Position numbers and translations under genes: made by a program. From Candidatus Uhrbacteria bacterium (GTDB lineage: Bacteria > Patescibacteriota > Patescibacteriia > UBA9934 > GWF2-40-263): DNA of 64,000 nucleotides. The notes below the pieces were generated by a model. That model was not told the DNA's origin. It made no database searches and worked only from the letters and a program-made list of their open reading frames with translations. Shown one piece after another: positions 1-64,000 of this stretch; positions within the stretch are counted from its first letter, which is position 1; each line of letters starts with the position of its first letter. The stretch lies in contig JAERTI010000055.1 in assembly GCA_016844925.1 (NCBI GenBank), forward strand, positions 65,459-129,458. The letters run 5' to 3'.

Positions 1-900
1 TGTGCGTATTTGCAACGCTGTGCACCCGTCGCGGATGCAGGAACACCGGCTCGCCGGCCCTGACTGAAACGGCACGATTAGCAGACCATCCGGCACCCCT
101 ACGGGGCGCCAACCCAACATCAGAATCCCCCCTATCGCCAAGCAAGTTAGGGGAGATGAAAGAAGGTATGTCACGGTTCTACCGTCGACTAGGCTGCCGC
201 TTGAGGCGACAAAACCCTTCGGGATGAAGCCGCGTGAACACGCCGCAAGGCAGGTTCGCAAAGCTGATGAGATGCTGATCACCTCTCTTGGGAGATCTAG
301 GACGTAAACCGGTAGGAAGCATTCGGGGTCTAGGCCCTAGCAATCTCCTGCGCCCCCACTCGGCCGCTTCGGTGGCTGGACAGTGGAGAGCTGCAACCGG
401 GGACTGAAGTCCACCATGGTCAACCAAGGCCCTGCGAACAACTCACAGACGTGAAGTGGCAAAGAGTGAAAGCTCGGAGCCTCGTCGACGGAAGAAGCCT
501 CCCAGGCATCGACCAAAAGACAAACGGAGCTGACGTGAGCGACACCTAGATACACCAATCGAAGTGACACGTTCAAAGGAGCGGCGGAGATGGTCGAGGC
601 GACTGGAAGCGAGAAGAGGCTACCCACCCGGGAAGCGAAACACTCGCCAAGGACGTCTCACCACTCCGACCGTTGAGGACCCTAGCCCCACGGGGCACCC
701 CCTCCCTCCCTCGGACGCTCTCGGGCGTCCAACACACGAAGCGGAACCGCAAGGAGAAGCTTCACCTACACGGGAACGGTTGCGCAGCAACTGAACCCAC
801 GTCGCACGCCTCACGGCCGACCGACAACGCCTCGTCCGCAAGGACAACGCGCGGACCCAACGCTTTCGAGCAGGGTCCGTATTTCTTTTTCAAACGTTTT
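1..900 (+). ncRNA. GC-rich (~60%) ORF-free segment with many UUCG/GNRA-capped hairpins; candidate large structured RNA or decayed foreign DNA, identity unknown
   Basis: Only short overlapping ORFs are present on both strands. Tetraloop hairpins include cccttcggg, gccgcaaggc, ggccgcttcggtggc and gcgaaa. It ends in a terminator-like hairpin plus T-run just upstream of prmC. Confidence 0.3.
856..896 (+). terminator. Rho-independent terminator (GGACCC...GGGTCC stem followed by a T-rich tract)
   Basis: The sequence ggacccaacgctttcgagcagggtcc is followed by gtatttcttttt. Confidence 0.4.
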
Positions 901-932
901 GAACACAACCGCTTTTCTGTTAGGGTTCGATC

Positions 933-1844
933 ATGACCATTATGGAGGCCCTCCAATGGGCCAATAACAAGCTCAAAAAGGCTGGTGTTGAATCTCCCAT
1001 GCTTGATGCAGAGATTCTCCTGGCACATACCCTTGGCCAAAGTAAAGCCTGGCTCTTTTCTCATTTCAACGACAAGCTCAAGACCCACCACAACGAACGT
1101 TTTCATGAGCTCGTCGATCGACGAGCTCAGCGAGAGCCCGTGGCCTACCTCACAGGAAAACGAGCCTTCTACGGCCGTGACTTCCAAGTAAACGCCATGG
1201 TGCTGATCCCGCGTCCTGAAACGGAAACCATGGTCGACGCCGCTCTGCACACCCTTGAAGAACACGACCCAGAAAAAACGCTCATCTGCGACATCGGCAC
1301 GGGCTCTGGTGCTCTGGGGGTCACCCTCGCTGCAGAGACCTCACTCCCAGTCATTGCCATCGATGTCGACAAGCAAGCTCTCGCCGTTGCACAACGCAAC
1401 GCCCAAAACCTTGGCACTGCTGACAACATCGACTTCCAACACGGCTCCCTGGCCGAGCCACTCATTCGCATTTTCAAAACCATTCGTGGACAGAAGAAGG
1501 TAAAGACGTCATCGGTCTACCCCTTTAAGCATCTGCTCATCACCGCCAACCTCCCCTATCTTCCCGAGGGACGACTCGACTCTACAGAGCCAGAAGTGCA
1601 CGCCTTTGAGCCCCACCTCGCCCTCATCGCAGGCAGAGACGGCCTGGATGCGTACTTCGACCTCTTCCGTCAGCTGCGCGATAACCGCCACGTCCTCCCC
1701 CGCCGCCTGACCGTCCTGATCGAGATCGACCCAGAGCAACGACGCGGCGCCGAGAAGCTCATCACGCACAGCTTCCCCACGGCAATACTGTCCGTACACA
1801 AGGACCTACAAAAACTAGACCGCATCATAGAAGTCGAGCTCTAA
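933..1844 (+). CDS. prmC: Release-factor glutamine N5-methyltransferase (PrmC/HemK family)
   Basis: 303 aa. It has the SAM-binding motif DIGTGSGALG and an NPPY-like ITANLPYLPEG motif. Confidence 0.8.
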   Translation: MTIMEALQWANNKLKKAGVESPMLDAEILLAHTLGQSKAWLFSHFNDKLKTHHNERFHELVDRRAQREPVAYLTGKRAFYGRDFQVNAMVLIPRPETETMVDAALHTLEEHDPEKTLICDIGTGSGALGVTLAAETSLPVIAIDVDKQALAVAQRNAQNLGTADNIDFQHGSLAEPLIRIFKTIRGQKKVKTSSVYPFKHLLITANLPYLPEGRLDSTEPEVHAFEPHLALIAGRDGLDAYFDLFRQLRDNRHVLPRRLTVLIEIDPEQRRGAEKLITHSFPTAILSVHKDLQKLDRIIEVEL

Positions 1845-1847
1845 CGC

Positions 1848-1876
1848 TTGACTTTTGTCTTTTCTAAAGCAATACT
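1848..1876 (+). promoter_or_regulatory. Sigma70-like promoter of high-GC cassette I1 (TTGACT, 17-nt spacer, AATACT)
   Basis: The -35/-10 elements lie directly after the prmC stop and are followed by RBS gaaaggaagg and a GTG start. Confidence 0.4.
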
Positions 1877-1905
1877 CCAGTCGCCTCAACGAAAGGAAGG
1901 TTCCC

Positions 1906-2730
1906 GTGAACTCTCGTTCTTCGCTCTCGGAAACACCGTACAGATTCAAGTCCGCTTTCGATGCGTACCACCGTGCCTCGCGCGGCGAGTCGCTCACCAA
2001 CCTGCGCGAGCGACGTGGCAGTGCAGCCAAGAAGTGCCTGGGCTGGCTGACCACCATCGTCGTGGGGCTGGCCTGCGCCGCACTGCTGTTCGCCGGCCCC
2101 GAGCTGATCACCACGATCCAGGGCGAGAACCCGCCCATGGGACCAGCGATGGTTGGCATGGTCCTGATCATGACCTCCTTCATCTGCCTCCTCCACGGAG
2201 GTCTCTGGCTTCCGATCCGTCTGATCGAGCTGGGTCGACTCAGTTGGAAGCTCAGGGGCACCAAGAGCCTCACGCGAACGCCGCGAGAGGAGCTCGAGCT
2301 CCTGAACACCCTGCACCGACTCGCCGAGCAGGTCCGAAACTCCCGGCTCCTGATCTACTGGTGCGAGAGTCGCTTCGGTGTCTACGAGCGTCTTCGTGAC
2401 AGCGGTCAGGTGGAGCGCCACCCTGAGGAGCGAACCATCAAGCTCGGGATCGAGCGGCTCGTCCGCCAGGTCGAGGAAGAGACCCGCGCCGTCGACGGTC
2501 TGCTGATGACCCACAAGAGCACCACCAACGAGGAGCTCCAGGGACTGATCAACCAGATCAAGTCTCGTGAAGGTCTTCACACGGTCGGCACGCGACTGAT
2601 GCTGCTCTCCACCATGGACCCGACCACGCAGCACGACCACTACATCGCAGCCAACAAGTACGAATACCCCGGCGACCCCGCGATCGGTGAGCTCCTCCCG
2701 ATCCTGCAGACCCGCCTCAACTTCGCCTGA
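1906..2730 (+). CDS. High-GC ORFan membrane protein (2 predicted TM helices plus coiled cytoplasmic region), probably GTG start
   Basis: GC3 is about 90% in the + frame. It has a strong SD and the hydrophobic segments LGWLTTIVVGLACAALLF and MVGMVLIMTSFICLL. The antisense 308-aa ORF was rejected. Confidence 0.5.
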   Translation: MNSRSSLSETPYRFKSAFDAYHRASRGESLTNLRERRGSAAKKCLGWLTTIVVGLACAALLFAGPELITTIQGENPPMGPAMVGMVLIMTSFICLLHGGLWLPIRLIELGRLSWKLRGTKSLTRTPREELELLNTLHRLAEQVRNSRLLIYWCESRFGVYERLRDSGQVERHPEERTIKLGIERLVRQVEEETRAVDGLLMTHKSTTNEELQGLINQIKSREGLHTVGTRLMLLSTMDPTTQHDHYIAANKYEYPGDPAIGELLPILQTRLNFA

Positions 2731-2742
2731 ACACGTCAGGCC

Positions 2743-2768
2743 GACCCCACCCCTGGGGTCTTTTTTCT
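2743..2768 (+). terminator. Rho-independent terminator of cassette I1
   Basis: The hairpin gaccccacccctggggtc is followed by tttttt. Confidence 0.6.
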
Positions 2769-2775
2769 TCCCAAA

Positions 2776-2800
2776 CAAAAAACCGCCCACATGGGGCGGC
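2776..2800 (-). terminator. Rho-independent terminator for the minus-strand gene 2806..3900
   Basis: The minus strand reads ccgccccatgtgggcgg followed by tttttt. Confidence 0.55.
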
Positions 2801-2805
2801 TCCCT

Positions 2806-3900
2806 CTATTCAATTTCTATTGATCCCTCTCCTGGCACCACCTCAATCCATGTCACGCCAGCATTCATCACAACCTCTTCTTCACCAACATAGAACCTTA
2901 GACGCTCCGAGGCGCTCGGCTTCTCCCAACGCACCTCGATCACCTGGCCGTCCTGTAGCACGTACCCCTCCCCTTCACCGGTCGTACGAACCTCTCGGCG
3001 ACCAACGGAGTCGATGACGGATACGTCTGTGACAACTACAGCAATATTATCAGCTTCAATCCGCCCACCTTCATCTGTCACATGCGGCGCATCGAACTGC
3101 CAACGTTCATACCTTCCGGTTTCTGCGTTGTATTCCCAATCAACAGTATAAATCGGTGGGAAGAAATCGATATGAAGCGTTGATTCTGCCTCGGCAGGCT
3201 CTGGATCTTTAAACGTCCACAGGCCGTAGAGCCGCTCTGGGGCGACTCCCTGCTCCTCCCGAAGCTCGGAAAAAGCGAGTAGATTCTCACTCGAAGTAAA
3301 GACATTGTGTGGAGCGTATCGATCCGACGCGCGCCAGAAGTAACTCCCCCACCAGTACTGATTGAAATCGAATGTGCCCCCTGAGGCGATCAGGTCGAGC
3401 GCTGCGTTCGACCCACCAACGTGTGTGTAAAGTGCGTCGAGCTCATTGTTCCAATCAAGATAGTACGGACGCGCAGAGCGCACAGGACCAATCTTCTCTA
3501 GCTCCTGCTCTTCATGAAAAAATGCGAGCATGCGAGAGATCCCCGCCTCCACTGGCGCTTCCACAACCAGGAACGCCTCGTTGATTCCAGATGGCGGCCA
3601 GGCGTCTTCGTGATTGTCGATCATGACACCAAAGACACGCGGATAATCCGCAGGCTCTTCAGTCATTGAGACACCAGTTAATGGATGTTGATACATCACC
3701 ACATCCTCAACCGTATCCTGATCATCTGTTTGAGCACCCTCCGTCTCACCACGATAGACAAAATCCGGAAGGATCATTGCCACAAGAACACCAAGCACCA
3801 CCACAACCAGAAGACCGACGGACATTTGCCAGTCGGTCTTTTTCAAGCGCGTCTTTGCACGCTTGGTAGTCTTTTGTTCTTTCTTCTTTGAAGATGACAT
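2806..3900 (-). CDS. Membrane-anchored hypothetical protein (Lys-rich N-terminus, single TM, large extracytoplasmic domain)
   Basis: 364 aa. The N-terminus reads MSSSKKKEQKTTKRAK, followed by the TM segment VGLLVVVVLGVLVAMIL. Confidence 0.55.
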   Translation of the reverse strand: MSSSKKKEQKTTKRAKTRLKKTDWQMSVGLLVVVVLGVLVAMILPDFVYRGETEGAQTDDQDTVEDVVMYQHPLTGVSMTEEPADYPRVFGVMIDNHEDAWPPSGINEAFLVVEAPVEAGISRMLAFFHEEQELEKIGPVRSARPYYLDWNNELDALYTHVGGSNAALDLIASGGTFDFNQYWWGSYFWRASDRYAPHNVFTSSENLLAFSELREEQGVAPERLYGLWTFKDPEPAEAESTLHIDFFPPIYTVDWEYNAETGRYERWQFDAPHVTDEGGRIEADNIAVVVTDVSVIDSVGRREVRTTGEGEGYVLQDGQVIEVRWEKPSASERLRFYVGEEEVVMNAGVTWIEVVPGEGSIEIE

Positions 3901-3902
3901 GA

Positions 3903-4565
3903 TTATTCAGCAGCCTTCTCTTCACCCTCAGCCTTCTCTTCCCCTTCAGCAGGTGTCTCTGCACCAGCATCACCAACTGGCTCATCAAGTTCAGCCATCT
4001 GTTTTGCTGTTCGTGGCTTACTGACTCCAGCAATGGTCAAGTTTGCATCACCAACAATCTCCATACCCTCTGGAAGCTCGAGGTCTGATACGCGAATCAC
4101 GTCATCAAATGTTGCAAGCTTGGAAAGATCCACCTGAATGGAGCGAACAAGCTTCGATGGGAGCGCTCGGACATTCACGGTATCTCGTGACTGCATCAGA
4201 GTTCCACCCAATGCCTTCACGGCAGCAGACTCACCAACGAGCTCGAGAGTTACAACCGCCTCAATCTCCTTATCCATATCTACGGATCGGAAATCGATGT
4301 GGATCACCTCGTCGCGAAGTGGGTCCAACTGATAGTCGTGAATCAACACGTGAAGAGGCTGTGCCTCAGCAACCTTGAGCTCGATAACGGAACTCTCACC
4401 AGCGGCTTTGTAGGTTTTAATAAATTGGTTTCGATCAACAGTAATCGACTGTGGATCAGTTCCAGCACCGTACACAACAGCAGGAACAAGACCTTCTCCG
4501 CGCAATACGGATGTTTTTCGGCCCTTTTCTGCTCGTGCCTGCGCTTGCAAGGTAATTTGAGACAT
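3903..4565 (-). CDS. rplY: Ribosomal protein L25 / general stress protein Ctc with acidic C-terminal extension
   Basis: 220 aa. The sequence is L25/Ctc-like (KGRKTSVLRGEGLVPAVVYG) with an EEKAEGEEKA tail. Confidence 0.8.
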   Translation of the reverse strand: MSQITLQAQARAEKGRKTSVLRGEGLVPAVVYGAGTDPQSITVDRNQFIKTYKAAGESSVIELKVAEAQPLHVLIHDYQLDPLRDEVIHIDFRSVDMDKEIEAVVTLELVGESAAVKALGGTLMQSRDTVNVRALPSKLVRSIQVDLSKLATFDDVIRVSDLELPEGMEIVGDANLTIAGVSKPRTAKQMAELDEPVGDAGAETPAEGEEKAEGEEKAAE

Positions 4566-4617
4566 AAGATAAATTCGTAAGTAGCGGCGCTATTGTGCTT
4601 AAAAACGTCGAATACGT

Positions 4618-4652
4618 CAAGTCACAAACCGAAAGGCACGCCTTAGCGTGCC
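4618..4652. terminator. Bidirectional terminator hairpin (ggcacgc-ctta-gcgtgcc) with flanking T/A runs
   Basis: The hairpin lies between convergent genes. Confidence 0.5.
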
Positions 4653-5053
4653 TTTTCATTTTTCTTTGTTTGTCTGAGGCGTTTTCGAATCACTTTTGAG
4701 AGCTGCTCTCTATAAACTCTTCCCAGTGACTCTTCCCAGCCTGGCGCGTCCATCCATCGATGAACTTCGATCACATCGTCCAGTTCAACGGCTCGTTCAG
4801 ATCGAAATCGCAGGACATCCTCATAAGCCAGGTCTGTCAGAAGCCCGACAGAACTTGCTCCCACTTGATTCACGAGAACCAGAGCGAGGATAGAATTTTG
4901 GCACTTGCGACACGTGACGTGCAGGAGCTGTGTCTGCCCTTGCGTCCCAAGCATACGCGCCTCCATGGGGTTATAACGCGTCTCGCACACCGGACAGAAT
5001 GAAACAAGTTTGAGCCCTTCATTCCACCGATCAGAACCTTGTGTTGATGACAT
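4643..5053 (-). CDS. Small zinc-ribbon protein (CxxC...CxxC), hypothetical
   Basis: The likely start is MSSTQGSDRW. The zinc-ribbon motif is CPVCETRYNP...CRKCQN. Confidence 0.4.
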   Translation of the reverse strand: MSSTQGSDRWNEGLKLVSFCPVCETRYNPMEARMLGTQGQTQLLHVTCRKCQNSILALVLVNQVGASSVGLLTDLAYEDVLRFRSERAVELDDVIEVHRWMDAPGWEESLGRVYREQLSKVIRKRLRQTKKNEKAR

Positions 5054-5138
5054 ACGGCCAAGATAGATTTCTAAGAACGAGTCCCCACGAGAATGACGAG
5101 TGTAGCTCGCCCTCACTCACTAAAAACAATACCACGAC

Positions 5139-6269
5139 TCATCTGAGATGACTACCGCGCCCACGGATCGCCACAGACTGAATCACCGCGGCAAGAACCA
5201 GCATCACCACCAAGGAACTTCCTCCGTAACTTACGTACGGAAGTCCGATACCTGTCACGGGAAACAATCCGAGGTTCATGCCGACATTCACGAGAAATTG
5301 AAGAAAAATAACGATCCCGACTCCCAGAACAAGATACGCCGTAAAATCGTCAGACGCTCGCCGGGCCATTTGCCATAGACGGACAAACAACAGCGCGAAC
5401 GCCACCATAAGAAGACTAACTCCAAAGAACCCAAGCTCCTCGGCAATCACAGCAAAGATAAAGTCCGTCTGACTCTCAGGCAAAAACTTCAGCTGGCTCT
5501 GCGTTCCAAATCCAAGACCACTCCCAAACCATCCTCCAGAACCAATCGCAATGATCGCCTGCGTCACGTTATATCCCTGACCGAGCGGATCCAAACTTGG
5601 ATCCAAAAACGTGAGGATGCGAGCCTTCTGATACGCCGCAAAGAAATATTGCCAACTCAGATAAAACGCTCCGACCCCCACGGTTCCCATAAGAGCAATG
5701 TACCGCCACGGCATTCCCGCGAACATCATCACCATAATCCACAACCCCATCAACACTGACGCGGACCCAAAATCGGGCTGCATGAGAACCAAGACCACTG
5801 GTACGGCCGTAATGAGGCCACTCTGATACAGGCTCCGTAGACTGAATGGACGCACAGCCTTTCGTGAAAAATACGTTGCCAGAGCAATCACAAGCGACAC
5901 CTTCATGAGCTCCACGGGCTGGAAGCTCACTGGCCCTAAAACAAACCACCCCGTGGAGCCACGAATCGTATTTCCAAACACCAACACGGCCGCAAGCAAT
6001 CCATTGCACAGGACATAGAATGCCAAGGAATAATTCTGGAGTGATTTGTAATTCGAAAGAGCGATGACAAGAAAGGCCGCTCCCCCCACTGCCATAGCAA
6101 TAAGCTGCTTTTTTACATTAAGAAAACTCCCTGATGCCTGAGAAAGCTCCACGGAATAAATCGCACTGAGCCCAAGGGCCAGCAAGGCAAACAAGGCCAA
6201 CAAAAATAACCAGTCCGCGCTACGCAGCTGGCCAATCCTCCGCACCATCGTGAGTGATCGTAGGTTCAT
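5139..6269 (-). CDS. ftsW: FtsW/RodA/SpoVE-family peptidoglycan glycosyltransferase
   Basis: This is a multi-TM SEDS-family protein. The real start is possibly the internal MVRR at 6248. Confidence 0.8.
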   Translation of the reverse strand: MNLRSLTMVRRIGQLRSADWLFLLALFALLALGLSAIYSVELSQASGSFLNVKKQLIAMAVGGAAFLVIALSNYKSLQNYSLAFYVLCNGLLAAVLVFGNTIRGSTGWFVLGPVSFQPVELMKVSLVIALATYFSRKAVRPFSLRSLYQSGLITAVPVVLVLMQPDFGSASVLMGLWIMVMMFAGMPWRYIALMGTVGVGAFYLSWQYFFAAYQKARILTFLDPSLDPLGQGYNVTQAIIAIGSGGWFGSGLGFGTQSQLKFLPESQTDFIFAVIAEELGFFGVSLLMVAFALLFVRLWQMARRASDDFTAYLVLGVGIVIFLQFLVNVGMNLGLFPVTGIGLPYVSYGGSSLVVMLVLAAVIQSVAIRGRGSHLR

Positions 6270-6272
6270 AGG

Positions 6273-7220
6273 CTACCGGAAGACTCGAGTACGCGTGTCG
6301 CGCGTACTCTCCCCCTCAAGTGCCTTGTACGTATCAAGATCAAAAAGGTCAAGCTCGACCACCACCTCAACGTCCCCAACGGACGGCAATGCTCCGAACC
6401 AATTTAAGACCACCTCCTTACTTACACCACTATCTAAATCTGTCAGCGTCGTCCGATTCACCCCCACAACAGAATCTCCCTTTTTCAGAAGAACATAGAA
6501 AACAGGGTCGTAATAACTAAATGCCGTGGCATTCTCAAGCGTAAACGAAGTACGACCAAAAATCGTGTCATCAAATCTGGTCTCTTTGCTATAGACAAGA
6601 TCGCTCACAATAATATTGAGACGATCTGACGACCACTCCTGATAATCATTCACTACATGATGATCCACGCGACGCCAACGCACATCTTCTATAGAAAGCG
6701 TTGCTTCTGTAATCGGCACATCAGACTCCACGGCCAAATCCACTACGGGTTTTGTTTCTCCTGGAAGAATAAACCCCTCATGAACCTCACCATTCTCGAG
6801 GTCGGTATCAAACGAATACGTAAACTCCGCCCACCAGTCAGCATTAGGATTGATAAGCGATGCATACAAATCATACGTACCGCCCCCTGTAGAAAACACC
6901 TTCTCACGATCCACATCCAAATCCTCCGCGGCATTGGCAACCGTGTACGCATGCAGGTCAGCCTGCCCATACGCCACCATCTTCGCTACCGCCAATTGCT
7001 CATCCCCATAACTAATCGCAAACGCATCAAGAAGATGCCATCCACCAAACAAAAGAAGTCCTGTATCAACCGCAATGAACAGCCCGATGGCCAATCGTTT
7101 AATCTGCGCACGGTGACTCACCCACCACAGAGAAAACCGATACTGACGCTCTGTTTCTTTTTCCTCTTCTAGGAGTAATCCTCCATCTTCCATACGATAA
7201 AAGTATACCACGAGATCCAC
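6273..7220 (-). CDS. Hypothetical membrane-anchored protein
   Basis: 315 aa. It has an N-terminal TM segment (LAIGLFIAVDTGLLLFGGW). It lies directly upstream of ftsW on the same strand. Confidence 0.5.
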   Translation of the reverse strand: MDLVVYFYRMEDGGLLLEEEKETERQYRFSLWWVSHRAQIKRLAIGLFIAVDTGLLLFGGWHLLDAFAISYGDEQLAVAKMVAYGQADLHAYTVANAAEDLDVDREKVFSTGGGTYDLYASLINPNADWWAEFTYSFDTDLENGEVHEGFILPGETKPVVDLAVESDVPITEATLSIEDVRWRRVDHHVVNDYQEWSSDRLNIIVSDLVYSKETRFDDTIFGRTSFTLENATAFSYYDPVFYVLLKKGDSVVGVNRTTLTDLDSGVSKEVVLNWFGALPSVGDVEVVVELDLFDLDTYKALEGESTRDTRTRVFR

Positions 7221-7256
7221 CTATGTGGGCTTGGAATTCGCCTCCAAATCATGTAA

Positions 7257-9389
<2,133 letters not shown>

Positions 9390-9395
9390 AAAGGA

Positions 9396-9422
9396 CACAG
9401 GGTCACTTGACCCTGTTTTTTA
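9396..9422. terminator. Bidirectional terminator after gyrB (cagggtca-ct-tgaccctg plus T-run), a member of the AAAACAGGG...CCCTGTTTT family
   Basis: It is a perfect 8-bp stem with a T6 run. Confidence 0.7.
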
Positions 9423-9900
9423 TTTGCGGTAAATAATTTCGTCGTACGAGGGCTGTTCTGTCCAAAAGGACGATAGCGACCGTGAACGATCCCCCGCTCA
9501 ACGAACCCCATCTTGCCTTCGGGCGTTCCTAGAGGTGTTGAGCCCCCTGCCGAGCGAGATGACCTATGTACTGACGCTTCGGGACATGCTCGGCCCCACC
9601 GTCTGACGGTATTCGAGGTGCCGCAAGGCACGAAGCAGATTGTCAGACCCCCACGGCCAACGTAAAGGAGCAAAGACGAAAGTCGCTTCATGTCTTGTTG
9701 GCCCCACTGCTCGACGACACAACAGGTGCCCCACGGGCGATCCTAAATCTGTCGAGCCACCGCCTGACGATACTTCACCTGTGCCCCGCCACGAGTGGTC
9801 TCTTGTCAGACTCCTGATAGACGAGCATCTCCATGTCCTCAAACGGCGTGCTTGCTGTCTCTCCCCACCCCTTAAGGGTGGTTTTTTCTTTGATCTAATC
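9421..9900 (+). repeat. Structured noncoding module M1 (copy 1 of 3)
   Basis: It contains the CCCCC-GCTCAAC...GTTGAGC-CCCCC hairpin and the GTGTTGAGCCCCCTGCCGAGCGAGATGAC box. It has UUCG/GCAA tetraloops and the terminal hairpin ccccaccccttaagggtgg followed by tttttt. It is homologous to 11590..11965 and 12484..12665. Confidence 0.55.
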
Positions 9901-9901
9901 A

Positions 9902-9930
9902 TTGACAACCCAACCTAAACCCCCTAATCT
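9902..9930 (+). promoter_or_regulatory. Sigma70-like promoter (TTGACA, 17-nt spacer, TAATCT) for the 540-aa gene
   Basis: It has a perfect -35 and is followed by RBS aaaggag. Confidence 0.45.
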
Positions 9931-9966
9931 CCCCTGTCGCCCAAAACGCGACTAAAGGAGCCGCTG

Positions 9967-11589
9967 ATGTCCCGGTTCATCGGAATCAGGCATCGCGTGA
10001 AGAAGACCGCAGATGGTGAGGCAAGGCCGACCCTCCTGCATGTCTTGGAAACGGGAAAGACGCACGAACTGGAAGATGACAACGCTGAGCTGGACTGGGT
10101 CCGGGGAACCTTCCCCACGGCCTGGCGCCCCATCAAGGAAGAAGACGACCTGAGCGAGATCAACCCCCGCCACCTCAAGTGGCGGACGGTTCGCAAGACG
10201 GATGATGTCTCACAGGTGGATCCGGCGCGCTTGCGCACGGTCAAGGGCAAGCGGCAGATCGCCATCAAGATGCCCAGTGCCTTCGACGGCCTGCGCAAGG
10301 GCGATGTGGTCGCCATGAGCTTGGGAGGATCGGGAGACCGACTCGCCTTCGCTCTGTCCAAGACGGCTGAAGAGGTCGGCAGCACTGTGCTTCGCCTTCC
10401 CCCCGCTACGCTCAAGGAGCGCCGCGGAGAGGAAGAGAAAGCGCATGACGCCCAGCTGCTCGCCAAGCTCGCACAAGACGAACCCAACCTCTTCCACGAG
10501 GTCACGACCGTCAGCCGCAGCATCATCATGGTGCGCGAGCGGCAGTCCAGGCGCATGGATGCCATGAAGGCCCGCATCGCCTGCGAGCAGCGTCTGCGCC
10601 AGACCTTCATCGGTCAGGTGTTCTGCACCGACGACGCGTTCGACGAGCTCGACATCGAGGCCAAGTTCACGGCCATGAAGGCCAGCGACCGGATCCTCGG
10701 CGTCCTCGTGGACGAAGAGAAGGCTCGGATCAAGGAACTGGACCGCGCGGTGAAGTCCACCGGTGTGTGGAAGCACATCCTGGACGACGTCACGGGCGTG
10801 GGCCCAGCAATTGCCGGCCGACTCATCAGTGCCATCGGCAACATCGAACGATTCATGATCGAGCCGGACCAGCGTGTCATGGACGAGCTGTACCAGCGAA
10901 GCGTACGACTTGAGCGCGAAGGTGACTTCGAGGGGCTCAAGAAGTACGTCAAGCAGGGAGACAGCAACTTCCAGACCCTGCAGCGCGCCGCCTCATGGTG
11001 CGCGAAGAACAACCGCCCCGTTCAGTCCGCCCTGCTGGAAGAAGCCGTCGAGTGCCACCGCCAGCGCTCACAACTCCGACACAGGGCCCGCAAGAAGGGT
11101 CAGGCCAAGCTCAAGGCGTTCTGCGGTGTCCACCTGGTGGTCAGCGCTGAGTGCACGAGCTGCCTGCGCCGGTTCTCCGAGAGTGCCATGCAAATCAAGG
11201 GAACGGACAAGTTCCGCACCGACTGCCCCGCCTGCGGTGGTGCCATCCACTGGAAGGGCTTGCTCCCGCGCAACACCAAGGGGCGCGTGAGTAACTGGCA
11301 TCCGGATGCTCGTCAGGCGCTGTACCTGCTCTCCAAGGAGCAGTTTGTGCGCCAGAAGGACCGCACCCGTTGGGGCAAGATGGTCCTGGAATACAAGCGC
11401 AAGCTGCGCGTGAAGCATCCCGAACCGGTTCAGGCCGGCGAAAGGTTGCTCTGGACCAATGGCATGGTGCACTCCACTGCCTGCTGGAAGACGGCCACCA
11501 AGTTCACCGAGTGGCTCTACGACCAATGGTCCGATCTGGCCCGCAAGCAAAAGCTCGCCGCGGCCCGAGCACGAGCCCGCCGCCGATAG
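9967..11589 (+). CDS. IS110-family-like (DEDD/HhH Tnp_20) recombinase homolog with a C-terminal zinc-ribbon insert; high-GC
   Basis: The HhH motif VTGVGPAIAGRLISAIGNIERF matches the IS110 IPGIGxxTAAxLLAEIGDIxRF. RRMDAMKARIA resembles the IS110 KTDxxDAxxIA segment, and KLKAFCGVHL resembles QLAAYAGLxP. The first catalytic Asp appears to be replaced (MSLGGSG). Cys clusters CTSC...CPACGG are present. Confidence 0.45.
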   Translation: MSRFIGIRHRVKKTADGEARPTLLHVLETGKTHELEDDNAELDWVRGTFPTAWRPIKEEDDLSEINPRHLKWRTVRKTDDVSQVDPARLRTVKGKRQIAIKMPSAFDGLRKGDVVAMSLGGSGDRLAFALSKTAEEVGSTVLRLPPATLKERRGEEEKAHDAQLLAKLAQDEPNLFHEVTTVSRSIIMVRERQSRRMDAMKARIACEQRLRQTFIGQVFCTDDAFDELDIEAKFTAMKASDRILGVLVDEEKARIKELDRAVKSTGVWKHILDDVTGVGPAIAGRLISAIGNIERFMIEPDQRVMDELYQRSVRLEREGDFEGLKKYVKQGDSNFQTLQRAASWCAKNNRPVQSALLEEAVECHRQRSQLRHRARKKGQAKLKAFCGVHLVVSAECTSCLRRFSESAMQIKGTDKFRTDCPACGGAIHWKGLLPRNTKGRVSNWHPDARQALYLLSKEQFVRQKDRTRWGKMVLEYKRKLRVKHPEPVQAGERLLWTNGMVHSTACWKTATKFTEWLYDQWSDLARKQKLAAARARARRR

Positions 11590-19266: not shown

Positions 19267-22200
19267 ATGCACAACCCCGACACACCAACAAACCCGGACG
19301 ACGCTGGCGCCAACCCAGACGACACAACCGAGCCAACCGGTGCGGATACTGGTGCAGACACCGGCGCAGATACTGGCGCGAATCCAGACACAGGTACTGA
19401 CACCCCTGAAACCCCCGAGGCTGGTACGGAAACCCCCGAGGGTGAAGGTAATGATGAAAGCTCTCCCTTCAGTCGGATCGCTGATGCATTTCGAGAGAAA
19501 GCCGATCGGTTCATGACCATGCTTCGCGGTGAACGTCTTCCCGAGGAAGACGACACAGAGATGAGCAAGACGGAAATGGCTAAGCGTGGAGCAAAGGTTG
19601 GTATCAGTGTTCTGGCAACTCTTGGTGGATACAAGGGGGCATGGGATGTGCCTGCATGGTTTTATCAGAAGTTTTTCACCAACCCAGCAGAGCGCAAACG
19701 TATTAAAGAAGCTCTCGAAGAAGGTATAGATGAAGAAGATACTGCCTCATCTCCCCTTGAACAAAAACAACTTCAGATTCGTGCAGCGATTGAATCGTCC
19801 AAGTTTCTCTCGGCAGAAAAAAAGGAGAAGCTCTTTACGAAACTTCGTGACGCCATGACCACCCATGAGGGTGAGTTGGTCGCACTGGATAAAGAGCGCA
19901 ATGAGGCCATTGCTCAGCTCTTAGATGAATACATTACAACTCGCGTTAAGGGCACTGTCGCGCTCAAAGAAGGGGTCAACACAGCCCTGCATGCCGCTGC
20001 CGATGCCACAGGCCTGGGAGTCGCCATGCGCCTGGCGCGCTCTGGAACCTACGGAGCTGTCTCGCTCTATGAACGATGGGATCGCGTAAGCCAAGAACGT
20101 GAAACTGGCGCACGAGAAGGCGGACAGATGAAAGAGTTCATGAAAGGCTTCGGTGAAACCTGGGACAAACTTACGCTCAAAGGCGAAGGAACAAAGAAAG
20201 AAAAGGCCCTTGGCTTCGCGGCTGCTGCCGGAACTGTTGGAAGGTTCTTGGGCATGGGCGCTATTGGTGTAGAAGCCGGACTCGACACGGACGCCGGACA
20301 AGAAATGCTTAACAGCATGCTTGACAAGTTCGCAGGCGACAGTCTCCCTGATGCAGAAACAACTGCAGAAACCATCACCCCTGAAGTCGCTGGTGCTGAC
20401 ACCGGTGCTGAAGCAGTCACAGCCGAAGCTGCTGACGCTATTATCGCGGACACAGAGAGTGGCACCACAATCAGGCTTGGAGAGAGTACATTTGAAGCAT
20501 CGACTGAAGTGGGTGACGTCGGCCCGATCGAGTTTGAAACTCCTCAAATCGAATTAGGCACCGTGCGTACTGGCGATGGCATCTTGAAGACTCTTGAGAG
20601 ACAGATGGAGGCAGCTCCACAAAACTTTGGTTACGAAGGTGATCTGACTGATGCGAAGGCCATTGATGCTTGGGCAAAATCCACTGCCATGGAAGCCGCC
20701 CGTGAAAGCGGTGTGGTCTATGCCGGTGGCGATGTGCGCTTGGCAGAAAAAGCCATCGATAACCTCGCCGTCATGGCCAAACCAACGGCGGAAGGCGGCA
20801 TCAGCATCGTTCTTGTGAATAACGAGACCGGCGGATATCTCTCTTTGGAAGACGCAAAGGCTCAGGGGTTTACCTATGAGAGTGGAACTTACGCAGGGGG
20901 AGCAAAAGAAACTGAAGGAACGATTGCACGCCTTGATGAACTGAAGGAACGATCCGACGAACCAACATCTCTTGATTTTGAGCCAACCCCTGATGTCCCC
21001 CATTCCTTAGCGGGTGGAGCTATTCGATTTGAAGTTGGTCCGGGTGGAGAACTTGAATTCAAGCGTGTCATAGACACTGAGTGGTTCAATGAAAACAAAT
21101 CTTCATTGGAAGGCATGATCGATACTGGTGTCTTTGAGGAAAGTGTACCTGGTGCCATGGAAGGAGTGACCGACTCCACGGAGCGCCTAGCTGGATACAA
21201 AAAAATACTCATCGTCCTTGAAAAGAAAGGGCTATCAGAATCCGCTGAGGCAGACTTTATCCGACGTCGCATTGCCCTCGACCTTAAGACGTTGGATATT
21301 TACGCACCGAATTTTCTCAATGAAGAAAATCTTACGGATCTTGAAGACCTGTCTGCAGACGTTGATCTATCCACTCCTTTCACTGAACAGGTGGAGTCCT
21401 CAAATCAAATAGACACTATTCACGTACCTGGCATTGGAAAAGTTTCTTTTGAATACTCCTCAGACGGCACGCCGTCTATGGACTGGCAGAATCTCCAAGA
21501 TGAAATTGGCCCAGGTCTTCGTAGACAAGCAAAAGATCTTCTTACAAAAGGCTGGGAGGACGACTTTGGGGAGACGCGCGTTGGCTTCCTTACAGAGCAG
21601 GCAGCACAATCTGTAGCCGCAGAACTTTACCTAAAAAACCAAGCTCTCAACGAACTCATTACTGCCGGACATGACACTTCCCCTGAAGCAAAATTTCTTC
21701 AGCTATCTATTAAAGCCGACCTTCTTGGGAACGCCGGCATCCTTAATGAAGACAACCCTGTTATCAAATCCGCTCGAAGACTCACGGGTCTTGAGCCTAC
21801 AGTCGCAGCACCACCTGTTGCTGAGGTAGCAAAAACTGTTGAAAGCGTACCCCTTGAAACAGGTGCCCCTGAATTAACTGAAGTGCATGAGGAGGCAATG
21901 AGATTTATGGAGACAAATACGGAGCTTATTCAAGGATATCTTGATGCTGAACCAGGTGAGAAAGCAGATAGACTTTCTGCATTTGGTGAGAATTACGCCA
22001 CTCAGATTTACGAGATAAATAACGCGGGACTGGAGGGAAAGATGTCTATGGCAGGCGCTGATGGAACTCCTTTGGTTTTCGAGTTCGCTTTTGAAAAAAA
22101 TGGTGACGTCTTGGACTATACGATTACTGGACCAGATGGCACACACGCCAACTTTTCTATTGAAATCGATAGTGCAACGCGTGAGCCATCAACAATAACT

Positions 22201-22746
22201 ACATTCCTACCTTCAGAAGGGCCACCTGATGGTCACTTGCACGAGGCACCACCTGCACCTGAAGTGCCAGCGGGGCCCTCAGAAGGTCTTGAGAAAGCTC
22301 CGTTTGGAAACATGAAGTTCGATATTGCAGGAAAGGGTGATGTGCGCTTCACTTATGATGAAGATGGAAATGTAGACGATGTCTTCGTGCCTGGAAAATG
22401 GAACACGAATAGAGGTCTCATGAAAATTGCTTTGGCTGAGCAAGGCTACACCCCTGACAGCATCTCCGATGCATTTAGCGAAAGACGTGGAGGCTTGGGT
22501 CCAAAGGTTGATGGTGAATATGTCGCCCGAGATGCTCCTAAATACGCCGATACAGACACGAGTCACACTGGAGCTACTGCCGAAGATGAGGCACGAGCTT
22601 TTACGAAAAGCGTAACCAAACTGTATGTCCAAGAACGGGCACTAGAAGAAATGGCGCTACAGGACCTCGAAGACACACCAGAATACGCCGTACTAAAAGC
22701 CAAAACGGAATGGCTACGTGGAATCGTTGAAAAAGACCGTCCTTAA
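19267..22746 (+). CDS. Giant hypothetical protein (~1159 aa) with low-complexity acidic N-terminus (GADTGADTGADT, TDTPETPEAG)
   Basis: It is a single long ORF. The start is placed at the first ATG after the upstream stop. Confidence 0.6.
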   Translation: MHNPDTPTNPDDAGANPDDTTEPTGADTGADTGADTGANPDTGTDTPETPEAGTETPEGEGNDESSPFSRIADAFREKADRFMTMLRGERLPEEDDTEMSKTEMAKRGAKVGISVLATLGGYKGAWDVPAWFYQKFFTNPAERKRIKEALEEGIDEEDTASSPLEQKQLQIRAAIESSKFLSAEKKEKLFTKLRDAMTTHEGELVALDKERNEAIAQLLDEYITTRVKGTVALKEGVNTALHAAADATGLGVAMRLARSGTYGAVSLYERWDRVSQERETGAREGGQMKEFMKGFGETWDKLTLKGEGTKKEKALGFAAAAGTVGRFLGMGAIGVEAGLDTDAGQEMLNSMLDKFAGDSLPDAETTAETITPEVAGADTGAEAVTAEAADAIIADTESGTTIRLGESTFEASTEVGDVGPIEFETPQIELGTVRTGDGILKTLERQMEAAPQNFGYEGDLTDAKAIDAWAKSTAMEAARESGVVYAGGDVRLAEKAIDNLAVMAKPTAEGGISIVLVNNETGGYLSLEDAKAQGFTYESGTYAGGAKETEGTIARLDELKERSDEPTSLDFEPTPDVPHSLAGGAIRFEVGPGGELEFKRVIDTEWFNENKSSLEGMIDTGVFEESVPGAMEGVTDSTERLAGYKKILIVLEKKGLSESAEADFIRRRIALDLKTLDIYAPNFLNEENLTDLEDLSADVDLSTPFTEQVESSNQIDTIHVPGIGKVSFEYSSDGTPSMDWQNLQDEIGPGLRRQAKDLLTKGWEDDFGETRVGFLTEQAAQSVAAELYLKNQALNELITAGHDTSPEAKFLQLSIKADLLGNAGILNEDNPVIKSARRLTGLEPTVAAPPVAEVAKTVESVPLETGAPELTEVHEEAMRFMETNTELIQGYLDAEPGEKADRLSAFGENYATQIYEINNAGLEGKMSMAGADGTPLVFEFAFEKNGDVLDYTITGPDGTHANFSIEIDSATREPSTITTFLPSEGPPDGHLHEAPPAPEVPAGPSEGLEKAPFGNMKFDIAGKGDVRFTYDEDGNVDDVFVPGKWNTNRGLMKIALAEQGYTPDSISDAFSERRGGLGPKVDGEYVARDAPKYADTDTSHTGATAEDEARAFTKSVTKLYVQERALEEMALQDLEDTPEYAVLKAKTEWLRGIVEKDRP

Positions 22747-23270
22747 ACCTGATAGTGCAGCAACACCGCTTGATCATTGAGCTTCGTCGTATCGACGAGG
22801 CTCATTTCAATTCGGTCGAATCCAGAAGCGAGCGGGACACCCCCACCGAACAAGATGGGTTCAATGGTGAGGTAAAGGTCTGTCACAAGACCTGCTTGAA
22901 GAAACTGTGAGTACACACTGGAACCACCGGCCACAACGAGCCCCTCCACACCATCACGCTTCAATCCTTCAACAAGCTCCTCGACAGGCATCATCGCGTA
23001 CTCAACTGAACCCTCAGCAGGAACCTGATCCATGGGGGCAAAGCGTGGCTGCAGCTCGACATCCTTCGAGAGCACGACCGTGCGGCGCCCCGGGAGCGCC
23101 TTACCAATCGTCTCAAACGTGGTCTGCCCCATCACTAGGGTGCCGACCTCTTTTGTTTTATCAATAAAAAAACGGGTATCTTCCTTACTCGTCCAATCCA
23201 GAGAATTTTGATGAGGGCCCTCAGCGATCTTTCCATCCGCGCTCATGGCGGCGATAACGATAATGTTCAT
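22743..23270 (-). CDS. Dihydrofolate reductase family protein (RibD C-terminal domain type)
   Basis: 175 aa. The N-terminus MNIIVIAAMSADGKI is DHFR-like. It overlaps the thyA stop by 4 nt (ATGA). Confidence 0.7.
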   Translation of the reverse strand: MNIIVIAAMSADGKIAEGPHQNSLDWTSKEDTRFFIDKTKEVGTLVMGQTTFETIGKALPGRRTVVLSKDVELQPRFAPMDQVPAEGSVEYAMMPVEELVEGLKRDGVEGLVVAGGSSVYSQFLQAGLVTDLYLTIEPILFGGGVPLASGFDRIEMSLVDTTKLNDQAVLLHYQV

Positions 23271-24100
23271 ACAGCAATCTGCATCTTTTTTACCGGCGCA
23301 GCTGGCTTGTACTGTGCCTTAAACATCTTAAAGAGCTCGTGAACCAACTCCGCATCACCCTCTAGGGCTCGCTGAAATGATCGCTCTGGGAGCTGACAGA
23401 AGATCTCGTCATGACTGTGCTCATCACGCTCGACAAGCTCTTCAACCTGATCGTAATGATTCTCGTAGATGTGCGCGTGAGAAATCGAAACCGTCAACTT
23501 CCCGACTCCGACTCCGAGCTCCTGCGCAAGCATGGCCTGCAGGAGCGCGAAGCCCGCGGTATCGTGTGGGTTGCCAAGCATCATGTCGTTGGATCGAATC
23601 ACAAGATGCACGTTCAACTTTCCGCCGATAATATTCGCTGTCCAACAGAACGGACACGGAACGTTTTTCTTTTTTGGTGCCGTGAGCCCATCGTCTGACG
23701 GATCCCACATCAAAACGACCCCCTGACGAGACGTGGGTTCGTCCCGTAGGTGCTGCACAAGATCCAGAAGTTGGTCGCGACCAAAATGATGACGCCAACG
23801 ATACCCATAGGCACACTCAATCGTGCCATCTTCCTCGGCAAATTGATCCCAAATCTTTGTGAACTGTCGCAGAAAATCAAGATGCTTCTCCCCCATGACC
23901 ATCCAAACAACCTCAGCGCAAAACAGACGCACAGGAATCTTTCTCAGTGTCAGTAGCGGAAACCCTTGTGAGGGTTCGAGTTCATACGTGAGCCCAGGGA
24001 GCGCTCGAGTTGATAAACCCGTCCGATCCGAAAACACCTCATCCCCCCGTTGATAGACACGTGCGATCGCGTCTTTGTAAAGCGCATCAAAGTTCGTCAT
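23267..24100 (-). CDS. thyA: Thymidylate synthase ThyA
   Basis: 277 aa. Motifs include DRTG and the catalytic PC within VPCPFCW. IRSNDMMLGNPHDTAGFALL matches ThyA. Confidence 0.9.
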   Translation of the reverse strand: MTNFDALYKDAIARVYQRGDEVFSDRTGLSTRALPGLTYELEPSQGFPLLTLRKIPVRLFCAEVVWMVMGEKHLDFLRQFTKIWDQFAEEDGTIECAYGYRWRHHFGRDQLLDLVQHLRDEPTSRQGVVLMWDPSDDGLTAPKKKNVPCPFCWTANIIGGKLNVHLVIRSNDMMLGNPHDTAGFALLQAMLAQELGVGVGKLTVSISHAHIYENHYDQVEELVERDEHSHDEIFCQLPERSFQRALEGDAELVHELFKMFKAQYKPAAPVKKMQIAV

Positions 24101-24208
24101 AGCCCCCCAACTTTAGCACTGGCGGTCCGTGGTTTCCACCAGCCGTTTTTTTGTCTAAAATAGGTACGTTATTCATTAGCTGTGGACAAGTTTAGATTTG
24201 ATACACTT

Positions 24209-24925
24209 ATGAAGAGACCTGGTAGGTTCATTATGGTCGACGGCATGACTGGCTCGGGAAAATCGACGGTCATCAATGCTGTACAAACTTGGGCGCAGTC
24301 CTGTGATCACAAAATCTTCTCACTGAACGATTGGCAGCAAGATGAGCCGCCACGGTTCGAAGACATCCCAGACTACGACATCTACTTCACCTACGAACCA
24401 ACACGCACCTGGGTCGGACGCGCCATTCGCTACGAACTCTCGCGTGCAGACCAACCCTACGGGGGTGAAGAACTCGCGCACGCCTTCGCGCTCGACCGAC
24501 AAATCATGTACCGACGCCTGATCATCCCAGCGCTCCAAGCGGGCAAGATGATTATCCAGGATCGAGGTGTCTCCTCTTCCCTGGTCTACCAGCCAGTCAT
24601 GCCAGATTCTGTGCCCCTGGAAACCGTGAAGACTCTGCCTGGCAACGCGCTCGCGCTTGAGCACGCTCCTGATGCACTCATCCTCACCAAGCTCAGTGCA
24701 CAGATCGCACACACACGTCTACAAACACGAGCCGGAGACTCAAAGGGGGTCTTCATGAATCTCGACTTTCTAAAAAAACAGGAGGAACGTTTTGCCAGCA
24801 CTTGGCTTAAGGAGCTCTTTGAGCAGCACGGCTCAAAACTCTTTACCCTTGACACGTCCGGGACCATGGAAGAATCCCGACAGGCCGCAACGGACCTTAT
24901 CGATCATATTTTGACCACGTGCTAG
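24209..24925 (+). CDS. tmk: P-loop nucleoside monophosphate kinase, thymidylate kinase-like
   Basis: The Walker A motif is VDGMTGSGKST and a DRG motif is present. The adjacent thyA context supports the call. Confidence 0.55.
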   Translation: MKRPGRFIMVDGMTGSGKSTVINAVQTWAQSCDHKIFSLNDWQQDEPPRFEDIPDYDIYFTYEPTRTWVGRAIRYELSRADQPYGGEELAHAFALDRQIMYRRLIIPALQAGKMIIQDRGVSSSLVYQPVMPDSVPLETVKTLPGNALALEHAPDALILTKLSAQIAHTRLQTRAGDSKGVFMNLDFLKKQEERFASTWLKELFEQHGSKLFTLDTSGTMEESRQAATDLIDHILTTC

Positions 24926-24927
24926 CT

Positions 24928-25800
24928 ATGCCTAAACAGCTCATTTCCGTCGGACAACTTATTGACCAATCGTGGGAGATCTATAGATCACGTTTTGTTC
25001 CCCTCATGACCATCTCTGGCTGGCTTGTGTTAACGGCCGTCTTCTACGCCATTGCCTTAGCGTTTTACCCATCTGCCAGCGTGCTGCAAACAGGTGCTGG
25101 GCTCACAACGTTTGAGGCGTTTGGTGTGGTGTTCTTCATGATCACAACACTCGTCCTTGCTCCCATTATCAGCTTCTGGATCTACACCTCTATTGGACGC
25201 GCTTTGTCCATGCACTTTGCGCGACGCACACCCAATACCAAAAAGGCCATGCTTCAGGGAAAGGATGTTTTTCTTCAGGCCCTGCTCACCTCAGCCATGG
25301 TCATGCTCATGATCCTGCTCGCGATCGTCATCGGTTTTGGGCCAGCTATTTTCCTCGCGACCGTTGCTGCACTCGCCAACGCCTCTTCACTCGTTATTCT
25401 AGCGAACATCCTGCTCATTGTTGGCATCTTTGTTGCGCTCTTTTTCTCCATTAAGTGGCTCGTCTACTACATTCTCGCTCCTCTCATCACCATCCTTGAT
25501 GGGGACCGTGGCAAAGCCGCGTTGATCAAAAGCCGTTCCCTCATCGAGGGCCGCTTCTGGGACGTGCTCATGCGCGTGAGTGTGCCAAAACTTGTCTTCT
25601 TCATCTTCGGTGTGTTTGCCATGTCCATCTTCAGCTACGTTGTCGGCATCCTCATTGATGCCAGTGGTGGAATCAATCTAGACCTGCAGGTACGCATCAG
25701 CACCATGGTGCAAACCATTGTACCGATAGTCATCGCCGCCTTTATCAACCCTCTCATCATTATCTCCGACGTCCTGCTCCTGCGATCACTTGAAGAATAA
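24928..25800 (+). CDS. Polytopic membrane protein, paralog 1
   Basis: It has about 7 TM helices. It is paralogous to the downstream gene. Confidence 0.5.
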   Translation: MPKQLISVGQLIDQSWEIYRSRFVPLMTISGWLVLTAVFYAIALAFYPSASVLQTGAGLTTFEAFGVVFFMITTLVLAPIISFWIYTSIGRALSMHFARRTPNTKKAMLQGKDVFLQALLTSAMVMLMILLAIVIGFGPAIFLATVAALANASSLVILANILLIVGIFVALFFSIKWLVYYILAPLITILDGDRGKAALIKSRSLIEGRFWDVLMRVSVPKLVFFIFGVFAMSIFSYVVGILIDASGGINLDLQVRISTMVQTIVPIVIAAFINPLIIISDVLLLRSLEE

Positions 25801-25802
25801 CT

Positions 25803-26540
25803 ATGCTCATGACTGCAACGGAACTCCTGAAAGAAAGCCTACAACTTTACCGAAAACAATTTTGGCTCTTTGTCGGATACGCCGCGTGGCTCCTCGTGCC
25901 ATTTGCGGCGTTTGTGATTTTAATGTCCACTCCAGAGCACCCAGCGATTCTCGGCCTCGCCATCTTGGCGGCCTTGGGAGAACTCTTCGTAGGGCTCTGG
26001 ATCACGATTACGATTGTCCTTCTGACTAAGCAACTCTCCGAAGGAACCGATCTTGATGCTGCCCAAACCTCTCGCAACGCCCTCATGGGGATTCAAAATC
26101 TTCTTGCGACCATCTTTCTCCAAATCCTTATCGTCCTTGGAGGATTCCTCCTCTTGATTATCCCCGGCATCATGTTTGCCATCTGGTACGGACTGTCTCA
26201 GACAGCCGCCGTGATCGACGGCAAGCGCCCCATCGATGCCCTCTCCACGAGCCGCTCCCTTGTCCGCGGCAGGTTCGCTCCTGTTGCCTGGCGCATGATT
26301 AGCGTTCCCATCGGTATGTGGATTGTCTATTCCATTATCGTCGGTGGTGTCATCTATATCATCGCGGGATTAGCCGGCCTGGACCCCGTGACCGTCCTCT
26401 CGGAGGAGCCCGCCATCTGGGTAGAAATCCTAGAAGCTGTTGGGGAAATCTTCCTCATCCCACTAGCACTCATCTACTCCACTCTCCTCTACCTCGATTT
26501 GAAAAACCACCCACTTGAAGCCCCTGAAAAAGTCGCGTAA
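25803..26540 (+). CDS. Polytopic membrane protein, paralog 2
   Basis: It has similar topology and N-terminal sequence (LIDQSWEIYRSRF compared with LLKESLQLYRKQF). Confidence 0.5.
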   Translation: MLMTATELLKESLQLYRKQFWLFVGYAAWLLVPFAAFVILMSTPEHPAILGLAILAALGELFVGLWITITIVLLTKQLSEGTDLDAAQTSRNALMGIQNLLATIFLQILIVLGGFLLLIIPGIMFAIWYGLSQTAAVIDGKRPIDALSTSRSLVRGRFAPVAWRMISVPIGMWIVYSIIVGGVIYIIAGLAGLDPVTVLSEEPAIWVEILEAVGEIFLIPLALIYSTLLYLDLKNHPLEAPEKVA

Positions 26541-26552
26541 CCTCCTGTGCAT

Positions 26553-28067
26553 ATGAAATACGAGCCGATTATTGGACTTGAAATTCACGTTCAGCTGAAA
26601 ACCAAAACGAAAATGTTTTGCGGCTGTCCTACCCACGACAGTGCGGTGGCACCCAACACGAACGTCTGCCCTATCTGCCTAGGTCACCCAGGTGTCCTTC
26701 CTGTCCCAAACGTTCAAGCCATTCGCTATGGCGTACGCATGGGTCTAGCACTCAATTGCGATATCGCTCCGCACAGCAAGTTTGACCGAAAGAACTACTT
26801 CTACCCAGACCTTCCCAAGGCCTACCAAATTTCTCAATTCGATCTCCCAATCGCTGAAAACGGTCACGTCGACATCGTTGTGCCAGGAGCGGAGCGTGAA
26901 GCTGTGCGTATTGGTATCACACGCGCGCACCTTGAAGAGGACGCTGCCAAGAACGTTCATGGGGATGACGGAGCCACGTATGTCGACTTCAACCGTGGAG
27001 GCACCCCGCTCGTAGAGATCGTGACCGAGCCAGATTTTCGATCCGCACGAGAGGCAAAAATCTTCTTGCAAGAACTCCGTTTGATTGCCCGCTATCTTGG
27101 TGTTTCAAGCGCCGACATGGAGAAGGGGCACATGCGCTGCGATGCAAACATCTCGCTTCGAGAGATCGATGCAGACGGCAAGCCGACCACCACGGCCTTC
27201 AATCCAAAAACAGAAATCAAGAACCTGAACAGCTTCCGTCACGTGGAGCGCGCCATTGAGCACGAGATTCAGCGCCAGACAAAACTCTGGGAGGCTGATA
27301 CCCCTCCGATGGAAAGCACCACACGTGGCTGGGACGATGCCAAGGGTGTCACGGTCGGACAACGCTCAAAGGAAGATGCCGCCGACTATCGCTACTTCCC
27401 CGAGCCAGACATTCCCCCACTCAAACTCGCAGAGATGGCAGACGAGGAACGTGGCCAGCTCCCAGAGCTTCCAGCGGCGCGACGCGCACGCTTTGAAGAA
27501 GAGTACGCGCTCAAACCATCAGACGCTCGACAAATGTGCGATGATCCAGCGCTCGCTGATTTCACAGAGCACGTCTTCTCTGAACTGCACGCCTGGCTGG
27601 ATTCACTCGACGATGTCGAAGACATCGAGACTGAGAAGAAAAAACTTGGGAAGCTCGTAGCCAGCTGGCTCCTCTCCCGCCTCGGCGGCCTGCTCTCAGA
27701 GCGATCTATCGATGTGCGCATCATGAAGATCAATCCTGAGAACTTCGCTGAATTCGTCACCCTTATAGCCACTCGCAAGCTCAACAACGCAGGTGGACTG
27801 AAGGTGTTGGGGATCATGCTTGAAAGCGGAGAAGACCCAACCCACATCATGGAAGACCAACAACTCGGCCGCATGGAAGACGAAGGTGCTATTGCCAAGA
27901 TTGTGACCCGTGTAATCGAGAGCCATCCAGAAGAAGTTGCTCGCTACAAGGCCGGTGAAGAGCAGCTGATTAAGTTCCTGATCGGCATGGTCATGAAGGC
28001 CTCAGAAGGTACCGCTGATGCAGGGATCGCAAAAAACATGTTGCTTGTTGAACTAAAAGCAGAATAG
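26553..28067 (+). CDS. gatB: Asp/Glu-tRNA amidotransferase subunit B
   Basis: The N-terminus MKYEPIIGLEIHVQL matches the GatB N-terminus. A GatB/YqeY C-terminal domain is present. Confidence 0.9.
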   Translation: MKYEPIIGLEIHVQLKTKTKMFCGCPTHDSAVAPNTNVCPICLGHPGVLPVPNVQAIRYGVRMGLALNCDIAPHSKFDRKNYFYPDLPKAYQISQFDLPIAENGHVDIVVPGAEREAVRIGITRAHLEEDAAKNVHGDDGATYVDFNRGGTPLVEIVTEPDFRSAREAKIFLQELRLIARYLGVSSADMEKGHMRCDANISLREIDADGKPTTTAFNPKTEIKNLNSFRHVERAIEHEIQRQTKLWEADTPPMESTTRGWDDAKGVTVGQRSKEDAADYRYFPEPDIPPLKLAEMADEERGQLPELPAARRARFEEEYALKPSDARQMCDDPALADFTEHVFSELHAWLDSLDDVEDIETEKKKLGKLVASWLLSRLGGLLSERSIDVRIMKINPENFAEFVTLIATRKLNNAGGLKVLGIMLESGEDPTHIMEDQQLGRMEDEGAIAKIVTRVIESHPEEVARYKAGEEQLIKFLIGMVMKASEGTADAGIAKNMLLVELKAE

Positions 28068-28069
28068 CT

Positions 28070-28540
28070 ATGGCAACAAATCGATTTCTAGGACACTTGG
28101 TTGTTGCTGGTTTTGTAGAACGTGACGGAAAACTCCTCGTGATCCGAGAACGTGTCCCCCACGATGATCCAGACGCCCCGATTGTCATGAACCAACCAGC
28201 AGGGCATGTCGAGACAAAAGAAACGTTTAGTCAGGCCGTTGTTCGAGAAGTTCTCGAAGAGACGGGCTATAACGTCAAACCCATCGATCTCGTTGGGATC
28301 TATCAAAAAGTGACAGAAGACGCGACCATCGTCTACGCCTCATTTCGATGCGAGCTCACGGACCCAGAACAGCACCCCATCGAAGCGCCAGAAATCATCG
28401 AAACGCTCTGGCTTACCGAGGAAGAAGTCATGGCACGACAGGATGAGCACCGCTCATCAACGACCACGAGTCGCTTCAAAGATTTCTTTGCTGGCAAACA
28501 ACTCCCCCTTGAGACCATTACACAATTCGATTGGAACTAA
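28070..28540 (+). CDS. NUDIX hydrolase
   Basis: The Nudix box is GHVETKETFSQAVVREVLEETG. Confidence 0.75.
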   Translation: MATNRFLGHLVVAGFVERDGKLLVIRERVPHDDPDAPIVMNQPAGHVETKETFSQAVVREVLEETGYNVKPIDLVGIYQKVTEDATIVYASFRCELTDPEQHPIEAPEIIETLWLTEEEVMARQDEHRSSTTTSRFKDFFAGKQLPLETITQFDWN

Positions 28541-28555
28541 TCAAAAGCCCACGGA

Positions 28556-29530
28556 TTACTCCGTGGGTTTTTTGGTTAAAAAGTTTCGCACAAACAAGGT
28601 GGCTCTTTCGTGTTCACCAGGCTTGATCCACTCGACCCCCTCCACCCGCTTGAGCCACGTCATCTGACGCTTGGCGTAGTGGCGCGTGTCTCGTTTAATG
28701 TGCTCAATGGCGTCTGCGAGCTTTTCCTCACCAGAGAGGAATGCGCAAACCTGCCGATAACCGATCCCCGTCATAGCATCAATCTCACAACCGTAGGCAT
28801 CCTTGAGTCCGCGCACCTCGTCGATGAGCCCGCGACCAATCATCTCGTCCACACGGTCATCAATACGCGCGTACAGCTGCTGACGATCAACACGCAGGCC
28901 AATCTGCAACACATCATACTGTGGCTCCCCAGCGGTCTTCAACTGCGAAAACGGCGTCCCTGTAAGCTTTGTCACCTCCAGCGCACGTACCACCCGCCGT
29001 TTATTGCTCTTGTCGATCGTCTGAGCGCCCTCAGGATCGAGCTGCTTATATTCATGATACAAGTCCCCTAAACGTCTATTCTCAAGCTCCTGGCGCAATT
29101 CTGGATCACTTGGCGTTGATGCTAGGTCGAGATTCTCAATGAGAGCCTTCATCCACATCCCTGTACCCCCAACCAGAATCGGCAACTTCCCGCGTGCGGT
29201 GATCTCCTCAATCTTGCGTTCAGCATATTCTTTAAATCGCGCCGCGGAATACTCCTCGTTTGGATCGACAAGATCGATCCCCCAGTGAGGCACCCCTTCA
29301 ACCAAAAACGTTTTACGTGCACCAAACATCTGATCGATGCTCCCGCCTTTTTCAATCTCAGACTCGACCCACTCCCCCTCAGACTTTGCGGTCCCAATGT
29401 CCATGCCGCGATACACCTGCCTAGAGTCGACCGAGATCACCTCTCCGTCAAACGTCTTGGCAAGCGCAATACCCAAGGAAGTCTTCCCTGAAGCCGTTGG
29501 CCCCACGATGGCTATGATCTTTGGTTTCAT
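28556..29530 (-). CDS. miaA: tRNA dimethylallyltransferase MiaA
   Basis: The P-loop is GPTASGKT. It overlaps miaB by 4 nt. Confidence 0.9.
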   Translation of the reverse strand: MKPKIIAIVGPTASGKTSLGIALAKTFDGEVISVDSRQVYRGMDIGTAKSEGEWVESEIEKGGSIDQMFGARKTFLVEGVPHWGIDLVDPNEEYSAARFKEYAERKIEEITARGKLPILVGGTGMWMKALIENLDLASTPSDPELRQELENRRLGDLYHEYKQLDPEGAQTIDKSNKRRVVRALEVTKLTGTPFSQLKTAGEPQYDVLQIGLRVDRQQLYARIDDRVDEMIGRGLIDEVRGLKDAYGCEIDAMTGIGYRQVCAFLSGEEKLADAIEHIKRDTRHYAKRQMTWLKRVEGVEWIKPGEHERATLFVRNFLTKKPTE

Positions 29531-30912
29531 ACGCGCTCCCCTTCCAAGAGCCAGGTATCGGCTCGTTTTATTTTGACGTCGACAATCTCTCCAACGAAAC
29601 TCTCGTCTCCGGGAAACCGTACCAACTTCATCTCACGAGAGTTGCCGTAACAAAAACCCGGCTGGGACGCCATCATCTCCTGAATCTTCTCTGGCATCTT
29701 GAGCATCTCATCCGTCACCTTCGGTCCCTCATGACGCTCTACGAGCACGGAAACGGTCTCTCCAACAAAGCGCTGATTCTTCCTGAGTGTCGTTTGCTCC
29801 ATGAGCTCCTGCATCACATTCCAACGACGCTTCTTCTCCTCGTGGCTCACATCATCTTTAAACGCTCGCCACGCCGCGGTACCAGACCGAACGCTGTAGC
29901 GCGCCGTGTACGAAATATCAAAATCGGCTTTCTTGTACAGCTCAACGGTTTTCTCAAACGCCTCATCGCTCTCTCCACAGAACCCCACAATCATATCTGT
30001 CGCAAGCGCGATGTCCGGCATCTTGCCGCGCAGCCGCTCCACCACTTCAAGAAACTGCTCCGCGGTGTAACGACGATTCATGCGACGCAGCACCTCATCA
30101 TCCCCCGCCTGCACAGGCAGGTGGATGTAGTTGAGATGGGCTGGAAGCGTCATGGCGTCTATCACCTCATCGGTCATGTGCAGCGGATGCGGCGCTGTGA
30201 ACTGGAGTCGAGAAATACCCTCGATCTGATTCACCTCCCATAGCAAAGAAGCAAAGTGGTCTTTGTAAGGATTCTCTGAATCGAACGACTCCGGATCCGG
30301 TGCAATATAACTATTCACGGTCTGCCCCAAGAGCGTCACCTCTACACAGCCATGGGCAGCCAAATCACGAATCTCCTCGAGAATATCTGCGACGGGACGA
30401 TTCTTCTCCAAGCCACGAGAAAACGGCACCACGCAGTAGCTACAAAATTTATTGCACCCCGTCTGAATAGAAACAAACGCTTGGCGCTTGGAGTGATACT
30501 CCGGCTTAAGCTTGAGATAGTCCTCGATCGTATCATCGCTGTTCACCAGCTCCGGTCGCAACTCCCCAAGCCAGCGTGGAAGCTGACCCATGTCTGCCGT
30601 CGGGAAGTAGAGATCTACAATCGGCAACTTTTTCTTAAACGCACGATCACGATCACGACCAGGCATACACCCCGTGATGCCGATGATGACATTTGGACTC
30701 TTCTCCTTGATTGGCTCAAGCTTTCGAATGAGTCCAAACACCCGATCCTCTGCGCTCTGTCGAACTGAACAAGTGTTGATCAAAATAACATCCGCCTTGT
30801 CACGATCGTCTGTCGACACTAAACCCACTCCCTGCAAGAGAGTCTCCATGCGTTCAGAATCATTTTTATTCATCTGACAACCAAAGGTTGTGAGGTGATA
30901 GGTTTGTTGCAT
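29527..30912 (-). CDS. miaB: tRNA-i6A37 methylthiotransferase MiaB (radical SAM)
   Basis: It has the radical SAM motif CNKFCSYCVVP and a TRAM domain. Confidence 0.9.
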   Translation of the reverse strand: MQQTYHLTTFGCQMNKNDSERMETLLQGVGLVSTDDRDKADVILINTCSVRQSAEDRVFGLIRKLEPIKEKSPNVIIGITGCMPGRDRDRAFKKKLPIVDLYFPTADMGQLPRWLGELRPELVNSDDTIEDYLKLKPEYHSKRQAFVSIQTGCNKFCSYCVVPFSRGLEKNRPVADILEEIRDLAAHGCVEVTLLGQTVNSYIAPDPESFDSENPYKDHFASLLWEVNQIEGISRLQFTAPHPLHMTDEVIDAMTLPAHLNYIHLPVQAGDDEVLRRMNRRYTAEQFLEVVERLRGKMPDIALATDMIVGFCGESDEAFEKTVELYKKADFDISYTARYSVRSGTAAWRAFKDDVSHEEKKRRWNVMQELMEQTTLRKNQRFVGETVSVLVERHEGPKVTDEMLKMPEKIQEMMASQPGFCYGNSREMKLVRFPGDESFVGEIVDVKIKRADTWLLEGERV

Positions 30913-30991
30913 ACGGCCAGGAGCGTAACAAAAACTCTTTTAATTGAAAAATCGACTGACGTCGTATCAGTCGATGCCGTGGCGACCAGCT

Positions 30992-31477
30992 CTAGCCGGT
31001 CGCGGCCGTGGGCGGAAGCTCCGCCTGGGTGGTGATCAGATGGACGAGCGCCCAGCGCATGGGGATGTTGCTCCAACGAGCACGTCCGGTTCGATCACGT
31101 GCCTCGAAGGTGACGCGAGCGAGGGCATGCAGCTGATGCGTGATCCACGCGGGGTTGTCGGCCGAAGCGATCGTGTTGTCGATGAAGGCCTTGGCCCTGC
31201 TCTTCCACGCTTCGACCGAACCATGCCGCCGGTACAGCGGATGGTCTTCCGCGAGCTTGTTCAGCCAGGTGTCCAGCTGCAGCTGCGTGAGGTCGTGTTC
31301 GTGGAGAAGCTCGTAGAGCACGTCTGCCTCGTCTTGGCAGAAGATGGCTCCGATGCCCGAGTGGGGCTTCCCCAGGGTGATGCGCTCGAGCGCCGCCCGG
31401 AGAATGGAATTCTCGATCGGGGGGCCTGGGCCCACCCTCTTGCCGTCACTTGCCACAAGTCTGAGCATTCGCTTCAT
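30992..31477 (-). CDS. High-GC ORFan protein (162 aa), start MKRMLRLV
   Basis: The minus-frame GC3 is high. RBS ggagg lies 8 nt upstream. The longer ORF start was rejected. Confidence 0.45.
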   Translation of the reverse strand: MKRMLRLVASDGKRVGPGPPIENSILRAALERITLGKPHSGIGAIFCQDEADVLYELLHEHDLTQLQLDTWLNKLAEDHPLYRRHGSVEAWKSRAKAFIDNTIASADNPAWITHQLHALARVTFEARDRTGRARWSNIPMRWALVHLITTQAELPPTAATG

Positions 31478-31518
31478 CTTTCGCCTCCGTGTTGGCCGCA
31501 GACCTTCCCAAAAAACCG

Positions 31519-31567
31519 ACGTTTTGTCAACATATCCATTGACAAAAGACGTTTTTTGCGCTATAAT
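31519..31567. promoter_or_regulatory. Divergent promoter region with inverted repeat ACGTTTTGTCAA-N8-TTGACAAAAGACGT, plus the plus-strand promoter TTGACA-N17-TATAAT
   Basis: The two -35 hexamers are related by a perfect 12-bp inverted repeat. The plus-strand promoter drives gene 31612. Confidence 0.5.
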
Positions 31568-31611
31568 TGAGCCATAATTCCCATGCTTAATAAACGTCAA
31601 AATTACAACCT

Positions 31612-32679
31612 ATGGGACTGTTTAAACGTTTCATGAATAAGGAGGGCGGATCACAGGAGGCTAAAGCTGAGACTCCTAAGCCAACAGAAGCTAAAGAGGT
31701 AAAAGCGGCTGATGTCGGCCGCGAACGTGTGAAGGCCATCAAAGATGGTGCTGAATCTCTTTGGAATCGATTTAAAAATGCCGCAGAGAGTGCGAAAGAC
31801 TCATTAGCAACAAAAGCTCGAAATACCCTTGATATGGCCATGGGTGGCCTGAAGAAGGGTGGTGAAATGGCTGTAGAAGGTGCTTTTACAGCTGTTGGAA
31901 AGGCTGAAATGGCTGCTGGAGCAGCTGTAGAAAAAGGGAAAGCAGCTGTTGAATATTCAGCTGAAACTGCCCGTGAGGGTTGGGAGCTTGGAAAGCTTGC
32001 TCTTGAAGCTGGAAAAGACGCCGCAACTCGTGCAAAAGAAGCTGCTATCGATGCTGCTTACACAGGCGCAGCTCTGGCAATCATGACCGGAGAGCGCGGA
32101 GCAGAAATGGCAAAAGCTCTTGCAAACCGTGGAATGGAGCTCGGATCTGAGGCGGCAAAGAAAACCGTCGAAGGAGCTGCAGCACTTAAAGAAATGGGGC
32201 TCGACGCCAAGGCGGCTGTTGAACGATACGGATCAGAAAAGATGGACCAGGCTGTTGCAGCTGCTGAAGCAGCAAAGCAGGCAGGTGTAGACTTTAAGAA
32301 TAAGGGTGTTGACCTCTTGATCGATGGAATCGTAGCAGCTGTTGAAGCTGGTATCTCCATGGAGGAGGCTGTTGAAAAGGCAAAATCTGATACCGCTCAG
32401 AAATCTGCAGAGATTATGGGATCTGCTCGTGAGGCCATTGACGGACTCAAGGCAGCTGCCCGTGAAAAGCGTGACAACTTCTTCGGACGTGTTTCCGCTG
32501 GACGCGACAGCTTCTTTAAGAAGATGAAGGGCATGGTCCTCGAGGCACTTCGCCCTGAGATTGACCAGTTGATCCAGGACAAGGCACAGCAACTGCTTGC
32601 AGACCGCGAGAAACTCGCTGATGCGGATATTGAGTACGAGGATGCAGGAGAGGAGGATGCTGAGGTTGTCTCAGCTTAA
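31612..32679 (+). CDS. Ala/Lys/Glu-rich repeat protein (LEA/apolipoprotein-like amphipathic helices)
   Basis: 355 aa. The repeats are of the form AAxEKGKAAVE. No TM helix is predicted. Confidence 0.5.
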   Translation: MGLFKRFMNKEGGSQEAKAETPKPTEAKEVKAADVGRERVKAIKDGAESLWNRFKNAAESAKDSLATKARNTLDMAMGGLKKGGEMAVEGAFTAVGKAEMAAGAAVEKGKAAVEYSAETAREGWELGKLALEAGKDAATRAKEAAIDAAYTGAALAIMTGERGAEMAKALANRGMELGSEAAKKTVEGAAALKEMGLDAKAAVERYGSEKMDQAVAAAEAAKQAGVDFKNKGVDLLIDGIVAAVEAGISMEEAVEKAKSDTAQKSAEIMGSAREAIDGLKAAAREKRDNFFGRVSAGRDSFFKKMKGMVLEALRPEIDQLIQDKAQQLLADREKLADADIEYEDAGEEDAEVVSA

Positions 32680-32707
32680 CCATAAATTTTCATAACAATA
32701 TCCCACT

Positions 32708-33067
32708 ATGACACGTGAAGAAATTGCCAAGCTCGTTGAGGGATCAGCGCTCTCTGAAGAGAAGAAGCGCGAACTCTTGAACGCCATGATTGACAAAGGC
32801 CTCACTCGAGAGGTTGTCGACATGATTAAAGAAGCGCTCGATGATGAAGTCATCGCTACCATGAAGGAAGCCGGTGCCGACATCACTGAATCAGCTGAGT
32901 TTAAGGAAGCTGAGAAGGAATTCGTTGCTGAAGTAGAGGCCGCTAGCCAGGAGCTCGAAGAGGGCATGGCTGAGGTCCAGAGCGAAATTAAGCAGGTCCA
33001 GCAGGACGCTGCTAAGCAGCTCGAGGAAGTACAGGCTGAAATCATCAAAGAAAAGATTGCTGAGTAA
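32708..33067 (+). CDS. Acidic helical hypothetical protein
   Basis: 119 aa. It is followed by the terminator ccagggcc-aa-ggccctgg plus T-run. Confidence 0.45.
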   Translation: MTREEIAKLVEGSALSEEKKRELLNAMIDKGLTREVVDMIKEALDDEVIATMKEAGADITESAEFKEAEKEFVAEVEAASQELEEGMAEVQSEIKQVQQDAAKQLEEVQAEIIKEKIAE

Positions 33068-33069
33068 GC

Positions 33070-33102
33070 ATTTAAAAACCAGGGCCAAGGCCCTGGTTTT
33101 TT
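33070..33102. terminator. Bidirectional terminator ccagggccaaggccctgg with flanking A/T runs
   Basis: It is a perfect 8-bp stem. Confidence 0.65.
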
Positions 33103-33120
33103 GTTTACTTGATTCTGTTA

Positions 33121-34920
33121 TTACATCGGGAACTTGGAATCAGCGGCTGCGCGTGCAGCGAGCTCACCTGCAGGAATTACCAAGTCTTCCTCCTGCCCGA
33201 AGACGTTCACCTTGAAGTCTCCCCCCTCGGCCTCCTTGCCGCCGATCACGATGGTCCACGGGATCTTTTCCATGGCCGCATTGCGAATCTTCTTACCAAG
33301 CCGCTCATCAGAATCGTCCAACTCTGCACGAACGCCAGCTTCCACAAGCTCAGCCTGTATGCGAGACGCGGCTTCAACCTGTTCTTGAGAAACTGTCGCA
33401 AGCCGTACTTGCACTGGTGCGAGCCAGAATGGGAACACGCCGGCTGTGTGCTCAATGTAGTTCGACAGGAATCGCTCCAGAGAACCCATAATCGCCGCGT
33501 GGATCATCACAATGCGCTCTGGGCTTCCCTCTTCGTTAATACAGGTCAGATCAAATCGCTCTGGCATGTTCATGTCGAGCTGGATAGTCGCCACCTGCCA
33601 CTCGCGCCCAAGAGAATCTTTGGTCACGAAATCAATCTTTGGTCCGTAGAAAGCTGCCTCTCCTGGCTCTTCCACCGCTTCGACACCACGCGCCTTTGCC
33701 AGGTCGCGCAGTGCATCCTCTGACTGTTGCCATGTCTCAGGCGTACCCAAGTACTTTTCCGGATGCTCTGGATCGTGGAAAGAGAGGCGCACGGCCAACT
33801 CCCCAAACCCACAGCCCTTATAGAAGGTCTCGATAATGTCCCAAATCTTCAACATCTCTTCCTTCACCTGACCCTGGCGACAGAACACGTGCGCATCATC
33901 CTGTGTGATCGAGCGCACGCGTGAGAGCCCATGGAGCTCTCCTGTCTGCTCATCGCGATACACCATTGTGGTGTTGGCAAACCGTTGCGGCATGTCTCGG
34001 TAGCTGTGCATCTTTCGATCGAAAATCTGCGTGTGATGCGGACAGTTCATCGGCTTCATGGCAAATACATGCCCCTCACGAGTCTCCACCTTAAACAAAT
34101 CATCCTTAAACTTCTCCCAATGCCCGGAGGTCTCGTAAAGATCTTTCTTGGTGATATGAGGGATCTCCACGCGCTTGTACCCTCGCACACTACGCAACGC
34201 CCACACAAAATCATCAAGCTTCTGACGCAAGAACGCCCCCTTAGGCGTCCACAGAGGAAGTCCGGGACCAACAAGTTCGGAAAAGACAAAGAGGTCCAAT
34301 TCCTTTCCAAGCTTTCGATGGTCTCGCTTCTTCGCTTCCTCAAGCATGTGTATGTACGCATCAAGCTCCTCCTGCGTCTCAAAACACAAGCCATAGACTC
34401 GCTGCAACTGCGCATTCTCCTCGTTTCCTCGCCAATACGCCCCAGCAAGCTTCCAAAGTTTGAAGGCACCGATGCCCTTTACGTTCTCGATGTGAGGTCC
34501 GCGACACAGATCAACGAACTCACCCGTCTTGTACACAGACGCACGATCAGGATTATCCACATCGATATCCTGTGCCTCATCAGGGTTCATCTTTGTTGTC
34601 CCCTTCTCTTTCAGATCCTTGAGAAGCTCAACTTTAAACTCCTGTCCCTTGTCGGCAAAGAACGCGATCGCTTCATCAATGCTCATTTCCTCACGCTCCA
34701 TGGCGTGAGCCTCAGCAATGATCCGACGCATAGTCTTCTCGAGCTTGGCTAGATTCGCCTCAGAGATTGGCTCTGGAAAGGCGATGTCGTAAAAGAACCC
34801 GTTGTCGATCACAGGACCGACACCGAGCTTCACACCTGGATACAGGCGCTCAGCCGCCGCCGCGAGAACGTGGGCTGCTGTATGCCGCATGGCATGTAGA
34901 TGATCGTTGGACATAATCAT
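33121..34920 (-). CDS. thrS: Threonyl-tRNA synthetase (lacking the N-terminal TGS domain)
   Basis: Class II motifs and the editing-domain histidines (HTAAHVLAAA) are present. The start was reassigned to MIMSNDHLH, downstream of the leader terminator. Confidence 0.9.
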   Translation of the reverse strand: MIMSNDHLHAMRHTAAHVLAAAAERLYPGVKLGVGPVIDNGFFYDIAFPEPISEANLAKLEKTMRRIIAEAHAMEREEMSIDEAIAFFADKGQEFKVELLKDLKEKGTTKMNPDEAQDIDVDNPDRASVYKTGEFVDLCRGPHIENVKGIGAFKLWKLAGAYWRGNEENAQLQRVYGLCFETQEELDAYIHMLEEAKKRDHRKLGKELDLFVFSELVGPGLPLWTPKGAFLRQKLDDFVWALRSVRGYKRVEIPHITKKDLYETSGHWEKFKDDLFKVETREGHVFAMKPMNCPHHTQIFDRKMHSYRDMPQRFANTTMVYRDEQTGELHGLSRVRSITQDDAHVFCRQGQVKEEMLKIWDIIETFYKGCGFGELAVRLSFHDPEHPEKYLGTPETWQQSEDALRDLAKARGVEAVEEPGEAAFYGPKIDFVTKDSLGREWQVATIQLDMNMPERFDLTCINEEGSPERIVMIHAAIMGSLERFLSNYIEHTAGVFPFWLAPVQVRLATVSQEQVEAASRIQAELVEAGVRAELDDSDERLGKKIRNAAMEKIPWTIVIGGKEAEGGDFKVNVFGQEEDLVIPAGELAARAAADSKFPM

Positions 34921-35245
34921 GGTTATGAAACAAAAAACTTCACTTGCGTGAAGCACCGGGACCCGACCTAAGCCGGATGGTTCCACCCGATTTACTAACC
35001 TGTCTTTCTCAACAGGACAGCACTCAATTCATGATCCGATTCCCCGGATCCAGGACGCTCCAGAAGTGGTATTGATCGATGTTCTTCCTAGAAAGACTCT
35101 CAGTCATGGTCTTTCCTCCCTGAAGGCAACGCTTCGATCAACATGTCTTCTCTCACTGCGATAGACAAACGGTAAACCTGATACGCTCGCGCGTCAAGTC
35201 GCCCCAGAAAACAAAACAGACCACTTTACGTGGTCTGTTTTCACT
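34921..35245 (-). promoter_or_regulatory. Putative T-box riboswitch leader of thrS
   Basis: The minus strand reads AAAUCGGGUGGAACCAUCCGG, compared with the T-box consensus AAUUAGGGUGGUACCGCGG. It is followed by the terminator hairpin cuucac-gcaa-gugaag plus U6, immediately before the thrS ATG. Confidence 0.5.
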
Positions 35246-36532
35246 CTATCGAATATCGATATAAATATGATCCTTCAGTCGAGGTACGGTATCTACCCAG
35301 AATGGAAAGAATTCCACACTCACATCCGTTGCAACCCCTTCCCCAACAAGTAGATCCTCCACTTCCTGCGCGCTCATCCCAACAAATCGTCCAACACGGA
35401 GCGCCTCACTTGTCTGGGACGTGATCGTCTGCGCCTCGAGGGTCACGAGCACGTTTGCTTCTTGCTCCTCTACATCATAGGCCTCAACACGCACCTCCAT
35501 ACCCTCTCGATCGATGCGGATAAACTCCTGCCCTTGTCCAAGCCCTTCGTAGAGCTTTGCCTCGGCAATGCCTGCAAGCGCCTGCTCATCGTAGTACACC
35601 GCGCTCACTGTCACCGTCATCGTTACATCAAACGCCGCAGCCTCTGTGTCTGCCTCGATACTAAACACTTGCTCATCCACACTCACCTCGTACGATTCTC
35701 CAGCAAGGTCATCACCCACCTCAGCTCTCAGCATGGCCTTAGCATCTGTTACAAGCTCATCCTGCAACTCCTGAGCAGCCGCATCAAGTTCTAACTGACC
35801 CACAACGGCAACGGTTGTAACACCGCCCGTAAATGCCTCGCCACTGGTTGCGTACACCAATTCCTGACGTGACGCTGATAGCCCAGGAATAGTGAACGTC
35901 GTTGGAGCGACATCTCCCGCTCCTCCTGGCTGATCAGCGTTCACAACCGCATCAATCGTTCCACCTGCAGGTACCGTTACCCCGTCCTCTAGTCGGAACA
36001 ATACTCCCTCTGGTGAAAGTAATCGTGTAGTCGCGACCAGCTGCTGAGCAAATGACATCTCGTTATGCAATGTCACTGTTCCCGTGGCCACTCCCTCAAT
36101 ATCTGTCGTTGATTCACCTGTTGGCTCAAACGTCTGTGTGCGTCCCAACGTCCCTGACTTCACCGTTCCTCCAACATCTGTTTCCAGCACAGGTACTTCA
36201 TACACATTTGCGACAAATTGTGCCTTCAGTGGCGTCTCCGTTGAATCAACATGAATCACAGCCGAAACCGTTGCCAGATACAAGACGGCCATGAGGGCCG
36301 TTGCCACGACAAAAATAAACGTCATGGCGATACGTCTGTAGATGATCAGTGGCACAGCACCAGGTCGATGGATATCCACCTCCTGCTCCTCCACCTCTTT
36401 AACAACCACCTTCTTCTTTACCGGAGCTTTCTTTTTAGGTGTTGTTTTTTTCTTTGCGGGCGCCTTCTTCTTCGCTGTCGTAGATTTTTTTACGGGCACG
36501 CGCTTTTTTGATGTGCTCTTTTTTTCAGCCAT
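35246..36532 (-). CDS. Membrane-anchored protein with Lys-rich histone-H1-like N-terminal tail and extracytoplasmic beta-rich domain
   Basis: The tail MAEKKSTSKKRVPVKKSTTAKKKAPAKKKTTPKKKAPVKKK is followed by a single TM helix. Confidence 0.5.
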   Translation of the reverse strand: MAEKKSTSKKRVPVKKSTTAKKKAPAKKKTTPKKKAPVKKKVVVKEVEEQEVDIHRPGAVPLIIYRRIAMTFIFVVATALMAVLYLATVSAVIHVDSTETPLKAQFVANVYEVPVLETDVGGTVKSGTLGRTQTFEPTGESTTDIEGVATGTVTLHNEMSFAQQLVATTRLLSPEGVLFRLEDGVTVPAGGTIDAVVNADQPGGAGDVAPTTFTIPGLSASRQELVYATSGEAFTGGVTTVAVVGQLELDAAAQELQDELVTDAKAMLRAEVGDDLAGESYEVSVDEQVFSIEADTEAAAFDVTMTVTVSAVYYDEQALAGIAEAKLYEGLGQGQEFIRIDREGMEVRVEAYDVEEQEANVLVTLEAQTITSQTSEALRVGRFVGMSAQEVEDLLVGEGVATDVSVEFFPFWVDTVPRLKDHIYIDIR

Positions 36533-36554
36533 ACTGCGTACAGTATACCAAAAC

Positions 36555-39500
36555 TTACTCAACTGAGACATTCTGTGCCCCGACAAGCTCGGCGATGGCA
36601 CTCACAATACGGTCAGATGTCGCTACAGAATAATCCGTCTGAATCTTACGCATCCGTCCACCAGACTCCACCATTAAGCACACAGGCTTGGGACCTGGAG
36701 CAGACGTAAGTATCTCCCGAAGCTGTTCAACCATATCCTGCGTCGGCTTCCCTTTGAGCGAAATAGAAAGCATGCCGCGTTTCACCACCTCCAGAGGTGG
36801 TGATTGATCTTGCCTATTCTGCTCGATTGATCGGCGCATATCAGAACTCACCCACTGTCCTCGCTTAATCATCTGCGCTGTATTGGGAAGACTATCCTCA
36901 TCGACAGTGACAAAACTATTGGCCAGCAACTTCGCTTCTTCTCCCTCTCGAATAGACACCTTTGCAGAAACAAGCACGATCGTATCCTCGACAAGCACAT
37001 CTGACACCGTCTTATAGGTACGCGGAAACACAATCACCTCCGTCCGACCACTTAGATCCTCGAGGGTCACAAATGCCATGGGATCCCCCTTCTTTGTAAT
37101 AATCTGCTTCACGCTTGAAATAATCCCCCCGCTCCGGACGAACTCCCCATCCTTACAATCAACAACCTTCGCGCAATCTAGTAACGCTTCACCAAACGCT
37201 TCCTTAAACGGTTCATACGGGTGAGCACTGACATACAGTCCAAGCAACTCCTTCTCCCATGTTAAAAGCTCACGCATCGACGCCGGCTCTGAATCGCGCA
37301 AGGCAATCCCCCGATCCATCACCGCTGGTGCAGCAGCAAACAAACTCTGTTGATTTGTGGCTTTTTCTTTTTGAATGTTCTTGTTGTGCATCAGAATGCG
37401 GTCGATATTGTCGAGCAACTGCTTTCGCTCTCCAAACCGATCCAAGGCACCAGCCTTAATAAGCGCCTCAAGAGACTTCTTGTTGAATGCTCGATGTGAA
37501 ACCCGCCCAGCAAAATCTGACAAGTCTTTAAACTCGCCATGCTCCTTACGCTCGGCAATAATTGCCTCGATAACCTCCTCTCCCAAGTTCTTAATCACCA
37601 AAAGACCAAAGCGAACCTGTTCATCCGTAATGTAGGTAAAGTCCTTAAGTGATTCGTTGATGTCCGGTGGAAGCACCTCGATCCCCATGCGCCCACACTC
37701 CTCCACCGCAAAGGCAATCTTATCCAAGTCCGCCGCCTCCGCGGTCATAAGCGCCGTCATGTACTCAGCCGGATAGTTCGCCTTCATGTACGCCGTCTGA
37801 TACGCAACCATTCCATAAGAAGCCGCGTGCGACTTGTTAAAGGCGTACATCGCAAACGGTTTGATGCGCTCCCATAAATCCTTTGCCAAAGACTTTGGAA
37901 TATTGTTGGCGACACAACCGTCCTTAAACTTCTTCTCCTGCTCAAGCATCAGCTCTGGAATTTTCTTTCCCATGGCTTTGCGGAACTTATCCGCATCCAG
38001 CCAGCTGTAACCTGCCAGTTTAATGGCGGTAAGCATCACGTCATCTTGATAAATGAGCAGTCCAAGGGATGCCTCAAGAATATCCTTCAGGTTCTCATGA
38101 GGGTAATCAATGCGCGAATGATCGTGCTTACGCTTAATGTACTCGGGGATAAACTCGATCGGGCCGGGACGATACAGGGCCACCATAGCCATGATGTCCT
38201 CGATACGCGTCGGCTCCAGCTCCATCAGGTACTTCGTCATTCCATCGGAAGACAACTGAAACACTCCCATGGTCTGCCCCTTGGCCAGCAGATCAAACGT
38301 CTTGGGATCATCAATGGGAATCTGTTCGATGTCGATGTCATCCCCCTTGGTATTGCGCACCAGACGAATCGCATCTCCAAGAATCGAAAGGTTACGGATT
38401 CCCAAGAAGTCCATCTTCACCAACCCAGCCGCCTCCACCGAGTGCATTTCGTACTGCGTGATGATCTTACCCTCGCGCGTATCAATCTGCAGCGGTGTGA
38501 AATCCGTGAGGTCTGTTGGAGAAATAACGGTCCCCGCCGCGTGAATCGAAACATGCCGGGCACACCCTTCGATCTGCTGTGCGAGTTCAATGATCCGACG
38601 TGTATTGGCGTCGATGTCGTATTTCTTTTTCAAATCCGGTGACTCACGCAAAGCCTTCTCCAAGGTCATGGGCATCCCCTGCGCCCCCATAGGAACCATC
38701 TTAGCGATCTCATCAATCACGCCATACTCAAACCCAAGCGCCCGCCCTACATCACGAAGACTTCCGCGCGCGAGCATTTTTCCAAATGTACAAATCTGCG
38801 CCACCTTCTCATAGCCGTATTTCTGACGCACGTAATCAAGCACCTCATCGCGACGGTTATCAGCAAAGTCGGCATCCACATCAGGAGCCGATGGACGCTG
38901 CGGGTTCAAGAAGCGTTCAAACGGAAGCAGGTAGCGAAGTGGATCGATGGATGAGATCCCGATCGAGAATCCCACCAGAGAACCAGCAGCAGACCCACGC
39001 GTCGTCGTCATGATGCCGTTCTCACGCGCCCAAGAAATAAAGTCAGACACGATCAAAAAGTACGGACAGAACCCCTTCTGCTCAATAATATCGAGCTCAT
39101 AGTTCAAACGCTCGACCTCCTCCTCAGTCAACTCACGCCCCCCACGCTTGACCTTAAGCTTACGGAACGCACGCTCGGTGAGCACAGAAAGGAACGTCTC
39201 CCCCTTAGGGATCTCAAACTTTGGGAAGTTCCACTCCCCCAACGTAATCTCAACGTTACACCGATCCGCAATCTTCACCGTATTCTCGATCGCTTCAGGT
39301 ACATCCTTAAAGCGCTCCATCATGTACTCACTGCTCACCACCGACGCGTCGTACTCCATCTGATTCACGCGATCGAAGTGCTCAAGCGTCTTCCCTCCCT
39401 TAATACAATTCAAAATCTTCCACGCCTCCACGTCCTGCGGCTTGAGATAAAACGTATTCTTCGTTGCCACCAATGGCACTCCCAACTCTTTACTGAACGC

Positions 39501-40076
39501 AATCAGCTGCGCGTTCGTGGCTTCTTGCTGGGCAATCTCAGGCCTGTCGACAAGTTCCAGAAAAAAGTTCCCCTCTCCAAACATCTCCACATACCCACGG
39601 ATCGCCTCGCGTGCCTCGTCGAGCTTGTCCATCTTGATGAGCTCATCAATCTCCCCAAGGTGACCACCCGAAAGGGCGATAACCCCCTTGGTATGCTCAC
39701 GCAGCACCTCTTTATCGATACGGGGTTTGTAGTAGAACCCCTCCATGAACCCAACCGAGGAAAGCTCGATCAAATTCTTGTACCCCTCATTGGTCTCTGC
39801 CAAACACACCAATCGATGCGGCTTAGTGTCGATACGCGCTCGCTTCATGTGACGTCCGTGTCGCGCAACATAAAAATCAACCCCAATGATGGACTTGATC
39901 TCGGCCTTACGTGCTGTTTTATAAAAATCAATCGTTCCGTACAGATTTCCATTATCTGTCACGGCGATCGCGGTCTGGCCCAAATCTTTCGCATGCCCCA
40001 CGAGCTCCTTCATCTTTGGGAGCGCCTCAAGCAAGGAATAGTGCGAGTGGACGTGCAGGTGGACAAACTTGGACAT
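36555..40076 (-). CDS. dnaE: DNA polymerase III alpha subunit
   Basis: The PHP N-terminus is MSKFVHLHVHSHYSLLEA. Polymerase core and OB domains are present, giving about 1173 aa. Confidence 0.95.
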   Translation of the reverse strand: MSKFVHLHVHSHYSLLEALPKMKELVGHAKDLGQTAIAVTDNGNLYGTIDFYKTARKAEIKSIIGVDFYVARHGRHMKRARIDTKPHRLVCLAETNEGYKNLIELSSVGFMEGFYYKPRIDKEVLREHTKGVIALSGGHLGEIDELIKMDKLDEAREAIRGYVEMFGEGNFFLELVDRPEIAQQEATNAQLIAFSKELGVPLVATKNTFYLKPQDVEAWKILNCIKGGKTLEHFDRVNQMEYDASVVSSEYMMERFKDVPEAIENTVKIADRCNVEITLGEWNFPKFEIPKGETFLSVLTERAFRKLKVKRGGRELTEEEVERLNYELDIIEQKGFCPYFLIVSDFISWARENGIMTTTRGSAAGSLVGFSIGISSIDPLRYLLPFERFLNPQRPSAPDVDADFADNRRDEVLDYVRQKYGYEKVAQICTFGKMLARGSLRDVGRALGFEYGVIDEIAKMVPMGAQGMPMTLEKALRESPDLKKKYDIDANTRRIIELAQQIEGCARHVSIHAAGTVISPTDLTDFTPLQIDTREGKIITQYEMHSVEAAGLVKMDFLGIRNLSILGDAIRLVRNTKGDDIDIEQIPIDDPKTFDLLAKGQTMGVFQLSSDGMTKYLMELEPTRIEDIMAMVALYRPGPIEFIPEYIKRKHDHSRIDYPHENLKDILEASLGLLIYQDDVMLTAIKLAGYSWLDADKFRKAMGKKIPELMLEQEKKFKDGCVANNIPKSLAKDLWERIKPFAMYAFNKSHAASYGMVAYQTAYMKANYPAEYMTALMTAEAADLDKIAFAVEECGRMGIEVLPPDINESLKDFTYITDEQVRFGLLVIKNLGEEVIEAIIAERKEHGEFKDLSDFAGRVSHRAFNKKSLEALIKAGALDRFGERKQLLDNIDRILMHNKNIQKEKATNQQSLFAAAPAVMDRGIALRDSEPASMRELLTWEKELLGLYVSAHPYEPFKEAFGEALLDCAKVVDCKDGEFVRSGGIISSVKQIITKKGDPMAFVTLEDLSGRTEVIVFPRTYKTVSDVLVEDTIVLVSAKVSIREGEEAKLLANSFVTVDEDSLPNTAQMIKRGQWVSSDMRRSIEQNRQDQSPPLEVVKRGMLSISLKGKPTQDMVEQLREILTSAPGPKPVCLMVESGGRMRKIQTDYSVATSDRIVSAIAELVGAQNVSVE

Positions 40077-40121
40077 ATCAAGAAGGAGCTTACCAGCTCT
40101 GCCGTCGCTTTCCAAGGTAAG

Positions 40122-40150
40122 AAAAAACCGCCTAATAAAGGCGGGCGTAG
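40122..40150 (-). terminator. Terminator of cassette I6 (ccgcc-tttatta-ggcgg plus T6 on the minus strand)
   Basis: The hairpin is followed by a T-run. Confidence 0.55.
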
Positions 40151-40151
40151 C

Positions 40152-40529
40152 TCAGCTGAGCAGGTCCTTGAGGCTCTTGCCGGGGCGCCAGCAGCCATCA
40201 GGCTCGAAGATGAACAGGACGTTGACATCCTCACCGAAGAGCGCGTCGGTGTTGCCCGGACGGGAAGCGAAGTAGCTCTTGCCCCCCTTGCAGAACCACC
40301 CCACGGCCACGTGTCCCGGCAGGAGCTCCGGCTCCTCGGGCTCGGGACCGATGTCCTGCTTGTCCCACAGCGCGCTCAGGAGCGCCGAGAGATTCTCGAA
40401 GTCCAGCGTCTCGACTCGGTGCGAGAGATGCCAGGCTCGCGAGAAGAACGGGGCCGTCGGGACGGACATCAGTGTCATGGGGATGTCGCCCCCCATGGTG
40501 AACTCGTGCGTGATTCGCGGCAATCGCAT
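40152..40529 (-). CDS. High-GC ORFan protein (125 aa), start MRLPRITHEF
   Basis: RBS aagagg lies upstream. The minus-strand promoter is TTGACT-N17-TTCAAT. GC3 is high. Confidence 0.45.
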   Translation of the reverse strand: MRLPRITHEFTMGGDIPMTLMSVPTAPFFSRAWHLSHRVETLDFENLSALLSALWDKQDIGPEPEEPELLPGHVAVGWFCKGGKSYFASRPGNTDALFGEDVNVLFIFEPDGCWRPGKSLKDLLS

Positions 40530-40589
40530 GGCAACCTCTTGCATTTGTGCGCCCGGATTGAATCAGCTTTTCTCGTTTAAGTCAATCAT

Positions 40590-40616
40590 AAAACAGGGCA
40601 TAAACCCTGTTTTAAC
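40590..40616. terminator. Bidirectional terminator acagggcataaaccctgt (AAAACAGGG...CCCTGTTTT family)
   Basis: The stem has flanking A and T runs. Confidence 0.6.
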
Positions 40617-40621
40617 TTCAT

Positions 40622-40927
40622 CTATACATCTATAACCGTCTTCTTTCTTGATCGACTGGGTTTCTTTTCCTTCTTCTCCAAGACATAGTCGACCAACTTT
40701 GTTGTTGCCCCCAGGACGGTTCCAAGTGTAGCACTCGTACTATCAAACTTGCTACGAATGGCTGAGATGGCCACCTCAATCTTTCCGATAGCATCTGTGG
40801 CCGTGTGCACGGCGTCATTCACGTTCTTGATAATCAATGCAACCTGGTACACCAGCCAAAAAATGGCGGCTGTTAACCACAGGGCACAGAATGCGAGGAC
40901 AATGTAGAGAATGTCGAGTGGGCTCAT
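40622..40927 (-). CDS. Small membrane protein (DUF948-like)
   Basis: 101 aa with an N-terminal TM helix. Confidence 0.45.
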   Translation of the reverse strand: MSPLDILYIVLAFCALWLTAAIFWLVYQVALIIKNVNDAVHTATDAIGKIEVAISAIRSKFDSTSATLGTVLGATTKLVDYVLEKKEKKPSRSRKKTVIDV

Positions 40928-40944
40928 AACCTCCTAATTGATAC

Positions 40945-43380
40945 TTACGATCTCATTGTAGCACCGAAGTCTTTTTCGAGCACGCCACGAATCTTACCGA
41001 GCTCTGCATCCACCTCTGATGATTCCAACGTCCGATCTGCCGCGCGGAAACTCATATGCACGGCCATGGACTTGTGTCCTTCTTCAACTCCCTTGCCACG
41101 ATAGACATCAAACAGCTCGACAGAATCAAGAAGGTTACTTGTCTTACGGATCGTTGTCTCGATGACTGCGTACGCTGCTTGGTCCGCCACAACAAAGGCT
41201 AAGTCACGCTCTGCTGCCGGGTGAACAGAGACCGGCTTGTAAACAACAGCCTGCTCACCCTGCTGAGCAAGCACGTCAAGATTCATTTCAAACACAGCAA
41301 CACGATGATCGACCCCTAAGGCACTCGCTTTCTCAGGATCAACCTCAGCAACATACCCAACAACCTGATCGTTTACGACAATCTGCGCCTGACGAACTGG
41401 ATGCTGCCACGGTTCTGGTGCTTCAGATGGACGAAGCTCTGCAGCAAAGCCCATGGCCCCCATAAGCTGCTCCACCATCGCTTTAGACTCCCAAAAGGGA
41501 TCTACATCACCTTTTTTTGCATAAACTCCCGCAAGGGCATGTGGTTGGCGTGGCAACTTCTTCTTCCCCTCCCCCATGTCTGCACCCTCTTCATCCTTGC
41601 GGAACACGCGCTCAGACTGGAACATCTTTACTGTTTCAAACGTGCGTTGGTTGTGCACGACGGTCTCTAACAAGTTTGGAATGAGTGACCGAACAAGATA
41701 AGGACGGTCGCTAGCAAGTGGGTTGGCCAATTTCAAGTGATCATCAAGCGACTCACCTAGAGCCTCAAGAGTCTCAGGGCTCACAAACGCATACTGAAAT
41801 ACCTCCGACGCCCCTGCTCCATAAGCTAGGGCCCTGCGTGCGATTCGAGATAACTGTCGCACGCGATCTTGAACAGGCGGAGTGATTGGAAAGATTGGCA
41901 ACGTCGAGGGAATATTGTCGTACCCATAAATCCGCGCAATCTCTTCGACAACATCCTCTTTAATGGAGACGTCCTTTGTTGCACGCCACGACGGGATCAC
42001 AACAGTAAACACATCCTTCTTCAGCTTCACATCAAACCCGAGGCGCGTAAGAATATCTTGCATCTCGTCAGTGGAGATAGAAGAACCTAAACGATCATTA
42101 ACCAACGAAGGAGCAAACGACAACGCTTCAGATTCAACAACCTTCGCTCGCTCATCGATCACGGACGAACAAACCTTCGCACTCGGACACAACTCTTGCA
42201 TGAGCTCAACCGCTCGTCGCAATGCAAGCTCACACAGGTTTGCATCAAGCGACTTTTCAAAACGAGCGGAAGACTCAGAACGCAACGCAAGCTTCTGCGA
42301 AGTCTTGCGCACGGATACGGGCGAGAAATTCGCTGACTCGAACACGATTCGCGTTGTCTCACCGCTCACCCCACTACCTTCTCCGCCCATCACACCGGCA
42401 ATCGCCAACGTCTTTGTGCCACTAGCGATCACCAACATTTCTTTTTCAAGTTTGTAAGTCTCCTCATCCAGACAGGTAATCTCCTCACCCTTCTTTGCTG
42501 TGCGAACGGTGATCTTCACCTCGTCTCCACCCAGAACGTCCGCATCGAACGCGTGCATGGGCTGCCCCAACTCCAACATGACGAGGTTTGTCACATCAAC
42601 AACGTTATTAATGGAACGAACACCACAAGCCGTCAGACGATTCTTCAACCACTGCGGTGAGGGTTCAACAGTAATCCCCTCAAGGGCCACTCCCATATAC
42701 CGTGGACACAGTTCCTGATCCTCAATCTTCACAGAAAGTGAAACGCCTTTCCCCTTAGAGATTGCTGCTGGCTTGTACTCCTTTAGCTCTGAACGAGTAA
42801 GCGCGGCGACCTCACGTGCCATTCCATAGTGCCCCATCAAATCCGGACGGTTGGTGAGCGATTTGTGCTCAATGTCAAAAATGACATCATCCAAACCAAG
42901 CGCCTCCGCCAGAGAAGTACCGGGCTTGGCATCAATATCCCCCAAGTCCAAAATGTCGCGCTCTCCCTCATCGGAAGCATCCAATCCAATCTCTGAACTT
43001 GCACAGATCATCCCTTCACTGACCTCTCCCCGAATCTTGGTCTTCTTCAACTCCACAGGCTCCCCCTCTCCATGCCAGCGCACCCAAGCCCCCGGCGGCG
43101 CAACGGCCACCTTCATGCCTTCGCGCAGGTTCGACCCACCGCAAACAATCTGCGACGTAGAACCACCGACATCGACCTGACAAAGTGTCAGTCGATCTGC
43201 GTCAGGATGCTTCGCGAGCGTCTTCACCTCACCGACAATAATTTTATCCAGCTCCGCAGCCTGATCCTTGAACGACTCAACTTCCACCGTCGAAAGCGTA
43301 ATCGTATTTGAAAGTTCCTGATCTGAAAGCCCCTTAGGGGTCTGAACAAACTCACGAAGCCACTTTTTTGATATCAACAT
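40945..43380 (-). CDS. pheT: Phenylalanyl-tRNA synthetase beta subunit
   Basis: 811 aa with tRNA-binding, B3/B4 and B5 domains. Confidence 0.9.
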   Translation of the reverse strand: MLISKKWLREFVQTPKGLSDQELSNTITLSTVEVESFKDQAAELDKIIVGEVKTLAKHPDADRLTLCQVDVGGSTSQIVCGGSNLREGMKVAVAPPGAWVRWHGEGEPVELKKTKIRGEVSEGMICASSEIGLDASDEGERDILDLGDIDAKPGTSLAEALGLDDVIFDIEHKSLTNRPDLMGHYGMAREVAALTRSELKEYKPAAISKGKGVSLSVKIEDQELCPRYMGVALEGITVEPSPQWLKNRLTACGVRSINNVVDVTNLVMLELGQPMHAFDADVLGGDEVKITVRTAKKGEEITCLDEETYKLEKEMLVIASGTKTLAIAGVMGGEGSGVSGETTRIVFESANFSPVSVRKTSQKLALRSESSARFEKSLDANLCELALRRAVELMQELCPSAKVCSSVIDERAKVVESEALSFAPSLVNDRLGSSISTDEMQDILTRLGFDVKLKKDVFTVVIPSWRATKDVSIKEDVVEEIARIYGYDNIPSTLPIFPITPPVQDRVRQLSRIARRALAYGAGASEVFQYAFVSPETLEALGESLDDHLKLANPLASDRPYLVRSLIPNLLETVVHNQRTFETVKMFQSERVFRKDEEGADMGEGKKKLPRQPHALAGVYAKKGDVDPFWESKAMVEQLMGAMGFAAELRPSEAPEPWQHPVRQAQIVVNDQVVGYVAEVDPEKASALGVDHRVAVFEMNLDVLAQQGEQAVVYKPVSVHPAAERDLAFVVADQAAYAVIETTIRKTSNLLDSVELFDVYRGKGVEEGHKSMAVHMSFRAADRTLESSEVDAELGKIRGVLEKDFGATMRS

Positions 43381-43383
43381 AAA

Positions 43384-44412
43384 CTAAAACTGTTTGAGGA
43401 AACGAAGATCACCACTTTCCAGATGACGAATATCATCAATACCGTACTTGAGCATCACCAGGCGTGTAAGCCCGAACCCAAAGGCGAAACCGGAGTACTC
43501 ATCTGGATCCACGCCCCCCTCGCGCAATACATTGGGGTGAACCATGCCTGCCCCGAACACCTCAAGCCAACCAGTTTTCTTACACAAACGGCACCCGTCC
43601 CCCTTACACAAGAAGCAGGTTACTTCTCCATTTACTCCAGGCTCAACAAACGGATAGAACTTTGGGCGCAATCGAATGTGCGTCTCTTCGCCATACAAAT
43701 GCCTCGCCACGATTTCTAGCACGCCCTTCATGTGGGAAAGAGAAATCCCCTTATCAATCATCATTCCTTCCAGCTGGTGAAACGTGTGCTCGTGCCGGAC
43801 GTCCGTTGCTTCATTTCGAAAACATCGCCCTGGCGCAACCATACGCAACGGGGCTCCGTAACGTCGCATTGAACGGATCTGAACAGACGATGTGTGCGTG
43901 CGCATCACCACCCCGTCGGCTCCCTCGACATAAAACGTATCCTGCATGTCGCGCGCTGGATGTGTTGGCGGGATGTTGAGCGCTGTAAAGTTGTAATAGT
44001 CACTTTCAAGCTCAGGGCCATCGGCAATGATAAACCCCATCGAGGTAAACAAGTCTTCAAGCTCTTGCTGCACCTGCGTCACAGGATGAATGGATCCACG
44101 AGACTCGCCACCAATAACTGGCTGCGTGACATCAATCCACTCTTTACCCATGGACTCCTCGCGCTGGAGCTTTTTAAACGTCTCTTCCTGACCCCCATAG
44201 GCCACCTCGATCGCTTCCTTTACTTCATTAGCAATCTTCCCGATCGCCTTTCGTTCTTCATCGGCAAGCTGGGCCATCTCTTTCATGGCTGCCTTCAACT
44301 TTCCTTTGCGACCAAGAAACTCGTTACGCAATGTCTCGAGCGACTCACGATCGGTCACCTTATCAACAAGCGCAAGGAAGTCATCTTTTAATTGCTCAAG
44401 GTCTTTTTTCAT
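43384..44412 (-). CDS. pheS: Phenylalanyl-tRNA synthetase alpha subunit
   Basis: 342 aa with class II aaRS motifs. Confidence 0.9.
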   Translation of the reverse strand: MKKDLEQLKDDFLALVDKVTDRESLETLRNEFLGRKGKLKAAMKEMAQLADEERKAIGKIANEVKEAIEVAYGGQEETFKKLQREESMGKEWIDVTQPVIGGESRGSIHPVTQVQQELEDLFTSMGFIIADGPELESDYYNFTALNIPPTHPARDMQDTFYVEGADGVVMRTHTSSVQIRSMRRYGAPLRMVAPGRCFRNEATDVRHEHTFHQLEGMMIDKGISLSHMKGVLEIVARHLYGEETHIRLRPKFYPFVEPGVNGEVTCFLCKGDGCRLCKKTGWLEVFGAGMVHPNVLREGGVDPDEYSGFAFGFGLTRLVMLKYGIDDIRHLESGDLRFLKQF

Positions 44413-44413
44413 A

Positions 44414-45535
44414 TCAGATCATCGATTTAAGCGCACCAAGAATCTGGTCGCCAAATGTCACAAAGTCTTTGTACGTTACAAGCACTACCAACACCATCAG
44501 GAACATGAAGCCCAGGTTGTGCACCACAATCTCCATCCGTTCATTTACCGCACGACCACGCAACTTCTCAATCGCAAGGAACAAAATACGTCCGCCATCG
44601 AGCGCTGGGAACGGAAGAATGTTAATAATCGCCAAGTTGATCGAGAGAATCGCTGTGAACTGCATGAGATAGACAAGCCCCATGGCTGCCACCTCCCCTG
44701 TCATAACAGCGATACCGACTGGACCAGACAAATCAACAGCCACCTCCTGTGTCACAACCAAGTCACGAATGAGTGCGTAAAAGGCGTAAGCCACCTCATA
44801 GGTGAACTGTCCTGTTGTGTAGATCCCCTGACTGATGGCTGAGAAGAACGGATATGAGACGAGCCCAGTGCCCACAAAACCAATACCGACCGCTTCTGTC
44901 TCTGCCGCCTCTAGGTAAGCTGATGTGAGTTGGTAGGTCCTGTACGTTTCATCTTCTCCTTGAACAACAACCTCCACACCTGTCGATGCCTCAGCAACAA
45001 AATATTCACGCGCTTCGATGTCGCTTTCAAACACGCGCCCGTCGATCGACGCAATCACGTCCCCTGGCACTACACCTGCCTCCGCTGCTGGAGAACCTTC
45101 AAGCACCTGCATGACAGCAAGCTCATAACTAGAGACGGTTGCGCTTTCTGGAAGCGTGTCGTCAATAATCGACGGGAGGCCGATCATGTACCCCCCAGAA
45201 AACAAGACGGCCGCGAGGACAAGGTTCATCACAACACCAGCAACCAACACCAAGAACCGCTGCCAGGGTTTCTTTGAAGAAAAGCTGTCTTTATCGTGTT
45301 TATGCTCCCCACTCTCTCCTTTAATCTTTACAAACCCCCCAAGTGGGATCCAGTTGATGGAGTAGATGGTGTCCCCCTTACGTATCCCAAACGCACGAGG
45401 AGGAAAGCCGAAACCAAATTCGTCGACTCGCATGCCCATCTTTCGCGCCATGAAAAAATGCCCCAATTCGTGGACAAATACGAGGAGCGAGAGGACGATG
45501 ACAAAAAGTAAAATAGTTCCCATAAATCGCCTCAA
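44414..45535 (-). CDS. rseP: Site-2 protease RseP-like (M50 family, PDZ domain)
   Basis: The HExxH motif is HELGHFFMA. Multiple TM helices and a PDZ segment are present. Confidence 0.8.
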   Translation of the reverse strand: MRRFMGTILLFVIVLSLLVFVHELGHFFMARKMGMRVDEFGFGFPPRAFGIRKGDTIYSINWIPLGGFVKIKGESGEHKHDKDSFSSKKPWQRFLVLVAGVVMNLVLAAVLFSGGYMIGLPSIIDDTLPESATVSSYELAVMQVLEGSPAAEAGVVPGDVIASIDGRVFESDIEAREYFVAEASTGVEVVVQGEDETYRTYQLTSAYLEAAETEAVGIGFVGTGLVSYPFFSAISQGIYTTGQFTYEVAYAFYALIRDLVVTQEVAVDLSGPVGIAVMTGEVAAMGLVYLMQFTAILSINLAIINILPFPALDGGRILFLAIEKLRGRAVNERMEIVVHNLGFMFLMVLVVLVTYKDFVTFGDQILGALKSMI

Positions 45536-45638
45536 TAATAACGGTTTGCTCTCAGTAGATCAACTAAAACCACTCAGGATTGCATAAATTCTCCCCTTGC
45601 CGTACGCTGCGGGCGCCCTACCAAGAGAGGAGCGGCAC

Positions 45639-46001
45639 ATGCAAGGTGAACGGACCTATGGATTCCAGAACGGCGCCTCCGACGAGCGCGTCAGCACCCA
45701 GAGCGAGCACCCCGGCTTCCCCATCCCCCTGCAGTTCTCCGGCCGGATCGGTGTCCGGATCACCGGGGACACCGAGAAGGACTTCGCCCTGCAGCTGCAG
45801 GACGGCAGACCCGACAGGACGAACCTGCTGGTGCGGATCAACGACGACCGCCTGCACCTGCGGCTCCCGAGCGACTTCACCGGCGAGGTGACCATCCAGG
45901 TGAGCGGCTCGTGCATCGGTGAGCGCCAGAGCGGCCACTTCGGTAGCTGCGGCCACGGACGCAGCTCGATGGTCGACCCGACCGAGCGCACGATCCACTG
46001 A
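45639..46001 (+). CDS. High-GC ORFan protein (121 aa)
   Basis: RBS gagagga is present. The terminator gacgaccc-ccca-cgggtcgtc-ttttt follows. Confidence 0.45.
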   Translation: MQGERTYGFQNGASDERVSTQSEHPGFPIPLQFSGRIGVRITGDTEKDFALQLQDGRPDRTNLLVRINDDRLHLRLPSDFTGEVTIQVSGSCIGERQSGHFGSCGHGRSSMVDPTERTIH

Positions 46002-46027
46002 TCGAGCTCTAGCTCGAATCACGACGC

Positions 46028-46055
46028 GACGACCCCCCACGGGTCGTCTTTTTAC
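46028..46055 (+). terminator. Rho-independent terminator
   Basis: The hairpin gacgaccccccacgggtcgtc is followed by ttttt. Confidence 0.6.
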
Positions 46056-46077
46056 TTACACAACAGATCTAATCGCA

Positions 46078-46105
46078 TTGACATCCCAGCGTGAACTGCT
46101 AGAGT
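46078..46105 (+). promoter_or_regulatory. Sigma70-like promoter (TTGACA, N16-17, TAGAGT) for the EamA gene
   Basis: It has a perfect -35. Confidence 0.4.
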
Positions 46106-46131
46106 TCCCCGTCCACGACAAGGAGGACGTG

Positions 46132-46977
46132 ATGACAAAGGGAAGGATCTTGATCCTGGTGGCGGTCATCGTCTCAGGATTCCTGCCCGTTTCAACGCGG
46201 GCTCTGGAGGACCTTGGATGGGGAGCCATCCAGACGGCCGGCGTGCGCTGCCTAATCGGCGCCATCATCATCGGCGCGTTCAATCTCAAGAAGCTGTCAC
46301 AAGCCTCAAGAGACTGGCGGTCCGTTGCCCTCATCGGACTTGCCACAACCATGGCGACCTCGGGTGTGACGTACGCGTTCCAGCACATCCCAGGAGGCCT
46401 CACCACGGCCCTGATGTTCATCGGGCCCATCTGGGTAGTCCTGTGGGAGTCGCTCCATGGAAGAACAACACGCTGGCAACGCATCGCCTGTGGTGTGGGA
46501 TTCCTCGGCGCGATCTTCCTGGTTGGATCGGGTTTCACCGGCGACCTGGACTGGACCGGCGTGGCCGCGGCGATCGGAGCAAGCTTCGGCTTTGCCCTGT
46601 TCTTCATCAACAGTGCCAAGGCCAGCAAGGTCATGTCCGACGAATGCCTCGCCTTCTGGGCCTGGGCCTTCGCCGGCGTCGCCTTCGCCTACAGCCTCCC
46701 CTCAGCCAACTGGTCGGTGGAAGCAGCACCCTGGATCGCGTTCATGGGGCTCGTCAACGGAGCGCTGTACATCCTCGTGCTCTTCGCGGCCATCCGCCAC
46801 ATCGGCAACGCCACCGAGACCAGCATCTGGCAGTACACCGAGCTGATCACCGTGGGCGCGACGTGCTACTTCGTCTTCGGCGAAGTGCCTACCCCCACGG
46901 CCTTCATCGGCATGATCCTCATCCTCACGGCCGGACTCATGCTCATCAAACCAGAGCAAACTCCTGCGACGACCTGA
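46132..46977 (+). CDS. EamA/DMT-superfamily transporter (10 TM), high-GC
   Basis: RBS aaggagg is present. It has two EamA-like halves. The start was reassigned to MTKGRIL. Confidence 0.7.
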   Translation: MTKGRILILVAVIVSGFLPVSTRALEDLGWGAIQTAGVRCLIGAIIIGAFNLKKLSQASRDWRSVALIGLATTMATSGVTYAFQHIPGGLTTALMFIGPIWVVLWESLHGRTTRWQRIACGVGFLGAIFLVGSGFTGDLDWTGVAAAIGASFGFALFFINSAKASKVMSDECLAFWAWAFAGVAFAYSLPSANWSVEAAPWIAFMGLVNGALYILVLFAAIRHIGNATETSIWQYTELITVGATCYFVFGEVPTPTAFIGMILILTAGLMLIKPEQTPATT

Positions 46978-46998
46978 ACGATAGGCGTCGCTTTTTTC

Positions 46999-47172
46999 AT
47001 AGAAACAAAAATAATAGACCTGCTCTGAGACAGGTCTATCGGGGTGCACTTGGGGTAAAGATCGGACTCGTCGGGGGGGTGACATACCGTTGCCCAGAGA
47101 CAGCGCCGGATTCACACCGGCTTCCAAACCTCAAGATGCTGGAAGTTAAGCAAGTTACACGCTTCTTGTCAA
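46999..47172 (-). ncRNA. Candidate small RNA with its own promoter (TTGACA-N17-TTAACT) and terminator (agacctg...caggtct plus T-run) on the minus strand
   Basis: The promoter lies at plus coordinates 47144-47172 and the terminator hairpin at 47016-47037. The transcript of about 120-140 nt contains the hairpin gccggtgtgaatccggc. No credible ORF is present. Confidence 0.35.
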
Positions 47173-47179
47173 GCAATAC

Positions 47180-47596
47180 CTACTCAGTCTCCTCACTTTT
47201 TTCTACCGGAATATCGCCGCGCGCATGGGCATCTTCAATCTTCTTCAACAACCCCCTTACAACACGCACAGCAGATTCACGAGTCTCTTTCATCTGTTTA
47301 TTAAACTCTTCATCGCTCATCCCCTCATAATAAAAACCAATGGTCTCAGGATCTATAATCACTTGAACCTGGTGATCAAGATCATCGAGCGCTTCTTCAA
47401 AATTAGGAACCTTATCGACCGGCACATTCTTCGCCATCTCTATAACCTTAAGCAATCGCTCCGTCAGTGCCGCACCTTCAACAAAACCTCCGAGGACTTC
47501 CTCTGCCTTCTTTACATGAGCGAGCTTAAGCCTCTCTTTACTTCGACGGGCAAGCTCCCCCGCCAACATCTCTCCTGGGTCACGACGTTCTCCCAT
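47180..47596 (-). CDS. Hypothetical cytoplasmic protein
   Basis: 138 aa. Confidence 0.5.
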   Translation of the reverse strand: MGERRDPGEMLAGELARRSKERLKLAHVKKAEEVLGGFVEGAALTERLLKVIEMAKNVPVDKVPNFEEALDDLDHQVQVIIDPETIGFYYEGMSDEEFNKQMKETRESAVRVVRGLLKKIEDAHARGDIPVEKSEETE

Positions 47597-47686
47597 ATGT
47601 TTCTTCGTTAAGTGAATGAATCTGTTTTTATTTTTAGTAGCCGTACTTCTCTTTCATCTGAACCAAGAGTTGCCTCACTCACGTCA

Positions 47687-48883
47687 TTATGTCAACTGAA
47701 CAAAATGACGTTTTCCTTTTTGAATAAGCGCTCCTGGACCAACCTCTTGCTCATAACTCTCAACAACCACATCATCGACTTTCACGCCTTTCCCATCAAT
47801 GAGACGACGAACTTCTGACTTACTTTTTGCCAAACCTGAATCAACAAGCGCGTCCACGATGCTCATAGGGCCACTAATCTTGTGCTCTGGAATCTCGTCT
47901 GGTCGTTCTTTCTTTTGAAAGAGCTGATCAAATCGATCGGACGCCGCCTGAGCCTCTCCGTCATCGAAGTACTGCGCCACAACCGCTCGAGCCAGACGCG
48001 CTTTTACCTCTCGTGGGTTCGCTCCGCCAGTGAGTTCCTTCTCGACAGCGGCAAAATCTTCCTTCGTTAAAATCTCAAACCCCGGAACAATCATCCCATC
48101 GGTCCAGCTCATAATCTTTCCAAACATCTCGTCACTCGTGTCGCTCAAGCGAATCATGTTCCCCTCACTCTTCCCCATCTTCTTCCCAGTCGGATCTGCC
48201 AAGAGCTTGCTCGTCACCACAAACTTCTCCTTCCCCGTCGTCGCCTTCATGAGCGTGCGACCGGCAAGCATGTTAAACGTCTGATCATTTCCACCAACCT
48301 CTCCATCAACATCCATGGCCACACAATCCTGCCCCTGCATGAGGGGGTAGAAAAACTCGTGCAGATAGATCGGCTTCCCTTCCTTCATGCGGTTATCGAA
48401 CATGTCGCGCTCGAGCATCTGCTGCACAGTAAAGTTCGAGGCGAGCTCTACGACGTCAGCAAAACTCATCTTGCCGAGCCACTCACTATTGTATTTCACT
48501 TCGACGGGGTTCTCACCACCAAAGTCCAAAATCTTCCCAGCCTGCTCTTTGTAATTCTCTGCGTTCTCAAGCACCTGCTCTCGCGTCAATCGAACACGTG
48601 TCGCAGACTTGTCCGTTGGATCACCGATCATGCCGGTAAAATCGCCGACCAGAAGGATGATCTTATGCCCCAAGTCCTGAAACGCGCGGAGCTTACGCAA
48701 CTGAATCGAGTGCCCGATGTGCAAATCTGGTCCCGTTGGATCGATACCAAGATAGAGCGAAAGCTGCTTCCCTTCTTTGAGGCGAGCCTCAAGAAAATCT
48801 CGTGACGGGTAGACGTGCTCTACTCCACGATCCAGGAGTTCATCGATTTGTTTCTGGTCAGTTGATACGGCCATATGCACCAA
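47687..48883 (-). CDS. tyrS: Tyrosyl-tRNA synthetase
   Basis: The HIGH motif is DLHIGHSIQL and the KMSKS motif is KMGKSEGN. A C-terminal S4 domain is present. Confidence 0.85.
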   Translation of the reverse strand: MVHMAVSTDQKQIDELLDRGVEHVYPSRDFLEARLKEGKQLSLYLGIDPTGPDLHIGHSIQLRKLRAFQDLGHKIILLVGDFTGMIGDPTDKSATRVRLTREQVLENAENYKEQAGKILDFGGENPVEVKYNSEWLGKMSFADVVELASNFTVQQMLERDMFDNRMKEGKPIYLHEFFYPLMQGQDCVAMDVDGEVGGNDQTFNMLAGRTLMKATTGKEKFVVTSKLLADPTGKKMGKSEGNMIRLSDTSDEMFGKIMSWTDGMIVPGFEILTKEDFAAVEKELTGGANPREVKARLARAVVAQYFDDGEAQAASDRFDQLFQKKERPDEIPEHKISGPMSIVDALVDSGLAKSKSEVRRLIDGKGVKVDDVVVESYEQEVGPGALIQKGKRHFVQLT

Positions 48884-48885
48884 TA

Positions 48886-50259
48886 TTAGGCATTTTCCTT
48901 AATAAACGCAACGATTTCATCTCGCTTAGCTTCCATAGTCGCCTGATCCACAGCCTCCAAGTTCAAGCGCAGTTTCGGCTCGGTGTTGGACGCGCGGACA
49001 TTGAACCAGAACGTCTCGAACCGAATTGAGATCCCATCGAGCTCATTGAGCTCACCGTCGGCAAACTTCTCTTTAAGCATCTGCATCATGCCAGCCTTGT
49101 CCTCCACTTTGAAGTTAATCTCACCTGAGTGAACATATCGCTCCAGAGGCTCGACCATATCAGCAAGTGACTCTCCACGACGCGTAATCTCCTGCAGCAC
49201 CTGTGCCGCAACCGTCACCGGTCCCTCATACGTACCTGTTGGGAACGTGTAAAAGAAATGCCCAGATGACTCTCCGCCAAACACCGCCTCTTCACGGCGC
49301 ATCTGCTCTTTAATGAGCGAGTGCCCCACACGCGTAACAGACGGCTTCCCTCCTGACTCGACAATCATGTCCTCGGTAATTTTTCCTGGACGAATGTCAT
49401 AACAAATCGTTGCTCCAGGATTATCTCGCAACACAATTTGTGCGAGCATGCCGCGCAACACAGCCGGTGTGACGAGACGTCCTTTGTTGTCAATGAAAAA
49501 GATGCGGTCGCCATCGCCATCGGTTGTGATTCCAAGATCTGCACCGAGCTCAAGTACCTTCTTCTGAATGTCGACAATATTCTCTGGCTTAAATGGATCG
49601 GCCTCGTGGTTTGGAAAGTTCCCGTCGAACTCCCAGTACATGCGCGTCACGTCTGCCTCAACCATGCCAAACAATTCGTCGAGAAACTGCGCGCCCATCC
49701 CATTGGCACTATCGCAAACAATCTTCATCTTATTGATCGGATGCACGCCCGCATGAGCGAACTCTGCTTTGGCAGCCAAAGCAGGAATCCCTTCAACAAC
49801 CTCGACGGTTCCATGAACACGCTCTGCCACCTCATGACTAGCCTCGATCCAATCTGCCATGTCGCGAATCCCACTGTCTCCACTGACAGGAATCGCCATC
49901 TCGCGCGTAATCTTAAAACCGTTATAGGCCGCTGGGTTGTGTGAAGCACTCACCATGATGCCCCCATGAGCCTTCAAATGTCCGACACCAAAATAAAAAG
50001 CTGGCGTGGACACCAGACCAATATCTAAGACATTCACTCCACTCTCTGTGAGCCCCTCCATGAGGGCTTTTTGGTACCCCAAGGAACTCTCTCGCATATC
50101 TCGACCAACCACGACCGTCATGGCTGTCTCTGCTCCCACCTCTGGCTGACGAAGTGCTGCGTAGGCCTGACCAATTTTTTTCGCTAAATCTTGGGTAATC
50201 TCCTCCTCCACCAACCCTCGAATGTCGTACATTTTAAAGATGTGTTTTGGAATGCTCAT
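48886..50259 (-). CDS. Phosphomannomutase/phosphoglucomutase
   Basis: The active-site motif is SASHNPAAYNGFK. It has four alpha-D-phosphohexomutase domains. Confidence 0.85.
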   Translation of the reverse strand: MSIPKHIFKMYDIRGLVEEEITQDLAKKIGQAYAALRQPEVGAETAMTVVVGRDMRESSLGYQKALMEGLTESGVNVLDIGLVSTPAFYFGVGHLKAHGGIMVSASHNPAAYNGFKITREMAIPVSGDSGIRDMADWIEASHEVAERVHGTVEVVEGIPALAAKAEFAHAGVHPINKMKIVCDSANGMGAQFLDELFGMVEADVTRMYWEFDGNFPNHEADPFKPENIVDIQKKVLELGADLGITTDGDGDRIFFIDNKGRLVTPAVLRGMLAQIVLRDNPGATICYDIRPGKITEDMIVESGGKPSVTRVGHSLIKEQMRREEAVFGGESSGHFFYTFPTGTYEGPVTVAAQVLQEITRRGESLADMVEPLERYVHSGEINFKVEDKAGMMQMLKEKFADGELNELDGISIRFETFWFNVRASNTEPKLRLNLEAVDQATMEAKRDEIVAFIKENA

Positions 50260-50327
50260 ATGCTTTGACGGTGGGTCATGAATTTCGTACTATAAAGAGG
50301 TAAATAGCCTTTAATTGAAGGAAAATT

Positions 50328-50879
50328 ATGGAACTGATCTGGATACTTGTAGGCATCGTCCTCGTAGTGGCGATGTGGCTCATTCTAACATACAACGGAC
50401 TCATTCGATCGAAGAACCGCGTAGAGGAAGCTTGGTCAGATATTGAGGTGCAAATGAAGCGTCGCTATGACCTTATTCCCAACCTCATCAACACCGTGAA
50501 GGGCTATGCCAAGCACGAAGAAGGTGTATTCACAAAAGTAACTGAAGCACGTACGGCTGCCATGGGAGCAACTTCCATGGCTGACCACTCCAAGTCAGAA
50601 AACATGCTCAGCGAAACACTCAAGAGCCTGTTCGCTGTTTCTGAAAACTACCCACAGCTCCAGGCATCTCAAAACTTCCTTGAGTTGCAGCACGAACTTG
50701 CGGATGCCGAAGATAAAATCATGGCAGCACGTCGCTTTTACAATGCCAACACCCGAGACTTCAACACGAAACTCCAAGTCTTCCCAACCAACCTCATTGC
50801 AGGCGTGTTCGGATTTCTTGCTCGAGAGTTTTTTGATGCTCCGGAAGCAGAACTCGCAAAGCCTGAGGTCAAGTTCTAG
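50328..50879 (+). CDS. lemA: LemA family protein
   Basis: 183 aa with an N-terminal TM helix. The sequence is LemA-like. Confidence 0.8.
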   Translation: MELIWILVGIVLVVAMWLILTYNGLIRSKNRVEEAWSDIEVQMKRRYDLIPNLINTVKGYAKHEEGVFTKVTEARTAAMGATSMADHSKSENMLSETLKSLFAVSENYPQLQASQNFLELQHELADAEDKIMAARRFYNANTRDFNTKLQVFPTNLIAGVFGFLAREFFDAPEAELAKPEVKF

Positions 50880-50881
50880 CT

Positions 50882-51763
50882 ATGTATTCGCAAATTGATG
50901 CGAACAAACGAAAGACGTGGCTTCTCATTGTCCTGTTCACCATCGTTATTGTTGGCCTCGGCTGGGTTCTTGGTGAAGCAGGTGGCATAGGAAACGGCGG
51001 CATTGTCCTCGCGGTCATGCTGGCAACCGCCATGAACCTGATCGCCTATTTCAAAGGAGACTCGGTAGCCCTAGCAACGGCAGGAGCGAAGCAAATCAAA
51101 AAAGCAGACAACCCGAAGCTCTATCGCATGGTGGAGAACCTCTCGATCACCGCAGGGATCCCCATGCCAAAGGTGTACGTCATGAACGATCCGTCTGCGA
51201 ACGCATTTGCGGCAGGACGAGATCCGGAGCACGCCAGCGTTGCCGTCACCACAGGACTGCTCAACATCATGGAAGATAATGAGCTTGAGGGTGTCCTTGC
51301 CCACGAACTTTCACACATCAAAAACTATGACATCCGTGTCATGACCATCGTGATTGTGCTCGTGGGAGTCGTCATGCTGCTCAGCGACATCCTTCTGCGC
51401 ATGGCGTTCCGTGGCAATGGAAACCGCGACAACCGTGCAGCACTGGTCATGATCGTCATCGGCGTCGTCCTTGCCATCCTCTCGCCAATTTTTGCCGAGC
51501 TCATCAAGCTCGCCGTCTCACGATCACGCGAGTATCTCGCTGACGCCTCAGGCGCCCTCCTCACGCGCTACCCAGAAGGACTTGCCAGCGCCCTGGAGAA
51601 AATCGCAAAGCACGATCAGCCACTCAAGCGAGCCAACCACGCGACCGCTCACCTGTTCCTCGCCAACCCGTTTGATCCGCACGTCGCCAAAAAGTTCGAG
51701 TCCATGTTCTCTACGCACCCCCCTATCGAAGATCGCATTGCCAAACTAAGAGGAATGCTCTAG
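50882..51763 (+). CDS. htpX: Zinc metalloprotease HtpX (M48)
   Basis: The HExxH motif is HELSHIKNYD and TM helices are present. Confidence 0.85.
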   Translation: MYSQIDANKRKTWLLIVLFTIVIVGLGWVLGEAGGIGNGGIVLAVMLATAMNLIAYFKGDSVALATAGAKQIKKADNPKLYRMVENLSITAGIPMPKVYVMNDPSANAFAAGRDPEHASVAVTTGLLNIMEDNELEGVLAHELSHIKNYDIRVMTIVIVLVGVVMLLSDILLRMAFRGNGNRDNRAALVMIVIGVVLAILSPIFAELIKLAVSRSREYLADASGALLTRYPEGLASALEKIAKHDQPLKRANHATAHLFLANPFDPHVAKKFESMFSTHPPIEDRIAKLRGML

Positions 51764-51773
51764 CCGCCATCTT

Positions 51774-54272
51774 ATGAGCCATGACATCGTCGACAAATTT
51801 TCTTCCCACCTAAAAAACGTGCTCACGCGCGCTCTGTGTTTTGTGGTGGAAAAAAATCAAAAGACCATCCAGCCAGAACACCTCCTCTGGGCCCTTGGTA
51901 CACAGAAAGGTTGCATTGGTGCAGAGGTCTTGAAAAAAGCTGGTGTCAAAACAGCGGACCTAAAGAAGCTCGTTGGAGCAAAAGCAACGGTCACAGCCCT
52001 AAGCGCTGGCGCAGACCTCACGCTCCACCTCTCTGACGATGCCAAGCGTATCGTAGAAAAAGCCGTGCTCACGGCAAATGTGTATGGGCACCGCTATGTG
52101 GGTACAGAGCACCTGCTCTCGGGCATCATTCAAATCGATAGCCCCATCACACGTGCCTTCTTTGCACGTCACAAGACCGACCTCAAAGAACTTCGCAACC
52201 AGCTCTCCGTTGTTCTCAAGAGCACAAGTAAGTTTCCCGAACTTGCTTCATCCGTCACGGTCGAGAACGCCGACTTGCTCACACAAAACAGCAACAAGGA
52301 GAAGAGTGCGCAGCAATCCACCGGACAAGAAGAAGAAAAGAAGTCGTCCGCGTTGGAATACTTTTCTACCGAGCTTACAAGCGCTGAAGCGCAAAAACGT
52401 ATCGATCCAGTGATCGGTAGAGAGAAAGAGATTGAACGTCTCATGGAGATCCTCTGTCGTCGCACAAAGAACAACCCCCTCCTCTTGGGAGAGCCTGGTG
52501 TAGGAAAGACCGCCATCGTTGAAGGGCTTGCAAAGCGCATTCACGAAGGGCAGGTTCCGCCCGTCCTCGCACACAAACGTCTCTATGCTCTGGACATGGC
52601 CCTCATGATCGCCGGCACCATGTACCGTGGAGAGTTTGAAGGACGCCTCAAACAGGTCGTCGACGAAGTGAAGTCAAACCCAGACATCGTGCTCTTTATC
52701 GATGAGATCCACACGATCGTCGGCGCCGGTGCTGCTTCAGGTTCCATGGATGCCGCAAACATTTTGAAACCCGCTCTAGCGCGAGGTGACATTCGTTGTA
52801 TTGGTGCCACCACACCTGCTGAATTTAAAAAACACATTGAATCTGACACTGCTCTGGAGCGCCGCTTTGGAACGGTTATGATCGAAGAACCTTCGCAAGA
52901 AAAAGCTATTGAGATTCTCGAAGGTATCTCCCCCTACTACGAACGCTTCCACCGCGTACGTATTAGCCATGGGGCTATTGAACAAGCCGTGCGTTTGTCG
53001 TCTCGTTATATTCAAGACAAACACTTGCCAGACAAGGCCATTGATTTAATTGATGAAGCTGCGGCATCGACCCGCGTCCACCAGCACAACCCAGGACCCA
53101 TCATGAAAGAACGGGAGCTCTATGACATGCTCGACAGCGTACGAGAAGCAAAACGTCTCTCGGTCACAGAAGAACGGTTCCACGATGCCATCGCGCTCAA
53201 AGATGAAGAAGACTTGATTCGCCTGCGCATCGAAGGGCTCCGCACCGAGGAAGACACCTCCCCCGTTCCCGTTATTGCTGAAGAAGATATCGCTCGAGTT
53301 GTTTCTCGATCTACTGGTGTCCCCCTTGAGGATATGCTCGAAGGCGATCTCAGCCGACTTCTCGGACTGGAAACACAACTTTCCGATCGTGTCTTAGGGC
53401 AACCTTCTGTTATCGACACCGTCTCCGGAGCCCTGCGACGCGCCAAGACCGGCGTCGCTCACCCCGCTCGCCCATTGGCAAGCTTCTTGTTCCTTGGTCC
53501 ATCAGGCGTTGGAAAGACCGAACTCGCTAAGACCATCTCCGAACTGCTCTTCCACTCCAAGCAACACTTCATTCGCCTAGACATGTCTGAGTACTCAGAA
53601 GGTTTCACCATGTCAAAGCTGATCGGCGCACCGGCCGGCTACGTCGGCTATAAGGAAGGAGCAAACCTCACCGACCGTGTGAAACGACGTCCCTACTCTG
53701 TTGTGCTGTTCGACGAAATCGAGAAGGCACACCGCGATGTGCAAAACCTCCTGCTCCAAATTTTGGAGGAAGGTGAGCTTACCGATGCCACGGGTCGCAA
53801 GGTCAATTTCAAAAATACGATTGTCATCATGACCTCCAACGTTGGTCTTGAGCGTTTTGACCGTGGCGACATGGGGTTCATGTCTGGTGCCAGCGACCGC
53901 ATCATGGCACTCAACCAAGATCTTCACGAAGAACTTACGCAACGCTTCCGTCCAGAGCTCGTGAACCGTATTGACCACACCTGCATCTTCAACCCCCTCG
54001 AGCAGGACGTCTTGGAATCCATCGTTAAGAAACAACTGGACGAACTCACGGCTCGTCTGAAAGATCAGGGTCTCCACGTACACGTTGAAAAAACCCTCAT
54101 CCCCCACCTCACATCACTGTCACAACCAAAGTTGGGGGCACGAAATATCCGTGCACAAATTCAGAAGCACGTTGAACACGCGATCGCTGAACGCCTCAGT
54201 AAAAAAGATCGCCCAAGCAAACTTCGTGTGAAACTTAAAGGAAAGAACATCCAGGTAACCAAGTCTCGCTAG
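51774..54272 (+). CDS. clpC: AAA+ chaperone ATPase ClpC-like (two Clp_N repeats, two AAA modules)
   Basis: The motifs [15 protein letters not shown] and [12 protein letters not shown] are present. There is no long ClpB middle domain. Confidence 0.85.
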
Positions 54273-54273
54273 T

Positions 54274-56097
54274 ATGGTAACGGGGGGAGACGAACAACAA
54301 CGCTACCAGAAGTATCGCCAGCAATTGCACCAGGCGCGTCTTGAGGATGCCAAGAAAGCAGGAGGTACAGCTGGGACACAGGCCGGAGCAAAGACAAAAG
54401 GACAGATTAAGGGAGGTGATCTATTCACGCGCAAAGGCCAACCTGAGAGTATTCCAAAAAAAGGACAAGCTGGATCAAAAACCGCAGGGAGGATTAAAGG
54501 CGATGATTTGTTTCAGCGAGCACAATCTCAACCCTCACAACCCCAAAAAGACTCCACGCTGAAAGACAAAGCTCGAGACACAGCACGCACAGGCGCAGCG
54601 ACCGTTGAAAAAGGAGCGGCTGCCGTGGAAACGGGAGCGGCAACGGTTGAAAAAGGAGCAGCGACCGTAGAGACAGGTGCGGCAACGGTGGAATCGGCTG
54701 CAAAAGGCACCGAAACCGCTGCACAGGGAGCTGAGGCATTAGCGAAGGGAGTTGGCGCTGCATCAAAGGCAACAGGTGCCGCATCAACGGCAGCTCTTGA
54801 AGCGGGTGAAGCTCTTTCTGCAACAGGTCTGGGATCCATTGTTGGCGTCCCTCTGGCAGCCCTTGGTGGTGCAGGTGCCGCCGCCTCAAAGGGGACTGAA
54901 GCCGCTGCGACAGCCGGAGGAGCGGCTGCGAAGAGCGTGAAGGAAGGAGCGAAAGTTGTTGGCGAGGGGGCAAAGGATGTGAAAGAAGGGGCTAAGGAGG
55001 TAAAGGAAGGCGCTCAGAAAGTAAAAGAAGGCGCCCGCAACGTGAAAGAGCAGGCTGGGGACGTTAAAGATGCTCTGAGTGAAGACGACGAACAAGATCA
55101 AGAAGAACTCCCTGAGGAGACACGTGACCGGATAAGAAAGATTCGTCTTGCTGGCGCGCGCATGCGTCTTTCAGATGCACGTGATCGCACACAAGAAAAA
55201 GGTCTCTCCCCTACGCGTTTTGAGATGGGACGAAAACATTTTGGTGTCACTGACCCAGACAGACCAGACGAACTCACAAGGACCCCTGGTGATGGTACGC
55301 GAGATCTTTTTGATGCCGGCGAACAAGACATGAAACGCAAGGCAGCACTACGGACCGCCCGCATGGCAGAACTCGTTGGTGGTAAAAAATTTGCTGGCAA
55401 ACTTAGGCAAGGGGTTGCAAGTCCGGCTGCGCTCAAGGGCGGGCAACTAGGAGAACTTCCACGTGGTGGTGTGCAGACAAAGGACACGACCAAACAACCT
55501 GACACAGGAGCTGACACGGCACAACAGATGCAAGATGACATGACTATGCGCCACAGACTTGCACAGGTCATGATGACGCGACAACGCAAGCAACAACTTG
55601 CTCAACAGAAATCTCAAAAAGAGCAGAAGGCCATCGAAGAGCAGCGCGCCGAGGTGAAGCAAACAATGAAAGCCGGCTTCAGGCGCGGCATGATTTACAT
55701 CGTAGATCTCGTCGCCGTTGCCCTTGATCTCTCTAGTGGATTCATCTCGTTCTTGATCGACATGTTTATCTATATGTTCTCCCTTGGTTGGCTGAATCTT
55801 GAGATGTTCTACGGAAAATGGATTGCCAAAGGAGAAAGCCGATACATCTCCCCCATCTCTTGGGCGCCATTTAAAATGCCTGTCGATAAAGACGCCTTCA
55901 TGCTCCAGGGCCTTATTCTCATGGCTGACCTTGCTCTCATGATAGCTTTTGCCATTGTTACTACCGGCACCTTCTGCATTCTTCACGACTACATGCTCCT
56001 GGTCACAGACCCCTTTCTGGTCGCCACCTCCCTTGCAAACGGCGGGGGAAAGATGTGTCTAGGTGGTATACTAGGATCACTTGTGAGCGGCATTTAA
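54274..56097 (+). CDS. Repeat-rich LEA-like protein with C-terminal TM helices
   Basis: It has 11-aa repeats (ATVEKGAAAVETGAATVEKGAATVE) and KEGAKxVKEGA repeats. The C-terminus is hydrophobic. Confidence 0.5.
   Translation: MVTGGDEQQRYQKYRQQLHQARLEDAKKAGGTAGTQAGAKTKGQIKGGDLFTRKGQPESIPKKGQAGSKTAGRIKGDDLFQRAQSQPSQPQKDSTLKDKARDTARTGAATVEKGAAAVETGAATVEKGAATVETGAATVESAAKGTETAAQGAEALAKGVGAASKATGAASTAALEAGEALSATGLGSIVGVPLAALGGAGAAASKGTEAAATAGGAAAKSVKEGAKVVGEGAKDVKEGAKEVKEGAQKVKEGARNVKEQAGDVKDALSEDDEQDQEELPEETRDRIRKIRLAGARMRLSDARDRTQEKGLSPTRFEMGRKHFGVTDPDRPDELTRTPGDGTRDLFDAGEQDMKRKAALRTARMAELVGGKKFAGKLRQGVASPAALKGGQLGELPRGGVQTKDTTKQPDTGADTAQQMQDDMTMRHRLAQVMMTRQRKQQLAQQKSQKEQKAIEEQRAEVKQTMKAGFRRGMIYIVDLVAVALDLSSGFISFLIDMFIYMFSLGWLNLEMFYGKWIAKGESRYISPISWAPFKMPVDKDAFMLQGLILMADLALMIAFAIVTTGTFCILHDYMLLVTDPFLVATSLANGGGKMCLGGILGSLVSGI
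54590..54720 (+). repeat. Tandem 33-bp coding repeats (11-aa units)
   Basis: The unit gcgaccgttgaaaaaggagcggc is repeated with variation. Confidence 0.6.
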
Positions 56098-56118
56098 CCT
56101 TGCCGTAAATCCCATGCT

Positions 56119-57351
56119 ATGACCGAACGAACCAAAAAAATCTTACTCATCGTGGGCTTTATCGCGTCCGTGTTCGGCATCGCGTTAGTCTTGTACCTGA
56201 TGTTCTTCCGCCCCCCAGCCCCAGCTCCTACCGTTGAAGAAATTGAAGAGCTGTACCCTGAAGCGCTTCCGGAAGCTCTTGAAGCGCAGGTGCGAGAACT
56301 TCTTGAACAGGAAGGCATTGCCGTTCCTGAAGAAATTGTTCTCCCGGAAGCTGACACCATCGCACGTGGCGGCGTAACGCAGACCACCGAGCTCACAACC
56401 ACAGCCGTCTACAACACCTCAATCTCTGCTGACGGTTCATCCATGAACTACTACAACAGCGGAGACGGACGGTTCTATACCATTGGTGAAGACGGAACCG
56501 TCGTAGCACTCTCTGATAAACAGTTCCCATCCGTTGAGAACGTTGTTTGGAACAAAGACTCAGAAAAAGCGGTCCTCGAGTTTCCAGATGGTTCCAATAT
56601 TGTGTATGACTTCTCCGCGGAAAAACAGGTAACGCTACCTAGTCACTGGGAAGACTTCGACTTCTCCCCTGTGCAAGACGAGATTCTCGCTAAGTCCATT
56701 TCCCTTGATCCAAACAATCGCTACCTAGTGATCTCTTCTGATGACGGTTCTCAAGTGCAATCCATCCAAGCCCTGGGAGAAAATGCCGATAAGGTCGACG
56801 TAAACTGGTCTCCAAATGACCAAGTTGTCGCATTTGCTGATACAGCAAACGCCACTTCAGGAGGGCTCAATCGATCTGTCATCTATCCTGTTGGTAAAAA
56901 CAAGGAAAATTACAAAGGCCTCGTGGTTGAGGGATTAAACTTCGACTCCCTCTGGTCTCCCGATGGTCGGCAGTTGATCTACTCCGTAACGGGTTCTTAT
57001 AGCAACGACAAACCTCTGCTATGGGCTGTCAGTGCAACCAGTGCAACCATGGGTGAAGACCGACGGAGCCTTGGACTCAATACCTGGGTTGATAAATGCA
57101 CCTGGGCATCCAGCTCCATTGCGTACTGCGCCGTACCAATCGACCTTCCAGACAACGCTGGTCTTGGTCGACATCTTTACGAAAACGAACCTGACGCCCT
57201 CTATAAACTTGACCTCTCATCAGGTCGATCAACACTCGTAGCGATTCCTGAAGAAGATACGGCCATGAACGACCTCTTTTTAACTGATGACCAGTCAGTA
57301 CTGTACTTCTCAAACACCTACGGACAGATTGAGATGATGCGTCTAAAATAA
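56119..57351 (+). CDS. TolB-like beta-propeller (PD40/WD40-like repeats) membrane-anchored protein
   Basis: It has an N-terminal TM helix and the repeats WSPNDQVVAF and WSPDGRQLIYS. Confidence 0.55.
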   Translation: MTERTKKILLIVGFIASVFGIALVLYLMFFRPPAPAPTVEEIEELYPEALPEALEAQVRELLEQEGIAVPEEIVLPEADTIARGGVTQTTELTTTAVYNTSISADGSSMNYYNSGDGRFYTIGEDGTVVALSDKQFPSVENVVWNKDSEKAVLEFPDGSNIVYDFSAEKQVTLPSHWEDFDFSPVQDEILAKSISLDPNNRYLVISSDDGSQVQSIQALGENADKVDVNWSPNDQVVAFADTANATSGGLNRSVIYPVGKNKENYKGLVVEGLNFDSLWSPDGRQLIYSVTGSYSNDKPLLWAVSATSATMGEDRRSLGLNTWVDKCTWASSSIAYCAVPIDLPDNAGLGRHLYENEPDALYKLDLSSGRSTLVAIPEEDTAMNDLFLTDDQSVLYFSNTYGQIEMMRLK

Positions 57352-57362
57352 CCTTACATCCT

Positions 57363-58010
57363 ATGCACCACAGATGGCTCACCCTCCTATCAATCGGCGC
57401 CTTATCCCTGATGGTGTTTATCTTTTTCATTGTTTACCTCCAGCCGGTTGAGCTCCCTGAGATTGAACTTGAGGTAGAAGTCGGCTCTCTCACAAAACCA
57501 ACGATCACCTTCGTGAATCCTACCAAGGGCGCAGAAGAACCCGTGGTGCGCATTGTGGAGTTTAGTGATTTTCAATGTGCCGCTTGTAAGACGGTTGCTA
57601 CCTCACTTGAGGTAGTCCTGGCCACCTACCCCGAGCAAGTTCAGCTCGTTTGGAAAGATCTTCCAAATGAATCGATTCATCAATTCGCCACCCCTGCCGC
57701 CATAGCCGCGCACTGCGCAGACCAACAAGGACAATTTTGGACGTACCACGATGAGCTCTATGCTCGTCAAAGTTACCTTTCTGAAAACCAGTTTTCCACC
57801 ATTGCCTCAACCATTGGTTTGGATATGGATAAATTTGAGAGCTGCTACCAAGCACGCGACACACTCCCTATTGTGAAAAAAGATTTCGAAGAAGCTCTCG
57901 GACTCGGTCTCACCTCCACCCCAACACTCTTTATCGGCGATGAGATCGTCATCGGTGCTGTCAGTTCTCTGGACCTCTTGGACATGGTTGAAGCTCAACT
58001 GAACCAGTAA
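57363..58010 (+). CDS. DsbA-family thiol:disulfide oxidoreductase
   Basis: It has an N-terminal TM helix and the CxxC motif FQCAACK in a thioredoxin fold. Confidence 0.7.
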   Translation: MHHRWLTLLSIGALSLMVFIFFIVYLQPVELPEIELEVEVGSLTKPTITFVNPTKGAEEPVVRIVEFSDFQCAACKTVATSLEVVLATYPEQVQLVWKDLPNESIHQFATPAAIAAHCADQQGQFWTYHDELYARQSYLSENQFSTIASTIGLDMDKFESCYQARDTLPIVKKDFEEALGLGLTSTPTLFIGDEIVIGAVSSLDLLDMVEAQLNQ

Positions 58011-58011
58011 T

Positions 58012-59130
58012 ATGCGAACCTTGCGCGCCCTCCCCTTCTTGATGATCCTCTTGGGCGCGTTTTTGTTTGGAGGCACTGCCTTGGCAGAAGACGCCACGTC
58101 CACAGATGCCACAGCCACACCTGCTACAAGCGAGGTGGTTGAAGGAGCTATCATCCCAAACCTCACTGTCGACATCCCCGGCCTGACGTTTTCCTCGGTG
58201 ATTGAAAAAGACGGATCTTTGCACATCAACTTCTTTGGGGAGTACATGGCGGCCCTCTACAAATATCTCCTCAATATTGGCGTCACCATTTCCATTGTCC
58301 TTATCATGATCGGAGGTCTTCAATGGGTTCTTAGCGCAAGTGGCACAGATGCCAAAGGAGCCAAAGACCGAATTCGCAACGCCGTCGTCGGCCTCGTGCT
58401 CCTGATGAGCGTGTACATGATCTTATTTATTGTAAATCCGAACCTTGTTCTTCTGCAGACTCCTGCCATCAAGGGTATCGACGAGGTAGAACTTGAGCTT
58501 GCCACCAGCGGAGAAGAGGGTGCTGCCGGCACCATGAGCAACGTTGAATGCCAAAACATTGTCGATGAAGCTCAAGAAGACGGCGAATGTAAGATCAGTC
58601 AAAAATTTGCCTCCCCCACTGGAAGGAGTGCCAGTTGCAACTACCACTTCCGTGATTCAGGTGGTGACTACAAAAAAATCAAAAATCTCGACTTCGCAGC
58701 TGGATGGGATACCTTGATCAAAGCTCCTTTCGACGGAACCCTCACCTACAAAAAGCGAACCTCCGCTGATAACCGCTGCGGAAACACCATCACGCTCACG
58801 GGTACGGGTGATGCTGCTGGAGCAAGTATTTCTATCTGTCACGTAAAAGATTTCCTTGATGAATCCGGCGTAGTGAAAACGACCGTGGAGCAAGGAGAAG
58901 GGATCGGGCACCTGGGCGGCGTCTGTTGTAGCGGAGAAGAAGGCCCGGCCAGCTGGCGTGCCATGCAAAACGGCTGGTGCACTGACACCGGAACAAAATG
59001 TACCGATCCCTACAGCCGAGAGAGCTGCACCTGCCAACCCATCGAACAATCCGGCAACACCTCCGGTCCACACGTTCACGTTACATGGAGCAATACTGCT
59101 GGTAATCTATTAGCATGTCTGGAAACGTAG
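58012..59130 (+). CDS. Secreted/membrane-anchored Cys-rich M23-like peptidase
   Basis: It has a signal peptide and two hydrophobic helices. The C-terminal motif SGPHVHVTW is M23 HxH-like. There are more than 12 cysteines. Confidence 0.5.
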   Translation: MRTLRALPFLMILLGAFLFGGTALAEDATSTDATATPATSEVVEGAIIPNLTVDIPGLTFSSVIEKDGSLHINFFGEYMAALYKYLLNIGVTISIVLIMIGGLQWVLSASGTDAKGAKDRIRNAVVGLVLLMSVYMILFIVNPNLVLLQTPAIKGIDEVELELATSGEEGAAGTMSNVECQNIVDEAQEDGECKISQKFASPTGRSASCNYHFRDSGGDYKKIKNLDFAAGWDTLIKAPFDGTLTYKKRTSADNRCGNTITLTGTGDAAGASISICHVKDFLDESGVVKTTVEQGEGIGHLGGVCCSGEEGPASWRAMQNGWCTDTGTKCTDPYSRESCTCQPIEQSGNTSGPHVHVTWSNTAGNLLACLET

Positions 59131-59134
59131 TGTT

Positions 59135-60199
59135 ATGAAACACCGCAACCTCTTCACTCCCCTGATCGCTCTGACAACCCTCTTGCTGGGCCTCTCTTTT
59201 AGTGGCACGGCCTTGGCTGAATCAAAGTTCCTCACCCCAAAGATGTCCGTGGACATCCCTGACCTGAAATTTACGGAGATTGTCCAAGAAGGAACCTCTC
59301 TTCAAATCAACTACCTGGCCGATTACATCTCCGCTATCTATCTTTGGTTGATAGGTTCTGCGACACTCATCGCCATTGTCATGATCATGATTGGTGGCCT
59401 GCAATGGACACTCTCTGGTGGATCCATCATGGGCGATGGTGGAAAAAGCTCAGCCTCTGCCGCTAAGACACGAATTAAGAATGCCGTCATTGGCCTGGTT
59501 CTGCTCATGTCTACGTACATGATTCTGTTCATTGTGAATCCCAACTTGGTTCGACTCGCGTTCCCAGAACTTGAAGCCATCCCTCTTGTGGATCTCCCAA
59601 ATGAATCAGGTACAAACCTGGAAGACTACGAGTGGGCTGAATCTACGGCCGTCAGCAACGGAGCCAACGGATGGAACGATGTAGTCATGTATAACCAGAA
59701 GAGCTATGAATCGACCCCTTACGGCGTCTGTGGAAACGTAAAGACCTCTGGTTGTGGTGTTGCCTCCTATGCTATGGCTGCCTCACATCTCTCTGGCACG
59801 GAAGTGAAACCAGACGAGGTGGCCGCTAGATTTGCCGATGAAGGTTACCGTGTATGCGCTGAAGGTACTGAACCAAACCCAGAAGGCCCCTGCAGTACCT
59901 GCCAAGGAACAGCAGCAGCCGCATTCTTCCAGTCTAGCTACCGATCTGAACTTGGCATCGAGGGGAACTACATCGGACACACGCAAGCAGACATCACGAC
60001 AGCGCTCGATGCGGGTCAACTCGTCATTATTTCTTACAGAACAAAAGGTGGTGGTGGTCACTATGTGGTCATTACCGGCTATGATGAAGACGGAAATGTT
60101 CTGGTAAATAACCCTTGGGGAGGCACAAAAGAAAAACGAAGCTGGAGCCAGATCACCAGTACGATTAAATCCGCTACAGCCATTCGAAAATCAAGCTAG
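59135..60199 (+). CDS. Secreted/membrane-anchored papain-like (C39-like) peptidase
   Basis: Its N-terminal module is paralogous to the preceding gene. The Cys motif CGVASYAMA and the His motif GGGGHYVVITGYD are present. Confidence 0.5.
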   Translation: MKHRNLFTPLIALTTLLLGLSFSGTALAESKFLTPKMSVDIPDLKFTEIVQEGTSLQINYLADYISAIYLWLIGSATLIAIVMIMIGGLQWTLSGGSIMGDGGKSSASAAKTRIKNAVIGLVLLMSTYMILFIVNPNLVRLAFPELEAIPLVDLPNESGTNLEDYEWAESTAVSNGANGWNDVVMYNQKSYESTPYGVCGNVKTSGCGVASYAMAASHLSGTEVKPDEVAARFADEGYRVCAEGTEPNPEGPCSTCQGTAAAAFFQSSYRSELGIEGNYIGHTQADITTALDAGQLVIISYRTKGGGGHYVVITGYDEDGNVLVNNPWGGTKEKRSWSQITSTIKSATAIRKSS

Positions 60200-60200
60200 T

Positions 60201-61508
60201 ATGTTCGTCTGTACAAACTGTGATGCCCAGTCAGCCAAGTGGGCAGGAAAATGCATGGAGTGTGACAAATGGGGCACGCTGCAAAAACAGGAGGAGGTCC
60301 GCTTAAGCGGTCCTCTTAAGTCTGTAAAAGTAACAGCAGGTACCAGCAAGCCACTCAAGGATGTTGGTAAACAAAACGAACACGACCGCATCAGCACAGG
60401 CGACGGCGAGACCGACCGCGTCCTGGGCGGCGGAATCGTCCGCGGATCTCTCGTCCTGCTCTCTGGTGAACCCGGCATTGGAAAGTCGACCCTCGTGGCG
60501 GCCATTGCTGGTTCGATTAAAGAGACCGTCTTGTATGTATCCGGCGAGGAATCCCCTACACAACTTGCAGCACGATTCGCACGACTGGGTAAATCTGTCG
60601 ATTCTGTCCGTGTCCTCGACCCCCTCCCGATTGAAACTCTCGTCGCTACGATTGAGAAAGAAGCCCCCGCCCTCGTGGTCGTCGATTCTGTTCAGACACT
60701 CTCCTCTTCACAGCTCGACTCCACCGCAGGCTCCCCCACCCTCGTGCGCTACGCCACCTCCCTCCTGCTCGACCTCGCCAAGCGCACAAACATCTCCGTC
60801 CTGCTGGTAGGCCAAGTCACCAAGGACGGCTCCATCGCCGGCCCTAAGACCCTAGAGCACCTGGTCGATGCCGTCGTGAACCTAGAGGGAGATCCCGTCC
60901 ACGCCTACCGCATGCTCCGCGCCAGTAAGAACCGCTTCGGCGCCACAGATGAGATCGGTGTGTTCGAGATGAAACAAGAAGGCCTCGTGGCAGTACCAAA
61001 CCCATCCGAGAGATTCTTGGCAGAGAGGTCCAACACCCCAGGCTCTGTCATAGCCGCCATGGTAGAGGGCTCACGAGTCTTCTTAGTCGAGGTCCAGGCC
61101 CTCGTAGAAAAAAGCAGCTACGGCACCCCAGTCCGCCGCGCAAGTGGCTTTGACCAAGGACGCCTACAAATGCTCATCGCCATCCTCTCAAAACGCGCCG
61201 GCCTAAAACTCGGCGAGATGGATGTCTACATCAACGTCATAGGAGGTATGAAACTCACCGAACCAGGAGCCGACCTAGCTGTCTGCGCCGCAATCAACGG
61301 CGCATTCAAAAACACCGTCGACGAAGCCGCAACGGTGTACATGGGTGAAGTTGGATTGGGGGGTGAAGTGCGGTCCGTGCCTATGATCGAGAAAAGGTTG
61401 GTAGAAATAGCCCGGCTGGGATTACCACGAGCAGCAGTGCCAGCGAAGAGTCGAGGAAAGAGTAAAGGACTGGAGATTGTGAAGGTTGGAAACGTGAAAG
61501 AGTTTTAA
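60201..61508 (+). CDS. radA: DNA repair protein RadA
   Basis: It has an N-terminal zinc finger, the Walker A motif GEPGIGKST and a Lon-like C-terminal domain. Confidence 0.9.
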   Translation: MFVCTNCDAQSAKWAGKCMECDKWGTLQKQEEVRLSGPLKSVKVTAGTSKPLKDVGKQNEHDRISTGDGETDRVLGGGIVRGSLVLLSGEPGIGKSTLVAAIAGSIKETVLYVSGEESPTQLAARFARLGKSVDSVRVLDPLPIETLVATIEKEAPALVVVDSVQTLSSSQLDSTAGSPTLVRYATSLLLDLAKRTNISVLLVGQVTKDGSIAGPKTLEHLVDAVVNLEGDPVHAYRMLRASKNRFGATDEIGVFEMKQEGLVAVPNPSERFLAERSNTPGSVIAAMVEGSRVFLVEVQALVEKSSYGTPVRRASGFDQGRLQMLIAILSKRAGLKLGEMDVYINVIGGMKLTEPGADLAVCAAINGAFKNTVDEAATVYMGEVGLGGEVRSVPMIEKRLVEIARLGLPRAAVPAKSRGKSKGLEIVKVGNVKEF

Positions 61509-61537
61509 ATAGAAAAACACCCTTATGCGAAGGGTGT
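61509..61537. terminator. Bidirectional terminator (acaccctt-cgcat-aagggtgt)
   Basis: The hairpin has flanking A/T runs. Confidence 0.6.
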
Positions 61538-62248
61538 TTATTTCAACTCATCAAGAAAACGAGGATATTTACTCAGATCTATTGCCTTTGCAAACTCAGA
61601 AACCCTATAAGTTCTCTCCATTATTTCTGGTTCTTTTTCTCCGTCTATAGATTCTTGTACACATTCTTCATCCACCAATCTTCGAGACTCAAAATTCTGG
61701 TATACAATTCCCACAATCTCATTTAGAGAATTCAATATTGGACTGCCAGACATTCCAGGAACCGATGAAAAACTAACTTCTAGATAATGTTGAGCGGGAG
61801 TATCTAAATCGAAGGCCGTTCTCACTAAGTAGCCTTTCAGAAACCGAGGTCTAAGGAATATTTTAAAATCTGAATTAAAAGCCTCGGGAAAACTATAGTT
61901 AGTGTAATCATCCCCCAACACCTTTTCTTCTCTTAAATCTAAAGCTAAAGGTTGATATAAATTAGAACAACTCTCTGAGACTCGTGCTAAGGCAAGGTCA
62001 ACGTGTTCATGATATTTTATGTCCGTTAAACCACATAACCTTTCTTTTCCTTGAGAGTAGACTGTTCCACATATACTCGCCGGGTAACTTTTGGCTGAAC
62101 GCAACACATGTGCGCATGTAAGGACCAAACCGGAACCTATATATACACCTGTACCAAGAAGATCTATTTTTTCTATTTCCCCCGGAGGCCCTGGACTCAC
62201 ATCAACAATCGGAAATATACTTTCACCAATAGAATGAATATTAATCAT
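61538..62248 (-). CDS. Trypsin-like (S1/PA clan) serine protease without signal peptide; low-GC insert
   Basis: The His motif is TCAHVL and the Ser motif is GMSGSPIL. The gene is about 37% GC against about 52% in the backbone. Confidence 0.65.
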   Translation of the reverse strand: MINIHSIGESIFPIVDVSPGPPGEIEKIDLLGTGVYIGSGLVLTCAHVLRSAKSYPASICGTVYSQGKERLCGLTDIKYHEHVDLALARVSESCSNLYQPLALDLREEKVLGDDYTNYSFPEAFNSDFKIFLRPRFLKGYLVRTAFDLDTPAQHYLEVSFSSVPGMSGSPILNSLNEIVGIVYQNFESRRLVDEECVQESIDGEKEPEIMERTYRVSEFAKAIDLSKYPRFLDELK

Positions 62249-62253
62249 ACTAA

Positions 62254-64000
62254 TTACTCCAAATGAACCTTATCAAAACTCTTCTCTACCCTCTCCTTCA
62301 CTAATGGATGTTTTTCTAAATCTGAATCTACTTCCAGAAGCTCTGCGGCCCTATCGCGGGCTTTTTTCATTATATCGACGTCAGCTGGGGTGGCGAGGGT
62401 GAAGTCTGGGAAGCCGGACTGGGCGTTGCCGAAGACGTTTCCTGGGCCTCGTAGTAGCAAGTCCTTCTCGGCAAGCTCAAAGCCGTTCGTGCTCTCAACC
62501 ATCGCCTGCAACCGTGCCTCACTATTCTCAGAAAGACTGTCTGGTAACAGATAGCAGTAGGACTGAATGTCAGATCGACCCACGCGACCCCTTAGCTGAT
62601 GCAGCTGCGCGAGACCGAAACGCTCGGCGCCGACGATGACCATGACCGTTGCGCCGGGGATGTCTACTCCTACCTCGATCACCGTTGTAGAGACCAGGAC
62701 GTCTATCTTTCCTGCGCGGAACTTCTCAATAGTCTTTTCTTTTTCGTCTGGTTTTAACCTGCCATGAAGTGTCTCAATCTTGAGGCCCTTGAGGGCTCCC
62801 CCTGAGAGCTCCTTGGCCACCTCGCTGACAGACTTAGCACCAAGCTTGTCAGACGGGTCGATGAGCGGGCAGACCACGAATGTCTGCTGGCCCTGCTCGA
62901 TGAGCCCGCGAACATGGCCCCACATCCCCTCTTGCTGTGGCTGTGGTACCAAAGCTGTCGCAACCGGCAAGCGACCCGGCGGCATCTGGTCGAGTACGGA
63001 AAGATCGAGGTCGCCGTAGATCGACAGCGCGAGTGAGCGTGGGATAGGTGTAGCGGTCATGGAGAGCAGGTGCGGCGCTGGACCGTCGCCTGTGTCGAGG
63101 AGTGCGTGGCGCTGCTCTACGCCAAAGCGGTGCTGCTCGTCGACAACAATAAGGCCAACATTGGGAATCGAGATGCGGTCCTGAAGGAGCGCGTGTGTAC
63201 CAACAATAATCTGCGGCGTCTCGACGTTGCTCGACGAATATTCAAAGAGACTCTTATCAACATCCTGATCCCCAACTTTCGACATCGTTCGTGTTAGCAA
63301 ACCCACTGGCTCATCCAGGAATACTGAGAGGGCTGCGTGTTGTTGGGCAGCGAGAATCTCGGTCGGAGCCAGATACACAGCGTTGTACCCAGCCGCATTC
63401 ACACTCTTAATCGCTGCGGCAGCGACAACAGATTTTCCTGCTCCCACATCTCCTTCAAGCAAACGGTTCATAGGGTGAGGCTTATCTAGATCCTGCACAA
63501 TCTCCCAAACAGCTTTACGCTGGGCGCCCGTAAGCTCAAACGGCAGGCCGCTGACAAACGTCTTGAGCAAATCCTCATCAAGAGGGATCGGATGTGCCTT
63601 GGCGAGCGTTCTATCAGAGCGCACGCGGGCGAACATCATCTGGTGTAAGAAAAGCTCGTCAAACTTGAGTCGAACAATCGCGCGATCTAGTTCTTCTCGA
63701 GACTCAGGAAAGTGCACCCCCTTGAGGGCCTCTGTTAATCCAAGCATGGACTCTTTCTCAAGAATCTCCGCTGGCATCCAGTCCACCATCTCTTCTGCCG
63801 CAGGGAGCGCGGCACGAATAGCGTCACGCAAGCGTCGCATCGTGATCGATCCTGTCAGACCGTACACCGGCACAATGCGGCCGGTGTGCGTTGATGTGCT
63901 TCCCTTCTCGATGATTGGGTTCACCATGGAGAGGCCGTAGCGATCACTAATCCGGCCAGCGAGCGAAAGCTTGGCTCCGGGCCTGAGCGTCTTCTCAAGA
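62254..64000 (-). CDS. recG: ATP-dependent DNA helicase RecG (partial; N-terminus beyond the window)
   Basis: Helicase motifs GDVGAGKS and DEQHRFGV are present. The reading frame stays open upstream of the first ATG to the window edge. Confidence 0.85.
   Translation of the reverse strand, partial: LEKTLRPGAKLSLAGRISDRYGLSMVNPIIEKGSTSTHTGRIVPVYGLTGSITMRRLRDAIRAALPAAEEMVDWMPAEILEKESMLGLTEALKGVHFPESREELDRAIVRLKFDELFLHQMMFARVRSDRTLAKAHPIPLDEDLLKTFVSGLPFELTGAQRKAVWEIVQDLDKPHPMNRLLEGDVGAGKSVVAAAAIKSVNAAGYNAVYLAPTEILAAQQHAALSVFLDEPVGLLTRTMSKVGDQDVDKSLFEYSSSNVETPQIIVGTHALLQDRISIPNVGLIVVDEQHRFGVEQRHALLDTGDGPAPHLLSMTATPIPRSLALSIYGDLDLSVLDQMPPGRLPVATALVPQPQQEGMWGHVRGLIEQGQQTFVVCPLIDPSDKLGAKSVSEVAKELSGGALKGLKIETLHGRLKPDEKEKTIEKFRAGKIDVLVSTTVIEVGVDIPGATVMVIVGAERFGLAQLHQLRGRVGRSDIQSYCYLLPDSLSENSEARLQAMVESTNGFELAEKDLLLRGPGNVFGNAQSGFPDFTLATPADVDIMKKARDRAAELLEVDSDLEKHPLVKERVEKSFDKVHLE

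Follow-up and report, generated by a model that had tools for sequence, protein, structure and literature searches.

Core genes without Shine-Dalgarno sequences and GC-rich cassettes that carry them on one Candidatus Uhrbacteria chromosome

Do the GC-rich genes between the core operons of this chromosome depend on a translation system other than that of their host, or can two ways of initiating translation operate in one cell? The original prediction held that native genes here lack a Shine-Dalgarno (SD) sequence while every GC-rich ORF has a strong one, that these ORFs fit a translation system foreign to the host, and that their expression in it is open to question. The window, i.e. the whole 64 kb stretch that was analysed, is a natural chromosome segment of Candidatus Uhrbacteria (Patescibacteria/CPR), a groundwater bacterium with a small genome. 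Here, we scored ten GC-rich island ORFs (cassettes) and 47 native genes in the window and in a further 7 kb of this genome (L088), computing the duplex energy of positions -20 to -3 against the anti-SD 5'-CACCUCCUUA-3' with a cut-off of -7.0 kcal/mol. Native start codons were assigned by rule (first ATG, homology), and the T at -1 described below played no part in choosing them.

All ten SD strings quoted earlier could be placed before GC-rich ORFs, and each of these ORFs forms a self-contained unit of promoter, 26-42 nt leader, SD, ORF and terminator:

1848..2769, + strand: Ia; -35 TTGACT 1848-1853, N17, -10 AATACT 1871-1876; SD GAAAGGAAGG 1891-1900; ORF from GTG, 1906-2730; terminator 2743-2769; 274 aa membrane/coiled-coil ORFan, GC3 0.82
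9902..11943, + strand: Ic; -35 TTGACA 9902-9907, N17, -10 TAATCT 9925-9930; SD AAAGGAG 9954-9960; ORF 9967-11589; GC-rich tail without genes 11590-11915; terminator 11916-11943; 540 aa, TasR-like / IS110-related, GC3 0.82
11973..12658, + strand: Id; -35 TTGACA 11973-11978, N17, -10 TAGTCT 11996-12001; SD AAAGGAGG 12015-12022; ORF 12028-12483; 3' tail with a GTTGAGCCCCCTG motif; terminator 12631-12658; 151 aa signal-peptide ORFan, GC3 0.81
14800..15370, + strand, rplA/dcd gap: Ie; -35 TTGACA 14800-14805, N17, -10 TACCCT 14823-14828; SD AGGAGGGA 14847-14854; ORF 14858-15331; terminator 15345-15370; 157 aa, GC3 0.84
16076..16839, + strand: If; -35 TTGACA 16076-16081, N17, -10 TATCTT 16099-16104; SD AGGAGA 16137-16142; ORF 16147-16773; terminator 16805-16839; 208 aa, GC3 0.95
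16854..17623, + strand: Ig; -35 TTGACA 16854-16859, N17, -10 TATGGT 16877-16882; SD AAGGAG 16909-16914; ORF 16921-17580; terminator 17595-17623; 219 aa, GC3 0.86
30947..31530, - strand: Ik; -35 TTGACA 31530-31525, N17, -10 GAAGGT 31507-31502; SD GGAGG 31488-31484; ORF from ATG 31477 to a stop at ~30992; terminator 30974-30947; 161 aa, GC3 0.80
40119..40585, - strand: Ih; -35 TTGACT 40585-40580, N17, -10 TTCAAT 40562-40557; SD AAGAGG 40540-40535; ORF from ATG, 40529-40152; terminator 40147-40119; 125 aa, GC3 0.87
45580..46053, + strand: Ii; -35 TTGCAT 45580-45585, N17, -10 TACGCT 45603-45608; SD GAGAGGAG 45625-45632 (quoted earlier as GAGAGGA); ORF 45639-46001; terminator 46028-46053; 120 aa, GC3 0.91
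46078..46997, + strand: Ij; -35 TTGACA 46078-46083, N16, -10 TAGAGT 46100-46105; SD AAGGAGG 46120-46126; ORF 46132-46977; terminator 46968-46997; 281 aa EamA transporter, GC3 0.80

The motifs are of the AGGAG type, and in 10/10 a spacing of 5-6 nt separates the 3' end of the GGAG core from the start codon. The promoters follow the pattern TTGAC(A/T)-N17-(T/A/G)AnnnT, with a 17 nt spacer in nine of ten and 16 nt in the other; TTGAC[AT]-N16-18-TANNNT occurs 8 times versus 1.4 expected, and six of the eight occurrences precede cassette ORFs.

The free-energy scan bears out the split between the two gene classes. All ten cassettes reach -7.0 kcal/mol or stronger (median -8.8), versus 4/47 native genes (9%; median -1.5 kcal/mol), which equals the background rate (Mann-Whitney p = 3.5e-6; Fisher p = 2.3e-8). 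By chance, any 18-mer would be at -7 or stronger with a probability of 0.097 in cassette sequence and 0.086 in native sequence, and the chance probability of 10/10 is ~7e-11. None of the ten native genes named in the original prediction, whose identities were confirmed by NCBIfam, is at -7: nine score +1.3 to -5.1 and htpX -6.8. The split thus holds overall, but two small ORFs of native composition do bear SD-like motifs:

40927-40622, - strand: membrane ORF of 101 aa, GC3 0.58, AGGAGG 2 nt before the ATG, -10 TACAAT, leader 25 nt
18942-19262, + strand: coupled ORF of 106 aa, GAGGAG 8 nt before the ATG, within the end of the upstream gene

A further candidate, the GGAGG before ATG 4954 (-), was rejected as a native SD, as it lies inside a conserved zinc-ribbon ORF and does not serve as an RBS.

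Could the split be an artefact of chance purine motifs in GC-rich DNA, of wrong native starts or of chimeric assemblies? Public gene callers do mis-call at least one cassette, with an antisense ORF (1864-2790) at Ia, and several native ORFs could be extended upstream to a GTG or TTG. Against this stand the chance value given above, the correct spacing in all ten cassettes, native starts that match family models from residue 1-3 and share the T at -1, and a cassette architecture that is identical across three independent assemblies (NCBI, ENA and Logan). An artefact is already strongly disfavoured, and we consider it extremely improbable. The antisense ORF itself was rejected: its codon-position substitutions against L081 are [15,2,2] versus [1,2,14] in the + frame, which, judged by this pattern, is the coding frame of Ia.

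How, then, do the native genes start? T occupies position -1 in 42/47 native genes versus 0/10 cassettes (Fisher 7e-8), and precedes only 10-11% of other ATGs. The regions around native starts are AT-rich and U-rich (T 33%, A 27%), poor in G and weakly folded, with the U at -1 as their dominant signal. Between -25 and +35 their fold energy is -8.0 kcal/mol (GC 0.43) versus -12.9 in native interiors; genomes rich in non-SD genes have been reported to depend on low structure near the start codon (PMC5397173). The start regions of the cassettes show -13.6 kcal/mol at GC 0.59 over the same interval. As they fold about as stably as native interiors, they are probably barred from an unstructured-start pathway, which may be the reason why cassettes need an SD. 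Two native arrangements illustrate these starts:

7193..7302: SD-less divergent pair hyp307 / gyrB, start ATGs at 7193 (- strand) and 7302
50328..61508, + strand: SD-less operon lemA-htpX-clp-...-radA, stop-to-start coupled

In the operon, starts follow the preceding stop at distances of 2, 10, 1, 21, 11, 1, 4 and 1 nt, and all of them have T at -1. Over the whole set, 25/47 native starts lie at most 25 nt from an upstream stop (23/45 plus g18942 and g19267), so that about half of the core genes restart close to a stop codon, which suggests termination-reinitiation. In the divergent pair, hyp307 has TGGTATACT followed by 8 nt to its ATG, and gyrB has a U-rich leader without a purine motif. A -10 box 7-9 nt from the ATG recurs in hyp307 orthologs from 8 genomes; such a near-ATG box is clear for these orthologs, prmC and the zinc-ribbon gene, but not for all native genes. 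At least one native gene, at 31612, combines a consensus promoter with a leader of 44 nt, again with no SD. For at least some first genes of operons, a -10 box placed only 6-9 nt before the ATG would suggest a leaderless or nearly leaderless mRNA. We speculate that the U before AUG (~90%) could extend codon-anticodon pairing via A37 of the initiator tRNA.

The same split between core and cassette starts is found in relatives. By database gene calls, L083, L085, L087, L089, L091 and L092 have core genes without SD, and an SD precedes their tas gene and hypothetical GC-rich ORFs. Across 87 loci, a crude scan points the same way (SD fraction 5-11% in CPR groups vs 55% in the Firmicutes control; T at -1 46-66% in CPR groups vs 11-35%).

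What do the cassettes encode? They form a distinct class of accessory genes that carry expression signals of their own, which supports part of the original prediction, and they are mostly ORFans with few or no relatives. Ie has only 7 distant relatives among 1.84e9 representative proteins, Ij a single homolog (54% identity) among 5.8e9 proteins, and at a level of 90% identity If, Ig, Ih and Ij are all singletons. The best match of the AlphaFold2 model of Ic (pLDDT 88.5) is TIGR-TasR 9mty (E 1.3e-7), followed by IS621, and on this model Ic is a predicted TIGR-Tas RNA-guided effector with arrays. Two GC-rich transcription units without genes were found as well:

9430..9891, + strand: unit 5' of Ic, putative TIGR stem-loop array, terminator 9865-9891
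1..890, + strand: 3' part of a unit of ~1.05 kb, terminator 851-890

The putative array consists of units of ~53-55 nt bounded by TG...CCCCA (fold z-score -2.7). The other unit is built like a cassette without an ORF (fold z-score -2.4), and its promoter, TTGACT-N16-TATCGT, is visible in L088, ~200 nt ahead of the first position of the window. Neither matched an Rfam family. Compared with TIGR-Tas (Faure et al. 2025, PMC12045711), which is known from CPR bacteria, Ic and its flanks share the TasR fold, putative terminator-ended arrays on either side of the gene, and repeats with UG at the start and CCA at the end. Unlike it, the 540 aa Ic protein has a conserved N-terminal beta domain of 110 aa, and the units carry internal hairpins (stem-loop type) instead of 36 nt dual repeats.

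Are the cassettes recent arrivals? On the reading that corresponds to the original prediction, they would be recent imports from a GC-rich, SD-using donor; their SDs, promoters and GC3 would be unameliorated relics that reveal nothing of the host, and the genes would perhaps be poorly expressed or silent. Their ORFan and singleton proteins are consistent with this, as is their GC3 of 0.80-0.95 versus ~0.55 in the host, with a slight rise to 0.64 in native codons within 300 nt of cassettes. Moreover, the contents of one intergenic slot vary among related species and some slots are empty (that of Ie in L083). However, cassettes diverge between sister strains about as much as core genes (89-98% vs 85-97% nucleotide identity) and thus predate the strain split. 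Ia has an ortholog (59% identical) in L092, with shared slot, promoter and leader, where gyrB is 88% identical, and the gyrB/secE slot of Ic (tas) is also occupied in relatives with 80% identical gyrB. In distant CPR hosts of low GC, tas homologs still retain SD and GC3 excess, the SD even in Andersenbacteria. Close relatives of Ia and Ie were not found in viral contigs, nor were flanking repeats, tRNA sites or an integrase found at the cassettes. The GC3 excess, which amounts to +0.1 to +0.3 relative to the host and persists in orthologs from different hosts, is as compatible with repeated re-import as with vertical descent.

Selection also speaks against silent relics. Between the window and its sister strain, substitutions fall mostly on third codon positions in Ia (as above), Ic [14,10,51], Id [7,4,26] and Ie [6,6,19], which indicates purifying selection on the proteins. 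Constraint is weaker in If [21,12,21]; the codon-position bias of If and Ig is weak, which means that constraint cannot be demonstrated for all cassettes. The -35, -10 and SD boxes are conserved between strains while spacers and leaders drift, and the Ie leader is rewritten in L081 yet retains AGGAG. Judged by these comparisons, several cassettes are old residents of conserved intergenic slots with signals that would work in this lineage, and the promoter, SD and terminator signals look functional in the host rather than foreign leftovers. The doubt about their expression is accordingly opposed by the sequence record, and we hold recent import to be unlikely.

Can the host ribosome use an SD at all? 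A variant anti-SD occurs in 0/25 Uhrbacteria 16S 3' tails, one of which is quoted as GGATCACCTCCTTT (PMC6107228, S5/S6 Tables). As these tails, taken from other Uhrbacteria, are canonical, the host phylum bears the matching anti-SD and the host can probably use SD sequences; together with the conserved signals, this counters the idea of a foreign translation system. Alternatively, the anti-SD could be lost, or sequestered as in Bacteroidetes, and the cassette motifs would be non-functional or serve another role. About half of Parcubacteria have no detectable CCTCCT motif (PMC9297842), Bacteroides has an anti-SD although only ~3% of its genes use SD (PMC6028130), and SD enrichment among our native genes is zero. 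But anti-SD loss correlates with a group that lacks uL1 (PMC9297842), and this genome encodes uL1, in addition to the canonical tails. The uniform 5-6 nt spacing and the AGGAG kept in the rewritten leader would be expected under selection for pairing with the ribosome. An SD-incapable host therefore appears quite improbable to us, less probable than recent import. Other roles for the motifs under that reading would be binding of a CsrA-like regulator or RNA structure; a distant CPR locus harbours a CsrA gene preceded by a strong SD.

Is such a combination known from other genomes? Genomes with few SDs but a preserved anti-SD (Bacteroidetes, GeneMarkS-2 'group B', 'group X' cyanobacteria) likewise show no SD enrichment in core genes, AT-rich and weakly folded starts, and a CCUCC retained, here at the phylum level. 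In contrast, our native genes have no A-rich motif at about -9 but are U-rich with U at -1, and the SD-led genes are a compositionally distinct accessory class instead of a few regulated core genes. The leaderless-rich 'group C' (e.g. Actinobacteria, Deinococcus) resembles the window in some -10 boxes 6-9 nt from the ATG and in a second gene class that uses SD; however, its operon-internal genes use SD, whereas those of the window appear to rely on stop-start proximity, and SD use here is nearly confined to the GC-rich cassettes. Deviant composition, ORFan content, patchy distribution and placement as autonomous promoter-ORF-terminator units between conserved operons recall genomic islets or 'morons'. 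Acquired DNA is usually AT-richer than its host, whereas the cassettes are GC-richer, and several are orthologous across species yet not ameliorated.

In summary, we favour, with a probability of roughly 0.65, the reading that one Uhrbacteria chromosome combines SD-independent core genes with SD-led, old-resident cassettes under selection. Core genes would initiate without SD pairing. Between the core operons, ten autonomous cassettes of one gene each, along with at least two RNA-only units, would be transcribed from -35-driven sigma-70 promoters (TTGACA, 17 nt spacer, weak -10). The cassettes have GC-rich leaders and intrinsic terminators, and their mRNAs may recruit the 30S subunit via the canonical anti-SD. 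The cassettes would then be accessory genes (ORFans, an EamA transporter, a TIGR-Tas system), variable in content among species and kept by selection, and both modes of initiation most likely operate side by side in the same cell.

Based on the duplex energy of positions -20..-3 against CACCUCCUUA, with a cut-off of -7 kcal/mol or stronger, we found a Shine-Dalgarno (SD) sequence ahead of all ten GC-rich island ORFs (cassettes Ia and Ic-Ik, energies -7.0 to -11.6 kcal/mol) and ahead of only 4/47 native genes (9%). The starts of the natives were set by first ATG, family-model N-termini and ortholog alignments, and those of the ten island ORFs were curated as well. Median energies are -8.8 kcal/mol for the islands and -1.5 kcal/mol for the natives (Mann-Whitney p = 3.5e-6; Fisher p = 2.3e-8). 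Any 18-mer reaches -7 kcal/mol by chance at a rate of 0.097 in island sequence and 0.086 in native sequence, and the chance probability for 10/10 islands is about 7e-11; therefore, the SD is enriched in the islands, and the native count is background. The original prediction had placed a strong SD 5-9 nt ahead of every island ORF, and indeed all ten motifs that it quoted were located, with a GGAG core that ends 5-6 nt from the start in each case (canonical spacing about 5-9 nt). The identities of the ten native genes that it had named as lacking an SD were borne out, and none of them reaches the cut-off (nine lie between +1.3 and -5.1 kcal/mol, htpX at -6.8). Its general statement that native genes have no SD stands insofar as 4/47 is background, but not for two small ORFs of native composition, 40927-40622 and 18942-19262, which are genuine SD-bearing exceptions. 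Coupled native genes have no SD either, save the gene at 18942 and chance-level cases. At ATG 4954 (minus strand), an apparent native SD was rejected, as its GGAGG is coding and lies inside a conserved zinc-ribbon ORF.

Is the SD split a common trait in the relatives of this genome? A lineage scan with a crude, uniform gene caller over 87 fetched loci gave SD fractions of 5-11% in the CPR groups, 10% in Bacteroidota, 29% in Chloroflexi and 55% in the Firmicutes control; in the same crude scan, T at position -1 was found at 46-66% of starts in the CPR groups and at 11-35% elsewhere. Using the database gene calls of six related or distant CPR loci, we found core genes (ribosomal proteins, gyrB, nusG, EF-G, EF-Tu etc.) without an SD, and GGAGG-type motifs ahead of GC-rich hypothetical ORFs and of genes similar to tas, the family of cassette Ic (9967-11589). 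An SD also precedes tas homologs in 5 further genomes. The association of SD with third-codon-position GC (GC3) in the relatives, taken by a GC3 threshold, is noisy (Fisher p = 0.013), because cassette-rich loci inflate the local median. The SD split is a lineage trait that extends beyond the window, and the SD observation is real, highly significant and broader than first stated.

The very regular units of promoter, SD, ORF and terminator prompted the idea of a synthetic or engineered origin, which we rejected: the NCBI, ENA and Logan assemblies are independent of one another and contain the same islands or orthologs of them. Of ten small ORFs compared with public collections, eight are found there unchanged, on a 132,617 bp NCBI contig; the Logan assembly is 100% identical to window positions 1-9214, and the ENA sister strain is 89-96% identical and collinear up to 17.6 kb. 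The window gyrB (7302-9389) shares 78-80% identity with Candidatus Uhrbacteria MAGs, and its close relatives are all Patescibacteria. The sequence is natural. Against a background GC of about 0.52 and a native GC3 of about 0.45-0.65, short stretches reach a GC of 0.60-0.70; a tRNA search of the window returned none, and an Rfam search returned no family, the gene-free GC-rich stretches all being without a match.

In every island unit, a TTGAC(A/T) element (TTGCAT in one unit) and a weak -10 element (T/A/G)AnnnT stand exactly 17 nt apart (16 nt in another); a leader of 26-42 nt comes next, then the SD and the ORF, and a hairpin-plus-T-run terminator closes the unit. The pattern TTGAC[AT]-N16-18-TANNNT was found 8 times against 1.4 expected, six of them ahead of island ORFs, whose GC3 is 0.80-0.95 compared with a native median of about 0.56. 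Two further stretches have a promoter motif and a terminator-type hairpin but no ORF:

1-890, plus strand: gene-free GC-rich unit of about 1.05 kb in the NTP-transferase/prmC gap, which continues upstream for about 300 nt in L088 8283-9473 (Logan assembly, same genome)
about 47005-47172, minus strand: TTGACA-N18-TAACTT followed by about 130 nt of GC-rich, ORF-free sequence, between the EamA transporter cassette Ij and gene 47180-47596, and closed by a hairpin-plus-T-run near 47005-47040

The first of these has the promoter TTGACT-N16-TATCGT, an intrinsic terminator and many hairpins with UUCG or GNRA loops (fold z-score -2.4); it is conserved in the sister strain at the nucleotide level only, matches no Rfam family and is perhaps an orphan array of the TIGR type, or else a large ncRNA of a new kind. 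The second, also without an Rfam match, may be a small RNA gene.

The original prediction had read the SD contrast as the mark of a foreign translation system in which the cassettes are possibly not expressed. This reading is unsupported: codon-position constraint, conserved expression signals and the anti-SD of Uhrbacteria all speak against it, and a mismatch with the host is probably the wrong explanation. The divergence of the islands from the sister strain resembles that of core genes, and in Ia, Ic, Id and Ie most substitutions hit the third codon position, with If and Ig less constrained. Between the islands and the sister strain (L081/L082), the -35, -10 and SD elements are kept while promoter spacers and leaders change; in Ie, which occupies the rplA/dcd slot, the leader is rewritten and AGGAG retained. 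An ortholog of Ia with 59% identity lies in the same prmC/DUF3048 slot as Ia in a relative whose gyrB is 88% identical, and both share a TTGACa-N17-AATACT promoter and a CCAGnCGCC...GAAAGGA leader. In L083, L085, L087, L092 and L002, the slots are empty or differently filled, and the fillers in other relatives are different GC-rich, SD-bearing ORFs. This evidence says that the cassettes are accessory yet resident and, as judged from the sequence comparisons, functional.

Like genomic islands, the cassettes deviate in composition and are patchily present among close relatives; in the window, we found neither a tRNA target nor boundary repeats common to the cassettes, and among their proteins only the Tas-like Ic, which is related to IS110, single-copy and syntenic, has a link to mobility. 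Integron gene cassettes were considered and rejected, as no tyrosine recombinase or attC-like repeat was found in the window and the cassettes have their own promoters and terminators and are dispersed over 45 kb. The GC3 of the cassettes stays 0.1-0.3 above that of the host, also where orthologs reside in hosts that differ in GC; possible causes are that cassettes are re-imported time and again from GC-richer Uhrbacteria, that gene conversion is biased at hot spots of exchange, or that selection is at work. Native codons up to 300 nt from islands have a GC3 of 0.64 compared with about 0.55 (e.g. the prmC 3' end at 1500-1844 and dcd at 15390-16055). A GC3 gradient away from the islands, as a signature of gene conversion, was rejected, as the rise covers the nearest 300 nt only and the overall rank correlation is not significant; the raised GC3 may, tentatively, be a trace of co-imported flanks or gene conversion.

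The GC-rich cassettes are prone to annotation on the wrong strand. At Ia, an ORFan at 1906-2730 (+), the antisense ORF 1864-2790 (-) is called instead in L088 (308 aa) and L081 (305 aa), and the exact plus-strand product is absent from the protein collection searched. The codon-position substitution counts show that the plus-strand ORF is the real gene and that the antisense 'shadow' ORF is not coding.

What do the cassettes encode? Pfam, PHROGs and PADLOC gave no family for the island proteins, Ij and Ic excepted; PHROGs matched only Ic (transposase) and Ij, and PADLOC matched none. Among billions of proteins, distant relatives number one for Ij, one for Ia and seven for Ie, and no relatives of Ia or Ie were found in viral contigs. 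With viral contigs, PHROGs and PADLOC giving no evidence for it, a phage origin was rejected. Ic is a member of a CPR-wide family related to IS110 transposases. The AlphaFold2 model of Ic (pLDDT 88.5) has its best Foldseek match in TIGR-TasR 9mty (E 1.3e-7, probability 1.00, TM (target) 0.61) and a weaker match to IS621 (E 1.8e-4); a phmmer search with Ic also finds 9mty_A. By fold match, Ic fits a Tas protein with a Nop-type guide-binding domain, a class that occurs with or without RuvC. We rejected an IS110-family transposase for Ic, which itself has no Pfam match, PF01548/PF02371 appearing only in distant homologs; Ic is not a typical IS110 protein, because its fold is closer to TasR, it is single-copy in the window and it is syntenic across species.

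On both sides of Ic lies gene-free GC-rich DNA with units of about 53-55 nt, bounded by TG...CCCCA and containing internal tetraloop hairpins, and with three near-identical terminators:

9430-9891: putative array flanking Ic, terminator at 9865-9891
11590-11943: putative array flanking Ic, terminator at 11916-11943
12484-12658: putative array flanking Ic, terminator at 12631-12658

In a TIGR-Tas array, tandem units hold two short spacers between box D (UG) and box C (CCA), and a terminator closes the array; the putative units flanking Ic appear to carry hallmarks of the stem-loop TIGR arrays, which are known from phage and CPR bacteria (PMC12045711). By sequence pattern and modelled fold, 9430-12658 is provisionally a probable TIGR-Tas locus. 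A tas gene is found in the same gyrB/secE slot as Ic in L083, L085 and L087 (gyrB about 80% identical), and the tas-like gene always adjoins 0.5-3 kb of gene-free DNA, including in the further CPR loci L089 and L091. In two distant low-GC CPR genomes, tas keeps its SD and GC3 excess. The tas-like gene of L083 (10001-11508) is split by a frameshift into parts of 450 aa and 49 aa, so this copy is decaying. Separately, the gyrB of L085 (4796-8137) contains an intein (1113 aa, Intein_splicing match).

The native start regions are distinguished by a single strong position. T at -1 was found in 42/47 natives and 0/10 islands (Fisher 7e-8), and precedes only 10-11% of other ATGs, all or internal; over positions -20..-1, natives have 33% T, 27% A, 21% C and 19% G. 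CPR genomes without SDs may use T at -1 as part of a longer start signal, UAUG. Genome-wide avoidance of TATG, tried as a mark of a 4-nt start signal, proved unspecific (observed/expected 0.79 here, 0.78-0.93 in other phyla). A stop codon lies within 25 nt upstream of 25/47 native starts, typically as TAA/TAG plus 1-4 nt. The fold energy of positions -25..+35 is -8.0 kcal/mol in natives (GC 0.43) compared with -12.9 in native interiors, and -13.6 in islands (GC 0.59). Ahead of some natives that come first in their operon, a strong or extended -10 box sits just 6-9 nt from the ATG (7-9 nt for orthologs of hyp307, the ORF divergent from gyrB, in 8 genomes; 6 nt for prmC and for a zinc-ribbon gene), which suggests leaderless or near-leaderless mRNAs; in others, the box is absent or farther off. 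The features concerned are:

7302, 13599, 14075, 26553, 51774 and 60201: examples of native starts with T at -1
31539-31611, plus strand: perfect promoter TTGACA-N17-TATAAT with a 44 nt A-rich leader without SD, divergent from cassette Ik
31612-32679: ORFan of 355 aa with GC3 0.40, downstream of this consensus promoter
26535-26555: pyrimidine run before the gatB start, ACCTCCTGTGCATATG
L083 1200-1221 and 13735-13758: pyrimidine runs before prmC and dcd, CCCCCTCC(T)CCCTATG
L085 11670-11710: repeated pyrimidine run before secE, CCACCTCC

The ORFan at 31612 is probably a highly expressed native gene, and its 44 nt leader shows that the near-leaderless pattern is not universal among natives. The pyrimidine runs, directly ahead of the start in several native leaders, resemble an anti-SD and are the opposite of an SD. 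Tandem 21-nt (7-codon) repeats at 54591-54748 (+) lie inside a native 607 aa ORF (54274-56097), which probably encodes a repetitive, surface or low-complexity protein.

How could both start types work in one cell? Most likely, core genes initiate without SD pairing and apparently make use of unstructured U-rich regions, of reinitiation once a nearby stop has been passed, of leaders that are short or missing, and of U at -1. The initiator tRNA has A37 beside its CAU anticodon, with which U at -1 could add a fourth base pair. The cassette mRNAs would be monocistronic, GC-rich and leadered, with start regions predicted to fold as stably as native coding sequence, and an SD is the standard solution for such mRNAs. 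Low structure at the start is what genomes with many non-SD genes depend on (PMC5397173), a principle that fits the SD-less, unstructured native starts, and the proposal of two modes fits the known occurrence of dual start models and of 'atypical' classes of genes in genomes (PMC6028130). With Bacteroidetes-type non-SD initiation, the natives share the lack of SD enrichment (4/47), but not the A-rich motif about 9 nt upstream; unlike the group C leaderless type, they use no SD at operon-internal genes. The islands agree with canonical SD-led initiation in complementarity, spacing, enrichment and motif conservation.

The two modes also call for a suitable ribosome. A GAUCACCUCCUU 16S tail is what the two-mode model expects, while a variant tail would favour a non-functional SD. 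No 16S rRNA was found in the window or in 93 fetched loci. Among 25 re-annotated Uhrbacteria 16S 3' ends no variant anti-SD was reported, one quoted tail being GGATCACCTCCTTT (PMC6107228). Loss of the anti-SD was described for another Parcubacteria subgroup, largely without uL1 (PMC9297842); the window genome encodes uL1. Judging from the tails of other Uhrbacteria, the host ribosome very probably carries an anti-SD that matches the islands.

Natives and islands may together represent a 'two-tier expression architecture' in Uhrbacteria, perhaps in much of the CPR, a joint reading that we consider unlikely at a probability of roughly 15%. In the first tier, the core genome may do without SDs and rely on a U(-1)AUG start, on reinitiation and on leaderless mRNAs. 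The second may consist of autonomous GC-rich 'plug-in' cassettes in conserved intergenic slots, which may combine consensus -35 promoters, optimally spaced SDs and terminators with a long-lasting compositional disequilibrium, and may gain privileged access to an otherwise idle host anti-SD. Exchange or control may also act on the cassettes jointly with the RNA-guided TIGR-Tas (IS110-related) system among them.

Much of bacterial diversity belongs to uncultured CPR/Patescibacteria, in which translation start is little known; a full-text literature search on CPR, Patescibacteria, Parcubacteria and Uhrbacteria, directed at SD or leaderless starts, found no description of the present finding. In a phylum that has been studied little, the finding adds a variant to known themes, namely genomes poor in SDs, dual modes of initiation and atypical classes of genes. 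The analysis also puts a probable TIGR-Tas locus into a chromosomal slot that is conserved in Uhrbacteria. If the reading is true, gene callers trained on one start model would mis-annotate such genomes, as exemplified by Ia, and SD presence together with GC3 would offer an easy way, within one genome, to tell accessory cassettes from core genes, while the core genes of this lineage would start independently of an SD with a very strong U at -1.

Follow-up and report, generated by a model that had tools for sequence, protein, structure and literature searches.

What are the two paralogous membrane hydrolases encoded just ahead of radA in the genome of this uncultured, ultra-small Candidatus Uhrbacteria bacterium, and why does each carry a different catalytic domain behind the same N-terminal module? 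Within the window (the whole 64-kb stretch of DNA analysed), we confirmed the five plus-strand ORFs, here called A to E, that had drawn attention to the locus. The preliminary description treated them as an envelope operon with spacings of 2-22 nt. The tight co-directional packing holds, with counted gaps from A to E of 21, 11, 1 and 4 nt, but the five genes do not stand alone: they belong to an array of nine co-directional genes with gaps of at most 21 nt, running from LemA to RadA (50328-61508). A promoter-like site (50265-50293) is found on the 5' side of LemA, and the hairpin listed last below is the sole strong terminator-like element within 50-62 kb.

50328-50879, plus strand, LemA, upstream co-directional context gene
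50882-51763, plus strand, HtpX/M48, upstream co-directional context gene
51774-54272, plus strand, ClpC-type AAA+, ending 1 nt before the start of gene A
54274-56097, plus strand, gene A, 607 aa
56119-57351, plus strand, gene B, 410 aa
57363-58010, plus strand, gene C, DsbA-like, 215 aa
58012-59130, plus strand, gene D, pilin-stem M23 metallopeptidase, 372 aa
59135-60199, plus strand, gene E, pilin-stem papain-like C39_2 cysteine peptidase, 354 aa
60201-61508, plus strand, RadA, starting 1 nt past the stop of E, last gene of the co-directional array
61515-61539, no strand assigned, hairpin with a 10-bp stem where radA and a trypsin-like gene converge

The N-termini of D and E are 45% identical over 159 aa (E=7e-38), and beyond that no similarity is left. 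This agrees with the paralogous region of about 150 aa noted before, and the motifs quoted for the two proteins (LxVDIPxLxF, IMIGGLQW, NAVxGLVLLMSxYMILFIVNPNLV, GPHVHV, CGVASYAMA and GHYVVITGYD) are all present. Scanned in six frames with an HMM of the module, the window contains it exactly twice. Its layout consists of a signal peptide, a short beta-hairpin and two long hydrophobic helices with a basic loop, whose K/R residues are conserved; AF2 models give the signal helix, the beta-hairpin and the two long helices. In D the beta-hairpin (PNLTVDIPGLTF) is followed by a helix at residues 74-110, the basic loop, a second helix at 114-141 with VNP at its end, and then a short strand, while for E a beta-hairpin and a two-helix hairpin are predicted.

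58012-58086, plus strand, D signal peptide, aa 1-25, ending GGTALA|ED, from sequence and hydrophobic segment, cleavage site inferred
58138-58494, plus strand, D pilin-like module, aa ~43-161, module HMM 6e-49, PF18895 1.6e-5, AF2 secondary structure
59219-59596, plus strand, E pilin-like module, aa ~29-154, module HMM 7e-51, PF18895, AF2

The shared module is a VirB2/TrbC-like T4SS_pilin domain (PF18895), typical of Patescibacteria, and not a novel anchor. PF18895 is matched by all 32 sampled modules (best 4e-16) and TrbC/VirB2 (PF04956) by nine of them. A comparison with VirB2/TrbC had been proposed earlier; the suggested PrgK/VirB1-type anchor does not apply, the module being a pilin homologue and not a single-helix anchor. 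It is very improbable that the pilin likeness is an artefact owed to the composition of two hydrophobic helices, and that D and E are ordinary paralogous membrane-anchored enzymes. Such a reading could draw on the full-length scores of D and E against the Pfam pilin model (25.3 and 25.2 bits), which fall just under the cut-off of 26.6, although the E module alone reaches 27.6 bits. It could also draw on the lack of a significant match to Agrobacterium-type VirB2 in profile-profile comparison (E=0.095) or to solved pilin structures, as Foldseek with the module alone matched no pilin structure and a PDB sequence profile search with the module found nothing. However, it is largely refuted by the uniform family matches, by the 17,402 representatives that the module profile retrieves at E<=1e-10, some with as many as six PF18895 domains in tandem (P0113, 2.9e-71), and by the T4SS genes that adjoin such loci.

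The heads behind this stem belong to two different peptidase classes.

58540-59130, plus strand, D catalytic head, aa ~177-372, M23/LytM fold, from pLDDT above 90, Foldseek and conservation
59675-60199, plus strand, E catalytic head, aa ~181-354, from Peptidase_C39_2 and conservation

The M23-like assignment of D is borne out by Foldseek, in which the top 22 matches are all M23/LytM, among them NMB0315 (2e-6), ShyA, LytM, lysostaphin and the LytM domain of PrgK (8s0u). The catalytic residues H212, D227, H354 and H356 are invariant and H277 is nearly so; GHLGG and GNTSGPHVH are separated by a Cys-rich insert of ~40 aa. The E head is papain-like and of C39 type, as had been proposed: Peptidase_C39_2 matches at 1e-15 over aa 182-328 (Peptidase_C70 at 4e-5), Q188, C207 and H309 do not vary, and N325 hardly varies. 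The substrate of E may be protein and not peptidoglycan, as C39_2 and C70 domains include true proteases. D has 12 cysteines after the signal peptide, and E has five, the catalytic C207 and four others.

A DsbA gene upstream of a Cys-rich hydrolase had been taken as a sign of disulfide formation, and the gene content agrees with this. Gene C encodes a membrane-anchored DsbA-like thiol:disulfide oxidoreductase (Thioredoxin_4 5e-23, DSBA 2e-14 by HMM) with the active site C-A-A-C. Of 38 loci, 34 have a DsbA gene directly 5' of a pilin-hydrolase gene, among them distant loci where the remaining synteny is absent, and the family has a median of 13 cysteines per protein. The other two genes are less readily named. 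The product of gene B is anchored in the membrane near its N-terminus (aa 5-33) and continues as a PD40-type beta-propeller, and the gene keeps its place beside DsbA and the pilin-hydrolase genes at almost every syntenic locus; the label "TolB-like" is weak, resting on a single PD40 repeat match of 28 bits (cut-off 20.9), with the TolB equivalog at 20.5 bits against a cut-off of 343. Gene A encodes a lineage-specific membrane protein that matched no Pfam or NCBIfam family and for which only four homologues were found. Its long low-complexity N-terminal half holds two arrays of 21-nt/7-aa repeats (KTAGRIKGGDLF x2), while the hydrophobic C-terminal domain (aa ~470-607) is the conserved part, the protein being 230-330 aa in most Uhrbacteria. 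The name "LEA-like" is likewise weak, as the repeats are 7-aa units and no HMM supports it.

The block ClpC-A-B-DsbA, one or two pilin-hydrolase genes, and RadA is kept in at least 28 Uhrbacteria loci. Its fixed chromosomal position among housekeeping genes would also fit a housekeeping role. In a library of 50%-identity representatives, 456 entries match at E<=1e-30, mostly of 300-670 aa, and all 94 homologues have 170 aa or more of head behind the module. The heads fall into at least ten classes, and almost every class that can be identified is a family of peptidoglycan hydrolases; the Uhrbacteria loci carry M23, C39_2, NlpC/P60, VanY, M15_4, Amidase_2, SLT and GDSL+SLT heads. SLT, the canonical VirB1 domain, is fused to the stem in some members (P0099, 1.5e-21; P0166). 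Literature searches found no paper describing pilin-hydrolase fusions and no experiment on any member of the family.

In the slot between DsbA and RadA, head combinations differ across the 28 or more species. A close relative (locus L005) shows how: the two DNAs are collinear and ~88% identical except across the D head. Similarity breaks at codon 143 of D, the P of the VNP ending helix 2, and returns at the start codon of E, and L005 carries an NlpC/P60-like head in this slot. Consistently, the stem of D is nearest to an NlpC/P60-headed stem (76%), whereas M23-headed stems of other genomes reach at most 64%.

58440-59134, plus strand, exchangeable cassette, D linker and M23 head, from DNA comparison with L005

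A constant N-terminal module, variable C-terminal heads and a breakpoint exactly at the module boundary are also what would be expected of polymorphic antibacterial effectors, in which the pilin stem is a trafficking domain and the T4SS releases or delivers toxin heads that lyse or weaken hosts or competitors, in the manner of X-T4SS effectors and the C-terminal toxins of CdiA and Rhs. The heads (M23, NlpC/P60, amidase, SLT, GDSL lipase) overlap the known interbacterial effector repertoire, and the weak PDB sequence matches of the E head are CdiA toxin domains (E~5e-3). However, the gaps between D and E (4 nt) and between E and RadA (1 nt) leave no immunity-type ORF, the heads are tethered to a two-helix membrane hairpin with no conserved cleavage site demonstrated, and the producer itself has peptidoglycan, the window containing an FtsW/RodA gene. 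We therefore regard the effector reading as improbable.

A link to secretion or conjugation machinery had been suspected, and it gains support both from the T4SS_pilin membership of the module and from gene order in relatives. Loci L003, L005-7, L009, L012, L015, L018, L021 and L022 carry VirB4, TraC-like and PrgI genes 3-9 kb further downstream, and in the distant loci L035 and L036 PrgI, TraC-like, VirB4, two further genes and the pilin-hydrolase gene are contiguous on one strand. No T4SS genes were seen in the window, which ends inside recG; the link is drawn from orthologous loci, where radA and recG stand between the two clusters. T4SS loci of ABY1 include radA, recG and comF (PMC12102498). 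A recognisable VirB1 is absent from most Patescibacteria with VirB2-like pilins (PMC12102498), and the essential T4SS cluster of S. epibionticum encodes separate lysozyme/Cys-protease and M15B-like proteins and short PF18895 pilins (PMC10633639).

Could D and E nevertheless be housekeeping autolysins that remodel or split the cell's own wall in growth and division, with the pilin-derived hairpin as a mere membrane anchor and the T4SS proximity as lineage synteny? The genes keep their place among ClpC, RadA and RecG in every Uhrbacteria locus examined, occur in one or two copies per locus without an adjacent immunity gene, and encode classic division and remodelling enzymes (M23, NlpC/P60, VanY, amidase). 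Yet the same slot houses different head classes in close relatives and from species to species, and some loci have just one head, of VanY or of C39_2 type. Mean pairwise identity is 0.47-0.55 in stem helices 1 and 2, 0.43-0.49 in the catalytic heads and 0.27-0.30 in the linker; helices conserved as much as or more than the heads point to sequence-specific packing, and thus against a passive anchor. Together with the distant members inside T4SS operons and the fusions to SLT, this makes the autolysin reading unlikely.

We lean, with modest confidence, towards D and E being wall hydrolases, folded by DsbA and borne on a pilin stem, which act for the T4SS as functional analogues of VirB1 and PrgK. 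Both consist of a constant stem of ~120 aa and an exchangeable part, and would be Sec-exported membrane proteins. With the short beta-hairpin external and the basic loop between helices 1 and 2 in the cytoplasm, the stem would have an N-out/C-out topology and thereby place everything after helix 2, a flexible linker of ~30 aa and a catalytic head of ~200 aa, outside the cell. The Cys-rich heads, an M23 Zn-endopeptidase in D and a papain-like cysteine peptidase in E, would be folded oxidatively by the membrane-anchored DsbA encoded just upstream. The pilin stem may then bring them to the T4SS, whose genes lie a few kb away; local cutting of peptidoglycan there would let the channel or pilus cross the epibiont's own wall, the host wall at the contact site, or both, a job done in other T4SSs by VirB1, PrgK and CwlT. 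Action on a host wall, which the preliminary description had raised for an epibiont, is an inference. If any wall-cleaving activity suffices, or if wall chemistry varies among hosts, heads could be exchanged freely by recombination at VNP. A pilin stem with a swappable hydrolase near T4SS genes thus suggests a way for epibionts to breach cell walls.

Among known systems, the closest relatives of the stem are the PF18895 pilins of Patescibacteria, such as the essential SEML1_0014-0019 array of Southlakia epibionticum (PMC10633639, PMC12102498). They belong to the same Pfam family, share the signal peptide, two-helix hydrophobic hairpin and basic loop, and likewise occur as tandem paralogues near MPF-FATA-like T4SS genes (VirB4, PrgI). 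However, they are stand-alone proteins of ~125-190 aa that diverge within arrays (~25% identity, against ~50% for D/E-type stems), whereas D and E add a pre-helix motif of ~30 aa (PxLxVDIPG...) as well as a linker-fused enzyme of ~200 aa, and lie in a separate ClpC-RadA block with DsbA. In function, the proposed counterparts are the tethered or secreted wall hydrolases that serve T4SSs, namely PrgK (pCF10), TraG (pIP501), CwlT (ICEBs1) and diderm VirB1. PrgK combines LytM, SLT and CHAP domains, its LytM domain being among the structural matches of D, and D and E together pair a metallopeptidase with a cysteine peptidase, but neither has an SLT or muramidase domain, unlike other family members. 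The known T4SS hydrolases are anchored by a plain N-terminal helix or signal peptide instead of a pilin homologue, each unites its domains in a single chain, and cassette swapping has not been reported for them. With CdiA-CT, Rhs and Xanthomonas X-T4SS effectors, D and E share a constant N-terminal module and C-terminal enzymes recombined at a conserved junction, many heads being peptidoglycan-targeting; unlike polymorphic toxins, they have no cognate immunity genes, their heads stay on the membrane hairpin, and they occupy a single syntenic slot of the chromosome that has no orphan cassettes. Finally, the coupling of hydrolase and pilin has a parallel in virB1-virB2-virB3 of MPF-T systems, where the genes for the lytic enzyme and the pilin lie side by side in each of the seven proteobacterial plasmids inspected, although the profile similarity of the D/E module to the VirB2 proteins of those plasmids is not significant. 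There the two are separate proteins with the hydrolase first; D and E each combine both in one chain that begins with the pilin part.

Two adjacent genes in the window, which we call D and E, each join an N-terminal pilin-like module (the stem) to a C-terminal catalytic part (the head). They close a run of five plus-strand genes, all five of which were found where the preliminary description had placed them:

54274-56097, plus strand, A, repeat membrane protein
56119-57351, plus strand, B, propeller protein
57363-58010, plus strand, C, DsbA
58012-59130, plus strand, D, pilin-stem hydrolase
59135-60199, plus strand, E, pilin-stem hydrolase

The successive gaps are 21, 11, 1 and 4 nt. The extent of five genes first proposed is nevertheless too narrow: LemA, HtpX, ClpC, A, B, C, D, E and RadA are co-directional from 50328 to 61508 with gaps of at most 21 nt, and this LemA-RadA array has a promoter-like site at 50265-50293 and its sole strong hairpin at 61515-61539. 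In Bacillus, one operon has clpC and radA side by side. Here (51774-61508) they bracket the A-B-DsbA-pilin-X block, where pilin-X stands for any gene fusing the pilin module to a variable head, and the block is kept across Uhrbacteria; it therefore seems to have been inserted into a clpC-radA linkage of older date. The remaining genes of the window are housekeeping genes (gyrB, dnaE, pheST, thrS, gatB, miaA/B, tyrS, ftsW and others), and a search of window positions 1-64000 gave neither a tRNA gene nor an Rfam match at gathering score. Two further plus-strand ORFs have no Pfam match. One, of 540 aa (9967-11589, in a region where the 2-kb bin 10001-12000 has 62% GC), contains 'GVGPAIAGRLISAIGNIERF' and Cys-rich zinc-ribbon-like motifs, similar to what is found in the C-terminal domain of IS110-family transposases, and may be a mobile element. 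The other, of 1224 aa (19072-22746), is very acidic and has, close to the N-terminus, short repeats rich in Thr, Asp and Gly (TGAD and similar).

Gene C, rightly labelled DsbA at the outset, encodes a membrane-anchored protein matching the thioredoxin-fold models Thioredoxin_4 (82.5 bits) and DSBA (54.4 bits), with a C-A-A-C motif and a hydrophobic N-terminal anchor at residues 4-34. The labels given to the two genes before it had to be dropped. B is a membrane-anchored PD40-type propeller with a single PD40 repeat over the cut-off (28 versus 20.9); it is not a TolB orthologue, since TIGR02800 reaches 20.5 bits where 343 are required and Tol-Pal genes are absent. A had been called LEA-like, but no LEA family matches it at E<=1 and its repeats are 7-aa units (21 nt, 3-4.4 copies), not 11-mers. 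They lie in a low-complexity expansion that forms the N-terminal half, and only the hydrophobic C-terminal domain is conserved. With four lineage-restricted matches as the whole yield of the homology search, and no family assigned by HMM searches, A is a lineage-specific membrane protein.

The head of D is a Cys-rich M23-like domain, as had been proposed, with fold, zinc ligands and catalytic histidines all found. Its model has pLDDT >90, and the best 22 PDB matches returned by Foldseek are all M23/LytM domains (NMB0315 at 2e-6), the matches including ShyA, LytM, lysostaphin and the LytM domain of PrgK, a T4SS hydrolase. The Pfam M23 score of D itself is 22.1 bits, under the cut-off of 28.7, and PF01551 is recorded for most of its homologues. 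Across 30 homologues, four residues (H212, D227, H354 and H356) never vary, and H277 and about ten cysteines are near-invariant; D has 12 cysteines after the signal peptide (family median 13). The spacing of the motif is odd, with 14 residues from the first His to the Asp where HxxxD is expected, and the GxxG...GPHxH motif is split by a Cys-rich insert of about 40 residues. The papain-like C39-type assignment of the E head likewise stands: Peptidase_C39_2 matches at 1e-15 (59 bits versus a cut-off of 24), and all 17 homologues have Q188, C207 and H309, with N325 near-invariant. After its signal peptide E has five cysteines, the catalytic one and four others. The substrate of E is less certain, because the relatives of the domain include true proteases. 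A bacteriocin-processing C39 peptidase was considered and rejected, as neither E nor its neighbours have an ABC transporter domain and PF03412 is borderline (22.1 bits versus a cut-off of 22).

Beyond their stems the two proteins share nothing detectable. D and E are 45% identical across 159 N-terminal residues (E=7e-38), and in a six-frame HMM scan theirs are the only copies of the module in the 64-kb window. Pfam T4SS_pilin (PF18895) matches this region of the full-length proteins at 1.6e-5 and 1.7e-5, just under its gathering cut-off of 26.6 bits (D 25.3, E 25.2), while the E module alone scores 27.6 bits; isolated modules match PF18895 in all 32 family members sampled (best 3.8e-16). TrbC/VirB2 (PF04956) is matched by 9 of the same 32 modules (best 1.4e-5), D and E not among them. 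In the AlphaFold models a signal helix is followed by a small beta-hairpin (PxLxVDIPG...IN motif) and then by a pair of long helices that a short loop connects (helices at 74-110 and 114-141 in D, and at 35-70 and 80-109 of the E module). Together with hydropathy, they give the T4SS_pilin layout of a signal peptide and two hydrophobic helices with a short basic loop connecting them; K86, R88 and I89 in that loop are near-invariant. Both ends of the module would face outward, judging from the positive-inside rule and from the analogous VirB2-type pilins.

A closer kinship was not found: compared by hhalign, the module alignment and seven annotated VirB2/TrbC proteins of proteobacterial plasmids show no significant similarity (E=0.095, probability 0.6%), and neither Foldseek nor a PDB sequence-profile search matched the module alone to a solved pilin structure. 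For this reason we do not claim membership of the Agrobacterium-type VirB2 proteins; judged by its sequence, the module belongs to PF18895, the Patescibacterial VirB2-like pilins. That the module is no pilin at all, its resemblance being an artefact, we consider very improbable. A holin/endolysin-like or SAR-anchor reading was rejected on account of the cleavable signal peptide, the strong family-level pilin HMM matches and the absence of phage context. With lengths of 372 aa (D) and 354 aa (E) and heads of about 200 aa, the proteins do not fit a small stand-alone pilin subunit.

The fusion is the rule in this family. With E and D as queries, homology searches gave 94 proteins; those with a named source organism are labelled Candidatus Uhrbacteria, Parcubacteria or Patescibacteria, one (P0029) is identical to D, and in every one the module is followed by at least 170 more residues; the NCBI name of one is just 'pilin'. 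Clustering of their C-terminal parts gave at least ten head classes.

Head classes among the 94 homologues (clusters of C-terminal parts)
M23: 40 proteins
C39_2: 17 proteins
One class without identification: 15 proteins
VanY-like: 10 proteins
NlpC/P60: 3 proteins
SLT-like: 2 proteins
M15_4: 2 proteins, each its own singleton class
Amidase_2: 1 protein
GDSL+SLT: 1 protein
Unclassified singleton heads: 3 proteins

A profile of the module searched against 1.84 billion representatives matched 60,747 at E<=1e-3, 17,402 at E<=1e-10 and 456 at E<=1e-30, these last being mostly 300-670 aa long with the module at residues 30-250. Among these last (P-numbers denote single proteins), P0099 has several modules and a strong SLT lytic transglycosylase domain at its end (1.5e-21), P0166 combines SLT with a GDSL lipase, and P0113 has six tandem pilin domains (2.9e-71). 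P0113, P0099 and P0105 can be called poly-pilins, with 2-6 tandem T4SS_pilin domains per polypeptide. In many other family members (P0052-P0056, P0061, P0068, P0072 and more), a further Cys-rich stretch of 60-100 aa (CxCY...C...C) lies between signal peptide and module; D and E are without it, and P0224 has a Dickkopf-like Cys-rich region at that position.

Close relatives show how heads are exchanged. Three metagenomic contigs (L005-L007) carry an E orthologue 95% identical to that of the window and are collinear with window positions 49148-64000 at 87-94% DNA identity, with two exceptions. The first, 58440-59134, runs from D codon 143 (the P of the VNP ending helix 2) to the E start codon: the stem encoded by L005-L007 is about 76% identical to that of D, and an NlpC/P60-like head takes the place of M23. 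The second, 61556-62246, is the site of a trypsin-like S1 peptidase gene (61538-62248, minus strand; Trypsin_2, 4.5e-16) with a GC content of 37.8% against about 51% in its surroundings. L005, about 88% identical in DNA to the window, is without this gene and has an unrelated 229-aa gene at the same place; the trypsin-like gene seems to have entered the space between radA and recG recently.

The same turnover is seen on a wider scale. In 30 species-level GTDB genomes, scanned with a 7-sequence module alignment, and in the metagenomic loci, one or two pilin-X genes stand between DsbA and RadA, with many head combinations: the pairs M23+C39_2, NlpC/P60+C39_2, C39_2+VanY, M23+SLT-like, M23+VanY, VanY+Amidase_2, M23+M15_4, M23+NlpC/P60 and GDSL/SLT+VanY, and single heads too. 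Head class does not track stem similarity. Polymorphic toxin systems, too, join variable C-terminal domains to a stem that stays constant, and the heads could by that token be released polymorphic effectors; however, no immunity gene was found, and the gaps of 4 nt between D and E and 1 nt between E and RadA leave no space for an intervening immunity ORF, so that we regard this reading as quite improbable. Mean pairwise identity is 0.47-0.55 in the stem helices, 0.43-0.49 in the catalytic domains and 0.27-0.30 in the linker. Thus, despite the turnover of heads, conservation of the stem helices equals that of the catalytic domains, which would be unexpected for a passive anchor.

The surroundings of these genes in relatives point to a type IV secretion system. 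The order LemA-HtpX-ClpC-A-B-DsbA-pilin-X (one or two)-RadA-RecG (minus strand) is kept in nearly all Uhrbacteria loci, and beyond RecG the minus strand of longer contigs encodes a comF-like gene, a 191-aa membrane protein, VirB4 (P-loop_TraG/DUF87), a TraC-like protein and PrgI, the last three lying 3-9 kb from the pilin-X genes in orthologous loci. No recognisable T4SS gene is present in the 64-kb window. Its end falls inside recG, so the T4SS cluster would sit just past it. Exact-sequence look-ups with the D and RadA proteins of the window yielded no record, and we infer this neighbourhood from the loci of relatives. In two more distant loci (L035 and L036), PrgI, TraC-like, VirB4, two small ORFs and pilin-X are contiguous on one strand. 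L035 also has two small GIY-YIG nuclease ORFs (4185-4487 and 5984-6298) flanking PrgI and the TraC-like gene, just upstream of VirB4, which may be homing-endonuclease-like insertions in the T4SS operon. DsbA lies directly upstream of pilin-X in 34 of 38 loci, and this adjacency recurs in three distant loci (L029, L033 and L034) with no other shared synteny.

The literature fits this setting. Quinonero-Coronel et al. (2025; PMC12102498) describe Patescibacteria T4SS as MPF-FATA-like with VirB2-like pilins (PF18895/PF04956) encoded in arrays of 2-11 genes, report that a recognisable VirB1 is generally missing, and list radA, recG and comF as part of ABY1 T4SS loci. For Southlakia epibionticum (Saccharibacteria), Wang et al. 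(2023; PMC10633639) show that the T4SS cluster, including six short PF18895 pilins, is essential, and the supplementary tables contain separate lysozyme/Cys-protease and M15B-like proteins beside virB4. A 2025 review concurs (PMC12857230). No description of pilin-hydrolase fusions or of head exchange was found in the portions of the literature searched.

On balance, and with modest confidence, we favour a T4SS-associated role in wall cutting. The heads would be extracytoplasmic wall hydrolases folded by DsbA and held by the pilin-derived stem, and the fusions would work with the T4SS as a functional counterpart of VirB1, PrgK or CwlT. The wall opened may be the producer's, the host's or both, and the stem either docked in the membrane or built into a filament. 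The fusion can be read as a Rosetta stone, as it unites components encoded separately in Saccharibacteria and in classical virB1-virB2 operons. The preliminary description is upheld in what it observed, and in part in how it interpreted it. A purely housekeeping function of D and E as autolysins seems to us rather unlikely.

A bolder version takes the stem to be a true pilus subunit, with D- and E-type proteins forming, or co-polymerising into, the T4SS filament; since both termini of VirB2-type pilins face outward, such a filament would be studded with wall-degrading enzymes. No stand-alone pilin was found by the module HMM in the 64-kb window or in 37 loci (about 10 kb on each side of the fusions, less at contig ends), nor any extra weak pilin-like ORF at E<=1 in the window and all loci, so the fusions could be the sole VirB2-like proteins near these T4SSs. 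We think an enzyme-decorated pilus unlikely; if real, it would bore through host peptidoglycan, with heads swapped between strains to suit the chemistry of the host wall.

Much of bacterial diversity belongs to Patescibacteria, which live attached to other microbes. To our knowledge, nobody knows what their T4SS does or how two cell walls are crossed. In the sole species tested genetically, this T4SS is essential, as are its VirB2-like pilins, and a family of several hundred proteins that fuses a pilin module to interchangeable wall hydrolases would tie these pilins to wall cutting. With most genomes having no recognisable VirB1, the fusions are candidates for the missing function, and the heads, their catalytic residues and their proposed dependence on DsbA offer testable reagents for the wall-cutting role. 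Rapid head exchange at a fixed locus may also serve to mark host range in the genomes of uncultured lineages. Patescibacterial VirB2-like pilins and T4SS hydrolases are each known; what we describe here is their union in modular fusions, with cassette exchange of the heads at a conserved locus.
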